DNA of 64,000 bases, from contig NC_043009.1 of assembly GCF_006345805.1 (NCBI RefSeq), positions 46,190,001-46,254,000 of the forward strand. The letters run 5' to 3'. Below are positions 1-64,000 of the stretch, piece by piece. How positions within the stretch are numbered: position 1 is the stretch's first letter; every line of letters starts with the position of its first letter. The notes below the pieces were generated by a model that was given only the letters and a program-made list of their open reading frames with translations, searched no databases and had not been told where the DNA came from. The stretch comes from Octopus sinensis. Taxonomy: Eukaryota. Both the position numbers and the translations under genes were made by a program.

Positions 1-770
1 TTTTTAGTATCTACATTTTGTGCTTCCAAAGGTCCTTTTCCAGTTTTTTTCCATTATATCAGCTGTTCGTGTTTGTGCCTAGAAGCTTACTTAGAAATCT
101 CGAATCTGTCAACAGGGTTAATGGAATTCTCCGACATACACTCTGTCTGTCAGTTGACCAAAAAACGTGGTTAGAAGGAGTAAATACTTAGGCGATGTTT
201 AATGTTGTAAAACTTGAAATCTAAATAATGACCATGCTTAAAGGGCCCAGGCGTAGCTGTGTGGTAATATGTTTGCTTCCCAACCACATGGTTGTTTGTC
301 CCCACTAAGCAATTGACAACTGGTGTTAGTGGGTTTACGTCCCCGTAACTTGGCAGTTCGGCATACGAGACCGATACAATAAGTCCCTGGCTTAAAAAGG
401 AAATAAGTACTGAGGTCGATTAGTTTGACTAAAATTCCTCAAGCCGGTGCCCCAGCATGACCGCAATCTAACGACTAAAACAAATTAACGGTAAGATATA
501 TATATATATATGTTGTAGTAAAAAACTTCCTTTTTATTCAATAAGGGAAAATTATCTATCAGTGTAGGTACTTCGAAATTTTATGAAATAATTAAAAGAA
601 TTAATGTTTCTTTTATTTCTGTGATAAGATGTTCTGGTTGTTGCATCAATGTCAGACATATTCCTTTTTCAAATCAATTCCGTAACTGGCATAACAATAG
701 TAAATTAATGATTCGATAAAGATTTGTTCGTTGAGAGAAAGGATGAGAGAAGGGAAAAAATTGACAATGC

Positions 771-2147
771 AAGGATGTGTTGAAAAGTTCTTAAACTGAC
801 TATAAGCGAGTGGTGCTAGAGCAATGAAATTCGGCATACATTAATTTCAATACTTCTTATAACCGAATTGTTTCTTTCCTGGTAAACTCTCATTTGACTG
901 TTCAAAGAAAACTTCATAAGTAAGGCGGCGAGCTGGCAGAAACGTTATCACGCCGGGCGAAATGCTTAGCGGCATTTCGACTGTCTTTACGTTCTGAGTT
1001 CAAATTCCGCAGAGGTCGACTTTGCCTTTCATCCTTTCGAGGTCGATAAATTAAGTACCAGTTACGCACTAGGGTCGATGTAATCGACTTAATCCCTTTG
1101 TCTGTCCTTGTTTGTCCCTTCTATGTTTAGCCCCTTGTGGGCAATAAAGAAATTAGAAAACTTCAAAAGTAACCAGTAGCGACTTCTTTTCAAAAGGGAC
1201 AAACTTTGGCACCGTGGTGTTATCAAATACCTGCAGAAAAATGGTTCAGCCCCCAAGAATATGCATACTGATATGATTACTACATTAGGTGATGACGCTC
1301 CAACTTTATCAATAGTACAAAAGTGAGCAGCTGAAATCAGGAGGGGAAAGGAGAGTCTTGAAATGACCCAAGATCTGGACCGAAGCATTGACTATAAATC
1401 AAATTGTCAATGCTATCAGCATTTCCTGTAAGAGTTGAGAATATTCTGTACATTGAATTTGGTATGACGAACGTTTCTGTTTGGTGAGCGCTACGTCTTC
1501 TGACAACTGATCAAAGGCGCACCAAGCCGATCACATCACGGGAAAATCTGACATTGTTTGAGGCAATTTAAGCTGGCTTCCTTGAATGTTTCCTAAGCCA
1601 GGATGAGTGATGGGTACATCACTTTGAACCAGAGAAAGCCAATTTCGTTTCACATGCATGAAAGGTGATGGTCTCAGTTTTTGAGGATGCAAAAAGCATA
1701 GTGTTTATTTGCCGTCGTCAAAAGGGCCACAACATCAGTGAAGAGTACTGAGGCAGTTACAGAAATCTATCAAAGCCAAACATCCAGAAAAAACTGACGC
1801 AAGGTTTCATCGGGGAATACTCCAGTGCAGAAGTCCTTGGTTTCAATAGCCGTTGTTGGTGACTGTAGCTTTGAACTGGTTGATCACTCTCCCTATTCTC
1901 CTGATTTGGCCCCATCTGACCATCATCTGTTGCCAATCATGAAAAACCCTTTGGTTGGGAACCAGTATCGCAGTTGATGACGATGTCATATCTGCAGTTG
2001 ATGACTTTCACCAATGGAATCCAATTACTGCAACACCGATGGAAAAAGTGTGTGGAGCGTAAAGAGGAGTAGATGAAAAATAAACCTCATTTGATCACAT
2101 TCTAAGAGAGTATCTTGGTCAGTCTATGAACATTTCAGCCGACCCTC
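771..2147 (+). mobile_element. Decayed mariner (Tc1/mariner) transposon interrupted by a SINE
   Basis: Broken frames give DAPTLSIVQK.AAE..RGKESL...PRSG and HSPYSPDLAPSDHHL. Degenerate terminal inverted repeats near 771-800 and 2117-2147. Confidence 0.75.
924..1154 (+). mobile_element. tRNA-headed SINE family A (GGCGGCGAGCTGGCAGAA...)
   Basis: Pol III A/B-box-like head (TGGCAGAAAC..; GAGTTCAAATTCC). 18-bp TSD AGAAAACTTCA(T/A)AAGTAA at 906-923 and 1155-1172. Confidence 0.9.
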
Positions 2148-2702
2148 CAAAATATAGATCATCTTTGCGTGTTGTATGTATGTATGTATGTATGTAACCC
2201 ATTACAACCTGTTGCATGGTCGGGTCGTCGGCGACTAAACCGGCAATCCCACCAAGCTTGCTTGGTGAGGAGAGTGTTTATTGGACACCCTGTGGGATGA
2301 AAAACAAAACCCGTCAAAAGGCGGAGAGTCAACGGCCATCCAATAAATGTCTTAAGGATGTATCATGCGCAGGAACATAGAAATAATCGGACTGAATACC
2401 CGATCGCGCGGTTAAACCATTGGGAGTGAAGGACTTCTAGCCTTTGTTAGGGCATCCTTCTAGGAGAAGGTAACTCCAGTAATTGGGATAACTCCGACAT
2501 AAAACCTGCGGCTCAGTGGTTATCGATGATGTTGACTTGTTCTTCTTTTCGGATTATGGCTGCTGTTGCTTAGTGAGTGGGACTGACTCAGTGCACAGCC
2601 TTTCCTCACTTTAAAAAAATCTTCTTGCACAGACATTGCATGATAACAACATTGATTAAGCTTCGTGCAATGGCCATACTCGATAACAAGGGGGCAGCCA
2701 CC

Positions 2703-2793
2703 ATGTATGTATGTATGCATGTATGTATATGTGTATGTATGTATGTATGTATGTATGTATGGATGGATGGATGGATGGATGGATGGATGGATG
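2703..2793. repeat. Compound microsatellite (GTAT)n(GGAT)n
   Basis: Direct inspection. Confidence 0.95.
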
Positions 2794-3954
2794 TGGAATA
2801 ATCTTCACAAGATGTATCAACCGAATTCCACTCACAAATCATTGGTCTACTTGAGATTACATTAGAAGACACTTGTGCCAATGCAATGCACAATGAGACT
2901 TCACCCAGAACCATGGGCCGCAAAGCGAAATTCTTTAAACCTTCCTGATATTCACGTGCAATGTCTCATAACAACTTCCCCACTTATTAAATGATAATTT
3001 CTTCCTTGATCTTTTGCACAAAGATGCTGTTTAGCTTCTTTGAGAAAAAGACCTTCAAATAAAATATGCGGCGATTCTTTATCTTTGTAACTCTTTTATT
3101 TCCTTTACTGGCAGTATGTATTAGATATGTAAAATACTGGAAATATCTTGTTCTAACGTACGTAGGCTGACATATTCATAATATATCCATGCACACGCTT
3201 GTATGCAGATGCGAAAATTTGGTACTCACAAGATTTTACATAAGTGGCTCAAAGCTGCTGGCTCTCTCTCTCTCTCTCTCCCTCTCTCTCTCCCTTCCTC
3301 TCTCTCTCTCTCTCTCTTTTTCTCTTTCTCTATGTAGGAGTGTACGAATATATCTTCTCAAAAAGACGTCAACAATCAAGAAACTAGTCAAGTTGCTCTT
3401 AGATTTTCCTGCACAGAGATAGAGGGCTGAGTGAGTGAGAAAAGGAGAGAAAGAGAGAGAGAGAAAGAGAAAGAAAGAGAGAGAGAGAAAGAAAGAGAGA
3501 AAGGAAGATAGAGAGACAGACAGAGGAAGAGAAATGGAGAGCTGTAGTTTATACAGAATATCTATTTACACAGTATAGTTAAATGTATGCTTATTAAATG
3601 TACTCGGTAATGTTATCCACACACGCACACACATAAACATACATACGCATGCATACATAACATACACATGCACACGCAAACATAAGCACACATGCAAGCA
3701 TGAATGCACATACATACATAAAGAAAAGAGAGATAGACCTAGAGAGAGGTAGGGTGAATGTAAGAGGGAGAGAGTAAGAAAGAGGTATACGATATGGAGT
3801 ATATGTAATACGTATCCGGAAACACTGACATATTTATTGTTTGCACACTCACACAAACGAATATACATTACATGCAAACATACACACGCAGACACATATA
3901 CATTCTACATGCGTACGCTGTGTGTGCATGTGTGCATGCGTGTGCGCGCTTGTG

Positions 3955-3955
3955 C

Positions 3956-4013
<58 letters not shown>

Positions 4014-4021
4014 GTGTGTGC

Positions 4022-4064
<43 letters not shown>

Positions 4065-4078
4065 TTGTGTGTGTGTGT
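3955..4078. repeat. (TG)n microsatellite
   Basis: Direct inspection. Confidence 0.95.
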
Positions 4079-4791
4079 AACCCACCACCACCACTACCAT
4101 CACACACGCACACACGCGCACACTTGTTCAATCCGTCGAATACTGTAGACAAAACCTCCCTCACTCCAATCACACTTTGGTGGGGAGGGGGGCTGAACCC
4201 CCCCCCATCAAATAATGAATAAAAAAAAAACTAGAAAGGATGGTCACAATCGGAACGCCATTAACCATAAATATGCTCGGTCAGGAGCAGACCTGGAGAC
4301 CTGGATGTCAAAACAACAATAGCAACAACCTTAAACTTTTACCTACAGTAGTAATTCTAAACAAGTAAATGAAGATGATGGCATCAAATGTCATATATGA
4401 ATGTTGCACTCTAACATATAAAACGATATTAACTACATTAGCAATAGTTGCTATTGTTGTAGTAATAACATTAGCAAGTGTTACTGTTGCCCCGCTTTCT
4501 CTATTATTGTCATAACAGTTGCAGCTGCACGGCTGTGTTAATACTGTCACTAGATCTACTTGGACGAGAGCGACAGAAGAATGTTCTAGTTACCTCCCTT
4601 CATGTTATCCTTACCAATTATTTCATTATGTCTGTACTTGTGTTCTCTCGGCTATTTATTTTGTTCATTATTTGCGAGCGTGTGTATATTATTTTGTTTT
4701 TGTTTTGAATTTGTTTATTTTTGCACCTCTCACTCATTGTCTCTTTCTTTGAATACACTCACGCGCGTGCACACATATATACATACATACA

Positions 4792-5042
<251 letters not shown>

Positions 5043-5070
5043 GACTACTGGCGTCTGTTGTCTGTCTGTC

Positions 5071-5474
5071 TGTGGTAAGAAGCTTGCTTCCCAACCAAAT
5101 GGTTCCGCGTTCTGTCTCACTGCGTGCTATCTTGGGCAAGTGTCTTCTATTATAGCCTGGGGCCGTTCCAAGCCTTGTGACTGGATATGGTTGACGGAAA
5201 CTGACAAAAGCCCATCATATATATGTTGAGGTACAGATCTGTGTGTGTCTTTGTATCTGTGTTTGCCCCCTACCCATCATCACCGCTTAACAATCGGTGT
5301 TGGTGCGTTTACGTTTCCGTAACTTAGCGGTTCGGCAAAGATACCGATGGAATAAGTACTAGGCTTAAAAAATAAGTCCCGGAGCTAATTTCTTCGACTT
5401 AAGCTCTTCAAGGTGGTACTCCATCATGGGCACAGTTAAATGACCGAAATAAGTAAAAGAGTAAAAGAATAAAA
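5071..5474 (+). mobile_element. SINE family B (TGTGGTAAG.AGCTTGCTT..CAACCAC head, internal microsatellite)
   Basis: Homologous to copies at ~250-490, 11552-11940, 12789-13140, 29406-29766 (+) and 45530-45820 (-). Confidence 0.8.
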
Positions 5475-5476
5475 GG

Positions 5477-5522
<46 letters not shown>

Positions 5523-5606
5523 AAGGTCATTTGTTAAAGTACTCTAAAGTACTGCTGCTGGATATATCTCGTTGAGAGATTTAGGAACAATAATGAATCT
5601 ATCTAT

Positions 5607-5672
<66 letters not shown>

Positions 5673-5677
<5 letters not shown>

Positions 5678-6500
5678 CATCCCATAAATAATGTGTTTTT
5701 ATTTTTACTTCTTATATTTTTCAAAATTAAGACAAAGTGTTTTTCTTTTAATCTATAATATACTCTCCTTCATTCCCTACAATGCTCTTCCGTCTATCTG
5801 GTAGACTTGCAAGGCCCCTCTTCCAAAATTCCCTTGTCCGTGACGAAAAATATTCCTCCAATACTGTTCTGACCTCGTCTACAGAATTCATATTTTTTCC
5901 GTCCAAATGATTTTGAAGACTGCAGAATAAACGATAATTAGATGGAGCGATGTCCGGGGAATATGGTGGGAGGGGCATCGTTTTCCATCCCTACTGTTTC
6001 AGCTTTGGAATGTCATCCTCTCTGTATGTGTCCGAGCATTATCCTGATGGAAGAACACATTCCGCCTTGAAACCAAAGATGGTCGTTTTTTCTTCTAGCG
6101 CTGACTTAGGCCGCTCAAGCTGCTCGCAGTAGATTTCCTTTATTATCGTTTGGTTGGGGTTTAAAAATTCAAAGAGAACTAAACCTTTCATATCCCACCA
6201 AATAAATAACAACCCCTTACGTGGATGAAGACCTTCTTTAGCCTGGGGTGCCGCTGTTTATTCTTTCCCCACCCACTGTCTTCGGCGCTTGACATTTTTA
6301 TAGAGAACCTATTTCTCGTCACCAGTCACTATTCGGTCCAAAAAAGGTTCATTCGTGAGACGTGACATTAAAGAAGAGCACACATTCACTCTCTGCGCGC
6401 CATTAGGCTCGGAAAGGTTGTGAGGAAACCAATGACCCAATTTTCTAACCTTTCCGTGGGCACTCAGGTCTCGATGAAAGTTGAGATACATATGTTCTCA
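5673..6500 (-). mobile_element. Decayed mariner transposase remnant
   Basis: ORF fragments HWFPHNLSE...FLDRIVTGDEK (6309-6491) and PPYSPDIAPSNYRLFCSLQNHL...EYIID (5748-5978). One TIR-like end AGGGTCATCCCATAAATAAT at 5673. Confidence 0.85.
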
Positions 6501-7278
6501 ATGTAATTCAAAAGCTGAATCAGTAAAACACAATGTAACAAGGGTGTACGTTTGAAATACAGGTACGTTCCAATTGACGTTTTTTTTTTTCTCAGCAGTG
6601 TCTTTTATCATACTTAGGGGCGACATTTATTTTCCCACGAAAGCTCTGGACCCCAGTAATGAACTCATTTGCATACAGCCAATCAGAGCTCACCTTGACT
6701 TTGCTGTCAAGTTAAACACACTCTACCAAGTAAACTCAAGACGAAGAACGGTGTTGTAAGTCGATCGATCGCCAAGTTATGCCTGAGTTTAGAAGGAGAC
6801 AAGTAATTAGACAGATTTGCATCTGTACCTAATATCGGATTTTGTTAGGGCCCCATATGGTAAAGACGTGGATGGGAAAAATGTGCGTAGAGGGTGATGT
6901 GCAAGCAACCCTCTTCCCTTACTGCTTTACAAAGTAAACAACAGCACAAATAACTACTCAGAGGCAACCATGGTTGAAACAAGAACAAGAACAACAAGCA
7001 TTTTTAAAAGAGAAAAGAAGCATAGTCGTTCCTTAGCCAGGTAACCTTATCTTATCGCCCATCACTTATTCGCTCATAAGGTAGTTTGAAAGTTGAGCTC
7101 TGATTGGCTGTATGCAAATGAGTTCAAAACCGGGGCCTGGAACTGGCGTGGGAAAAGAATCGCAACCCGAGGATATAGTAAAGATATTTGACCCAAAATT
7201 CCCTGCATCGGCATCGAAACTGGGACCTCGGGCGTGAGTGGTTGAGGGTGAAATTCTTAACAAGTCACTCAGTCACAC

Positions 7279-7339
<61 letters not shown>

Positions 7340-8867
7340 CCTATCTGTCTGTCTGTCTGTCTATCTAACTGTCTGTCTGTGTGTCTATCTGCCATCCATC
7401 CGTCCATCTGTCTGCCTGTCTGTCCGTCCGTCTCTTTATCTCTCTCTGTCTATCTGTCTGTCTTTCAGTCTGTCTATATATTACTCAATCTACAAACACA
7501 CACACGCACGCGCGCACACACACATGAAGGGTATTGGGAAGGAAAGAGAGGAAGATAGAAAAAGAGACATCTCTTATTGTCTTTGTCTCTTTCTTTGCCT
7601 CTCTTTACCGTCCTCTCTCTCTCTCTCTCATCTTTTCTCTCGCTTTTCCTCTCAAATACTCTCCTCTGTTGCTTCTGTCCCTCTGTCCTCCAGGACTCTT
7701 TGTCTCTACCACGTGACCTGTGACCGTCTAAACCTCTCTCATCCTTTTTCCGCACTGCTGTTGACCAGGTCGGTCACGTTCCTTTGCGCTCTAAACCATT
7801 TTCCTACACTTTGTTTACTTCTTCCTTCGTTCTGTCCTTTAATCTGCCCCTCTCACGTCTCTAGTCCTACAGGACATTTTATTTTCCTTTGCGTTACCCA
7901 TACTCGTCTGCCTGGCAGCCGCACGGCTTTTTTTTTTTTGCTGTATATGTATTACTATAATTATTTTATTTGTCGTGTTTCTTTTCGTCGTTGCCCTGTA
8001 CATTCGTTAGCTATTCCCAGTGACTTATTTGCCACTGGCTCCACCAAAAGCGAACAATATCGAAAATAAAAGGCGCGAAATTGTAAGGATCGTTTGGACG
8101 TTGACTGATGATAAGTTGATCGACCGTGAAAAGTGGGCCCTGGCAGTAGGATATGATTTTTCTTAGTAAAATTAAGTTCTTTTCCTTCCAGTACAAAACC
8201 TTAAAATTTATGCTCTAAAATATTCTTATACGAGAACTTTGATTATGTGATCTCTCTGTCTCTGTCTGTCTGTCTTTCTCTCTCTCTCTCTTATGTAGTG
8301 TGTGTAAAAATCACATTGTGTAAACATAAGCTATCACATTTACAGTACAACTGTAACATGAAAAAAATATTGTCATGTGAAAGGATTTTTGTATTTTTAC
8401 ATTCATATATATATAAATATATGATAAAAGTATTTATCTCTTATGTCAAAAAAATAAAATTTGCTTTAATCAAATATATCGTTTGAAGTACAAGCCCGTA
8501 CTAAGTGGTGAAGCTCCATCGGTATCGAGACCAAAAACTTCGAAACCACCAGAAGAGAAAACAAAATCAAGCAACGGGAGAGAAAGGCTTGACAAAATCA
8601 ACCTCGTCCTCCACCAACTTTACCATGAAGTGCGAAGAAAAAACTAAATTCTCGGATACGAGATAAAGCCAACGACCACCACACACACATACACGCACGC
8701 ACACCCACACGTACGTACGCACACACGCACACACACACACACAAATTTTGTGCATTTTTAATCTCGTTCTTATTTTATACGTATGAGTCTACATGTGTGT
8801 GTGTATGCCCTTATAACTTTCAATCAACAGACGTAATATTACATGTATTACACACACATATATATAT

Positions 8868-9157
8868 GTGGAGGCGCAATGGCCCAGTGGTTAGGGTAGC
8901 GGACTCGCGGTTGTAGAATAGCGGTTTCGATTGTGAGTGTTTTTTGGGCGAAACCACCTAAAGCTCCACGACGCTCCGGCAGGGGGTGGTGGCGAACCCT
9001 GCCGTACTCTTTCGCCACAATTTTCTCTCACTCTTTCTTCTGTTGGCCTGCTCGCTTAGCCAGCGGGGTGGCGTTATTTGAAGGCTAAAACAATGCGAAG
9101 CGCATTGTGACCAACGATGTGTAGCAACATCTGATAGTCTGGTCGGTCACGGTGATC
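8868..9157 (+). mobile_element. tRNA-headed SINE family C
   Basis: Head GTGGAGGCGCAATGGCCCAGTGGTTAGGG, shared with 46931 and 58719. Confidence 0.8.
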
Positions 9158-9171
9158 ACACACACACATAT

Positions 9172-9232
<61 letters not shown>

Positions 9233-10549
9233 GCTCCAACTTGAACTGCAACTAAAAATGCCGGCATGTTATAGCTGCCTAACGATAATTGGTTATAAAC
9301 AGTGTTTCAATTGAGCAGGGACTTGTATAACAAAAAAATAAAAGTATAAACAGGCAAACAACTGGTGTCAGGTCAGATTATGTCATTTATATATTTAACC
9401 CTTTAGCATTTGAACCAACTTTATTCATTTATTCAGCCCAGATATCCTACCGGTTTTATGTTTAAACTGGCCAGATCCAGCCTTTCATACTTTACAAAGG
9501 CATTTTAAAACAATCACAGCTTCAAAATCTCAAAGCTATGAGATAATGTATAATTCAAAACAATGTGAATAATGAAGCATTACATTTATCAGAGTCATCT
9601 GAATACTAAAGAGCTAAATTTTGACACAGCATGAACATTGAATGTTTCTAGAGTTTCAATCACAAGAGACAGGTATTACGTTTGATTACATTCATGCTTA
9701 TATATCGTTCCTATTGAAAAGAGAAAAGCCTCGCTCTACGCCATCACTGAAATTTAAATCAATTTGCACTTACAATAATTATAGTTCATAAGCAACGGTT
9801 TTTGCCACTTTTCAAGTATAATTGTATAAAGGATTTTTAAAAATGTTTAACACAGCTCAGAATTTAACAGGATTTATATAATGCAAGTTTAAAATAATTG
9901 AATAATAAAAGCTATTAAATATTGAGTTGTGTAAAATGTAGTTTTTAATCCTTCATTATTAAATAAACTATGGTTGAATTGTGGAAGATCATTGCTTATG
10001 CATTATAATAATTCTAATTAACAACATTTTATTGATTTCTCCTTCCGTACTAATATTTTTTTATATTCGGGTAAAGCCACACATCTGTAGCGGAAGCAAT
10101 AAAATTGATTGAAATTATTTCTAGTATATTACTGCTATCTATATTATCGATCGGTAGGGAATGGAAGATAAAATTTAGACTTGCACAGTTTGAGCATATG
10201 CAATTGCTCAATGCAAAATACTGAGCGTTCAACGAGTCAAAATCCACTAGCTTCTGTTTGGGAATATTAGTTGAGGGTTCGATATGATATGTACCAGTTA
10301 AGCATTAACGTCGATATAACCAACTCCCCCACTTCCCCCAAAATTGCTAGCCTTGTACCAAAATTTGAAACCAATATCAGATGAAAGACACACATTTTGA
10401 GAGAAAGATCTTGTTAGTTTAATCGATTCTTGTAGTTGACTATTATTTTGGTGGATCGTCGTTGTTCAGCAATAGGATTCATTTGTTGGATCAAATGTGT
10501 TACCTGCTCTTATATTAAGGAGTAAATGACTGAGAATTCTACAGACCTA

Positions 10550-10700
10550 TGTAGTGACGCCATCGTGGAAATCTCCAGCACGCATGCGCAGAGCTGGATT
10601 CTTCCGGGAGGCCTGCCGGAAATTCCCTCATGCGCATGCGCAGAGCTGGGTTCTTCCGGGAGGATTGCCGGAAATTCCCTCATGCGCATGCGCTGAAAAC
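10550..10700. promoter_or_regulatory. CpG-rich promoter-like module: 52-bp tandem duplication with NRF1-like (GCGCATGCGC) and ETS-like (CCGGAA/TTCCGG) motifs
   Basis: Units start at 10582, 10634 and 10686 (partial). GC/CpG-rich island in AT-rich surroundings, ~4.2 kb upstream of the ATG at 14841. Confidence 0.6.
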
Positions 10701-11551
10701 TAGCAGCAGCAAAATTTTCCTCGTATCGTCCTCTCGAGCGCTGGCAACCGAACAGGACAGTCGTGTTTTAGTAGCCCTCTCAAGATGCTACCTCGTGGCG
10801 TTTCTCCGCTATGCTTGAACGGACAGGATTTGGCTCACCCCACTTGACTACTGCGACGAGCTCCTAGGCAGCCGATTCGCCCTGAAAGAAGAATGTATAT
10901 ATTGCGAATCCAGAAATAAAATATCTATGCTGTGGAAGTTAATCGGAAGTCTTGACTCTTTTCCTTCGATTAATATTTTAATGCAAAGGATGCGAGCTGC
11001 ACCCATCCGGTACGGGGACTTCTCATCCTGTTACACCCATATACTTTAAACGTAATTCTCAACGAGAATCAGCCTGACAGAGTGTGCGCTAAGCTTTACT
11101 TTTTGAATCACAGGTACAATCCACCCGACAGGCCTCTATACGTTTCCATCTGTTGAATTTCATTTTCAAAGTATGGGCCAACAGAAAATATCACGATGTA
11201 GAATCGAAACCTGCACCTCGTTATTACGAAGCTAACTTCTTAAACATTCGGGTATGCTGCACCAACAGATTCTATCGAGCACAAAGGGCTAGAAAGTGAG
11301 GTCGACTTCGGCAAGAACTGAACACAGAACTTAGAAGGGCGAAACCAAAAACTGACTTATTTTTGGTAACAAAACATTGTATAGCTTCTGCTGTTCTCCT
11401 CTGTATTCTGTCAGTATAACCATAAATTCTAATGATACTAGAAAACCACAGTCTTTTGGAAGTTGAGGAAGGAGCTATAATAGCTTAAATCGGTTCCAGC
11501 AAAATAACGTGTATATGTATATCATTATTCAGTTTTAGTTCAAAATTTATT

Positions 11552-11940
11552 GCCCGTGTGGTAAGTAGGTTGCTTACCAACCACATGGTTCCGGGTTCAG
11601 TCCCACAGCGTGGCACATTGGTCAAGTGTCTTCTACTATAGCCTCGGGCCGACCAATGCCTTGTGAGTGGATTTGGTAGACGGAAACTTAAAGAAGCCCG
11701 TCGTATATATAAATGTATATGCATGTGTGTATATGTTTGTGTGTGTCACCCCAACATCGCTTGACAACCGATGCTGGTGTGTTTACGTCCCCGTAACTTA
11801 GCGGTTCGGCAAAAGAGACCGATAGAATAAGTTCTAGGCTTACAAAGAGTAAGTCCTGTGGTGGATTTGCTCGACTAAAGGCGGTGCTCCAGCATGGATG
11901 CAGTCAAAATGACTGAAACAAGTAAATGAGTAAAAGAGTA
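11552..11940 (+). mobile_element. SINE family B, near full length
   Basis: tRNA-like head with GGTTCAGTCCC B-box-like motif, central (TA/TG)n and an AGTAA-repeat tail. Confidence 0.85.
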
Positions 11941-12894
11941 ATAGCGGAAGAGCCGGTTTCTGACTTAAATCTAAGGCTCCTTCATTGGAATTTTAACAAC
12001 ATCACCAAGCTATTTTTGCACGTATCTGAGTATGTGTGCAGTATTAGGAGTCAGTGCAGGTACAGATTTGTATGTTTTGTTTTATGCATGTATTCTTATG
12101 CATATAGTTGCATATCAAAACATGCACATGAATCAACTTTTTCCCTTCTGGTTTTGTGAAGCCTAATTTCTCAGATTTGGTATTTAGGCAGTGAGTTACA
12201 TATTGCAGTGCCCCAATAATTGCAGGTATAAACCTGAACTTGCAATTTGGTTTGAGTAACTATAGATTTCTCAACAGTTCAGCGTAGGTATATATGTATG
12301 TATATACGTACGTGTGTGTGTGTGTGTGTGTGCGTACGTATGTATAAGCGCCAGTCCTACAAGAATGAACAGATTTGAAGACGTTGACATTTTCGGTATT
12401 GGGACACACTCCTACATGTTGTCATAGGAGTTTAGAGTTGATATTCTTTAAAAATAGGAGCGAAATGTCTAATGTCGATCGAGGCTAACTTGAGAAGTCA
12501 ATATTTTAAGAAAAACAGTATCAACAGCATATCAGTCACAGTAACTGTTGGTGGTTTTATTTTTACTCTTGAAGACTATACTTTCTGCCTTGAAATCCCA
12601 CGTTTTTCTGAAAACGAAAAGTATTCTTTTTATTTTACATGCAGTGATCGTGAACTGTACGGATAGCCGGTGCTCTTTTAAAGGATGGACACAATGGGCA
12701 GGCGCTCAAGTTTCTCACGGGTTTAAGGGCCTTGTTCTATTCTACGTGTATTACGGCTTGTAAAAATCAAAATAAAATAGAAGTGGCAGCTTGGGCAAGT
12801 GTATTCTGCTATAACTTCGGGCCGACCAAAGATTTGTGAGTGGATTTTGGTAGACGAAAACTGAGAGAAGCCCATCGTATATACGTGTATGTAT

Positions 12895-12925
<31 letters not shown>

Positions 12926-13347
12926 GTGACAGTGTGTGTGTCTGTTTGTTCCAATCACTGCTGCTTGACAAGCGGTGTTGGTGTGTTTACGTCACCGTAA
13001 CTTAGCGGTTTGACAAAAGAGACTGATAGAATAAGTACCAGGCTTTAAAAAATGTACAGGGATTGATTCATTCGACTGAAAATTCTTCGAGGCACTGCCT
13101 CGGCATAGTTGCAGTCTAATGACTGAATCAAGTAAAAGATAAACAATAGTAATAAATACTGTAGGGCCAAGTGCATTAATTTACCAGGGGTTCTTTAATG
13201 CTGCTAAGATGGCTTTGCATGTAAGGTGTGAATGCTGAATTTTCAAATATATTGGGAAATGACCTTCTTTAGAGTTATAATTCGCTGTACAAATAAATCT
13301 ATAAAAAAATTTACACAGGTAGCTAACGAGAATTTTTTTTGTTGCAA

Positions 13348-14065
13348 AAGTGAACCCCTGGCTCGGCTTAATATCTTCTCAGTGCTGGAGCCGGCGGGAT
13401 TGTCCAGAAGTGATGGGAAGAGATAAGGTGGTCTAAACACTTTGTCTCTGGGTAAGAGAGAGGTACCTCACCTGAAATGCCAGTCTGTGACTTTTTTGCT
13501 CCTTTCCACATCCTGGATGCTGCGGTAAATGGGAGGGTCATTGTTTCCCTAGCCGAAAGGAAGAAATTCCTTCAGTATCAGGACTCGTCAGTGAACCAGT
13601 ACTTCCAGCCTATGGCGTTTAAGACGTTTGTAGGAGCTGGGCTGCTAAGAGCCTAGTTCTGGTCATCGTTGACGGTTCATCCTACCGAGGTATCAGGCGG
13701 CGAGCTGGCAGAAACGTTAGCACGAAGGGCGAGCTGGCAGAAACGTTAGCACGAAGGGCGAAATGCTTTGCGGTATTTCGTCTGCCGTTACGTTCTGAGT
13801 TCAAATTCCGCCGAGGTCGACTTTGCCTTTCATCCTTTCGGGGTCGATAAATTAAGTACCAGTTACGTACTGGGGTCGATGTAATCGACTTAATCCCATT
13901 GTCTGTCCTTGTTTGTCCTCTCTGTGTTTAGCCCCTTGTGGGTAGTAAAGAAATAGGTATCAGGTGATGTCTGTGAGGTTGCTTGGTTTTTCTAACGCCT
14001 TAGCCTCGCCACCGCCCGTAGTAATGCCGCGTGCGTGTTGGCTCGCTTCAGTAGGTTCCGTAGAA
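13348..14065 (+). mobile_element. 3' fragment of a CRE-type (restriction-like endonuclease) non-LTR retrotransposon, interrupted by a SINE
   Basis: Broken frames give VLEPAGLSRSDGKR, LAERKKFLQY, YFQPMAFKTF and FF*RLSLATARSNAACVLA, matching the recalled CRE C-terminal motifs EPxGLxRxDGKRPDG, AExxKxxKY and QRLSxAxxRGNAACV. Confidence 0.7.
13696..13954 (+). mobile_element. SINE family A with duplicated 5' head
   Basis: TSD AGGTATCAGG at 13688-13697 and 13955-13964. GGCGAGCTGGCAGAAACGTTAGCACGAAG occurs twice in tandem. Confidence 0.9.
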
Positions 14066-14840
14066 TCTTGTGGTGTGCGACCAATTAAGGTACTTGATGT
14101 TGAATTGATGCTTTTTTCTTTCTTCCTCTTCCTTTTTTTTATTTCTTCACTCATGTTCGTGTTTTTTTCCGTTTGGGATTTATATTTTGTATTATATATG
14201 CATCATATACATACGTATTATATTTGTAATTATCAAATTATCGAAATCATAATATAATATAATAATAAATTATATTCGAAAATTTAACGAAAATAATTGC
14301 AGTAATGTTTTAATAACTTATCTATAGTTTTTATAGCTTTTTTTTATGACTCTTTTAGCTGTGACTTACATTCACATTCTCTTCAGTTAAGTCTAAACTT
14401 ATAGATTCCTGGAATAATTAGCATGGAACAATTTCTTGCCATTAAATATATTTTGAGCAAATTCTATAAAGTCTTCGAATATTTGTAAAACACAGCCAAA
14501 GAAATATTTCTAAGAGTCTTGTTTAAACGTAAGATGCAAGTACTTAATTACAAATAAGAAATCGGTCATTTTGTTAGAATATTCAATTAAGGTATTGCAT
14601 TAAAATTTATCAGGAACTATATTATAAGAAAAACACAAAAGAATACCGGAAATAGATAGAAAGGGGTTGTTAAAGTATTGTAGAGTTATTTCCCTTGTCT
14701 CAAAACTTCGAAATTTCGCAGCTTCTTCCTTCTTATTTCCATACTTTACTTAAACATTTACATATACATGAATGCATATATATTTATATGCTTGAGTAAA
14801 TATACAAAGCTAAAGAATAGTATAAATCTATTTCCTAATA

Positions 14841-15326
14841 ATGGCAAAAGTCGTTACTCCTCCGAGAATAGCAAAACTTGTCACAGAATTCGTATGCGAG
14901 TACAGCATATCCGATATGGCTATGACACCTGATAATCATCTTTGTGTGGCTGAAGAGGAAAGTTGTGTGTCGAAATACACTCTAACAGGGTTGTGCGTCG
15001 GACGCCTAAAGTTACCAGACTGTTACTTGGGAGGTGTTTGTTGTCTCCAAAGTGCGTACGGTCGGCAACTTTCTTGTCTTGGTAAACAATGGAACGACGA
15101 AGCTTATATTCCCGGAAGATTAGCAGTCCCTACGTTCTTCGGAAAATCTGCTGGTCGAGTGCTGATTTTAGACGGTAGTTCAGGTGATCAATTCGGACAG
15201 ATCAAAGCTGAAGTGGATACAGGAGATTACACTTACTGGTCCGTATGCGACCTGGGAGTCGATCGCGGACTTGTTTTGGCACGCCAGGGCCACGTTGCTA
15301 CAACTAAACAGGACAGTTGTGTCGAG
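14841..15326 (+). CDS. Coding exon 1 of a beta-propeller (NHL-like) + SOCS-box protein
   Basis: ATG at 14841 with an in-frame TAA just upstream (14823). 162 open codons of non-repetitive sequence with propeller-blade-like segments (ISDMAMTPDNHLCVAE; GRVLILDGSSG). Ends at donor GAG|GTAAGA (phase 0). Confidence 0.85.
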
Positions 15327-16738
15327 GTAAGATGTTATAATATTTCATTGTTTACTCGGATATTAACCCTTATACTTTTTTTTTCTCCTTCTTTTGGAGG
15401 TAAGAAATGAAAACTATAGTCTATTTAGTGACGTTTTGGTATCTCAGAACTATACTTTTAGTCGTTTATTAACCAATAATATGTAAAGCTCGCTCGGTGT
15501 GAACGAATTTATCTTGTCTCTTTGTTTACGTTAAACTTTTAAAAAATAAACTGCTCATAATTTTAACCTCACCAAACGAATTTTGACATCTTATTAGAAA
15601 CTTTATGGGATTAATATTATCATGTACTTTTTAAAAATAACGATACCATTTCTTGACAACAACTAGTAAAATTGTCTACTGGGATAGTAACGCGTAAGAG
15701 AATTCTCTGTTAAACTATATCTTCCACTACTATTATCATTATTGTTGTTTTTGTTGTTCATAATATATATATATTATTATTGTTTATTATAAAATATCTC
15801 GTTTAGTAGTAAATAACTTTGAAAATATTCTGATAAGCTTTACAGGTTGTTGGCCACTAATTTTGAAAATGGAGTATATTACAGTATTTATTAACTTGAA
15901 TATATATCCTCGAAATTTTGGCTTTTTGCCTAACCAAAGGAAATGGCTCACACAAACGCACTTGCGTGTATTATTGTCGATATAATCTTCTCTCTCTCCT
16001 AATTTTTCGTCGAGATAACTTTTGTAATTCTTTGTTACGCATTAACAATAGATTCTCCTCTAAGTCACATCTCTAGAGTTAAGCAATTATGACTTAATCT
16101 TCTCTTACATAAACCATTTATATTTGTTACATACACGTTAGCTCCATGCTTATTAATACTAATTAATAAATTAGAAATAAAAAGTAGCTCTAAAAAACGT
16201 ATTTGTTTCCAACATTATTTACATATCTCACTTCCGATTCTCTAGTCACGCAGTTGTTTAGAGTTACTTCCCTTATACTAATGTGTTGCATGTTACTTCT
16301 AAACATGGTCATAGCTAAGGTGAAGCATGCTGCATTAATTTCGAGACTAGTTGTTTATATTATTTACTTACCTATCACAACCAAATAGAAAGGAATATTT
16401 TCTATAATCTATTAATGTAATTTTGAATGTAATATCATATCGATTTTTCCCCTGAAAACATTAAGATTGCATGAATTACACTCTTTAACAGGGAGAAAGA
16501 TCCGAAAATTCATAAAATACATGGGAGAGAACTTGTTTCTCAATGTTTGATTTCGTTCGAAGCTGTTCGCTGGTATTGCCAATCATTGCTACTGCTTGGA
16601 AAATCAGAGCTTTGGCTCTGATTTTCCCAAGCAGTAGCAATAATTGGCAGGATCAGCGAATAGCTTTGAACGAAATAAAACCTTAAGATGTATTATGATT
16701 CCCATATAAATATATAAATGATATATTATAAATATAAA

Positions 16739-17143
16739 GGATCTTTTCGGTTTGAACGGCAGTTTTTTCTAGCGATGTCTATGAAATTGTCACCCATAAT
16801 TATGACCCTAGTATCGATCTATTGCATTTCAATCTATTGTAGGGTTAGGGGGAAGGGTATCTTTTTTTTCTTCACAAATGTAAATAAACCCAATCTGTTT
16901 CTTAAACGAGGGACATATTCATACGGCACAGAATGTTTTTTTTACCTCAATAGTGTCAGTGATTGGTTGAAATTGCAGATATTGAAGAAAAAAAAACAAC
17001 AAATATCTTACAAACTATGGAATTTTCTCAATAAAGCCAAGAGAAAAAGATGTTTTATAAACACATTCTACCAGTATACGAAGTTTAAAATTTTTTAGCT
17101 ACCTAGAAATTGTTAAAAACTGCCATTCAAACCGAGAAGATCC
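16739..17143. mobile_element. MITE, ~405 bp, GGATCTTTTCGGTTTGAACGGCAGTTTTT terminal inverted repeats
   Basis: ~29-bp TIRs. 8-bp TSD AATATAAA at 16731-16738 and 17144-17151. Paralogs at 35517-35928 and 51388-51796. Confidence 0.9.
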
Positions 17144-17702
17144 AATATAAATATATATATACATTATTATAAAGATACTACCTCATCTACTCATCCTAGA
17201 AATGGGTTGGCTACACGGCTACTACATAAATCTCCTGACTAGTTGCTACTCCACCACCAATGTATTTGAACTGTGATAGATAAGGGGAATAAGGACAAGG
17301 GGTACGCTATGGTCCGAGAGACTGAGTTTGGGAAGGTGAGTTGAGACATTGGCGAACACAGTCCCTCCCTGCATGCACTGCCCTATTTCTATCACTGTGT
17401 ATTAGTATGTGCGCTATTAACTGCAGAGTAAAAGGTTACTTTTACTGTATCCTTTGGGGTCTGGCCAAGTCCACAAATTTGGAAGAGAATAATTCACAAA
17501 CCTGCCTCCTTTTTCGGTCACCAATATTATTTCAAGGATGCTTCGATATGATCGCTCGATCTGCTAGAAATAGCAGCCAAATCTCTCTCCAATTACATCC
17601 TTCCCCTCATCATCATTTAATGTTGACCTTCCATGCTGGCAGAGTTTGGATGGTTCAACAGGAACTAGCAAGGCTGCATCAAGCTTTGCTGTCTACTTTG
17701 AC

Positions 17703-19383
17703 ATGGTTTCTATAGCTGAATGCCTTTCCTAATGCCAACCACTTTACAGATTGTACATGGTGGTTTTTATGTGGCACCAGCAGCAGTGAGGTCACCAAGT
17801 AACTTGCTCGACAAGACCTCTCCACTGAAGTAGTGAGCAGTATTGAAAAAGGTGTCTTGCGGTACAGAAGTAACAAGGCTGCCATAGGTAGAGAGAAGGA
17901 GAGGAGAGAGAGAGAGATGGTGAAGATGAGACAGTGGTGGGGTCATACTCCTAAGTTACAGGAAGATTCATAAAGTAAAGGGGATTGGGGATTGGAAAGC
18001 ATAGGGTGAGCAAGATTTTGAAATTGCAAAAGGTAAGACGGAGAGTGGAGGGATTGTTGAAAGGAACATTTTAAGTGCAGGTAGGTTTGTGAAGAATAGA
18101 TGGAGAGGAGTACAACAGATTGTAAGTCTGAGGAAGGGGGGGGGTAGTGTTGAAAGATGAGTAGTTGGATGGGAGAGATATTCATAAGTTTTTGTGTGGC
18201 GGTGGGGGTGACATGACTCTACAGCCTTAATTTCACGTAACTGGATGGGTTTTCTGAAGCACGACAAATCAATAATTGTCATGGTCCTTTGTCATCTCTG
18301 CTGTGAGGTTCAGCATCTGAAGATCATTTTTCATCTCTTTGCCCACATCTTTAATAAATACAAAACAAAAATATATAATCCAAATCTGCAAAATGCTAAC
18401 GAGTTCTTACATGAATAAATAAATAATAAACACAAAATACAATAAAATAAAAAATAATATAAAATAAGCAGACCTGCAACTGAACATTGTCCATAGATGC
18501 ATAAAAAATAATATTTGTTTCAAATTTTGGTGCAAGGCCAGCAATTTTGCAGTAGAGGCTAAATTGATTACATCAACCCCAGTGCTCAACTGGTACTTTA
18601 AAAAACCCCCAAAAGGATGACAGGCAAAGTTGATGCCAGCAGAATTTGAAATAATAATATATATTGGTTTCAAATTTTCGCACAATGCCAACAATTTGGG
18701 GGTAGGGGCTAAGTTGATTACCTTCTCTCCAGTGCTCAACTTAGTACTTATTTTATTGACCCCCAAAAATATGAAAGGTAAAGTTGTTCCCAGCAGAATT
18801 TGAAATAGTAATAATGTATATTAAAACAGAAACCAAACTTGTAAATTGGAGAATGTGTTTCTAGATACACTGTGCCTGATTAAAGATGGTCATTTGCTTT
18901 CTAATCTTCCCTCCTACTACCCATCTTTCAACACTACCCCCTCCCCTTCCTCAGACTTACAATCCATTGTACTCCTCTCCATCTATTCTTCACAAACCTA
19001 CCTGCACTTAATATGTTCCTTTCAGCAATCCCTCCACTCTTCGTCTTACCTTTTGCAATTTCAAAATCTTGCTCACCCTATGCTTTCCAATCCCCAATCC
19101 CCTTTACTATATGAATCTCCCTGTAACTTAGGAGTATGACCCCCACCACTGTCTCATCTTCACCATCTCTCTCCCTCCTCTCCTCTCCTTCTCTCTACCT
19201 ATGGCAGCCTTGTTACTTCTGTACTGCAAGACACCTTTTTCAATACTGCTCACTACTTCAGTGGAGAGGTCTTGTTCAGCAAGTTACTTGGTGACCTCAC
19301 TGCTGCTAGTGCCACATAAAAACCACCTAGTACAATCTGTAAAGTGGTTGGCATTAGGAAAGGCATTCAGCTATAGAAACCAT
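17703..19383. repeat. Long inverted duplication (~475-bp arms, ~730-bp spacer)
   Basis: 17703-~18175 is the reverse complement of ~18906-19383 with scattered mismatches. Near-identical ORFs 17943-18185(-)/18846-19139(+) and 17679-17885(-)/19201-19425(+). Confidence 0.95.
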
Positions 19384-21898
19384 ATTGCACAGATTAAAAT
19401 AGACTGGACAGTGGAGAGAATGTAACATGTCCACATTGTAACACTATACTCCATATGATTCATCACTAAATGTTGCAGAGTGCAGCAGGCTTTCCAAGTA
19501 AGTAGAGACTTTAGTGTATCTGAAGCATCGATTCTGTAGATTGTACCTGATTGCCACTGTTAAGTCAGAGCAGACTTAGGGCTATGAGTGTCTCATTTCT
19601 GTTGAGTGAATGAGAAGTGTTTTACCTCAGAGTAGAATACTTGTTAGGATATATGTGGTTTGCCTTTAGTCATCCTACATATGTCTTATGTCCTTAGAGG
19701 AAAAGCTCAGCTGCTCAATGAAGTTTCAACCATAACCAGCAACAACCAAACTGGTCTGATGAGGTTTCTGGTAGAATAAACGTCCCTTTAATCCTACAGA
19801 ATTTTAGTCACTTTTCTATTATTGACAACCAATTTTTTTTTATATTTACAAAGGAGTTTGTAAGTAAACTATTAAACAATCACCCAATTCCTTGTCCTCC
19901 TTCTTGAGGTAGTTGGAGCTATTCTGAAAGTTTGCTGATTAACTATTACGCCCATCTCACAAATGTAATAGTTTATTTACAAATAAATTTATAAAAAGTG
20001 GTTGGCAATAACAGGAAAGTACTTAATATTACAATATGGTGTTGAAGGCTTTGGGGCCTATATATATATATATTTTTTTTTTATGTGTGATTCTGATTTA
20101 GCTTCTGTTCAACTCTGAGCAAGCAGATCCATTATAAAATGCTTACCAGCCATGGTTATCTTGGTAATCTCAGACTTTGTGAATTTAAGAATAGTGTTTT
20201 CTCAAATTTTTTTTGCTGAGGTTCTGGACTAAAAATTGCTTGTGTGCAACTTTTGTCTTTCATTGCTCCTTTATGTGAGTAGCCATTGCTCAAATGCCAT
20301 GTTGACCAACTAAACAAATGCACATCATTTTTATGTGGATATTTCTATGAGTATAAAATTACATGATTAACTTTTCAATTAAAAAATTACATTTTCATCT
20401 TAAAAACCTTATGCATGCACATTTTTTCCCCTTTGTAAATGCACATGCACAAAGATTGAGGGAACATTGCCCAGGATTACATTATCCTAAGGTTTTTTAA
20501 GCATGGTGTGAAATGACTTGACTGATATTTCAAGCAGTTCAAGTCGCTGTGTTATGGTTACTGGTTTGTACATTGTAATTGTTTTAACATGAGATCGATA
20601 ACGACAAATTTCGAACAGTATTCAAGGAAGTAATATTGTTATTCTGCATTTTATGTGCAAGTTTTAACATGTTTGACTGCACATCTGGGATTGATCAAAT
20701 ATGTACAAAATATGTACTGGAAGTCAATTCTATTGATTGTTTTCTTCACCAACAAACTTCTTTATTAAAATCAATATGATAAACCATTGTTTGGTCTGTA
20801 ACTTTCAGAGTAGTTGAGTGATCTTTATGTGGTTTGTATTCACAACAAAAGACATAAGCGTTGGTTTAGAGCAAAAGGTGTTAACAGACGGAAACGGGAC
20901 AAGATTACAACATTGATACTTTTCAGGTGACTGGCTCTCAAGAAAACCTCAGTAAATATCATTTCTAAAAGATAAAAAGGCCATCAGTTTCAGGATCTTG
21001 TTGTAGAGGATGTAAAGTTTTCTGGTTACTTTATCGATTGACTTAGATCAGTTTTTCTTAATAATGGGCAAGCTGTTATCATGTCTACATTTTACACACA
21101 CACACACACACACACATGTATTTGTATATACATGTGTGTATGTATGTGTGTGTGTGTATATACACACACACACACACACACACATGATTCAACTAAACCC
21201 TTTAACGTGTTCCTTCTCGAGCCATGCCAGGCTCATAAGGGCCAGTTTCCCAGTTTCACTGGTCTAGAAATTCACCACCTGGATGGGACGCTGGTCTGTC
21301 GCAGGATTACTCATTTTTGCCAGCTGAGTAGACTGGAGCAACGTGAAAATGAAGTGTTTTACTCAAGAACACAACGCAGGTCTAGGAATCGAAACCACAA
21401 CTTTACGATCATAAGTTCAACACCCTAACCACTAAGCCACACGCCTCCACTTGGCTGACGTCCATTGACTGAGATAAGTAGAAGATAAAAGATGTAGATA
21501 TATTGATACATTTGTTCTTTATTCTCCCCTTCAGCTATCTAAGCACACATATAGATGGGAGTTTGTGTGTGTGTGTGTATCATGCTTTTTAGTAACATGT
21601 TTCATGGCTTGTCTGAGAGTTTATTGAGGTAGACTTTCTCAGGCTTTGGTTGACCCAGCTAATGCTATAGTAGAAGGTACATGCCAAATGTGGCACTCAG
21701 ACCAAAACCTTGTGGCTGGGAAGTGAACTACTTAATCACACAGCTGTATCTACTGTCTGGAAGAAGTTTTCTTCCCAACCACATGCTTCTGGATTCAGTC
21801 CCACTGTGTTGCACCTTGGGCAAGTCTCTTCTACTATAAAATCAGGCTAACAAAAGCCTTGTGAGTGGATTCAGTAGGCGGAAACTGAAAGAAGCTTG

Positions 21899-22860
21899 TC
21901 ATCATTATTTAACATCCGTTTGCCATGCAGGCATGGGTTGGACGGTTCAACTGGGGTTTGGGAATCCAGGGGGCTGCACCAGGCCCCAATCTGATCTGGA
22001 AGTCTTTCTACAGCTGGATGCCCTTCCTAACACCAACCACCCCGAGAGTGTAGTGGGTGCTTTTTACGTGCCATCGGCATAGAGGCCAGAGGGATTGGTT
22101 GGTGCTTTTTACGTGCCACTGGCATGGAAGCCAGTCAAGGTGGCATTGGCATCAGCCACATTTGGATGGTGATTTTTATGTGCCACTGGCATGGGGATCG
22201 CAACTACAATTTCTATTTGATTTTGATGTACTTGAATCAGTAGGTCTCCTCACGCATGGCATGTCGCCCTACGATCCAAGGTACCTTTGAGTAGGCTGGT
22301 TATGCAACACTGGTGTAGATTACAGCTGGGAACTTACTTTATTTGCCAAGTCTTCTCAGTCACAGCATATTTCCAGGGGTCTCGGTCTTTTGTCATTGCC
22401 TCTGTGAGGCCCAACGCTTGAAGGTCATGCTTCATCACCTCATCCCATGTCTCCCTCTAACTTGGATTCCTTCCAATCTACCTTTCACTCTGAGCGAGAG
22501 ACCTTTTGTCACCAATAGGGGTAGCAGCTTTCTGAACTTTGCCCAGGCTATTCTTATTCTAGTGGTAACACTCTCTGAGCATCCACCCCCACTACAGACT
22601 TGGTCACCTAGGTAGCAGAAGCTATCAACTACTTCTAGTTTCTCTCTCTGGCATGTGATGGAATTTATTTTCTGAGCATCTGTGGTGTTTATTATTGCCT
22701 CTGTGCATCTGTGGTGTTTATTATTGCCTCTGTGCATCTGTCAAACATGAAAGCTATCTTCCCAGTTAATCTCCCTTTGATGTTGCTGCACCTCTTATGT
22801 GTCCATAGCTTACACTGGGTATAACTTAGTTTCTACCTACACCTTTTCTACAGATCGAGC
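21899..22860 (-). mobile_element. 5'-truncated RTE-type LINE
   Basis: EKLEVVDSFCYLGDQVCSGGGCSESVTTRIRIAWAKFRKLLPLL plus the family 3' UTR. Homologous to 32948-34539. Confidence 0.85.
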
Positions 22861-23039
22861 AGGGCCACCTACCTGAAGGAGTGTGTGATGTATTCACCTT
22901 CTTACTTATTAGAACTTTGGTCTTTGCAACATTGACTCAAAGGCCCTTCGATTCTAAACCTTGCTTCCACACCTGAAATTTCTTCTCTAGTTCTGATAGT
23001 GATTCTACTATGAGGGTAAGGTCACCAGCATAAAGAAGC

Positions 23040-23612
23040 TCCCAGGGGCAACCTGTCTTGAATTTCTCTGTTATTGCCTGGAGGACTATAATGAATAAGA
23101 GGTGGGATGGGATTATCCATTACGAATTGGTTGGATGGAACCAAACAGTCAACAAGGAACTCTGTGTTCAGCAGATGGAACGACTCAATACGGCTACTCA
23201 AGAGAAAAGACCTAATTGGCAGCATAGAGTTCTTCTGCTGCTCCACAATGCCCACACTCATATCACCAATATGACCAAGGAAGTCATTCAAACGTATGGC
23301 TGGGAAGTGCTGCCATACTCTCCTGATTTGGCACCAATGGATTTCTGCCTCTTTTGATCTCTTTCAAATGCTATGCACAGAGTTTTGTTCAATACTGATG
23401 CAGAATTGAGAGCTTGGTTGGATCAATTTTTCAAGTCGAAATCCAGTGATTTCTACCAACGAGGAGTTTAAAATCTTGTTGAACATTGGGAAGAAGTTTA
23501 AACAACAAGAGTTGAATACATTATTTATTAATTAGCTGTTAGTTTTTTATTAAACCTTTTAAAAAATTTAAATTTAAAACAACGGTGGCTACTTAATCGC
23601 CAACCCAACTGA
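23040..23612 (+). mobile_element. 3' half of a decayed mariner transposase
   Basis: WDGIIHYELV...LLHNAHTH...GWEVLPYSPDLAPMDFCLF (ORF 23058-23357), continuing to a C-terminal EY-type end. Confidence 0.85.
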
Positions 23613-24071
23613 TGATGCCCTTGTTGGGAAAGTGGACCATCATAAGCTTTTTAGTTGACTTGCTTTATCTGCCCTTTTGTGCATGTAAAAAACAGATGCT
23701 TGGCTCTTATAAGATAATCAATAAGCAGTCTGAAGTATTTCATAAATCTTTGTCGTATTTTTGTCCAGTGTAACACAAAACTTTATTACACAGCAAGCTT
23801 CCAGATGGTTTTCGTGTCCTGATTGCATTCTGCAAACTAATCAGCTGGGACAAGCAGTGTTTAGAAGGGTGAATTCAAAGTACTGTTACAGCCATCTATT
23901 TCAATCTGGAAAACAAAAGGTGGCAGGTCAGCTTATTAGATGTACAGGAATGATATACTAAAATTACAATAATCTAGGTTAGTTGTAACTACCTCTCCTA
24001 AAAAAGTCTCAAAACTCATGAAATGTATCTTTTGTATATGTGTGTTTGTGAGTGATTGTATGTGCGTGCAG

Positions 24072-24267
24072 TCCGAGTCAGACGCCATGATAGATCGTTA
24101 GCCACTGCACACATTTTTTTTCTGTGTACCTTTCTGTAGAAGAGCGTAGGCTTGAAACGTAAAAGACTTTTTCTATTCCTGAGTGCTATACTAATACATC
24201 TGTTTGTTTTTTACACCACCTGTTTTCGTCTTTTGTTTTTTTTCGTACACTTTCCCTATATATATAT
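24072..24267 (+). repeat. Dispersed ~200-bp repeat carrying a hammerhead-like motif; second copy ~37045-37240
   Basis: Two homologous copies ending in ...CTCCCTATATATA. Contains CTTT-CTGTAGA-A-GAGC-GTAG-GCTT-GAAACGTA-AAAG. Confidence 0.7.
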
Positions 24268-24271
24268 CTTA

Positions 24272-25070
24272 TCTCTCTCTATATAAACGGCAGTTTGTCT
24301 GTCTGTGTGTCTGTCAGGTTGTACCCTCACCCTGACCACGGCTTTCAACCGATTCTAATGAAACTTGACACACACATAGCCCAATGTCATAATTCAAAAC
24401 TAACGCAGCGAAAATTTTGAAAAGTTCCCCCAGTTCTGAAAAAAAATCGATAAATTCAACATGGGTCGAGAATCTAAGCTTTTTATATGCAACACATTTT
24501 CTACAGACTGTCTAGGGGACGCAACTCGACCTTTTTAACTCTCGGAACACGTGGGGTAAGTATCCCAAAATGTATAAAAATGTACAAAAACGGCAAAAAA
24601 GCGGGCAGCAATGTAAGTGACAACAACGAAAAAGTCAAAAGTGACCAAACTGAACAAACGAATGGAAAAGGTTTTTTGATGCACACGACAAAAGCGGTTT
24701 ATAATAAACCAAGAGTTTGCAAGTAGCGTCCGAGGACCCTTAGGGTACGTCAAAAATTTAAGGTAAAACGTTTGGGGTGGTAGTTATAAAGAAAGTGTAA
24801 ACAAAAAAAGTATTCGAATAATTCGCGGCTGCAGCAGCTATTAGCAGAAGTGGCGGTGTTGGGGGTAAAGTCTCGAATGTAATTTCTTCCTGGTAGGAAT
24901 TGGTTGGGTTGAATTATCGATAGCTGTTTGATAGTTATTTGGGAGTGAAGAGAAGACATTGCAACCTACACATGCGCCTTCGTTCCCTAGTGGGAAAGGG
25001 CTAGATTGGGATTAGTCGTTGCCTACTAGGGGCTCTTACATACCCGGGCAACGCCGGGCTATGCTGCTAG
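24272..25070 (+). mobile_element. Non-autonomous Helitron
   Basis: Inserted A|TC...CTAG|T with no TSD. Subterminal hairpin CCCGGGCAACGCCGGG at 25043-25058. 5' ~270 bp shared with 37483-37864. Confidence 0.8.
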
Positions 25071-25094
25071 TATATATATATATATTAGTGGAGC

Positions 25095-25405
25095 ACTAAG
25101 AGCACCATCCGAGCGTGATCATTGCCAGCATTGCCTTACTGGCACTTGTGCCGGTGACATGTAAAAAAAAAAACACGATTTTTCCATGACTGTTGCCAGT
25201 ACCACCTGACTGGCCCCCATGCTGGTTGCATGTAAAAGCACCCACTACACTCGGAGTGGTTGGCATTAGGAAGGGCATCCAGCTGTAGAAACTCTGCCAA
25301 ACCAAGATTGGAGCCTGGTGCAGTCATCTGGTTTGCCAGTCCTCAGTCAAATCGTCCAACCCATGCTAGCATGGAAAGCGGATGTTAAACGATGATGATG
25401 ATGAT
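25095..25405 (+). mobile_element. RTE 3'-end fragment ending in (GAT)n; similar + copies at 26145-26510, 31495-31762, 35165-35345, 41690-41970
   Basis: Matches the 3' UTR of the LINE at 32948-34539 (…GGAAGGGCATCCAGCTGTAGAAAC…GGACGTTAAACGATGATG). Confidence 0.85.
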
Positions 25406-25905
25406 ATATATATATAGTTAAATACATATATTAATGTATATGCTTTGTGTATTTTCCGGTGGCAGCAATGGCATAGTGGAGTATATAACTCATGTCACTA
25501 GTGCTAAAACACCTTAGACACATGGACACCCTCAGTCACATTTGGGAGTGATGGACATCAATGTTTCACCATTTTTATGGCTTATCAAAACCACCTACAT
25601 GCCTCGGCTGAAGGCAAGTCAGCTAGCCAGTCCAATGACTTATATGTTAATGGCTTGTAAAATCCTGCGCTGGTATGCTTGGAAATTGCATACCTAAGAG
25701 AAAATTTACATACAAAGTAAAAGCAGCTCTAGTGTAATAAATTTTGTTAAATACATATACTAATGTATATGCGTTGTGTATTTTTCGGTGGCTACACTGG
25801 TGTAGCATTGCCAATGTGAAAACACCAGCGACATGAGTCTTATATACTCTGCTTCACCATTGCAGCCACCGGAGAATACACAAAGCATATATATTTGTAT
25901 ATGTA

Positions 25906-26069
25906 CCATAATCTGGGGTAAATAGGGACAATAACCGGGGAAAATATTTTAGCACAATAAAGTTGAGATGACTCAAATTGACACAAACTAGCACAATTTG
26001 AGTCATCTCAACTTTATTGTTCTAAAATATTTTTTCCCGGTTATTGTCCCTATTCACCCTGGATTACAG
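25906..26069. mobile_element. Almost fully palindromic 164-bp MITE with TA TSD
   Basis: ~75-bp arms pair with few mismatches around a 13-nt loop. TA at 25904-25905 and 26070-26071. Confidence 0.85.
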
Positions 26070-26988
26070 TATTTAACATTATATATTATACTAGACCTGC
26101 CTTTACTTCATATTTAAATATATATACATGTATATATATGGAAGAGAGAGTTTGCTGCTCTGGCAACCATCCGAGTGTGATTGTTGCCAGAGCAGCAAAC
26201 TGACTTCCGTGCCGGTGGCATGTAAAAAGCACCATTCGATCATGATCGTTACCAGTATCACCTTACTGGCACGTGAAAAGACATTTGAGCGAGATCGTTG
26301 CCAGTACTGCCCGACTGACCCTTTTGCCGGTGGCACGTAAAAAGCACCCACTACACTCTTGAAGTGGTTGGCGTTAGGAAGGGCATCCAGCTGTAGAAAC
26401 TCTGCCAGATCAGATTGGAGCTTGGTGCAGCCATTGGTTTGCCAGTCCTCAGTCAAATTGTCCAACCCATGCTAGTATGGAAAGTGGACGTTAAACGATA
26501 ATGATGATGACTACCATCAGTCAAGAATGATCCTGCCCCTGCATATATATGTAAAAATGTGGGCAAGTTTTTTGAGAAAGTTGTCTGTTAGCACATGTAC
26601 TTTTTCACAAAAGAGATGTTTACCCAAAACAAGGCTGCTAATTTGAGCTGATACAACTTGGGCAACACTGTCACCATGACAGCTTCCTGCTGTCAGAGGC
26701 TAAAGGTACTGTAAAACCTCTTTTAGACCCTTTAACTGTTCCATTGATACACTGCTCTAGGATAACTTATTTTATAGCGAAAGGTAAACTTGATCTTCAG
26801 CGAGATTAGAACTTGGAACACAGACAATTGAGATGAATACTGTGAGGTATCCTAGCCAATGCTTTCCAACCACAATTCCAGATTCAGTTCCAGTATGGCA
26901 TCATGGGCAATATCAATAATAATAATAAGAAGAAGAATAATAAAGATTATTATGACATTGCACAGCATTACCTATTATTCTTTTAATA

Positions 26989-27494
26989 CTGTAAATCCTC
27001 GAGTATAATCCGCCCTTGAGTATAATACGCAGGGGACTTTTAGGGGGCAGCACCACTGAAAAACCTAAACCTTGTGTATAATACGCACCCCTTCTCTAAC
27101 TTGAGTCAAGGAGGTCTATATAACGTCCTTGGTTTGTAAAAATGTATATGGTAACATCCTTTATTATTATTATCATTGTATATATATAACATAATGCAAA
27201 CATGTAGCTTCTTTGTGCATTTTGTTTGCAGAAAATAGAGAAATAAAAGTAATAACGTTTAATAAATGTTGCTTAATGCAAGTTATGGATGATTCTTTTA
27301 TGACTTCATTGCTTTCAGGCTTAACTTAAGGTATTTTTGCACCCGACATCACAAACTGCATCTGAATAAACATTGCCAGACAGCAAATAGAGACTCGGAC
27401 ATTGCTTAGAAAATAATTTTCATTTTTAAGCTCGTATATAGTACTCACTAGGGATTTTGGGGAAAAAATGCGGATTATACTCGAGGATTTACAG
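26989..27494. mobile_element. pogo/Tigger-type MITE (506 bp)
   Basis: Perfect 25-bp TIR CTGTAAATCCTCGAGTATAATCCGC with TA TSD on both sides. Confidence 0.9.
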
Positions 27495-30235
27495 TATATA
27501 TACACAGCTTTACATAGACCTACACATATTTCAACTGCACTGATGAGTAACCATTGTAATTGCAACCATACTATAATACTGGTGCAGTTTCTTCAGGGTC
27601 TTCATATCCCTTGATTTAACTGTTTAAAGTTTTCTGTTTATCTACTCTGTGTTGTATGATGTGGAAATTGTCTGTTAAGTTAGGCGTGAACAATCTTCAA
27701 TTGAAGTTTTGACTGGATAATCAATATTCCATTATTTCAAACCATGTTACTGCTGTTGGGTGGGTATTGATGGTGTTGTACTGTTCATATTGTTCTTGCT
27801 AATTGTATTCATGTGGCTGTTTAGTTTCTACTCAATCCTTATAGACCCAAGATTGAAGACGTTTCATTCAACTTTTAAGATGCACTAAGACACCGCCTTA
27901 TATGCTTTTATTTGAAATGCATTCGCTTATCTACATCATTCTATACATTACTATTGCTGTTGGTGTTGATAATAGAAACACACATGCACAAATACATAAA
28001 TACCTACATACACACACACATTCTTTTATATGTGAGTGTGTGTGTGTGTGTTTATATATATGCTCACATTATGGACAATATATATGTGTGTATATGTGCG
28101 TAAAGTGATGATGGTTTTTCAAATTGTTAACAATATACTTTCATCCTAACTGAAACACAAGTGGCTATTGAGTTGAAAAGAAAATATAGTTTTAAGTTAG
28201 TTAATATAAAACTATGCAATCTGAGTTGCTGTAAGCATGAAATTACAGCTTGTATCCCGAAATCCTGTAACTCGAGGTAATCCTCATGTGGGGGATGCTT
28301 GCATATATACATATTGTCATCATTATCATAATTTAGCATCTGTCTTCCATGCTAGCATGGGTTGGACAGTTTGACAGGATCCAGGACCCAACAAGTGCGA
28401 GGACTGCCTTGAGTAACTGTATGGAAGGGAAGGGGAAAAATTAGCTCAGGAAGGAGGTAAGCAGTGGCAGTACAAAAAGCATAGAGAGCAGCAATAAACC
28501 TGAGTAGAGAACAACAATATGATAAACAAATCAGAAGATAGTTACTCACTAACGTTGTTTACTTTATTTTTCTTTACCTCTTAATTATTTTTATACTTAC
28601 AGTAAACAAACTTTGCTATTTCTTGTGGAAATGCATGGCTTAGTGGTTAGGGTGTTGGACTCATGATTGTAAGATTGTGGATTTGATTGCTGGACCAGGC
28701 GATTTGTTGTGTTTTTAAGCAAAACATTTCATTTCACATTGATCCAGACCAGTTGTAGGATTGAGTTTAGTCTGGAGAGGGATGGGCTCTGCCAGGCTTC
28801 CCCACCCAAGATATGCTGCCATGGCTGAAGCACCCCAATGACCCTCGAGGGAGACGTGTCAATAGTCAATTACCTGTGTGTCATCATTGTGTTTTATATT
28901 TTTAATTTTATTTTATCTAGTTTCAGCTCATGAGCTGTGGCCATGCTGGGGCACCGCCATTTGGTGTTGCTACATGATTTTACTTCACGAATGCTTTTTA
29001 GCAACTGCCATTTGGTGCATGAGACAGTTCGATGCAGCTGCCCTCATCTGCACCTGTCGTGAAGTTGGTTCATCCGGGACACCTGACAGGAAGAGATCCA
29101 GTCCTACTTGATTTTTTTTTTTTTTTTAATAGGAATGTTGACAATCTAACCGAAACCAACGACTGCAGTAGATTTTAGTTTTCTTTATACTATTTTCACA
29201 ACGAAGTTTCCAAAGTAATGAAAAACTATGCTGAAACATGTCATATACTTTTTGTTATAAAAAATTCAGGGAAGATCTGAAAATAAGTGAACCATTCCAA
29301 GCTGTTTGACAATTATTTCCCAATCGAAAGACACCTTGCTAATGCTAGGGCTATAATACAACACTATGGCTCTTATGCCTTTATTTGTTATTTTTTTTCC
29401 TTCTAGGCATGATTGTGTGGTAGGAAGCTTGCTTCTCAGCCACATGGCTCCGGATTCAATCCCACTGCATGACTGAAGTCTCGTGAGTGGATTTGGTAAT
29501 TATGGAAATTGAAAGAAGCCCATCATATATATAAACATGTGAGCTTGTGTATGTATGTGGTGTGTATGTGTGTGTGTTTGTCCCCAACCACTGATTAACA
29601 ACCAGTTTTAGTGTGTTTACGTCCTTGTAACTCTGTGGTTTGATAGAACAGGTACTGGGCTAAAAAAATAAATAGTACTAGAGTCAATCAATTCGACTAA
29701 TGCTTTAAGGCAGTGTCCCAGCACAGCCACAGTCTAATGGCAGAAATAAATAAAAGGACAAATAAAAGAAAAAAGTTTGATGCCATGATCTCACTTTTGA
29801 GTATCATCAACAGAGTTTGTTCTGTTGTAAGCCCTTGGATCATTCCTCTGAATGTTAGAGGATACTGATAAAGTAATACAAAGTGTTAACGTAAACGTTA
29901 TATAAACGTTATATAAGGCATATGGACTGACTTGTTGAGTAAAAGATGAAAGGGAAATCAAGATGAAGTGGAATAAAAAATTTGAGAATACTGGATCTCG
30001 AAGGTGAGATAAGATAATACAAAACTTATACGCGTAGATAGTGTAGCTATTGTGAACTTAATCTACACATACTGACATGAACAAGAAAATACCAAAAATG
30101 GTGTGGAAACTCACAATGGAACTGTTTGACTAAGCTAAAAAGAAATTTCAGTAATTTTAATTTGGTCTCATCGAAAAGCAGTTTTTTTAAAACTTCTCCA
30201 TTCGGTATTTTACTTGCAACTTTTCATTCAATACC

Positions 30236-30467
30236 TATTTCTTTACTACCCACAAGGGGCTAAACACAGAGAGGACAAACAAGGACAGACAAACGGATTT
30301 AGTCGATAATATGACTCCAGTGCGTAACTGGTACTTATTTAATCGATCCCGAAAAGATGAAAGGCAAAGTCGACCTCGGCGGAATTTGAACTCAGAACGT
30401 AACGGCAGACGAAGTACTGCTAAGCATTTCGCCCGGCGTGCTAACGTTTCTGCCAGCTCGCCGCCTT
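30236..30467 (-). mobile_element. SINE family A
   Basis: 16-bp TSD CTTTTCATTCAATACC at 30220-30235 and 30468-30483. Confidence 0.92.
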
Positions 30468-32947
30468 CTTTTCATTCAATACCGCTCGGAGTTTTCATCT
30501 AATTTGATACTTTTCTTTTTTTTTTTTTTTTTGTTATTTAAATCGAGATATTTAAAGACAGAAAGACTTTTGTTCTGTTAAAAGTGACAAGTTTTGGAGA
30601 TGCTTATTAAACAAATTGTTTTTATCTCCACGTGTAACTATATTTCAATGTTATTCTTTCCCTTGACATTACACAAGGAATCTCGAACTAAAAGGAAAAA
30701 ATAAACAATTCTATTATCTCCCTTACATCATAATTTCATTTTCTTACAAAGTTACTTCTCTTGATATTAAACTTTTTCTTTGAAAGAGTTAACCTTTCTG
30801 TATTACTGTCTCACTGCAGTTTGTAAGGACGACTTAACACAATCCGATGTTGTAAAAACAGTGAAACTAGTCGGTTCGAAGCTAATTCTATGCTATTCGA
30901 AAACCTCCGTAGAACAATTTCACGGTAGGACAAAACGATACGTCAATATCACTCCATTTACATATCGATTCCTACAGCTACACACATCATTCGATCTTCT
31001 GATATGCCGAAGAACATCTACGCTATTACTCGATTTGTTAGAAACAACCCTCGAATTACCTTCACTGACATATGCCAGTACAAGATACATTGGGTAGTGT
31101 AGTTCTATTTACCTGAAAACGACGTGATGGTCATGGCTGAGATGATCTGCAGAGTCAGAGTTAACCTTCTGCTGGACAACAGCGACTCTTGAGGAGTTAA
31201 TAGTAGAACACTGTTGTGGTAATGATACTTTGAGTGGATCCTGTAGTATTGAACGCATGAGATGGTAGAAGGGGTTGTCCTTAACTTCTGAGAAGGACCC
31301 CCTCAGACTGATGAAATAAATGAGGTTTATGCTTAGCTATGGTTATTGGATGGTTAAAGCCTGAAGAGAGGAAGAGGGAAGAGTGATGGAGGTTTGAAGG
31401 GGGGGTTATGTTTTTAAGAAGGTCGGATAAATCATAATGTTTAGTGTATGAGGTGCACACTTCATAATAATTAATAACAAATAATTAATATGGCCCCCTG
31501 GCCCCTGTGCTGGAGGCATGTAAAAAGCGCCATCCTATCGTGGCCGTTTGCCAGCCTCGTCTGGCACCTGTTCAGGTGGCATGTAAAAAGCACCTACTAC
31601 ACACACGGAGTGGTTGGCGTTAGGAAGGGCATCCAGCTGTAGAAACACTGCCAGATCAGACTGGGCCTGGCGCAGCCTACTGGCTTCCCAGACCCCAGTT
31701 GAACCGTCCAACCCATGCTAGCATGGAAAACGGACGTTAAACGATGATGATGATGATGATGACAAAAATATCTGCAACTAACAGAGAAGGCTTCCTATTA
31801 AAGCTTTCAACCATTCTGTTTATTTGCTAGTTTTTATTTTATTTTATAAACTATTTTGTCTTTCAGCTGGAATTGTGAAAGAAGACTGTAACAGTTGTAA
31901 AAGTATCCATTGATCCTAACATGATTTGAAATCCGTTACCTTCATCTTTGCTGGGTCAATAAAATGAATATAGATTGGCAACGCATTGACATTGGTTTCA
32001 TCGGTCCAGCTCACTTTGATCATTTCTGTTGAAGTGCAAGAGAGTTTATAAAATAAATTTGAAAACTAACAAACCAAAGAATGGCTGAAGGCTTTAACAG
32101 TAAGGTCTAGCACTTAGTTGGGAGTAGTTTTGTGTTATTGTCTGACGGAGAACTCTCAGATTTTTTGTCAAGTCTATTTTACTATTATCAACATTTGCTG
32201 TCTCCTTAAACTATGATTAGCTGACCCTCTTCCCAGTTCGAGGTGCTTAGTTCACGCATTTCCTTAAACCCAACATATTCATTGATTCATTCATTAAAGT
32301 CTTATCACACAGTCACTTATTTATTCTCTAAATTTTGTCTTAGATTGTCTGACGGAGAACTCACAGATTTTTCAAATCTATTTTACTATCAATATTGCTG
32401 TCTCGTTAAACTATGCTAAGCCGATCACCCCCCCCCAATATTTCCTCCCACGTGTTCTTGACCACTCCCCCCCTCTCTATTTTACTCTGTCTGTTTCTCT
32501 CTCTATATATATTTCAGTATGTCTCCCTCTTTTGATTACCACTCGCTTCGCCAAGACTTCCTCCACCACCACCACCACCCTATATAAACTAGCGCATGCA
32601 CACAGACTCCCACTCGCTTTCAATCCCCTGCCGAAGAATAACGGATCCCTGATGTACAGATTAGAAATTTTCGTCTTTCAACCTCGTTTCATCTACTTTA
32701 CTATTTCTGTGCAGATCATAAACCCTTCCGGGTACTACTTAAGAAGTGTGGTCCCGGTGCATGCGCTCACATAGTCGCGCATCTGCGCTGGCTAGTCATG
32801 ACTAGTTGATCCTACAATGACTACCTAGCAAAGTAAATAAAATACAAAATAAATATTTTTTTTACACAAAGTAAATAATTTTTTTTTTAAACAAAGTAAA
32901 TAATTTTTCTAAACAAAGTAAATAAAATACAAAAACACAAAGTAAGG

Positions 32948-34539
32948 ATCAACTGTACCTGGCTTTCGTTGACATGGAGAAAGTCTTTGACAGGGTCCCC
33001 TGATCCCTTATCTGCTGGTCAATGAGGAAACTAGGGATAGATGAATGGTTAGTGAGAGCTGTGCAAGCCATGTACAGGGACTCTGTCAGTAAGGTGAGGG
33101 TTAGCAATGAGTACAGTGAAGAATTCTGGGTAGAGGTAGGGGTCCACCAAGGTTCAGTCCTCAGCCCCCTCCTATTTATCACAGTCCTCCAGGCAATAAC
33201 GGAGGAATTCAAGACAGGATGCCCCTGGGAGCTCCTCTATGCTAATGACCTTGCTCTAATTGCTGAGTCACTATCAGAACTAGAGGAGAGGTTTCAAGTA
33301 TGGAAACAAGGATTAGAAGCGAAGGGCCTTAGAATCAACCTAGCTAAAACCAAAGTCCTAATAAGTAGGAAGGCAGGCAAACCACAAATCCCTTCGGGTG
33401 GATGGCCCTGCTCGATCTGTAGAAAGGGCGTAGGTAGAAACTCTATAAGATGTACCCTGTGTAAGCTATGGACACATAAGAGGTGCAGCAATATCAAAGG
33501 AAGGCTAACTGGGAGGATAGTTTTTGTATGTGGCAGATGCTCGGGAGCTATGAATAACACTGAAAATGTGCAGAGAACAACTTCTGCCACATTCCAGGGA
33601 GAAAAACTAGAAGTAGTTGATAGCTTCCGTTACCTAGGTGACTAAGTCAGTAGCGGGGGGCAGGTGCACTGAAAGTGTAACTGCTATAATAAGAATAGCC
33701 TGGGCTAAGTTCAGAGAGCTCTTATCTCTGCTGGTGACAAAGAGCCTCTCGCTCAGAGTAGACTGTACGACGCATGTGTACGAACAGCCATGCTACATGG
33801 TAGTGAAACATGGGCCGTGACTGCTGAGGACATGCATAAGCCCGCAAGGTGTGAAGCCAGCATGCTCTGATGGATGTATAATGACAGTATGCATACTTGC
33901 AAAGTGTTAGTGCCTTCAGAGAAAGGTTGGACCTAAGAAGCATCAGATGTGGTGTGCAAGAGAGACGATTGTGCTGGTATGGTCATGTGGCAAGAATGGA
34001 TGTGGATAGCTGTGTGAAAAAGCGCCACACCCTAGCAGTTGAGGGAACCTGTGGAAGAAGTAGACCCAGGAAGATCTGGGATGAGGTGGTGAAACACGAC
34101 CTTCAAACATTGGGCCTTACCGAGGCAATGACTAGTGACCAGGACCTCCATGCTGATGGCACGTTAAAAATACCATTCAAGCATGATCGTTACCTACATC
34201 GCCTTACTAGCACTTGTGCTGGTGACACGTGAAAAAGCATTCGAACGAGGTTGTTGCCAGTGCCGCTGGACTAACTCCTGTGCAGGTGGCACATAAAAAG
34301 CACCATTTGAGCGTGGACGTTGCCAGTACTGCCTGACTGGCCCTCGTGCCAGTGGCATGTAAAAAGCACCCACTACACTCTCGGAGTGGTTGGCATTAGG
34401 AAGGGCATCCAGCTGTACAAACTCTGCCAGATCAGATTGGAGCCTGGTGCAGCTATCTGGTTCGCCAGACCTCAGTCAAATCGTCCAACCCATGCTAGCA
34501 TGGAAAGCGGACGTTAAACGATGATGATGATGATGATGA
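32948..34539 (+). mobile_element. 5'-truncated, inactivated RTE-type LINE (RT with embedded PHD-like finger, 3' UTR, (GAT)n tail)
   Basis: YLAFVDMEKVFDRV, GVHQGSVLSPLLF, LLYANDL (YADD changed to YAND), FRYLG, then stops and frameshifts. (GAT)n tail. Confidence 0.92.
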
Positions 34540-35516
34540 CTGATATCAATTCCGACAGGTCATTAACCGTTGTTTTAATTAAGAATAGTTGAAAGAAAAA
34601 TATGTGCATGTATTAACTGGATTTACATACAGAAAGAATGCAACATGAAAAAATATAATTAAAGAAGTTTCTTTCTTTATTATTTAAATATTAAGAGGAG
34701 TTCCTTTCTTTATTATTAATTTGTTTTGTATGCCTGTGTCCTTGCTAGCTGCATAATCATCATTGTCATGGCTTTTTTAACATGGTCAGAAGGTATTTGA
34801 TGAGGCAGGTTTTCTACAGCCGGATGCTCTTCCTTTCACATTTTCGTGGAAGACTGGGAACAAAAGTGACACCACTTGAATAATGACTTTCACTTACAAA
34901 TATAGTGAGATGTTCTGACAAGGACACACACACACACATGCTCATGTACATGTGCACACATACATGAACGACTGGTTTCTTTCAATTAAATGGCTCCAGG
35001 TTATAGGTGAAAACATTGGATCAAGATGCCATGCGGCAGAACTAAACAGAAGACCATGTGGTTAGCAAGCAAACTTCTTAAGAACACAGTCATGTCTGTT
35101 AATAAATGTAAAAAATGTACATGAAATGCTCATTTCTTCGAATTTTCCCCATCTCTGAAGTGGATGCCGGTGGCACGTAAAAAGCACCATCCGATCGTGG
35201 CCGTTTGCCAGCCTGGCCTGGCCTCTGTGCCGGTAGCACGTAAAAAGCACCATCCGATCGTGGCCATTTGCCAGCCTCGTCTGGCACGTAAAAAGCACCA
35301 ACTACACTCACGGAGTGGTTAGCGTTAGGAAGGGCATCCAGTCGCAGAAAGATTGCCAGTGTCACAATCACCATCATAACGTGAATTTGTAACTGGTTTA
35401 TTAGGAGCCTGTATCTCATGAGGTTAATGCTCAGAGAGTGTGAAGTTAAATATAAATAAGTATAAAAAGAAATGACTTTTAACTCAACCCTCCATTGTTT
35501 TTATAGGAAACTCATC

Positions 35517-35928
35517 AGATCTTTTTGGTTTGAACGGCAGTTTTTTCTATGAAATTGTCACCCATAATTATGACCCTAGTATTGATCTATTGCATTTCAA
35601 TCCGATTTAGGGTTAGGGTTGGTTAGGGGTGGGGGGAAGGGTATCTTTTTTCTTCACAAATGTAAATAAACCCAATCTGTTTCTTAAACATGGGACATAT
35701 TCATACAGCACAGAATGATTTTTACCTCAATAGACGTCAGTGATTGGTTGAAATTGCAGAAATTGAAGACAAAAAAACAACAAAGATCTTACAAACCATA
35801 GAATTTTCTCAATAAAGCCAAGAGAAAAAGATGTTTTATATAAACACATTCTACCAGTATATGAAGTTTAAAATTTTTTAGTTACTTAGAAATTATGTTA
35901 AAAACTGCTGTTCAAACCAAAAAGATCC
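35517..35928. mobile_element. MITE (GGATC-TIR family), 84 bp upstream of the exon 2 acceptor
   Basis: Homologous to 16739-17143. TSD AACTCATC/AAATCATC (1 mismatch). Confidence 0.88.
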
Positions 35929-36012
35929 AAATCATCCCTGCCCCACACCAGTCGTATTGTCTCAACTTTATTTCTGTCTGTGACTTCTAATTTGTTAATT
36001 TTTTTTATTCAG

Positions 36013-36430
36013 GTGATGTTTCGTAACTACCGAATGGGAGACATAGAGAAACCTATCGGTTTTGTGTGGTACATCAGCTCTATCAGCCCAGATGTGATAA
36101 TTGTTAGTGATGAAGACATCCGAGGACTGGTTATGTGTACACTCCAGGGAGAAGTCATTACCCAGTACAGTGACTATGGCTTCAATCCAAGTGGCCTTTG
36201 CCCCGATCCTTATCGTGGTTGTATATATGCATCCAATGGAGAAGGAAACTGTGTGATACGACTAACACCTGATCTTGAATATGACGGGGAAATTGTTGGA
36301 GCAGCTCAGGGCCTACGTAATCCTTTTGTTGTTAGTCTCTCCTATGATGGACGATTTCTTGTAGTTGCTGAAGATACATGGGATATAGGCGAAGACCTAC
36401 CAACTCCTATTAAAGTGTTCTCCTTACCAG
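36013..36430 (+). CDS. Coding exon 2 (propeller blades ~4-6)
   Basis: Acceptor TTTTTTATTCAG|GTG in phase 0, matching exon 1. NHL-like motifs FNPSGLCPDPYRGCIYASN, LRNPFVVSLSYDGRFLVVAE, IKVFSL. Donor CAG|GTAACA (phase 1). Confidence 0.9.
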
Positions 36431-37482
36431 GTAACAATACCATTTTTAGTTGTCACATTACTTATTAGTACAGTGGCCATCCTGGGCTGTTGTTTACAAT
36501 GTATTTCATCTGCTTATATATGTGGTATAGGCACAGGAATGACTGTGTGGTAAAAAGTTCATTTATCAACCATATGATTCTAGGTTCATGGTGCTTTTTG
36601 TTATGGACTCAGATTGACCAAACCATTGTGAGTGGAGTTGATGGACAGAAACTGAAAGAAGCCCATTGTATATATATATATTCCTTCACTTGTTTTAGTC
36701 ATTTGGCTGCAGCTATGTTGGAGAACCACCTTAAGGGGTTTTAGTCAAAGAAATCAACCCCAGGACTTATTCTTTGTAAGCCTTAGTACTTATTCTAACA
36801 ATCTGCTTTGCTGAACCACTAACTTACAGGGACATAAACATGCCAATATTGGTTGCGAAGTGATGGCGGTGGGGGGATTAAACACCCACACACATACACA
36901 TGACAGGCTTCTTTCAGTTTCTATATACCAAATCCACGCCCAAGTCTATAGTAGAAGACACTTACCCAACGTGCTACACAGTAGTACTGAACCTGGAATT
37001 ATGTGGTTCAGAAGCAAGCTTCTTAATGCAGGCATTGCCTCACCACGATAGATCACTGGTCACTACACATTCTTTATTTTCTTTCCCTGTTTGTTTCTGT
37101 GTTCCTTTCTGTAGAAGAGCATAGGCTCGAAACTTTAAATACTTTTTCACTTCCAGAGTGTTATACTAATACATCTGTTTGATGTCTACACCACCTATCT
37201 TCATCTTTTGTTTTTGTGTGAATTCTCCCTATATATATACATATATTGTGCGTGCGTCACCAAAATACACAACTGTGTCCTTCATTTTCAATGTTCTATG
37301 GTGACCTAGCCATTCAGAAATATTACCAAGCTTAGAAGCAGTTGAAGGTTAGTAGCAGAAAGAGCATCCAGCTGTAGAAAATACACACAAACACACACAT
37401 GATATGCTTCTTCCAGATTTTGTCTCCCAAATCCAAGCACAAGGCTGTTGTCAGCCAGGCATACAGAATTTTTGTTTTTTAA

Positions 37483-37864
37483 TCTCTCTCTATATAAACG
37501 GCAGTTTGTCTGTCTGTGTGTCTGTGTGTCTGTCAGGTTGTACCCTCACCCTGACCACGGCTTTCAACCGATTCTGATGAAACTTGACACACACATAGCC
37601 CAATGTCATGATTCAAAACTAACGCAGCGAAAATTTTGAAAAGTTCCCCCAGTTCTGAAAAACATCGATAAATTCGACATGGGGTCGAGAATCAGAAACA
37701 CAAACCACAGACTGTCTAGGGGATGCAACTCGACCTTTTTACTAAAAAAAAAATTTACCATCGTTTTTTTTCCATTTTTTTGCTATTTTTTGGCTATAAC
37801 TCTCTAAAAATACTTTATAGTTATTTCCCTTACAAACCTGAGCAACGCCGGGTGATACTGCTAG
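37483..37864 (+). mobile_element. Non-autonomous Helitron (short variant)
   Basis: A|TC...CTAG|T ends and a 3' CCTGAGCAACGCCGGG hairpin-like motif. 5' part shared with 24272. Confidence 0.8.
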
Positions 37865-38588
37865 TATTCAAATAAGTACAAGTGACATATTAAAGCTGAT
37901 TCAGTCAATTATATCTGCTCCCTTATTCACACATATACACCTTACAAAATCCTGGTTTCAGCTTTGATAATAAATCATAATAGAGCCGGCTGGTGTTATG
38001 CATCCTCTATTCAGTCACCTCTGACTCTGACTCTCCTCTCATCACTTTTGTTATGTTCACTCCTACCTCAGCCCCACATAAACCACTATGTTCTGTCCTT
38101 CCTCTTTAGAAAATTTTTTATCTGGAGTTTTCTCTCTGCTCATATCTTTGCTGCAGATGTTGACATGCAACAGTTTAGATGAAGCATTAAACACATCAAT
38201 TTCATTCTCCTTGAAGGCCTCTAAAGCCAAGGCATAGCCCCTTCCTCCAGACTGAACAAGGACAAAATCAAACAAATAAACTAACAAACAAAAACATCCA
38301 CAGCATTTAATTTGTAGCAGACTCACTGGAATTTGAGATGAAATATTCTGCAGTGTTTAGTTACTTTGGCTTTATATTTTTCCCTGGATTGCAAAAATAA
38401 AGCAATAGGTTGATTTGCATTCCTGTAATACAATTATGAGAGAACACAAGAAGATAAAACAGTATATTATAATCATTTGATCAAATTTGGTAATGCTTTG
38501 GTGGAGAGAGAGCTTGTGCTCAGCTCTTTTGCAGGCTCTTTGAAGCAAGAAGGAATTATGTAGTTGATATTCTTAATTTGATGACCAA

Positions 38589-38808
38589 GGTGGCAAGTTG
38601 GCAGAAACGTTAGCACGGCGGGCAAAATACGTAGCTGCATTTTGTCTGCCATTACGTTGTGGGTTCACATTCCGCCGAGGTTGACTTTGCCTTTCATCCT
38701 TTCGGGGTCGATAAATTAAGTACCAGTTACGCACTGGAGTCTATGTAATTGACTTAATCCCTTTGTCTGTCCCCTCTATGTTTAGCTCCTTGTGGGCAAT
38801 AAAGAAAT
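38589..38808 (+). mobile_element. SINE family A
   Basis: 17-bp TSD ATTCTTAATTTGATGAC at 38569-38585 and 38810-38826. Confidence 0.9.
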
Positions 38809-39090
38809 AATTCTTAATTTGATGACTGTAGGAAAGAAAGCCCCTATGATATCTCACTGCAAAACCAATGTTGGACACAGTGTGGAGTTCTTCAGAATTA
38901 TAAATTGAAACCCATCTTTGCTCATGTTTTCCCTATGTGCACTATACCACAAAAGTTCAAGTTTGGACATCAGTTGCTTCATTCTTCTAAATTTAGGAAT
39001 ATATTTGATTCTTTAAATATATTCCTAAATACTACTTCCTTAACTAAATGAAAAACTCTATTTCAAATTTAGTTTTGTATGTATTTCTAG

Positions 39091-39216
39091 ACAAGATGAT
39101 GCCTCTGTTATATATCTGCCGCAGGAATATTCGTAAACTGCTTGGTCGTACGCTTCTGTCTGCAGTTCCGTTTCTTGGTTTGCCAAAATGTTTACAGAAT
39201 TATTTACTTTATGCAG
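39091..39216 (+). CDS. Coding exon 3: SOCS box
   Basis: Acceptor GTATTTCTAG|AC in phase 1, matching exon 2. Encodes (D)KMMPLLYICRRNIRKLLGRTLLSAVPFLGLPKCLQNYLLYA, with BC box P-L-x3-C-x3-I and Cul5-box-like LGLPxxLxxYL. Donor CAG|GTAAGT. Confidence 0.9.
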
Positions 39217-39536
39217 GTAAGTCAAATAATATCTGTATGCTTGCCTGTCCATTTGTTTGTGTCTATAAAACCATCCATCCATGTACATCTCTCTCTCTCT
39301 TTATCTGTCTGTTTCTTTCTCTGTCTCGCTGCATGTACTAGCAGGAGAAAAAGCACTGACTACATTAAATAGAATGTATTTATTCATTTGAAAGTGATGA
39401 GTTACTCACCAACCATTCTGTCACTTTTGTACGTTCTGACAGATGTGTGAATCTTAGAATGGCAGTGGAGTGGATCACCAACTTCAAATAAATGACTCTG
39501 CACATGCACGTATGCATGTGCGCACACGCACACACA

Positions 39537-41610
39537 CATCATCATCATCATCATCTTTTAATGTCTGTTTTCCATGCTGGCTTGGGTTCTATGGTTTAAC
39601 AGGAACTGATGGGCTGCACCAGGTTCTGTAGCCTGTTTTGATATGGTTTCTACAGCTGGATGCCCTTTCTAGTACCAACCATTTTACAGAGTGTACTGGC
39701 TGCTTTTAACTTAGCACTGTCACCAGGGATTTTTACATGGCACTATTACTTTTTACATGGCATCAGCACCAATACTTTTTATTTGACACTAAAACCAGTG
39801 CTTTTTGGTGGAATCGGCACCAGTGCTTTCATGTGGAATCGGCACCAGTGCTTTCATGTGGAATCGGCACCAGTGCTTTCATGTGGAATCGGCACCAGTG
39901 CTTTCATGTGGAATCGGTACCAGTGCTTTTTATGTGGCAATCAGTACCATGGCCAATGCTTTTTATATTGTACCTTGATTTTAGGATACCAATTCTGTTG
40001 TGATGATCAGGTTTCCTTGTACAGCCATGCACCACATTTCTCAGTCCTCTTTCATTTTCATAAGGCTCAGCATTTTGTCCCATATCTTCTGGGTCTCCTT
40101 CTTCCTCAACTTCTCTCCAGTTTAAGTAATTGGCACTTGCTTATGCAGCTGTCCTCATCCATCCGTATCATGTGACCAAACTAGCACAATCTCCTCTTTT
40201 GCACACTGCATCTAATTCTTCTTATGCCAAGCTTTTCCCTCAATACACTAGTGCTCTGTTGCACATGTACACTGACATTGCACATCAAGCAGAGCATACC
40301 AGATTCTTTTCTCTCTAGTCTCTTCATGTCCTCTACATGTGGGGCCCATATCTCACTACCATGTAGCATTGCAGTTTGCACACATGCATTATACAATCTT
40401 CTTTTCACTCTGTGAGTGAAAGAGAGGTAAAAGCTCTCTGAACGTTTTCCATCCTATTCTTATTCTAGCAATTATACTTTCTGTACAACATCTTCCACTG
40501 CTAATTAGGTTACCTAAGTAGCAGAAAATATCTACAACTTCCAGAGAGCCTCTGGGACATTTGAGGAAATTGGTTTCCTGTGTTCTCTGTGGTCTTTTAT
40601 GGCTCCTATACATATTCCACATACAAACCCCACTTTCTTAATCTTCCTACTATTTCACAGCACCTCTTGTGTGTCTATAGCTTTCACTTGGTACATTGAA
40701 TTGAATTTCTGCCTACATCCTTCTTACATACCAAGCAGAGCCTTTTACCTGAAGGGTGAAAGGTTCTGTACAATTTCTTGCTTACTAGGGCCTTGATCTT
40801 TGCTAAGTTAACTTCAAGAACCTTTGATTTCAAGTTCTGTTTCCACACCTGGAATTTCTTTTCTAATTCTGTTACAGAATCTGCTATGAAAGTCAGGCCA
40901 TCACCATATAGTAGTTTCCATGAGCTTAAATTCATCTGGTATGGCTTGGTTGAATTGGAGGGGCTGAGGACCAAGCCTTGGTGAACTCCTACCTGTACAC
41001 CAAATTCATCACATGGCTAACTACTATCTTACTAACAGCACCATTGTACATAGCCTGCATTACTTTCACACGCCATTCATCTACCCTTAGCTTCCTCAGA
41101 GACCACCATATTATATAGTGAGGTACTCTGTCAAAAGCTTTCTCTAGATCAACAAATGCCTTTAGCTGAATACTTATCTTGCAGTTGCCTGACTTTGAAA
41201 ATAATATCAGTGGTGCTTCTCAGAAATATGCAAAATTAATCTAATTCTGTCTCTAAATAACTGTCTCTTCACAACTTTCATTGCCTGGTTCAGTAATTTG
41301 ATGCCTCCATAATTAAGTCTTTCTGAGGCATCTCCCTTCTCGCAACAGTCTCTAAGGATTATGCTTTCCTGAATAACCTGATTAACTATACACGTGACTA
41401 AGCCATATCCAACTTAACCAGCAGTGAGTCCTGATGGCCCAGGAGCCATCCCTGTCTTCATATCTTTAATTGCCTTATCTAACATGCTGCTATCAACTAG
41501 GATAGCTGCTCCCTCTGTTGGGTTCACATGAGGGAGACTTCCTTTCTCCCATTCATTCTCCACATTTAATAGCCCTTCAAAGTAGTTCTTCCAAAGGAAG
41601 AATTAAAATA
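39537..41610 (-). mobile_element. Older, heavily decayed RTE-type LINE, antisense in intron 3
   Basis: Fragments KLLYGDGLTFIADSVTELEKKFQVWKQNL, LEVVDIFCYLGNLISSGRCCTESIIARIRIGW and RRLYNACVQTAMLHGSEIW. (CAT)n at the left end. Confidence 0.85.
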
Positions 41611-43212
41611 TGTCTAAGTTAAGAAATAGATATGCAGGATCTCCATATTTGTCTGAAAAGTGATTATCTCCCATTTGGTGACATATTTCCTGCCAGGGCA
41701 AGCCAGACTGGCTCCCATGCAGGTAGCACATAAAAACACTTTTTGAGCTTGCTCATTGCCAGAACTGCCTGACTGGCCTTCATGCTGGTGGCACGTAAAA
41801 GTACCCACTACACTCTTGGAATGGTTGACGTTAGGAAGGGCATCCAGCTGTAGAAACTTTGCCAGATCAGATTGAGCGTGGTGCAGCCTCTGGCTCATCA
41901 GTCCTCAGTAAAACTGTCCAACCCATGCCAGCATGGAAAGCAGACATAAAAGGATGATGATGATGATGAATCACCATTTGCAACCTGTTTTCAATGCTGG
42001 CATGGGTTGAATGAGGCTTGACAGGAGCTGGCAAGACAAGACTACACTAAGCTCCACTGCTTTGGCATGGTTTTTATGGCTGGATGCCCTTCCTAACGGC
42101 AACCACTTTACAGCCTAGACCAGGTGCTTTTCACATGGCACCAGAACTGGCGAAGTATCTTTTGCATGGTTTTTATGGATGAATGCCCTTCCTAATGCCA
42201 ACCACTTTACAGAGCAGGCTGGGTCGTTTAAACATGGCATCATCAATGGTGTGGTCTGCCACACCAAATGCCAACTATCTTGTGATAGTATAAAGAATCA
42301 ATATTTAGAAATTCATAAGCATTCATACTTTTTTAAAAGATGTATATGAGCGAGTGTGTGTGTTATTTAAATATTTGGTAGGACATATGAGTGAGAGGGA
42401 GAGAACTCAATACATGAACATATGTATATATATTGTTTTATTACTTTTAGTCTTTAAAAAGTAGAAAGTTGCTTTCTGTTGATTAAAAAGTAATTAGAAA
42501 TTAAGAAATCTGAATAGATATTTTCTATATCTTTTGTTACCGCAATCTGTTTTACTTTCAGTTTGACTGCAGCAACCTTGGCAAATGAAACAAGTTGGTG
42601 AAACCAATGCTTAATCTTTGACTGCTGGATCTGAAGGCAGATCTTATCAAAAGCCTAACTGCAAATCAAAGGCATCATTATTATTTTTTTTTAAACATTT
42701 TTTTACTGGTAATTTATTAAATTATTTATTTTTCATATTTGAACAATTTTTTTTTCTTTTACCTTGGACTTTGGTGAAAAGGAAATGCTCAACTTTAATG
42801 TAAATGGTCTATCTTTTTCATTTTTTTTTTTTTGATATGTGAATTTACTGTTGCCAAATTTTACCAAAATTTGGTACAAATTGTAAATATCTGTACAAAG
42901 AAATGAGAACAAAAAAATTACTCATGAAAGAGAAACTATCTTCAATTAAAATACTAATTTATTTATTTCACTTTTCTGTCAGCAGTAAATATATATATAT
43001 ATAATATGTGTGTGTGTTTGTTTGTTGAAGAACAGCACCTTTCACTATATATTTTGCCTCCAATCTTTATTCATAGTTTCAGTATCTTTAAATTCTGTGA
43101 GACGAAGGATCCTGTGAAGGAAAAAAATAGAACTAATCATATTTTATGTTACATTCAGGTAGCAACCCTATCCGAAATTTAGTATCTACAATAGCATTAA
43201 ATTATTTTCTAG

Positions 43213-43251
<39 letters not shown>

Positions 43252-43326
43252 CATAAGTCATGTAAGAGACCATAAGTCAGGAAAATATATATATATTTAC
43301 ACACACACACACACACACAACTGCTG

Positions 43327-43378
<52 letters not shown>

Positions 43379-43467
43379 CGTGTGTATAGGTCATATAAGA
43401 TACCATAAGTTAGGAAAAAAATATATATATATTTACACACACACACGCACACACACAAAACTGCTAG

Positions 43468-43504
<37 letters not shown>

Positions 43505-44159
43505 AGAGTAACATAGTTATTACCCATCTGATTATAGCATTTATGACTTGCTTTCACAAAATAAATACATTCATTCACCATTGTGAATACTTTATTTTAA
43601 TCTTTATTTCACTTCTGAACTATTTATGTTATTAAAAATGAGTGATATATATTTAATATCTTCGCACTATTACCAAAACACTCATATATAAAAAAACAAC
43701 TCCTTGTTGTTTTTAAAATGTTCTTCAGATGACTCCTCCCACCACTTATAAATAAATAAAATGACAATAAAAACAACAAATACTGTTGAAAGACTTGACA
43801 GAATGTTTGTATTGAAGAAAATATCTAATTGATACTCAAAACTTTAACACTGTTTTATACATATGATCTCTATTGAAGCTGAGCTTTACTTTGTTTTTAC
43901 TGAATATATTTTATTTTATATTCCACCACCTTCATCCCCATCACTCAGGTTGTATTTTGCATTCACAAAGTATCAGAAATTAAATGTGATCATATCTAAT
44001 TTTGTTTATTAATTCAAACTAGTTTCTCTTTACCTTTATGATATATCACTTTCGTTTACCGAAAGTTATTTATGAATGATTCTAACCAATAGATAAATGG
44101 CAGGAGACAAAAACTATTTGATACGACAGTGTTGTTTTTTTCTCTTATGTTTCACTCAG

Positions 44160-44170
44160 GTATACTGTGA
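44160..44170 (+). CDS. Probable terminal coding exon (G-I-L-stop) followed by 3' UTR
   Basis: Long pyrimidine tract GTTGTTTTTTTCTCTTATGTTTCACTCAG|GTATACTGTGA. Phase 1 completes ...YAGIL*. AATAAA at 44358. Other acceptors at 43159 and 43949 cannot be excluded. Confidence 0.55.
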
Positions 44171-46014
44171 GCTCTGGAACGGTTAATGACCGGTGTGGCT
44201 TGTTATGACTCAAGATGTGGTAGATTTTGAAATTTAACTGATAATAATGGTATCGGAGCAAATGACATTGTGATAATACACTCCTAAATATTGCAATTAG
44301 CTATTAACTATTGGGGCAACAACCTATGAAGATAATTTCAAGTGTCATCAATGATGAAATAAAAGAACGGGGGTGGGTTGACGACATACTGCGATAAACT
44401 TACATATAAAAGCAGCTCTTTGATAACAATAAAGAAAAAGTCTGACTTACAGCCATTAATAATTTTACGAGGTCGAGTAGTAGTGCTAGCAACACAATGA
44501 GCAATTGCGAAATATCACTTTAAAAGCTCTTTTATGTGCAAGATAGGCATAAAACGAAACCATTAAAAATGAAGAGAAAAAAGAGAAAGTGAAATTTTAA
44601 GCACACACTTTATAGAGAACATCCAGTGGGCTGTTGCTAAAACAGATAGACTAATCAATAAACTAATTTCCAATGAGATTAAAAGAAATATCTAAATTTA
44701 ATTTAATTTTCCTTTTTATGTTCCTTCTTTCAATGTGGAAGAGTTTTCAAAGCTTAATATAGAATTTAGTTTCGTTTATAACGTTACCAAAATTATCTCC
44801 CTTGAATTAATCGAAGGTGTAGTGGTAAAACAGCTTGTTTCGAATTAGTTTTAATTAGAATTAGGTTTCTTAATAAAATTTTCATTTAAAAAAAATTGAA
44901 ATTACTTTATTGTGTGTGATATTTTAAATAGAATTATACATTTTTCATTCATAAACTCTGAATATTCTCATGATCTGGTAAACTTGAATGTAAAATATAT
45001 TTTAAAATGTTCTAAAAATTGTTTGTAAACATTTACACACCTTTTTATATAAAGAATTATGTACACCTCGCTTTGTCTTCGACACTGTTTATTCTTTTTA
45101 TATTGGTCACATGATTTTGACAGGATGGGTGGGGGGTGATTCTTCCGTTAGAATATCCTGGGGTGGGAAGTTTTTTTAATTATGGACAGGGTGAGGTGAA
45201 AACGTACCAACGGTAACCACCTCCCCAAATATAGCCACAACCACACCCTCTGCTGTCTTTGATACAACTACCATCACCGATAGGATCTCTACACAGTCAT
45301 TCGTCCTGCTAGAAATAACAGACGAATCTTTTTTAAATCACATCATACCGTCTTAAATAGAAAGCTATATTGGAACACAGCGTCGGATTTGGATGAGAAA
45401 ATGACAGCTGGGATGCATTTGATCATGTCTGTTCGACATGAGCTGAACTGTGACTAAACAGCAACAACACCGTCTCAACTATAACCCATACAACGCATTT
45501 ATCGTTTATATTTTACTTGGTCCAGTCATTAGACAACGGCCATGCTGGAGCACTTTGAAGAATTTTAGTCAAACGAATCGACCCAGTACGTATTTTTATT
45601 ATAAGCTTGGAACTTATTCTGTTGGTCATTTTTGCCGAATTGCTAAGTTACGGGGACGTAAACACAACATTGCTTGTTAAGTTGTGGTGGGGACAAACAT
45701 ACATACTTACATACATATATACTATACGACGGGCTTCTTTCAGTTTCTATCTAGCAAAACCACTCACAGGGCTTTGGTTTGCTCGTCGCTATAGTAGAAG
45801 GCACTTGCCCAAGATGCCAGTGGGACTAACAATATTATCTATTATTGTAGTTTCAATTAATTTTGGAACCCAATGAGTGTCCATTATATTTATGAATGCA
45901 TGTAGTGTATTTTTATAGTGCATATATATGCATACATATGCATATGTATTTATATGTGTATGTATATGTGTGTGTATGTGTATTTTTGCGTATGTATTCA
46001 CTCGTATGTATGTG

Positions 46015-46048
<34 letters not shown>

Positions 46049-46388
46049 CGTGCATGTATACGTTTATGTGAGTGTATATATATATATATATATATATATT
46101 TGTACATGTGTGTATGTTTATATGAGTATGTGTGTGTGTATTTATGGGTGTATGTATATATTTGTATATATGCTTTTTAAAATTTGTTTACAGGAAACAT
46201 TTTGAATGTGTAGATAAAGCCGGCCAAAGTTTAATGATGCTGACAGGTGAACCGTTTTGGGGTTGCATTGAGTTGTACCGATGTAATGTAGTATAAATAT
46301 AGTAATAACAATAATAACCCTTGGATGGAATTTATAAACATTTAAATGTCTATAAAATCCATCCAAGTATTGTTATTATTACTATATT

Positions 46389-46425
<37 letters not shown>

Positions 46426-46930
46426 GTGTGTGTGTGTATGTTATCTCTCTCTCTCTCTCACTCTCTCTCTCTCTATATATATATATATACATCAAATGAA
46501 ATAAAATGAAAAACAGGACACAAAGGATGTCGCGGTACACATGTTTCGAGCTTTTATAAAACAACTTATCCTTACATCAATGCATAATCGACATAACAGA
46601 TAGTTTGAAAGCCCTCTTCAGCCGCATGCAATTGCTACACCAAAGACTTGTACCACATTATGAAAGGTTTGAGAAAGAACATTTGGTATTATTTATAATG
46701 GTAAGTAAACCGAGTATCACTGGGAAAGTATGTTTGTAAATCTTCATAATCAAATAGGCGTACAGGGTATTATTAGACTCAAAAAAAATCGTCCATTATA
46801 TATATATATATAATGTATGTGTGTATTTGTATATACCGCATTTTAACGTGTATAAAGAACCCTTTTTTGTCAAAAATTAAATTTTAAAAATACGTGAATT
46901 TCTTATACATGGATAGTATTATAGCTATTA

Positions 46931-47311
46931 GTGGAGGCGCAATGGCCCAGTGGTTAGGGCAGCGGACTCGCGGTCATAGGATCGCAGTTTCAATTCGAGT
47001 GTTTATTGAGCGAAAAACACCTAAAAGCTCCACGACACTCCGGCAGGGGATGGTGGTGATCCCTGCTGTACTCTTTCACCACAACTTTCTCTCACTCTTA
47101 CTTCCTGTTTCTGTTGTACCTGTATTTCAAGGGGCCGGCCTTGTCACTCTCTGTGTCACGCTGAATATCCCCGAGAACTACGTTAAGGGTGCACGTGTCT
47201 GTGGAGTTCTCAGCCACTTACACGTTAATATCACGAGCAGGCTGTTCCGTTGATTCGGATCAACCGGAACCCTTATTGTCGTAACTGACGGAGTGCTTCC
47301 ATCCATCCCCA
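46931..47311 (+). mobile_element. SINE family C
   Basis: tRNA-like head. 11-bp TSD TATAGCTATTA at 46920-46930 and 47312-47322. Confidence 0.88.
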
Positions 47312-47832
47312 TATAGCTATTAATAAATTACTTAATTACTCGAACCTCAAATTTCCATGACTTACAACATCGCAAGTCTCAGGCCAACAACATCCAACAG
47401 GTTGCTACGTCCTATTGGATTAGTTGCTGTCCGTTCGTCAAACAACGGCATGCACATAAAGCGAACATCACGAACGACAATCGTTTACCAGACAGTACTT
47501 ACTCGTGCTCACCGAGACTGTTAAATCCGTATTTTTGTATTAGCACTGAATTTCTATGTTGTATTTAAAATTGCGAGCGAACACACAAGTGAAAACATTA
47601 ACACCTTTTTAAAAACTCAAGCCGCATACGGAAGTCATACAACCTATCAGAGACAGCAAGCGTGCTCAATAGCCATATATGGCAATGCAGCTCACACTGA
47701 AAGAGCTGTGAATGTAGCATAACCAAAATATTGAAATTCAACTGAGACACAAACTTAGGTTATTGTCTACTGTTATTTAAATTGATCCTGCATTACTCCT
47801 TTTATAGATCTTTGTTTTCTTTTAGCGTTAAA

Positions 47833-49125
47833 ATGTCCGAGAATGAAAAACGCATTTCATATCCTGCAAATTTAAAATCGAAAGTGATTCAGTTTGCAGA
47901 GGAGCATGGAAATATAGCTGCATCAAGATAGTTTGTGCCGCCTTCTACGGCTGCAATGACTGAACTGTGGAGAAAGCACAAAGATGAACTTTTACATATG
48001 CTAAGGATGAAGAGAGCAGCACGAGGCAAAAAGGCAAGGTGGTAAAATCTGAAGGAAAAACTCAAACACTGAGTCGGAAGACAAATTGGTACATTTATTT
48101 TGACAAAGATCCTCATCGACGAAGGAAGAAGAATTGCTCAGGAGATTTAAAAAAAAAGCGCAAAGAGGATGGAGAAGAGACAATTGATTTTAAAGGCACG
48201 CCTATCTGGTGCTTCCGTTTTATGAAGAGGAATGGTTTGAGTCTAAGGACTAGAACCAAGCTTGCTCAGAAGATACCTGATGCTTATAAAGAAAAGATTC
48301 TTAAGTTTCATTCTTATATCATTAATTTACGCAAGAATACCAACTTTGAATTGCCACATAGCAAAAATGGAAGAAATTCTACTTACCTTTAATGTTCCTT
48401 CCAACAAAACTGTGAATTAAAAAGGGGCCAAAACAGGGGCCATTAAGACAAGTGCGCATGAGAAGACTCATTACACAGTTGTCTTGGCATGCTGTGCTGA
48501 TAGTATCCAGTTGGCCATTTTCAAAAGGAAGACGCTTCCAAAGGAGAAGTTGCCCGAAGGAGCTCTTGCGCTTGTTCAAGCAAAGGGCTGGATGGATCAA
48601 GATGGTATGAAGCTTTGGTTCGAGAACATTTGGAGTAAGAGACCTGGGAACCTTTTTAAGAAGCCATCTATGCTGGTGTTAGATCAGCTCTGGGCACATA
48701 CAACTGATGAAACAAAAAAGTTGGCAAGATTTTAGAAACCCAATTGGCAGTTATTCCTGGAGGCCTTACAAGCTAACTTCAACCTCTGGACGTCAGTATC
48801 AACAAACCATTCAAGGAACTAATGAGAAATGAATGGAGCAAGTGAATGCAAGGGAGTGACTCCAACGTAACACCAACAGAAAAAAGTTAGGAAGCCAACA
48901 GTCAGTGAAGTTTGCGGCCGGGTGAAGAATTCGTGGAATGGTGTGAAGAAAGAAGTGATTGTAAAGGCCTTTAAAAAGTGCGGCATAAGCAACATGGATG
49001 GTACGGAGGATGATGCAATTTACAATGGGGGTGATTCTGATGGTAATGAACTACCGGCAGTTGTATCTGATTATGATGTATTAGATGAGAGTGACGAGGA
49101 ATTTAATGGTTTCTATGATGAATAA
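47833..49125 (+). pseudogene. Disrupted pogo-type transposase (Brinker-like DBD + CENP-B HTH + DDE)
   Basis: MSENEKRISYPANLKSKVIQFAEEHGNIAASR*; WCFRFMKRNGLSLRTRTKLAQK; KGWMD...PSMLVLDQLWAH; IPGGLTS*LQPLDVSINKPFK; acidic C-terminal tail. Multiple stops and frameshifts. TIRs not confidently located. Confidence 0.85.
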
Positions 49126-50953
49126 AAAATATTTTTGATAATACTTGTTAACTGGTGAAGATAATTTATTAATATTCTTCTGAAGGGATTACACGGTAAA
49201 TTTTCGTAAGTTACCCGCACGCATTTCACTAATAAAAAAACAAAAAAACTCGGATTTTTGGGGTGGAATCAAGTACTCTGACCTCCTAATATGCTACAAT
49301 CCCCTTATTTTTGGTTGGAAAAACGATGAAGATTGGACCCCACCATCCCAGAATCATCGGAATTTTTTTTTTCGTTGAATGAATTACGGTGACATTCTAA
49401 TATGCCATAAAACACTTTTTGTTCGGAAAATGGGGGTGGGGTTGGAGTGGAACCCTCAGAAATTTCGCCCCCACCCCCAACATTTTACAGAAATACATTT
49501 TCGAGAGTGTGGATTACATAAGATTGAAAATTCAAACAACTTTACACGTTAAAATACGGTATATATTGTTGCTATTATGCATAAGTGTCGTAAGTCCAAA
49601 ACGTTGCTTCTTCAGAAAAGGAAAAAATAGTTTCACCATTTCATTTCATTTTACATTAGCAACAGTTTCAGCTTAACAATAATACCTTGTTGGGTGCCTA
49701 AAATCGTAACTCCATGCATGTATCATATTTTCAGTCAGAAACATTTTTGCAAAATTGTCGTATGTGGGGCTTACTACACTTTTGAAAAATGCTAAACCGT
49801 TGTACTACACTTTGACAAATTTCAATTGAGGCAGCTGGAGATACGATAGTTTGACCAAAAGAACCGGTCATTGCAAGCAAAATTAAATATTGAAAAAAAA
49901 AAACGCATTTGGTCAAATTTGGACATACGTCAGTTTAACATAATAGCAACGATATATGCACATTTGTGTGTGTATGTATATATATATATATTTGTATATT
50001 TATGTATATTTGTATATATATGTATATTTGTGTGCTAAATGCACACATGGCTGAAAGCGGGTTAGGGAGACAAAATTAAAAATACCTCACGTTAACTGTG
50101 AATTCGTTCCAGTTTCTAGATTAAAGCAAAACTTAAGCCTCCTTCCTTTGTCAACACAATACGCGGATAGGAGAAATATAAGCCCAAATAATTGTCTATA
50201 ACATCCAAAGCAAGTTCACACGTCTACATACAAATATTTGCACATATAGATCCAAGGAAAGTCACTTTTAAATCCCCCTCACGACAGCCAACGTGTATAT
50301 TATAGGAATAGTCAAGCAGTAAATGCTATTTCGGTCCGGAGTAAAAATAATTAAGTTATATTATCTAAATTATTTATTAATTCATAAAAGAATTGATAAA
50401 TATATATATATTAAGTATTCATATGTGCATATATTTATGCATATATATGTATATACATGTATGTGTATGTGTGTATACGTATAATGCATGTATATGCAGT
50501 GCCAGTATGTACGTATGTATGTATGTATGTATGTATGTATGTATGTATGTATGTATGTAGGTATTTCTTAAAATTTTTAACAACCTTTTGACCTAATGAT
50601 TCATAACACAAAGAATAAATATATTTCCTATCCAACACAGTTTCAGTGTCGATTAGGGTGACGATTTTTCACCCGTCTCTCTCTCTTTGTGTTTGCACAC
50701 TCTAACATTTCTCCTTAAGGAGATCAGCCACTTCGAAACAAATCCTTGTAACCCAGAACGACTTGACGAAGCATAATGTGAAAACGTTTGCTGAATCAGT
50801 GTAAAGTCAAATTAACAGAAAATGGTTTAAGTATTCTCTCAATGTCCTGGGCCAGAGCTCACATTAAGCTGGTTCTTCAGTTAGTATTCATCGGAGGTGG
50901 GACGGGGGTGAGTATTCAGTAGTTCGATTAAGTAATTCACCTATTCTTTAAAT

Positions 50954-51105
50954 CAGACGTGGGCAACCTGTGACCCGTTGGAGTTTCTGAATGGCACGTT
51001 TAACAAAGCATTACATTAAATTTTGGATCTTTTTGGTTGTGCGGCTCGCCATATATCGAGTCATGTCTCATTTGCCCATTTCTCATAAAAGTTTACACTT
51101 TCCTG
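50954..51105. mobile_element. hAT-type MITE (152 bp)
   Basis: CAG...CTG termini (CAGACGTGGGCAACC). Perfect 8-bp TSD CTTTAAAT at 50946-50953 and 51106-51113. Confidence 0.8.
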
Positions 51106-51387
51106 CTTTAAATTACCGGAGACTTGGGTAATTTGTCGATAGACACGAGGCCTCTAGTGGTAATTCTCAGACAGAATCAACGTGACAGAGTATGTAACCA
51201 GGTCGAATGGACTTTTGAATTACAGACAGAGTCAGTCCGGTAGAATTCACCACTCGGCTTACCCTGCGAACTGCATCATTCGGCTATCTCTACGAACTTC
51301 ACCTCTTGGCTATCCTTGCTTACATTAGTAAATGCTGCAATAAAAGAGAGGATGGAGAGAAGACAGAGAGTAGCAAGGAAAAAGTTT

Positions 51388-51796
51388 GGATCTTTTCGGT
51401 TTGAACGGCAGTTTTTTCTAGCGGTGTCATATGAAATTGTCACCCATAATTATGACCCTAGTATAGATCTATTGCATTTCAATCTGTTTTAGGGTTAGGT
51501 TTAGGGGGGTATCTTTTTTTTCTTCAGAAACGTAAATAAACCCAATCTGTTTCTTGAACGAGGGACATATTCATACGACACAGAATGTTTTCACCTCAAT
51601 AGACGGTCATTGATTGGTTGAAATTGCCGAAATGCAAGAAATTAAAGACTAAATATCTTACAAACTATAGAATTTTTTCAATAAAGCCAAGAGAAAAAAG
51701 ATGTTTTATAAACACATTCTACCACTATACAAAGTTTAAAATTTTTTAATTATCTAGAAATTATGCTAAAAACTGTCGTTCAAACCGAAAAGATCG
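51388..51796. mobile_element. MITE (GGATC-TIR family), third copy
   Basis: Homologous to 16739-17143; TSD decayed. Confidence 0.85.
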
Positions 51797-54700
51797 ACAA
51801 TTGTTGACCTTATACTCTTTAGATCAACGAATCTGTTGTAATCAGTACATCCTATCTCAATATCATTATACCAATCTTTTGATAGTTATTTCTCTCCTTT
51901 TAGAGGTTATCATTATTTCATTATCTGTGTGTGTGTGTGTGTGGGCGTGTGTTTAATTGACATATGCAGTTATATTATTTGTAATTAGTATCTATACTGC
52001 AGGGTTCATAGGGAACACTTTAAAATTATTTATCTGCAATAATTTGTAATCAACTCTTTATCGATGAATACAGTTGTATAGTATACTTTTCATATGCACA
52101 ACGCGTGCGCACCGTGTGTGTAGTGTATGTGTGTGATCGCATGTATGTGTGTATTGGTTAGAGAACGAAAGACTAATAATATTGTTAAATATTTAGTGTT
52201 AACATTTAGATAGACTTAGATACGTTGAAGATCACTGTTCGCTCCTATCAACAATGAAGCATTTCACGTGGTCGCTTGACTTGTTAGAATTAGTAACGAA
52301 AAGGTTTCCCTCAGCTCGCACCATACCATCTAAAAAAAAATAGGAAGGACCCGTTACCTAATCTAATCATAGGTATCCCCAAAAGAACGGCTTGATCACA
52401 ATTGGAAAATATCCGACTATAGGCTTGCTCGATCGTAGTTGACTGGGGTGGATATAGGATATGGGACTAAACGTTTTCTTCCCCACTCTGAGATTAATGC
52501 AGTGGCCCCCAACATATAGTAACGCAGTGCCTCGTATCATCGAACGGCATATGGCAGTTGACTTCATCTTCATTTCCGATCACTTCCAAATCACGAGTTT
52601 ATCGCGAGTTTATGTGCACAGGCCCTAATATAAACTCAAAAAAGACACTTTGAGCGCGAAAAATCAGAGAGAATTGGGACCCGTTCGTTACAGACCTCGA
52701 CGAATTCTTCTCTCATAGATATTTTCACAATTTCATACTCACACCAGCGCGATTTTCCTAATAACTGTTTCACAGATCTATACCAACTTGGAAATGGATG
52801 AAGCATCAATGGCATATGTTTTTGTAGCGATATGAAAAATCAGCTTAATCACCAATTATCTGTTGAAGACCTTCAGCACCTGTAAAATTTGATGTTCATA
52901 TAAGATTGACACAGTTTGTATTTTCATGAAGCCTTGTAAAAAATGTAGCAATAACTGTTGTATAAAAATTGACACCAAGTCTTTGTCATAACCAACGTTA
53001 AAAGCTTTTTACAATGCCCTGTTCCTTTCGGATGTTTTACTGAAATTAATTGGAATCAAATAGAAACTAATTTTGTGCCTATTATCCAAAATTTTCTTTA
53101 TAACCCCTTTCTTGCGTGTGCCTCTGTTTTAGATATTTGTTTTAATCAGTGCTCTATATGTTAATTTTTATTGAAATTACTGAAGATAACGATGATTTCT
53201 ATCGAAATTAATTGGGAAGTCATCAATTTTGCTTCTGCTCTCTAGTAAGCACAAATCCGGCTCATATTTTACAAGTACTTTATTATAGTATCCAAAATGA
53301 GGAAATGAATAATCGACTTCAGCATGATTTAAACACATTAAAAAAATATCTTCATCGGGATTAGAATATAAGTATAGCACATTATATAAATATAATCTAT
53401 TTCCAAGAAACACCCCAGAACTTCACCCATAGATTCTCCCGAACATTTACCCTCCTCTTGTGAGCTAACAACGTCTTCAAGTGAACGATACTGCCCGAGT
53501 TAAACATCACTGGTTTACTGTACAACAAAGCATCAAACTTATATTGCGTCGTGGACACTAATAACTGGTTTAGCAATAAGGAAATCGGTGTCTTTTTTTG
53601 TTTATTAAACAATAAAACATACAAATGAACATAATAATGTTCTTTTGTTTATTTAGACTTCAGCGTGTATTAAGCTATTTGCTTTTCCCATTTGGCGACA
53701 TTGAAGAAGGCCTTGGTTGATAGAAATATAAAACACTAACAATAGAAAGGTTCTCATGAGAAAAACATATTTGAATGTTAATGACTTAAACGACTCTTTT
53801 ATGACTTAATGTCTTAAACTATTCATTGGCGGCTGGAGGAACAGATACTTTGAAATGTTTAGTGCAGAAATTGAAAATACAATGAGACAGGTTTTGAAAG
53901 TGCGAAAGCAGCGAATGAAAGCATGAAAGCAGAAAGAAATGTACCAATTTGCAAAACAAACGTCTTCAGTGCATTTCAAAATAAGATCATTGTTTTGAAA
54001 TAAAAATATTCACTTACAGCAAGATCTCAAAAGCTAAAACACTGAATAATGTTTTAAACAGTGTCTTCACTAACCCTATGATTGTTGTAACTTCGATTTG
54101 AAAAACTGTTTGGATGATCAACGTCAGTCCATCCACAGGGCAGAACATCATCGGTTGTTGTAGAGACTCCGGTTTCCTGCACATGACACAACATTGCGGT
54201 CAAGAAATCGACAGTTTTACTGTATAAAGAAGCGCTAAGTAAACTTTGTAAGAGGGATTTGTTAAAGCACATGCGACACATATAAGTCGAGCACTTTTTA
54301 AAAAACTTTCCAGTGCAATGTCAAACAAGAGTTAAACGGTCAATGTATCCTATCGAGTTGTTTTGTGTGTGCCTGCTTCAGTTATAGTTTTCAAATGTTC
54401 GTTGTCAATTGCAGAAACGTCTGCAACAATTCTTATCTTATACATGTCTTTAGTCTCTACTAGGTAGTTTTTCGAACCTGTGTTAAACCATATTTGTTGA
54501 CTGCCCTCTGGTCTGATCAAGTGTTTGGTCGACTCTGGTCGATACTGTGTTCAGTTTTCGCTATTTGCTTTCAATTTTGAACTCAGTATTCACACTGTAA
54601 AACTACTCGAGCTTTACTTTTGTTTCTTTTCATCCTTAACTTGCTTTCAGACTCAACTAAACAAGAATAAATATTCAGAGAAAAACCATTCGCAGCAATT

Positions 54701-55039
54701 GATCTGATTCATCGTTTCAAAATGAACATAATTAAATGAATGTTTGTTCAAACATTAGTACCAAACTTAAAGGTGACAAAAATTACAATTATGTTTGTAC
54801 CAACCTTGTACCGAACAACTAATATCCTTTCTACTAAAGGCAAAAGGCCTGAAATTTTGAGGGAGGGGGTCTAGTCGATTCCATCAACTCAAGTGTTTCA
54901 CTGGTACTTAACTTATCGATCTTGAGAAGATGAAAGACAAAGTAAGGATTTGAACTCAGAGCCTGTATTAAAGCAAAAAACTAGGGCCTTCCATAAAGAA
55001 GATTTCTAATAATTAAAAACAGGAGAGAGCGTACAGACA

Positions 55040-55290
55040 TACAAACATACATACATACATGCATACATACACACATACATACATTCATACATACATAATA
55101 CATATATACATACATACATACATACATACATACATACATACATACATACATACACATATACATACATACATACATACATACATACATGCATACATACATA
55201 CATACATACAAACAAACATACATACATGCATACATGCATACATACATACATACATACATACATACATACATACACATACATACATACATA
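55040..55290. repeat. (TACA)n microsatellite
   Basis: Direct inspection. Confidence 0.95.
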
Positions 55291-55876
55291 TTAGCAGCAT
55301 ATCGGCAGTGTTGTTAGAGTGTTACGTAGAATACGTTTTGGTCTTTTTCAACTCTGAGTTCTGAGTTTAAATCATATAAAAGTCGATTTTTCATTTCCTC
55401 ATTTTGGGTGCTATAATAAAGTGCCTGTAAAATGCAATAGGAGACTGACTCTTAGCTAGGAATCATTGCTTTAATTAAACAAGAACAAATTGTTAACATT
55501 TTGTGGATAGCGAAACAGACACCTGCCAGGTAGAGTAACGATATCAATCACGTCACAGATTTCAATTATGTATTCGGCCTACCGGTATTTAATCGGTCCT
55601 TTAATGTTTTAGGATAAAAGTTAATTAATTTGCTGCGTCAAATTTTCTATTTTGATATTAATTACGAATGGCTGTTCAAAAGTTTCTTTGACTGTGGTTG
55701 TCAGCAAGGAAAATTATGAGATGTTTTAATCTTTTGCGCATGTATTACGCATGCGTGAGCATCTTTCTAAACACACGCGTGTGTGTATGTAATATGTGTG
55801 TATATGTGTATGTGTGCGTGTGTGCGTACACATGTGTGTGTATGTATGTATGTATGTAGGTATGTATGTGTAAGTG

Positions 55877-56078
<202 letters not shown>

Positions 56079-56622
56079 AAGTGTATGTGTCTAAATTACT
56101 TCAAAGGCTTACTATACCGAAGAAGATAACTCTAATTATTTACCAAGTTTCTTATAAATAGATGAATTAAGTTCGCAGTTATACTTACTCATTAACTAAC
56201 TCTCATTAAACTCAAGTAATTAAAACTTTCGGCCCTATGTTTTGAGAAGGAAGATCTTAGTATGACACTATTTGAAAGCACCTAACATTTTTATATGGAG
56301 CTGCGCAATTTCAACCAGAGTGTGTTTTAATAAGTTTTTTGAATTTGCTCTCGTAAATGTTTCAATATTTGCTACGATATCTATTCCGCATGTGAATGTA
56401 TTGGTTTTCCCAGCTAACGGGAACAGTACTCGCATAATTTAAATATTGAAATGTATAAACAGTGAAACAAATATGTAAATTAATATGTAAATTAGACAGC
56501 CTTCTTGAAAAGTTTCATTGTTTTCTTGAAGCTTATCTTAAGCATTTAATGAATCAATATTTATGGAAGCATATTATCTATCTGAAAGTATGAATGTGTG
56601 TGTATGTGTGAGTGTGTGTGTC

Positions 56623-56674
<52 letters not shown>

Positions 56675-58139
56675 GGAAGGAGTGTGTGTCAGCATGTCAT
56701 ATTTGTGCCATGTGGAGGGGTTTAGATAACTGACTGGCCCCTGGATTGCTAATTTACAATGTATGTGAAAATATTGTAGCATCATTAAATGAAAACATTA
56801 AAAAGTAACTTCATTTTAGCAAGTTAAATATACAATTATAATATTGATTGAAAGAGAATGTTCCTGGCCTAATGACTAGTAAAGACATTAATTATAGATC
56901 CTTAATGAAGTTCGCGTGCAAGAGATGATTCAATCATCAAAGTCCGTTATTAGATGACTTGCTCTTGTTCACCGACAATCTCAAAATTCTTAATAACGAG
57001 CTAAAAGTCTGAAAAATCTTTTAGCCTCAGCAACTGTCATGTTAGGGAATAAAAAGTATTTCAAAGCGATGCACCAGCATGGCCGCAGTCGAAAGACTGA
57101 AACAAATAAAAGAAGAAATGTGTCTAAATGTTTATAATAGCTAAATTGACAGAAATATTTGATTCATAAATTGATTTTGAAATGGAATATTTCTTGTTTC
57201 CTATTGAAATAAAGACCAATTTGATAATTTTCTATTTATAGTTACTTCTAAACATATCTAAATAAATTATAGGCTTGTGCTGTCTTCTAATATTTGAAAC
57301 GAACAACTAAATTATGTTGTAAAAACTCTTCTACCATATTCCTATCTTCGGGGATAGTAAAAGTATTTGTATCTTTTATTCTTTGTTGGTGTACATTCAG
57401 TTAGATTTTCCATATTTTCAGCGATAACTTTATCTTCATTAAGAATACTGAAAACCGTCCCATTTTCGGTATAAAGAATTTATTTTATCTAATAAAGCTG
57501 TAACATTATCTACTTAACATCATTGGTAACAGACATTTCTGAACTGAAAAAGAATATTATCAAAGTGATAATATCGTTTAGTCATTTAATCCAAAATGTG
57601 AACACAATGCAACCAAAGGAATTTAAACAAGTTTGGCTGCCTCTTACATTTGTACTCCCTCCCCAAACTCCCGGTGTTAAATTCAGAATAATTGCATTTT
57701 GTAGACCAGAAAACTGAGTGCAATGGGCTTAACACTTCCAACGCTTACTAACCCTCAAATATCCGAGGTAATATGCAGTGATCTTTTAAAAAATCCTCAA
57801 CATTTTGTTTTACAATTTACTATCGTTTAAGAATGAACTCCCACGAAATATATGGTAGAAATTCTGAATATAACCCAAGAAAGTTGTGACTTATTGCAAC
57901 ATTCAGCTGCATTAATTATCTCTCTAATACGTGTTGATGTGGATACTTGCAGATAATGCAATGTAATCTTTTCTTATTTTTATTTTATGAAGCTTTAAAA
58001 TGTCAACACCATAATTTTTCTTCTTGTTGCTGTCAACAAAATCTGGGAGTCTTTCTTTTATTCCCTTATAGTTACTAACTAGTAGCTATGCTAAAATAAA
58101 CCTAGTTGTAGTAATGTAATTTGTTCTAGATGTGGCGAA

Positions 58140-59698
58140 TAAGGAGATACATCCACAAATATACTGTAAAGCTTTGCTTACTCTTGTTCAGTTAAAATAG
58201 CTTTTTAAACATATTCGCAAAAATTATAAGCATACATTGATTATCAGAAATGAAATTTGGAAATTTGCGTTCATTTATGTTTTGTTTTGTTTTTTTTTAT
58301 TTAGGAAGCTCTAATGTTGTTCATCGATCATATATATTGCCTTTGAAATCACCTATCTGATTCAAAATTCTCAAAAGACTGTTATCGTTTCTGTCACCAG
58401 CTTGGTAGCTTTTATCCATAAAAGCTAATTTCCTCTCTCTGCGAAAGCGTCTAGTATCAAGTATACGCTGTATACTTTTTCTTCAAAGATTTGCTTGGTC
58501 TTGAATATTTTTAACTAAAGACCACCAACAGAAGATTTATGCGAGAATCATCACTTAAAGTTTCACTTGTTGATATAACAAAATTTGTGATAAACATTAC
58601 AGTGAGCTCTGATAATTTTTCAGTTAAGTCCCCTCCTCTTGCTTTATTTTTACACCTGAAAGAGAAGAATATCGTTGATTATTTCAACGATATTCTTCGG
58701 TACTCATTACATGATATAGTGGAGGCACATGGCCTAGTAGTTAGAGTAGTGGACTCGCGGTCGAGGGATCGCGGGTTCGAATCTCAGACCAGGCGATGTG
58801 TGTGTTTATGAGCGAAACACCTAAGCTCCACGCGGCTCCGGCAGAAGGTAATGGCGAAACTTCTGCTGACTCTTTCGCCACAAATTTCTCTCACTCTTTC
58901 CTCCTGCATCTTGCAGCTCACCTGCGATGAATCGGCGTCCCGTCCAGGTGGGGAACCTATACGTCAAGAAACCGGGAAACCGGCCCTTATGAGCCAGGCA
59001 TGGCTCGAGAAGGAACAGACAAACAAAACAAAAACATTACATGATATGAAGAACAGAAGAGCAATGCAAGTATTGTTCACCATTTAAAAACTATAATAGT
59101 TTCATTAACGATATAGAAATGTGGGTTACAATCAGTCTTCAAAAATTCCTCTTAATATATTTGTGTGTATTTCTCGTTTTAAAGAGCTTCATTAACTTTC
59201 GTGATGGTCGGTACCTACCTTTCTAATATTCCGATGTCGTTATCAACTAATGTTTTATCATCTGATGTAATAGAACCACGTTGGCTACTTGACATCTGAG
59301 CTGTCTCGTCATTAACTGTAAGTGAATGACGGCACCACGAAATTGCAGATGCCTGTGTTATAATTTCATCAACACTTACAATCTTGTTTAGCTTGAAAGC
59401 GCAAGACTTCTTCCAATTAATTGTCCTTCAGATGAATTTTGATACCGTTGTAACTTTTCTTTTCTTCTTTTTTCAAATCCTAATTTATGGTCGTAAATTT
59501 TCTAAATGAATTAACCAAATGACAAACAGCTATTTCTTTTTGATACAAAGCTATTTGCTGAGTCGTCTGTTGTGGTAGGGCTGCTCTCATTTACTAACCG
59601 ATTAATCGTTTCTCTCCGATCTTTCCTTCCCCGTGCTGCAAAGCCTATTATTTTTCAGTTGCGTCCAAATTCTCGGAAATTAAATAGGAAGGAAAATG

Positions 59699-59739
<41 letters not shown>

Positions 59740-59903
59740 TAGAGCTTCCCAAATAAAAAAAAACATACATGAACGCAAATTTCCAAATTTCATATCTGAT
59801 AATCAATGTATGCTTATAATTGTTGCGAATATGTTTAAAAAGCTATTTTAACTGAACAAGAGTAAGCAAAGCTTTACAGTATATTTGTGGATGTATCTCC
59901 TTA
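58140..59903. repeat. Inverted repeat, ~144-bp arms, ~1.47-kb spacer
   Basis: 58140-~58283 is the near-perfect reverse complement of ~59758-59903. Confidence 0.9.
58718..59034 (+). mobile_element. SINE family C (different 3' tail)
   Basis: tRNA-like head with GGTTCGAATC B box. 13-bp TSD CATTACATGATAT at 58705-58717 and 59035-59047. Confidence 0.9.
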
Positions 59904-60912
59904 AATGTGACTTTTTCAGCCGTTCCATTAACAAATCATCACGTTCCTTAAATTAGGACGTAAGCGGCTGAGTATTCCGCAGACACGTATTCCCTTAACG
60001 TATTTCACAAGCAAAAATCAACATAACTCAGTGTATAAACAAGACACGCTCTTTTAATTGAGCACAATACATCCGTCAACCCATTTTCATCCATAAGGTA
60101 TGGGTCGATCTGCGGCTACAGAAATGCACACACGCACGCATGCGGACGCACACGCACGCATGCGGACGCACACGCACGCACGTGCGCGTACACAGACACA
60201 CGCACACATGCATTACAGTCAAAAGCACATGGAAAATAAATGAGGTTATTTTTAAAATCTCAATGCAAAATCGCGCTCCCACTTCTTTCCGAAACAAATC
60301 AAAGTTGTTTGCCTAATTAACTTACGACCTATTTCTCATTCATCCCGTATAATTAAACTCTCTGTCTACGTGCTTGAGAAAAGAAAATGCAATTTAGATT
60401 AATATTAAATGGCAGCAGCTAACATTTACCTTGGACCTTTACAATATATTTTATTGTTTTTAAATGGATCCTACAGGTTTAATACTTTTGTGAATGTTTA
60501 TAAAGTTGTTACCCTATCACATTGACATGTTTATGATTAATGGACGTATTTTCTTCTTGCATGAACAATCTTGTTTAAATAATTGAAAATGTTATAGAAA
60601 ATGTGTAGATATGAAAGCTTAGCTGGTCCTCCTACTCTGCTTAGGTCACTATCCCTCTTTTTGTTTTCGCATAGTTGGGTGGCATTGGTAGGCCTAACAT
60701 ACACCAGTTTTAACGCACCATCTCATCATTGGCTGGATCAGTAGAGCTCACTTTCTTTGCATTGCTCGGAGTTCTCCACTCACAAACGTTTTCTTAAAAT
60801 ACATTTTGAAGCTAGGTGAGAGCCGTATCAATGCTATCTGTATGTAACAGCTTGTACAGATGGTGGATAATACACCGTCAACACTAACATTTGAAATAAA
60901 GAAAAATGTATC

Positions 60913-61143
60913 TGTTTCTTTATTGCCCACAAGGGGCTAAACATAGAGGGGACAAACAAGGACAGACAAAGGGATTAAGTCGATTACATCGACCCCAGTG
61001 CGTAACTGGTACTTAATTTATCGACCCCGAAAGGATGAAAGGCAAAGTCGACCTCGGCGGAATTTGAACTCAGAACGCAACGACAGACGCAATACCGCAA
61101 AGCATTTCGCCCGGTGTGCTAACGATTCTGCCAGCTCGCCGCC
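60913..61143 (-). mobile_element. SINE family A
   Basis: Perfect 18-bp TSD AATAAAGAAAAATGTATC at 60895-60912 and 61144-61161. Confidence 0.92.
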
Positions 61144-61432
61144 AATAAAGAAAAATGTATCGTTGCGTTGAACCCAACGACGATGATTTAGCATCAAACA
61201 AAGCTACTCAGAATTAAGAACAGGTAGAAATACCGACTTCTCTCACCCTGTCTGCCTGTCTCCTCTTCTCTCTCCCTCTGCCTCTCTATCTCTCCAATGA
61301 CCCCCCTCTCTCACCCCCTCTCTTTCACCTAAAAGCCCAAACCGAACACTTGGTATCCACTTAGTTTCGGCAGATGAACACACTTCTCTTTGAGTTTTAT
61401 TTCGTGTCTGATTCACTAGCCTCCCGATTCCT

Positions 61433-64000
61433 TATGAAACTTTACCATACAACATCAATCTATGTAAAAACAGAAAAAAAAACCCCTTCTAGAGTGAGAC
61501 AAACAATACCATCATCATTCATATGTACAATTTACATATGAAACTTACCATACACATCAATCTATGTAAAAACAGAAAAAAAAACCCTTCTAGAGTGAGA
61601 CAAACAATACCATCATCATTCATATGTGTACAATTTACATATGAAACTTACCATACAACATCAATCTATGTAAAAACAGAAACCCCCCCTTCTAGAGTGA
61701 GACAAACAATACCATCATCATTCATATGTACAATTTACATATGAAACTTTACCATACTACATCAATCTATGTAAAAACAGAAAAAAAACCCCCTTCTAGA
61801 GTGAGACAAACAATACCATCATCATTCATATGTACAATTTACATATGAAACTTACCATACAACATCAATCTATGTAAAAAACAGAAAAAAAACCCCCCTT
61901 CTAGAGTGAGAAAAACAATACCATCATCATTCATATGTACAATTTACATATGAAACTTTACCATAAAACATCAATCTATGTAAAAACAGAAAAAAAACCC
62001 CCCTTCTAGAGTGAGACAAACAATACCATCATCATTCATATGTACAATTTACATATGAAACTTTACCATACAACATCAATCTATGTAAAAACAAAAAAAA
62101 CCCTTCTAGAGTGAGACAAACAATACCATCATCATTCATATGTACAATTTACATATGAAACTTTACCATACAACATCAATCTATGTAAAAACAGAAACCC
62201 CCCCCCCTTCTAGAGTGAGACAAACAATACCATCATCATCATATGTACAATTTACATATGAAACTTTACCATACAACATCAATCTATGTAAAAACAGAAA
62301 AAAAAAACCCTTCTAGAGTGAGACAAACATACCATCATCATTCATATGTACAATTTACATATGAAACTTTACCATACAACATCAATCTATGTAAAAACAG
62401 AAACCCCCCCCTTCTAGAGTGAGACAAACATACCATCATCATTCATATGTACAATTTACATATGAAACTTTACCATACAACATCAATCTATGTAAGAACA
62501 GAACCCCCCCCCCCCTTCTAGAGTGAGACAAACAATACCATCATCATTCATATGTACAATTTACATATGAAACTTTACCATACAACATCAATCTATGTAA
62601 AAACAGAACCCCCCCCTTCTAGAGTGAGACAAACAATACCATCATCATTCATATGTACAATTTACATATGAAACTTTACCAACAACATCAATCTATGTAA
62701 AAACAGAACACCCCCCCTTCTAGAGTGAGACAAAAATACCATCATCATTCATATGTACAATTTACATATGAAACTTTACCATACAACATCAATCTATGTA
62801 AAAACAAAAAAAAAAAACCCCCTTCTAGAGTGAGACAAACAATACCATCATCATTCATATGTACAATTTACATATGAAACTTTACCATACACACATCAAT
62901 CTATGTAAAAACAGAAAAAAAAACCCTTCTAGAGTGAGACAAACAATACCATCATCATTCATATGTACAATTTACATATGAAACTTTACCATACAACATC
63001 AATCTATGTAAAAACAGAAAAAAAAAACCCCCTTCTAGAGTGAGACAAACAATACCATCATCATTCATATGTACAATTTACATATGAAACTTTACCATAC
63101 AACATCAATCTATGTAAAAACAGAAAAAAAACCCCTTCTAGAGTGAGACAAACAATACCATCATCATTCATATGTACAATTTACATATGAAACTTTACCA
63201 TACAACATCAATCTATGTAAAAACAGAAAAAAAAAACCCCTTCTAGAGTGAGACAAACAATACCATCATCATTCATATGTACAATTTACATATGAAACTT
63301 TACCATACAACATCAATCTATGTAAAAACAGAAAAAAAACCCCCTTCTAGAGTGAGACAAACAATACCATCATCATTCATATGTACAATTTACATATGAA
63401 ACTTTACCATACAACATCAATCTATGTAAAAACAGAAACCCCCCCTTCTAGAGTGAGACAAACAATACCATCATCATTCATATGTACAATTTACATATGA
63501 AACTTTACCATACAACATCAATCTATGTAAAAACAGAAAAAAAAACCCCTTCTAGAGTGAGACAAACAATACCATCATCATTCATATGTACAATTTACAT
63601 ATGAAACTTTACCATACAACATCAATCTATGTAAAAACAGAAAAAAAAACCCCTTCTAGAGTGAGACAAACAATACCATCATCATTCATATGTACAATTT
63701 ACATATGAAACTTTACCATACAACATCAATCTATGTAAAAACAGAAACCCCCCCCCTTCTAGAGTGAGACAAACAATACCATCATCATTCATATGTACAA
63801 TTTACATATGAAACTTTACCATACAACATCAATCTATGTAAAAACAGAAAAAAAAAACCCCTTCTAGAGTGAGACAAACAATACCATCATCATTCATATG
63901 TACAATTTACATATGAAACTTTACCATACAACATCAATCTATGTAAAAACAGAAAAAAAACCCCCTTCTAGAGTGAGACAAACAATACCATCATCATTCA
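61433..64000. repeat. Tandem satellite/minisatellite array, ~103-bp unit, at least 25 copies, truncated by the window end
   Basis: 25 TCTAGA sites between 61488 and 63967 (mean spacing ~103 bp). Confidence 0.98.

What the first reader, a model, noticed from the sequence alone, without database searches (positions are those of the whole stretch)
14841..44170. Four-exon gene for a six-bladed NHL-like beta-propeller fused to a SOCS box: candidate undescribed Elongin BC-Cullin E3 substrate receptor
Seen: four exons join by GT-AG in matching phases (0, 1, 1) to a 1041-nt CDS (~346 aa), with a 20.7-kb first intron. About six repeats of the 'P-x-G/hydrophobic...D/G...hhV' blade pattern are followed directly by a BC box and Cul5-box-like motif. 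Established: SOCS boxes recruit Elongin B/C and Cul5-Rbx2, and the classical families pair them with SH2 (SOCS/CIS), ankyrin (ASB), SPRY (SPSB), WD40 (WSB, TULP4), Rab (RAB40) or neuralized (NEURL2) domains. NHL propellers normally sit behind RING/B-box/coiled-coil in TRIM-NHL proteins and can bind protein or RNA. Inference: this protein replaces the TRIM RING module with a SOCS box, giving a CRL5-type receptor with a propeller substrate- or RNA-binding face. I do not recognise a named gene with this architecture.
Basis: partly seen in the sequence, partly recalled or inferred. Interest (0 to 1): 0.85.

Follow-up and report, generated by a model that had tools for sequence, protein, structure and literature searches.

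The report
Cephalopod propeller protein with SOCS box
This is a real, conserved octopus gene found only in cephalopods; public databases list it as "uncharacterized". Its protein joins a probable NHL-type beta-propeller to a genuine SOCS box, so it most likely hands target proteins to a cullin ubiquitin ligase, which is a modest new variation on a well-known theme.

Summary
The gene is real. The annotated last coding exon is 42562-42566 (TT TGA), and all cephalopod orthologs and the cuttlefish mRNA contigs end in ...AV*.

The C-terminus is a bona fide SOCS box: Pfam PF07525 scores 35.9 bits against a cut-off of 23.5 in the octopus protein, and all 7 orthologs match the model. The BC box is perfect and invariant. 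The cullin box reads L-G-L/V-P, not the LP-phi-P needed for Cul5, so Cul5 versus Cul2 stays open.

The N-terminal 300 aa have no detectable relative outside coleoid cephalopods in 1.84 billion representative proteins. Only aa ~190-282 resemble NHL repeats significantly. Six blades is plausible (24 strands in a low-confidence model) but not shown.

There is no evidence of TRIM ancestry. Propeller-plus-SOCS receptors already exist (WSB1/2, KLHDC1).

Verdict: a lineage-restricted new variant of a known kind, of moderate-to-low interest.

The parts
14841..15326 (+). Coding exon 1 (aa 1-162), from ATG to the GT donor, phase 0. It holds the N-terminal closure strand and putative blades 1-3, including the fast-evolving loop aa 70-104 (15048-15152).
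   Evidence: borders; identical to P0003; the same exon end is seen in P0032; the loop is 20% identical between octopus and cuttlefish, against 74-90% for neighbouring stretches.
15327..36012 (+). Intron 1, 20,686 bp. It is filled with transposon debris (reverse transcriptase plus PHD fragment, mariner fragment, foldback-like inverted repeat).
36013..36430 (+). Coding exon 2 (aa 163-302, ends in phase 1), holding putative blades 4-6.
36184..36363 (+). The only stretch with significant NHL-repeat similarity (aa 220-279, putative blades 5 and 6).
   Evidence: every phmmer stretch to four multi-NHL proteins falls within aa 176-283, most of them within ~200-280. NHL-repeat HMM, 10 bits; hhalign probability 79-88%; translation.
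39091..39216 (+). Coding exon 3, a symmetric phase 1-1 exon of 126 nt that encodes exactly the SOCS box (aa 302-343).
   Evidence: Pfam SOCS_box aa 305-341, 35.9 bits; 84% nucleotide identity to Argonauta, the only non-repeat conserved island in this stretch.
39102..39131 (+). BC box PLLYICRRNI (aa 306-315). It fits (S,T,P)Lxxx(C,S,A)xxx-phi and is invariant in all orthologs.
   Evidence: Consensus from PMC4878042.
39174..39209 (+). Cullin box LGLPKCLQNYLL (aa 330-341). The first Pro of LP-phi-P is Gly in all orthologs; the stretch fits phi-P-x-x-phi-x-x-x-phi.
   Evidence: PMC4812663; PMC4878042.
42562..42566 (+). Coding part of the true last exon (TT + TGA, giving Val344 and stop). The 3' UTR follows; its end was not determined.
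   Evidence: gene span; exact match of the annotated gene end.. Argonauta and O. bimaculoides equivalents; cuttlefish mRNA ends ...GCAG|TCTGA; the best 3'UTR match to the cuttlefish mRNA is at 42618-42629.
44160..44170 (+). It is not supported by any annotation or ortholog.
   Evidence: it is conserved among Octopus species at 94-97%, against about 90% for the surrounding 2.6-kb block in O. bimaculoides, so this does not discriminate.

Best explanation
This is LOC115218653, a single-copy gene restricted to coleoid cephalopods. Its 344-aa product has an ~300-aa all-beta domain, most probably a closed six-bladed propeller of the NHL/SGL class. A C-terminal SOCS box follows, encoded by its own phase 1-1 exon.

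Most likely mechanism: the BC box binds Elongin C/B, the cullin box recruits a cullin-Rbx module (Cul5-Rbx2 or Cul2-Rbx1, undecided), and the propeller face binds the substrate. The protein would thus be a substrate receptor of an ECS-type cullin-RING E3 ligase.

Shown here: gene structure, conservation, the SOCS box, and partial NHL similarity.

Inferred: the full propeller, Elongin/cullin binding, and ligase function.
For: - Gene model: identical to the RefSeq protein for aa 1-343.
- Orthologs: found in Octopus bimaculoides, O. sinensis/vulgaris, Argonauta, Acanthosepion and unnamed decapodiform transcriptomes. Octopus and cuttlefish are 73% identical overall and 83% in the SOCS exon.
- Splicing: spliced mRNA contigs exist.
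- SOCS box: Pfam SOCS_box E=8.7e-9, 35.9 bits against a cut-off of 23.5; all 7 of 7 orthologs match the model.
- BC box: exact and invariant (consensus in PMC4878042).
- Propeller: only NHL-repeat proteins appear as remote hits; hhalign to six-blade NHL propellers gives 88% probability for aa 220-279.
- Model: the AF2 model built with NHL sequences in the alignment has pTM 0.56. Its 21 strands are consistent with 6 blades of 4 (three strands are not modelled). Helices fall in the SOCS-box region.
- Foldseek: top hits are the Brat, TRIM2, Thin and Mei-P26 NHL domains.
- Precedent: WSB1/2 and KLHDC1 are propeller receptors on Elongin BC-Cul5 (PMC4812663, PMC12035522).
Against: - The Cul5-defining LP-phi-P is L-G-L/V-P in all orthologs. 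SOCS1, which also has an incomplete Cul5 box, shows no detectable Cul5 binding (PMC4812663).
- Pfam NHL is sub-threshold: 12 bits against 20.
- aa 1-170 show no significant NHL signal, and there is no significant internal repeat.
- AF2 with orthologs only failed, at pLDDT 31.8.
- The better model (pLDDT 50.3) used an alignment seeded with NHL propellers, so its NHL-like fold is partly circular. Foldseek TM is only 0.47-0.58 with rmsd ~9.5 A.
- There is no biochemical or expression data, and no literature.
Confidence: 0.6

Rival explanations
1. The SOCS box binds Elongin B/C but does not recruit a cullin productively. It would then act as a stability or regulatory tag for a propeller protein whose job is something else, such as scaffolding or sequestration, as has been argued for SOCS1 with its degenerate Cul5 box.
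For: The cullin box lacks the first proline of LP-phi-P in every ortholog. PMC4812663 states that LP-phi-P is required for Cul5 and that no interaction between SOCS1 (incomplete Cul5 box) and Cul5 has been detected.
Against: The whole cullin-box stretch is strongly conserved over the octopod-decapodiform split (83% in the exon). It still fits the Cul2-box consensus. The Pfam match covers model positions 3-39 of 39.
Confidence: 0.2
2. The N-terminal domain is an enzyme-type six-bladed propeller (SMP-30/gluconolactonase/lactonase, arylesterase or lyase class) rather than a substrate-recognition module, and the SOCS box controls its turnover or localisation.
For: The Pfam SGL hit (12.1 bits, aa 210-256) is as strong as the NHL hit. 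Foldseek also lists virginiamycin B lyase, a lactonase and luciferin-regenerating enzyme.
Against: All of these scores are sub-threshold or come from a low-confidence model. No metal-binding or catalytic motif could be assessed. Every characterised SOCS-box protein uses its other domain for substrate binding (PMC4812663).
Confidence: 0.1
3. One reading: a TRIM-NHL descendant in which the RING/B-box/coiled-coil was swapped for a SOCS box, keeping an RNA-binding NHL face.
For: Foldseek top hits are the Brat, TRIM2, Thin and Mei-P26 NHL domains.
Against: No TRIM-NHL protein reached E<0.001 in the exhaustive scan. The only remote hits are giant multi-NHL proteins from metagenome contigs. The Foldseek result comes from a model whose alignment was seeded with NHL propellers. 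There is no RING, B-box or filamin remnant.
Confidence: 0.07
4. It is an annotation artefact or a decaying pseudogene.
For: None beyond the long TE-filled first intron.
Against: The ORF is intact in at least five cephalopod species, with 73% identity between octopus and cuttlefish, conserved exon boundaries and spliced mRNA contigs in dozens of sequencing runs.
Confidence: 0.01

Closest known systems
WSB1/WSB2 (WD40 repeat and SOCS box proteins)
   Same: A beta-propeller substrate-binding domain is followed directly by a C-terminal SOCS box. They are substrate receptors of Elongin BC-Cul5-Rbx2 ligases (PMC4812663, PMC12816127).
   Different: Their propeller is WD40 (seven or more blades). There is no Pfam WD40 signal here, and no sequence similarity was detected. 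WSB proteins are widespread in animals; this gene was found only in coleoid cephalopods.
KLHDC1 (and KLHDC2/3/10), Kelch-propeller Elongin BC-cullin receptors
   Same: A six-bladed propeller plus a C-terminal BC box and cullin box. KLHDC1 uses Cul5 and its paralogs use Cul2 (PMC12035522), which illustrates that small changes in the cullin box decide the cullin.
   Different: They have Kelch repeats, not NHL-like ones. There is no Pfam Kelch signal here, and this protein's C-terminus scores as a canonical Pfam SOCS box.
TRIM-NHL proteins (Brat, TRIM2/3/32/71, Mei-P26, Thin)
   Same: They are the best structural matches to the low-confidence model. They are E3-linked proteins with a six-bladed NHL propeller as the target-binding (protein or RNA) face.
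   Different: Their ligase module is an N-terminal RING/B-box/coiled coil in the same chain. Here there is no such module, but a C-terminal SOCS box instead. No sequence-level relationship to them was detected.
Multi-NHL-repeat proteins from metagenome contigs (P0018-P0021)
   Same: They are the only sequence-detectable remote relatives. Their NHL blades align with aa ~190-282.
   Different: They are 1,700-3,600-aa proteins with many tandem propellers plus PKD and other domains, and no SOCS box. The similarity is at the level of the generic NHL blade motif.

Membership tests
SOCS-box proteins (Pfam PF07525; ECS E3 substrate receptors) | Match to the SOCS_box profile above the curated gathering score | tested here: met
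   35.9 bits against 23.5, E=8.7e-9, aa 305-341 covering profile positions 3-39 of 39. All 7 orthologs match the model.
SOCS-box proteins (Pfam PF07525; ECS E3 substrate receptors) | BC box (S,T,P)Lxxx(C,S,A)xxx-phi | tested here: met
   P306-L-LYI-C311-RRN-I315, invariant in all orthologs. Consensus from PMC4878042.
SOCS-box proteins (Pfam PF07525; ECS E3 substrate receptors) | Cul5 box with LP-phi-P | tested here: not met
   L330-G-L-P333 in octopods and L-G-V-P in decapodiforms; the first Pro is Gly everywhere. PMC4812663 says LP-phi-P is required for Cul5. The stretch does fit the Cul2-box consensus phi-P-x-x-phi-x-x-x-phi (LPKCLQNYL).
SOCS-box proteins (Pfam PF07525; ECS E3 substrate receptors) | Physical binding of Elongin B/C and Cul5-Rbx2 (or Cul2-Rbx1) | not testable with these tools
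   This needs co-IP or pull-down, or at least a complex structure prediction.
NHL-repeat six-bladed beta-propeller (Pfam PF01436, clan CL0186) | NHL repeat profile above the gathering score | tested here: not met
   11.9-12 bits against 20, for one stretch at aa 24-40. The best E-value among orthologs is 0.014.
NHL-repeat six-bladed beta-propeller (Pfam PF01436, clan CL0186) | Detectable homology to bona fide NHL blades | tested here: met
   Met for aa ~190-282 only. phmmer to multi-NHL proteins gives E=1e-12 to 7e-4. hhalign gives 88% (aa 220-279) and 49% (aa 191-282). aa 1-170 are not significant.
NHL-repeat six-bladed beta-propeller (Pfam PF01436, clan CL0186) | Six blades closing into a propeller | tested here: inconclusive
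   AF2 with orthologs only: pLDDT 31.8. AF2 with NHL sequences added: pLDDT 50.3, pTM 0.56, 21 strands consistent with 6 blades of 4, and the N-terminal strand 12-19 positioned to close blade 6. Foldseek gives NHL domains at TM 0.47-0.58. The alignment input makes this partly circular.
TRIM-NHL | N-terminal RING, B-box and coiled coil before the NHL domain | tested here: not met
   The Pfam scan at E<=10 shows only SOCS_box, SGL and NHL. The propeller starts about 10 residues from the N-terminus.
WSB (WD40 + SOCS box) | WD40 repeats | tested here: not met
   No WD40 hit at E<=10. WD40 structures rank below NHL in Foldseek.
KLHDC (Kelch + BC/cullin box) | Kelch repeats | tested here: not met
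   No Kelch hit at E<=10.

The most novel reading that the evidence does not exclude
Coleoid cephalopods evolved their own class of cullin-RING substrate receptor. A symmetric phase 1-1 SOCS-box exon was joined to a lineage-specific NHL-type propeller, creating an 'NHL-SOCS' family with no counterpart in other animals. Its propeller would recognise a cephalopod-specific protein or, like TRIM-NHL domains, an RNA, coupling RNA recognition to Elongin BC-cullin ubiquitylation.
Probability: 0.15. Interest if true: 0.6.

Novelty: new variant of a known kind. Interest (0 to 1): 0.35.

Why it matters
If confirmed, this gene adds an NHL-class propeller to the short list of domains known to be coupled to a SOCS box. 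It would also give cephalopods a lineage-specific E3 receptor under strong purifying selection. That makes it a tractable entry point into cephalopod-specific proteostasis, or possibly RNA-linked ubiquitylation. Its Gly-for-Pro cullin box is a natural test case for what decides Cul5 versus Cul2 recruitment.

It does not change the general picture. SOCS boxes are known to be shuffled onto many binding domains, and propeller receptors on Elongin BC-cullin ligases (WSB, KLHDC) are established.

Tried and rejected
- phmmer and a profile search against PDB sequences: no meaningful hit, even for the SOCS box alone.
- AF2 with the seven orthologs only: failed, pLDDT 31.8.
- Homolog search with the SOCS-box exon alone: the word index returned no candidates, so the nearest SOCS-box subfamily could not be identified.
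- Self-hhalign for internal repeats: nothing significant (best E=0.78).
- NHL-repeat HMM built from metagenome NHL proteins: detects only aa 221-252.
- hhalign of aa 1-170 to NHL blades or propellers: not significant.
- Profile search with all orthologs at E<=10: only cephalopod orthologs or fragments.
- Literature searches for NHL plus SOCS box, cephalopod SOCS box, and the gene and protein accessions: nothing relevant.
- tblastn of the protein against the window: no second copy or paralog.
Its conservation among Octopus species did not discriminate.


Full report
**1. The observation**

Their borders are ATG at 14841, GAG|gtaaga at 15326, ttattcag|GTG at 36013, CAG|gtaaca at 36430, ttctag|ACA at 39091 and CAG|gtaagt at 39216. 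They join in phases 0, 1, 1.

The product equals, residue for residue over aa 1-343, a protein held by NCBI. That protein is XP_029644437.1, 'uncharacterized protein LOC115218653' of Octopus sinensis/vulgaris (P0003). UniProt calls the O. bimaculoides ortholog 'SOCS box domain-containing protein'.

The annotated gene span in O. sinensis chromosome CM016871.1 is 27,726 bp. Counted from 14841, it ends at window 42566, so the window is that locus.

**2. The last exon is wrong**

All annotated orthologs end ...L(Y/F)AV. The annotated gene end (...ttttactttcag|TTTGA) matches the window exactly at 42550-42573, so the last coding exon contributes only TT+TGA (42562-42566).

- Argonauta has cag|TATGA, and O. 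bimaculoides cag|TTTGA.
- The cuttlefish-type mRNA contigs read ...GCAG|TCTGA.
- The best match of the cuttlefish 3'UTR anywhere in window 42400-44400 is a 12-mer at 42618-42629, just after this stop. This is weak evidence (E=0.05).

The CDS is 1035 nt and encodes 344 aa.

**3. Transcript and conservation evidence**

Proteins of 335-336 aa are encoded on 1.0-1.7-kb contigs assembled from many public sequencing runs: P0008 alone occurs on 59 contigs. Contigs that short cannot hold the introns, so they are spliced mRNAs. Their ORF runs uninterrupted across all three junction positions.

A separate ENA contig (P0032) reads through exactly at the exon 1 boundary, so the intron position is conserved.

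Octopus and cuttlefish proteins are 73% identical overall: 77% in exon 2 and 83% in the SOCS exon. One loop (aa 70-104) has diverged to 20%. This is a functional gene under purifying selection, not an artefact.

**4. The SOCS box**

Pfam SOCS_box matches aa 305-341 at 35.9 bits (cut-off 23.5, E=8.7e-9), and all seven orthologs match the model.

The BC box PLLYICRRNI fits (S,T,P)Lxxx(C,S,A)xxx-phi exactly and is invariant (consensus in PMC4878042).

The cullin box reads LGLPKCLQNYLL in octopods and LGVPKSLQNYLL in decapodiforms. The LP-phi-P motif said to be required for specific Cul5 binding (PMC4812663) therefore lacks its first proline in every species. The same review notes that SOCS1, with an incomplete Cul5 box, shows no detectable Cul5 interaction. 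The stretch LPKCLQNYL also fits the Cul2-box consensus phi-P-x-x-phi-x-x-x-phi.

Elongin C binding is therefore well supported by sequence. The choice of cullin is open.

The whole box is carried by one symmetric phase 1-1 exon (39091-39216), the geometry expected of a shuffled module. That is an inference.

**5. The N-terminal domain**

An exhaustive HMMER scan of aa 1-302 against 1.84 billion representative proteins found five hits at E<=0.001.

- One is the cephalopod ortholog cluster.
- Four are giant proteins of 1,662-3,648 aa from metagenome contigs.
- The three of these that were scanned are packed with Pfam NHL repeats; the fourth is named 'PKD repeat protein' by its source.
- Every matching stretch falls within query aa 176-283, most within ~200-280. 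The scores come from many weak blade-to-blade matches added together.

A profile search with all orthologs at E<=10 again returned only cephalopod sequences among 6,951 candidates. The window holds no second copy.

Further tests of NHL similarity gave these results:

- Pfam NHL (12 bits) and SGL (12 bits) are below threshold.
- An NHL-blade HMM that I built from the giant proteins hits only aa 221-252.
- hhalign of the ortholog profile against six-blade propellers cut from those proteins gives 88% probability for aa 220-279, 49% for aa 191-282 and 13% for aa 125-256.
- aa 1-170 are not significant.
- Self-comparison finds no significant internal repeat.

**6. Structure prediction**

With orthologs only, AlphaFold failed (pLDDT 31.8).

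I then added ten NHL propellers to the alignment. MAFFT placed them in register along the whole domain. The model reached pLDDT 50.3 and pTM 0.56. Only aa 8-62 and 218-300 are moderately confident.

It has 21 strands, consistent with six four-stranded blades (three strands are not modelled). An N-terminal strand (aa 12-19) is positioned to complete the last blade, and helices fall in the SOCS-box region.

Foldseek against the PDB ranks the NHL domains of Brat, TRIM2, Thin and Mei-P26 first (E ~4e-8), but with TM 0.47-0.58 and rmsd ~9.5 A. Because the alignment was seeded with NHL sequences, this shows compatibility and is not independent proof.

My reading is that an NHL/SGL-class six-bladed propeller is the most probable fold. 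It is demonstrated only for the last two or three blades.

**7. Mechanism and rivals**

The best-supported reading is a substrate receptor of an Elongin BC-cullin-Rbx ligase, with the propeller as the recognition face (confidence ~0.6). The rivals are:

- A SOCS box that binds Elongin BC without productive cullin recruitment (~0.2).
- An enzyme-type propeller whose SOCS box regulates it (~0.1).
No TRIM-NHL protein was detectable as a relative, and there is no RING or B-box remnant.
- An artefact or pseudogene (~0.01).

**8. Comparison with the known**

Functionally the nearest relatives are WSB1/2 (WD40 propeller plus SOCS box, Cul5) and KLHDC1 (Kelch propeller, Cul5; its paralogs use Cul2) (PMC4812663, PMC12035522). 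The protein is not a member of either family, since it has no WD40 or Kelch signal. It is not a TRIM-NHL either, since it has no RING, B-box or coiled coil.

It passes the SOCS-box profile and BC-box tests but fails the strict LP-phi-P test. It fails the Pfam NHL threshold but shows genuine remote NHL similarity in its C-terminal blades.

No paper mentions the gene or an NHL-SOCS architecture in the library searched.

**9. Verdict**

This is a real gene, already annotated but uncharacterised, and restricted to coleoid cephalopods. It combines a probable NHL-class propeller with a true SOCS box, which makes it a new variant of a well-known kind of E3 receptor. The claims of Cul5 specificity, six NHL blades and TRIM ancestry go beyond the evidence. 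Interest is moderate to low (0.35).

Noticed in passing
window 61433-64000: A satellite array with a 104-bp unit, about 25 copies at 94% match, running off the end of the window. It accounts for the strong negative GC skew seen there.
   Followed up: no
window 17703-19383 (intron 1): A foldback-like inverted repeat. The arms 17703-18144 and 18938-19383 are 96-97% complementary, and a 150-bp tandem duplication (18507-18815) lies between them. It is probably a transposon remnant.
   Followed up: partly
L010 980-1052 versus L003 1008-1090: One cuttlefish-type mRNA contig uses an acceptor 14 nt upstream of the SOCS exon (extra ttcttttttctcag). This shifts the frame and gives a 299-aa product (P0002) without the SOCS box. 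It could be a minor SOCS-less isoform or splicing noise.
   Followed up: partly
window 15048-15152 (aa 70-104): A loop inside putative blade 2 is only 20% identical between octopus and cuttlefish, while flanking segments are 74-90% identical. It may be a lineage-specific surface loop.
   Followed up: partly
window 33022-33645, 23058-23357, 48039-48392: Decayed transposon coding fragments: a reverse transcriptase plus PHD-like finger (RVT_1, E=1e-12), a sub-threshold mariner-type DDE transposase piece, and a weak Tc5/pogo HTH. A short repeated element whose pseudo-ORF reads '...LQLDALPNANH...VVGAFYVP...' recurs several times in the introns (e.g. 25096-25327, 26103-26465, 35099-35419, 41614-41898).
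   Followed up: partly
L001, L002, L007, L008 (gene spans): Gene length varies with intron content: 27,726 bp in O. sinensis, 32,975 bp in O. vulgaris, 32,780 bp in O. bimaculoides and 27,036 bp in Argonauta. Intron 3 is about 540 bp in Argonauta against 3,345 bp in the window.
   Followed up: no
window 4792-5032 and 55032-55290: Long tetranucleotide microsatellites, (TATC)60 and (TACA)65.
   Followed up: no
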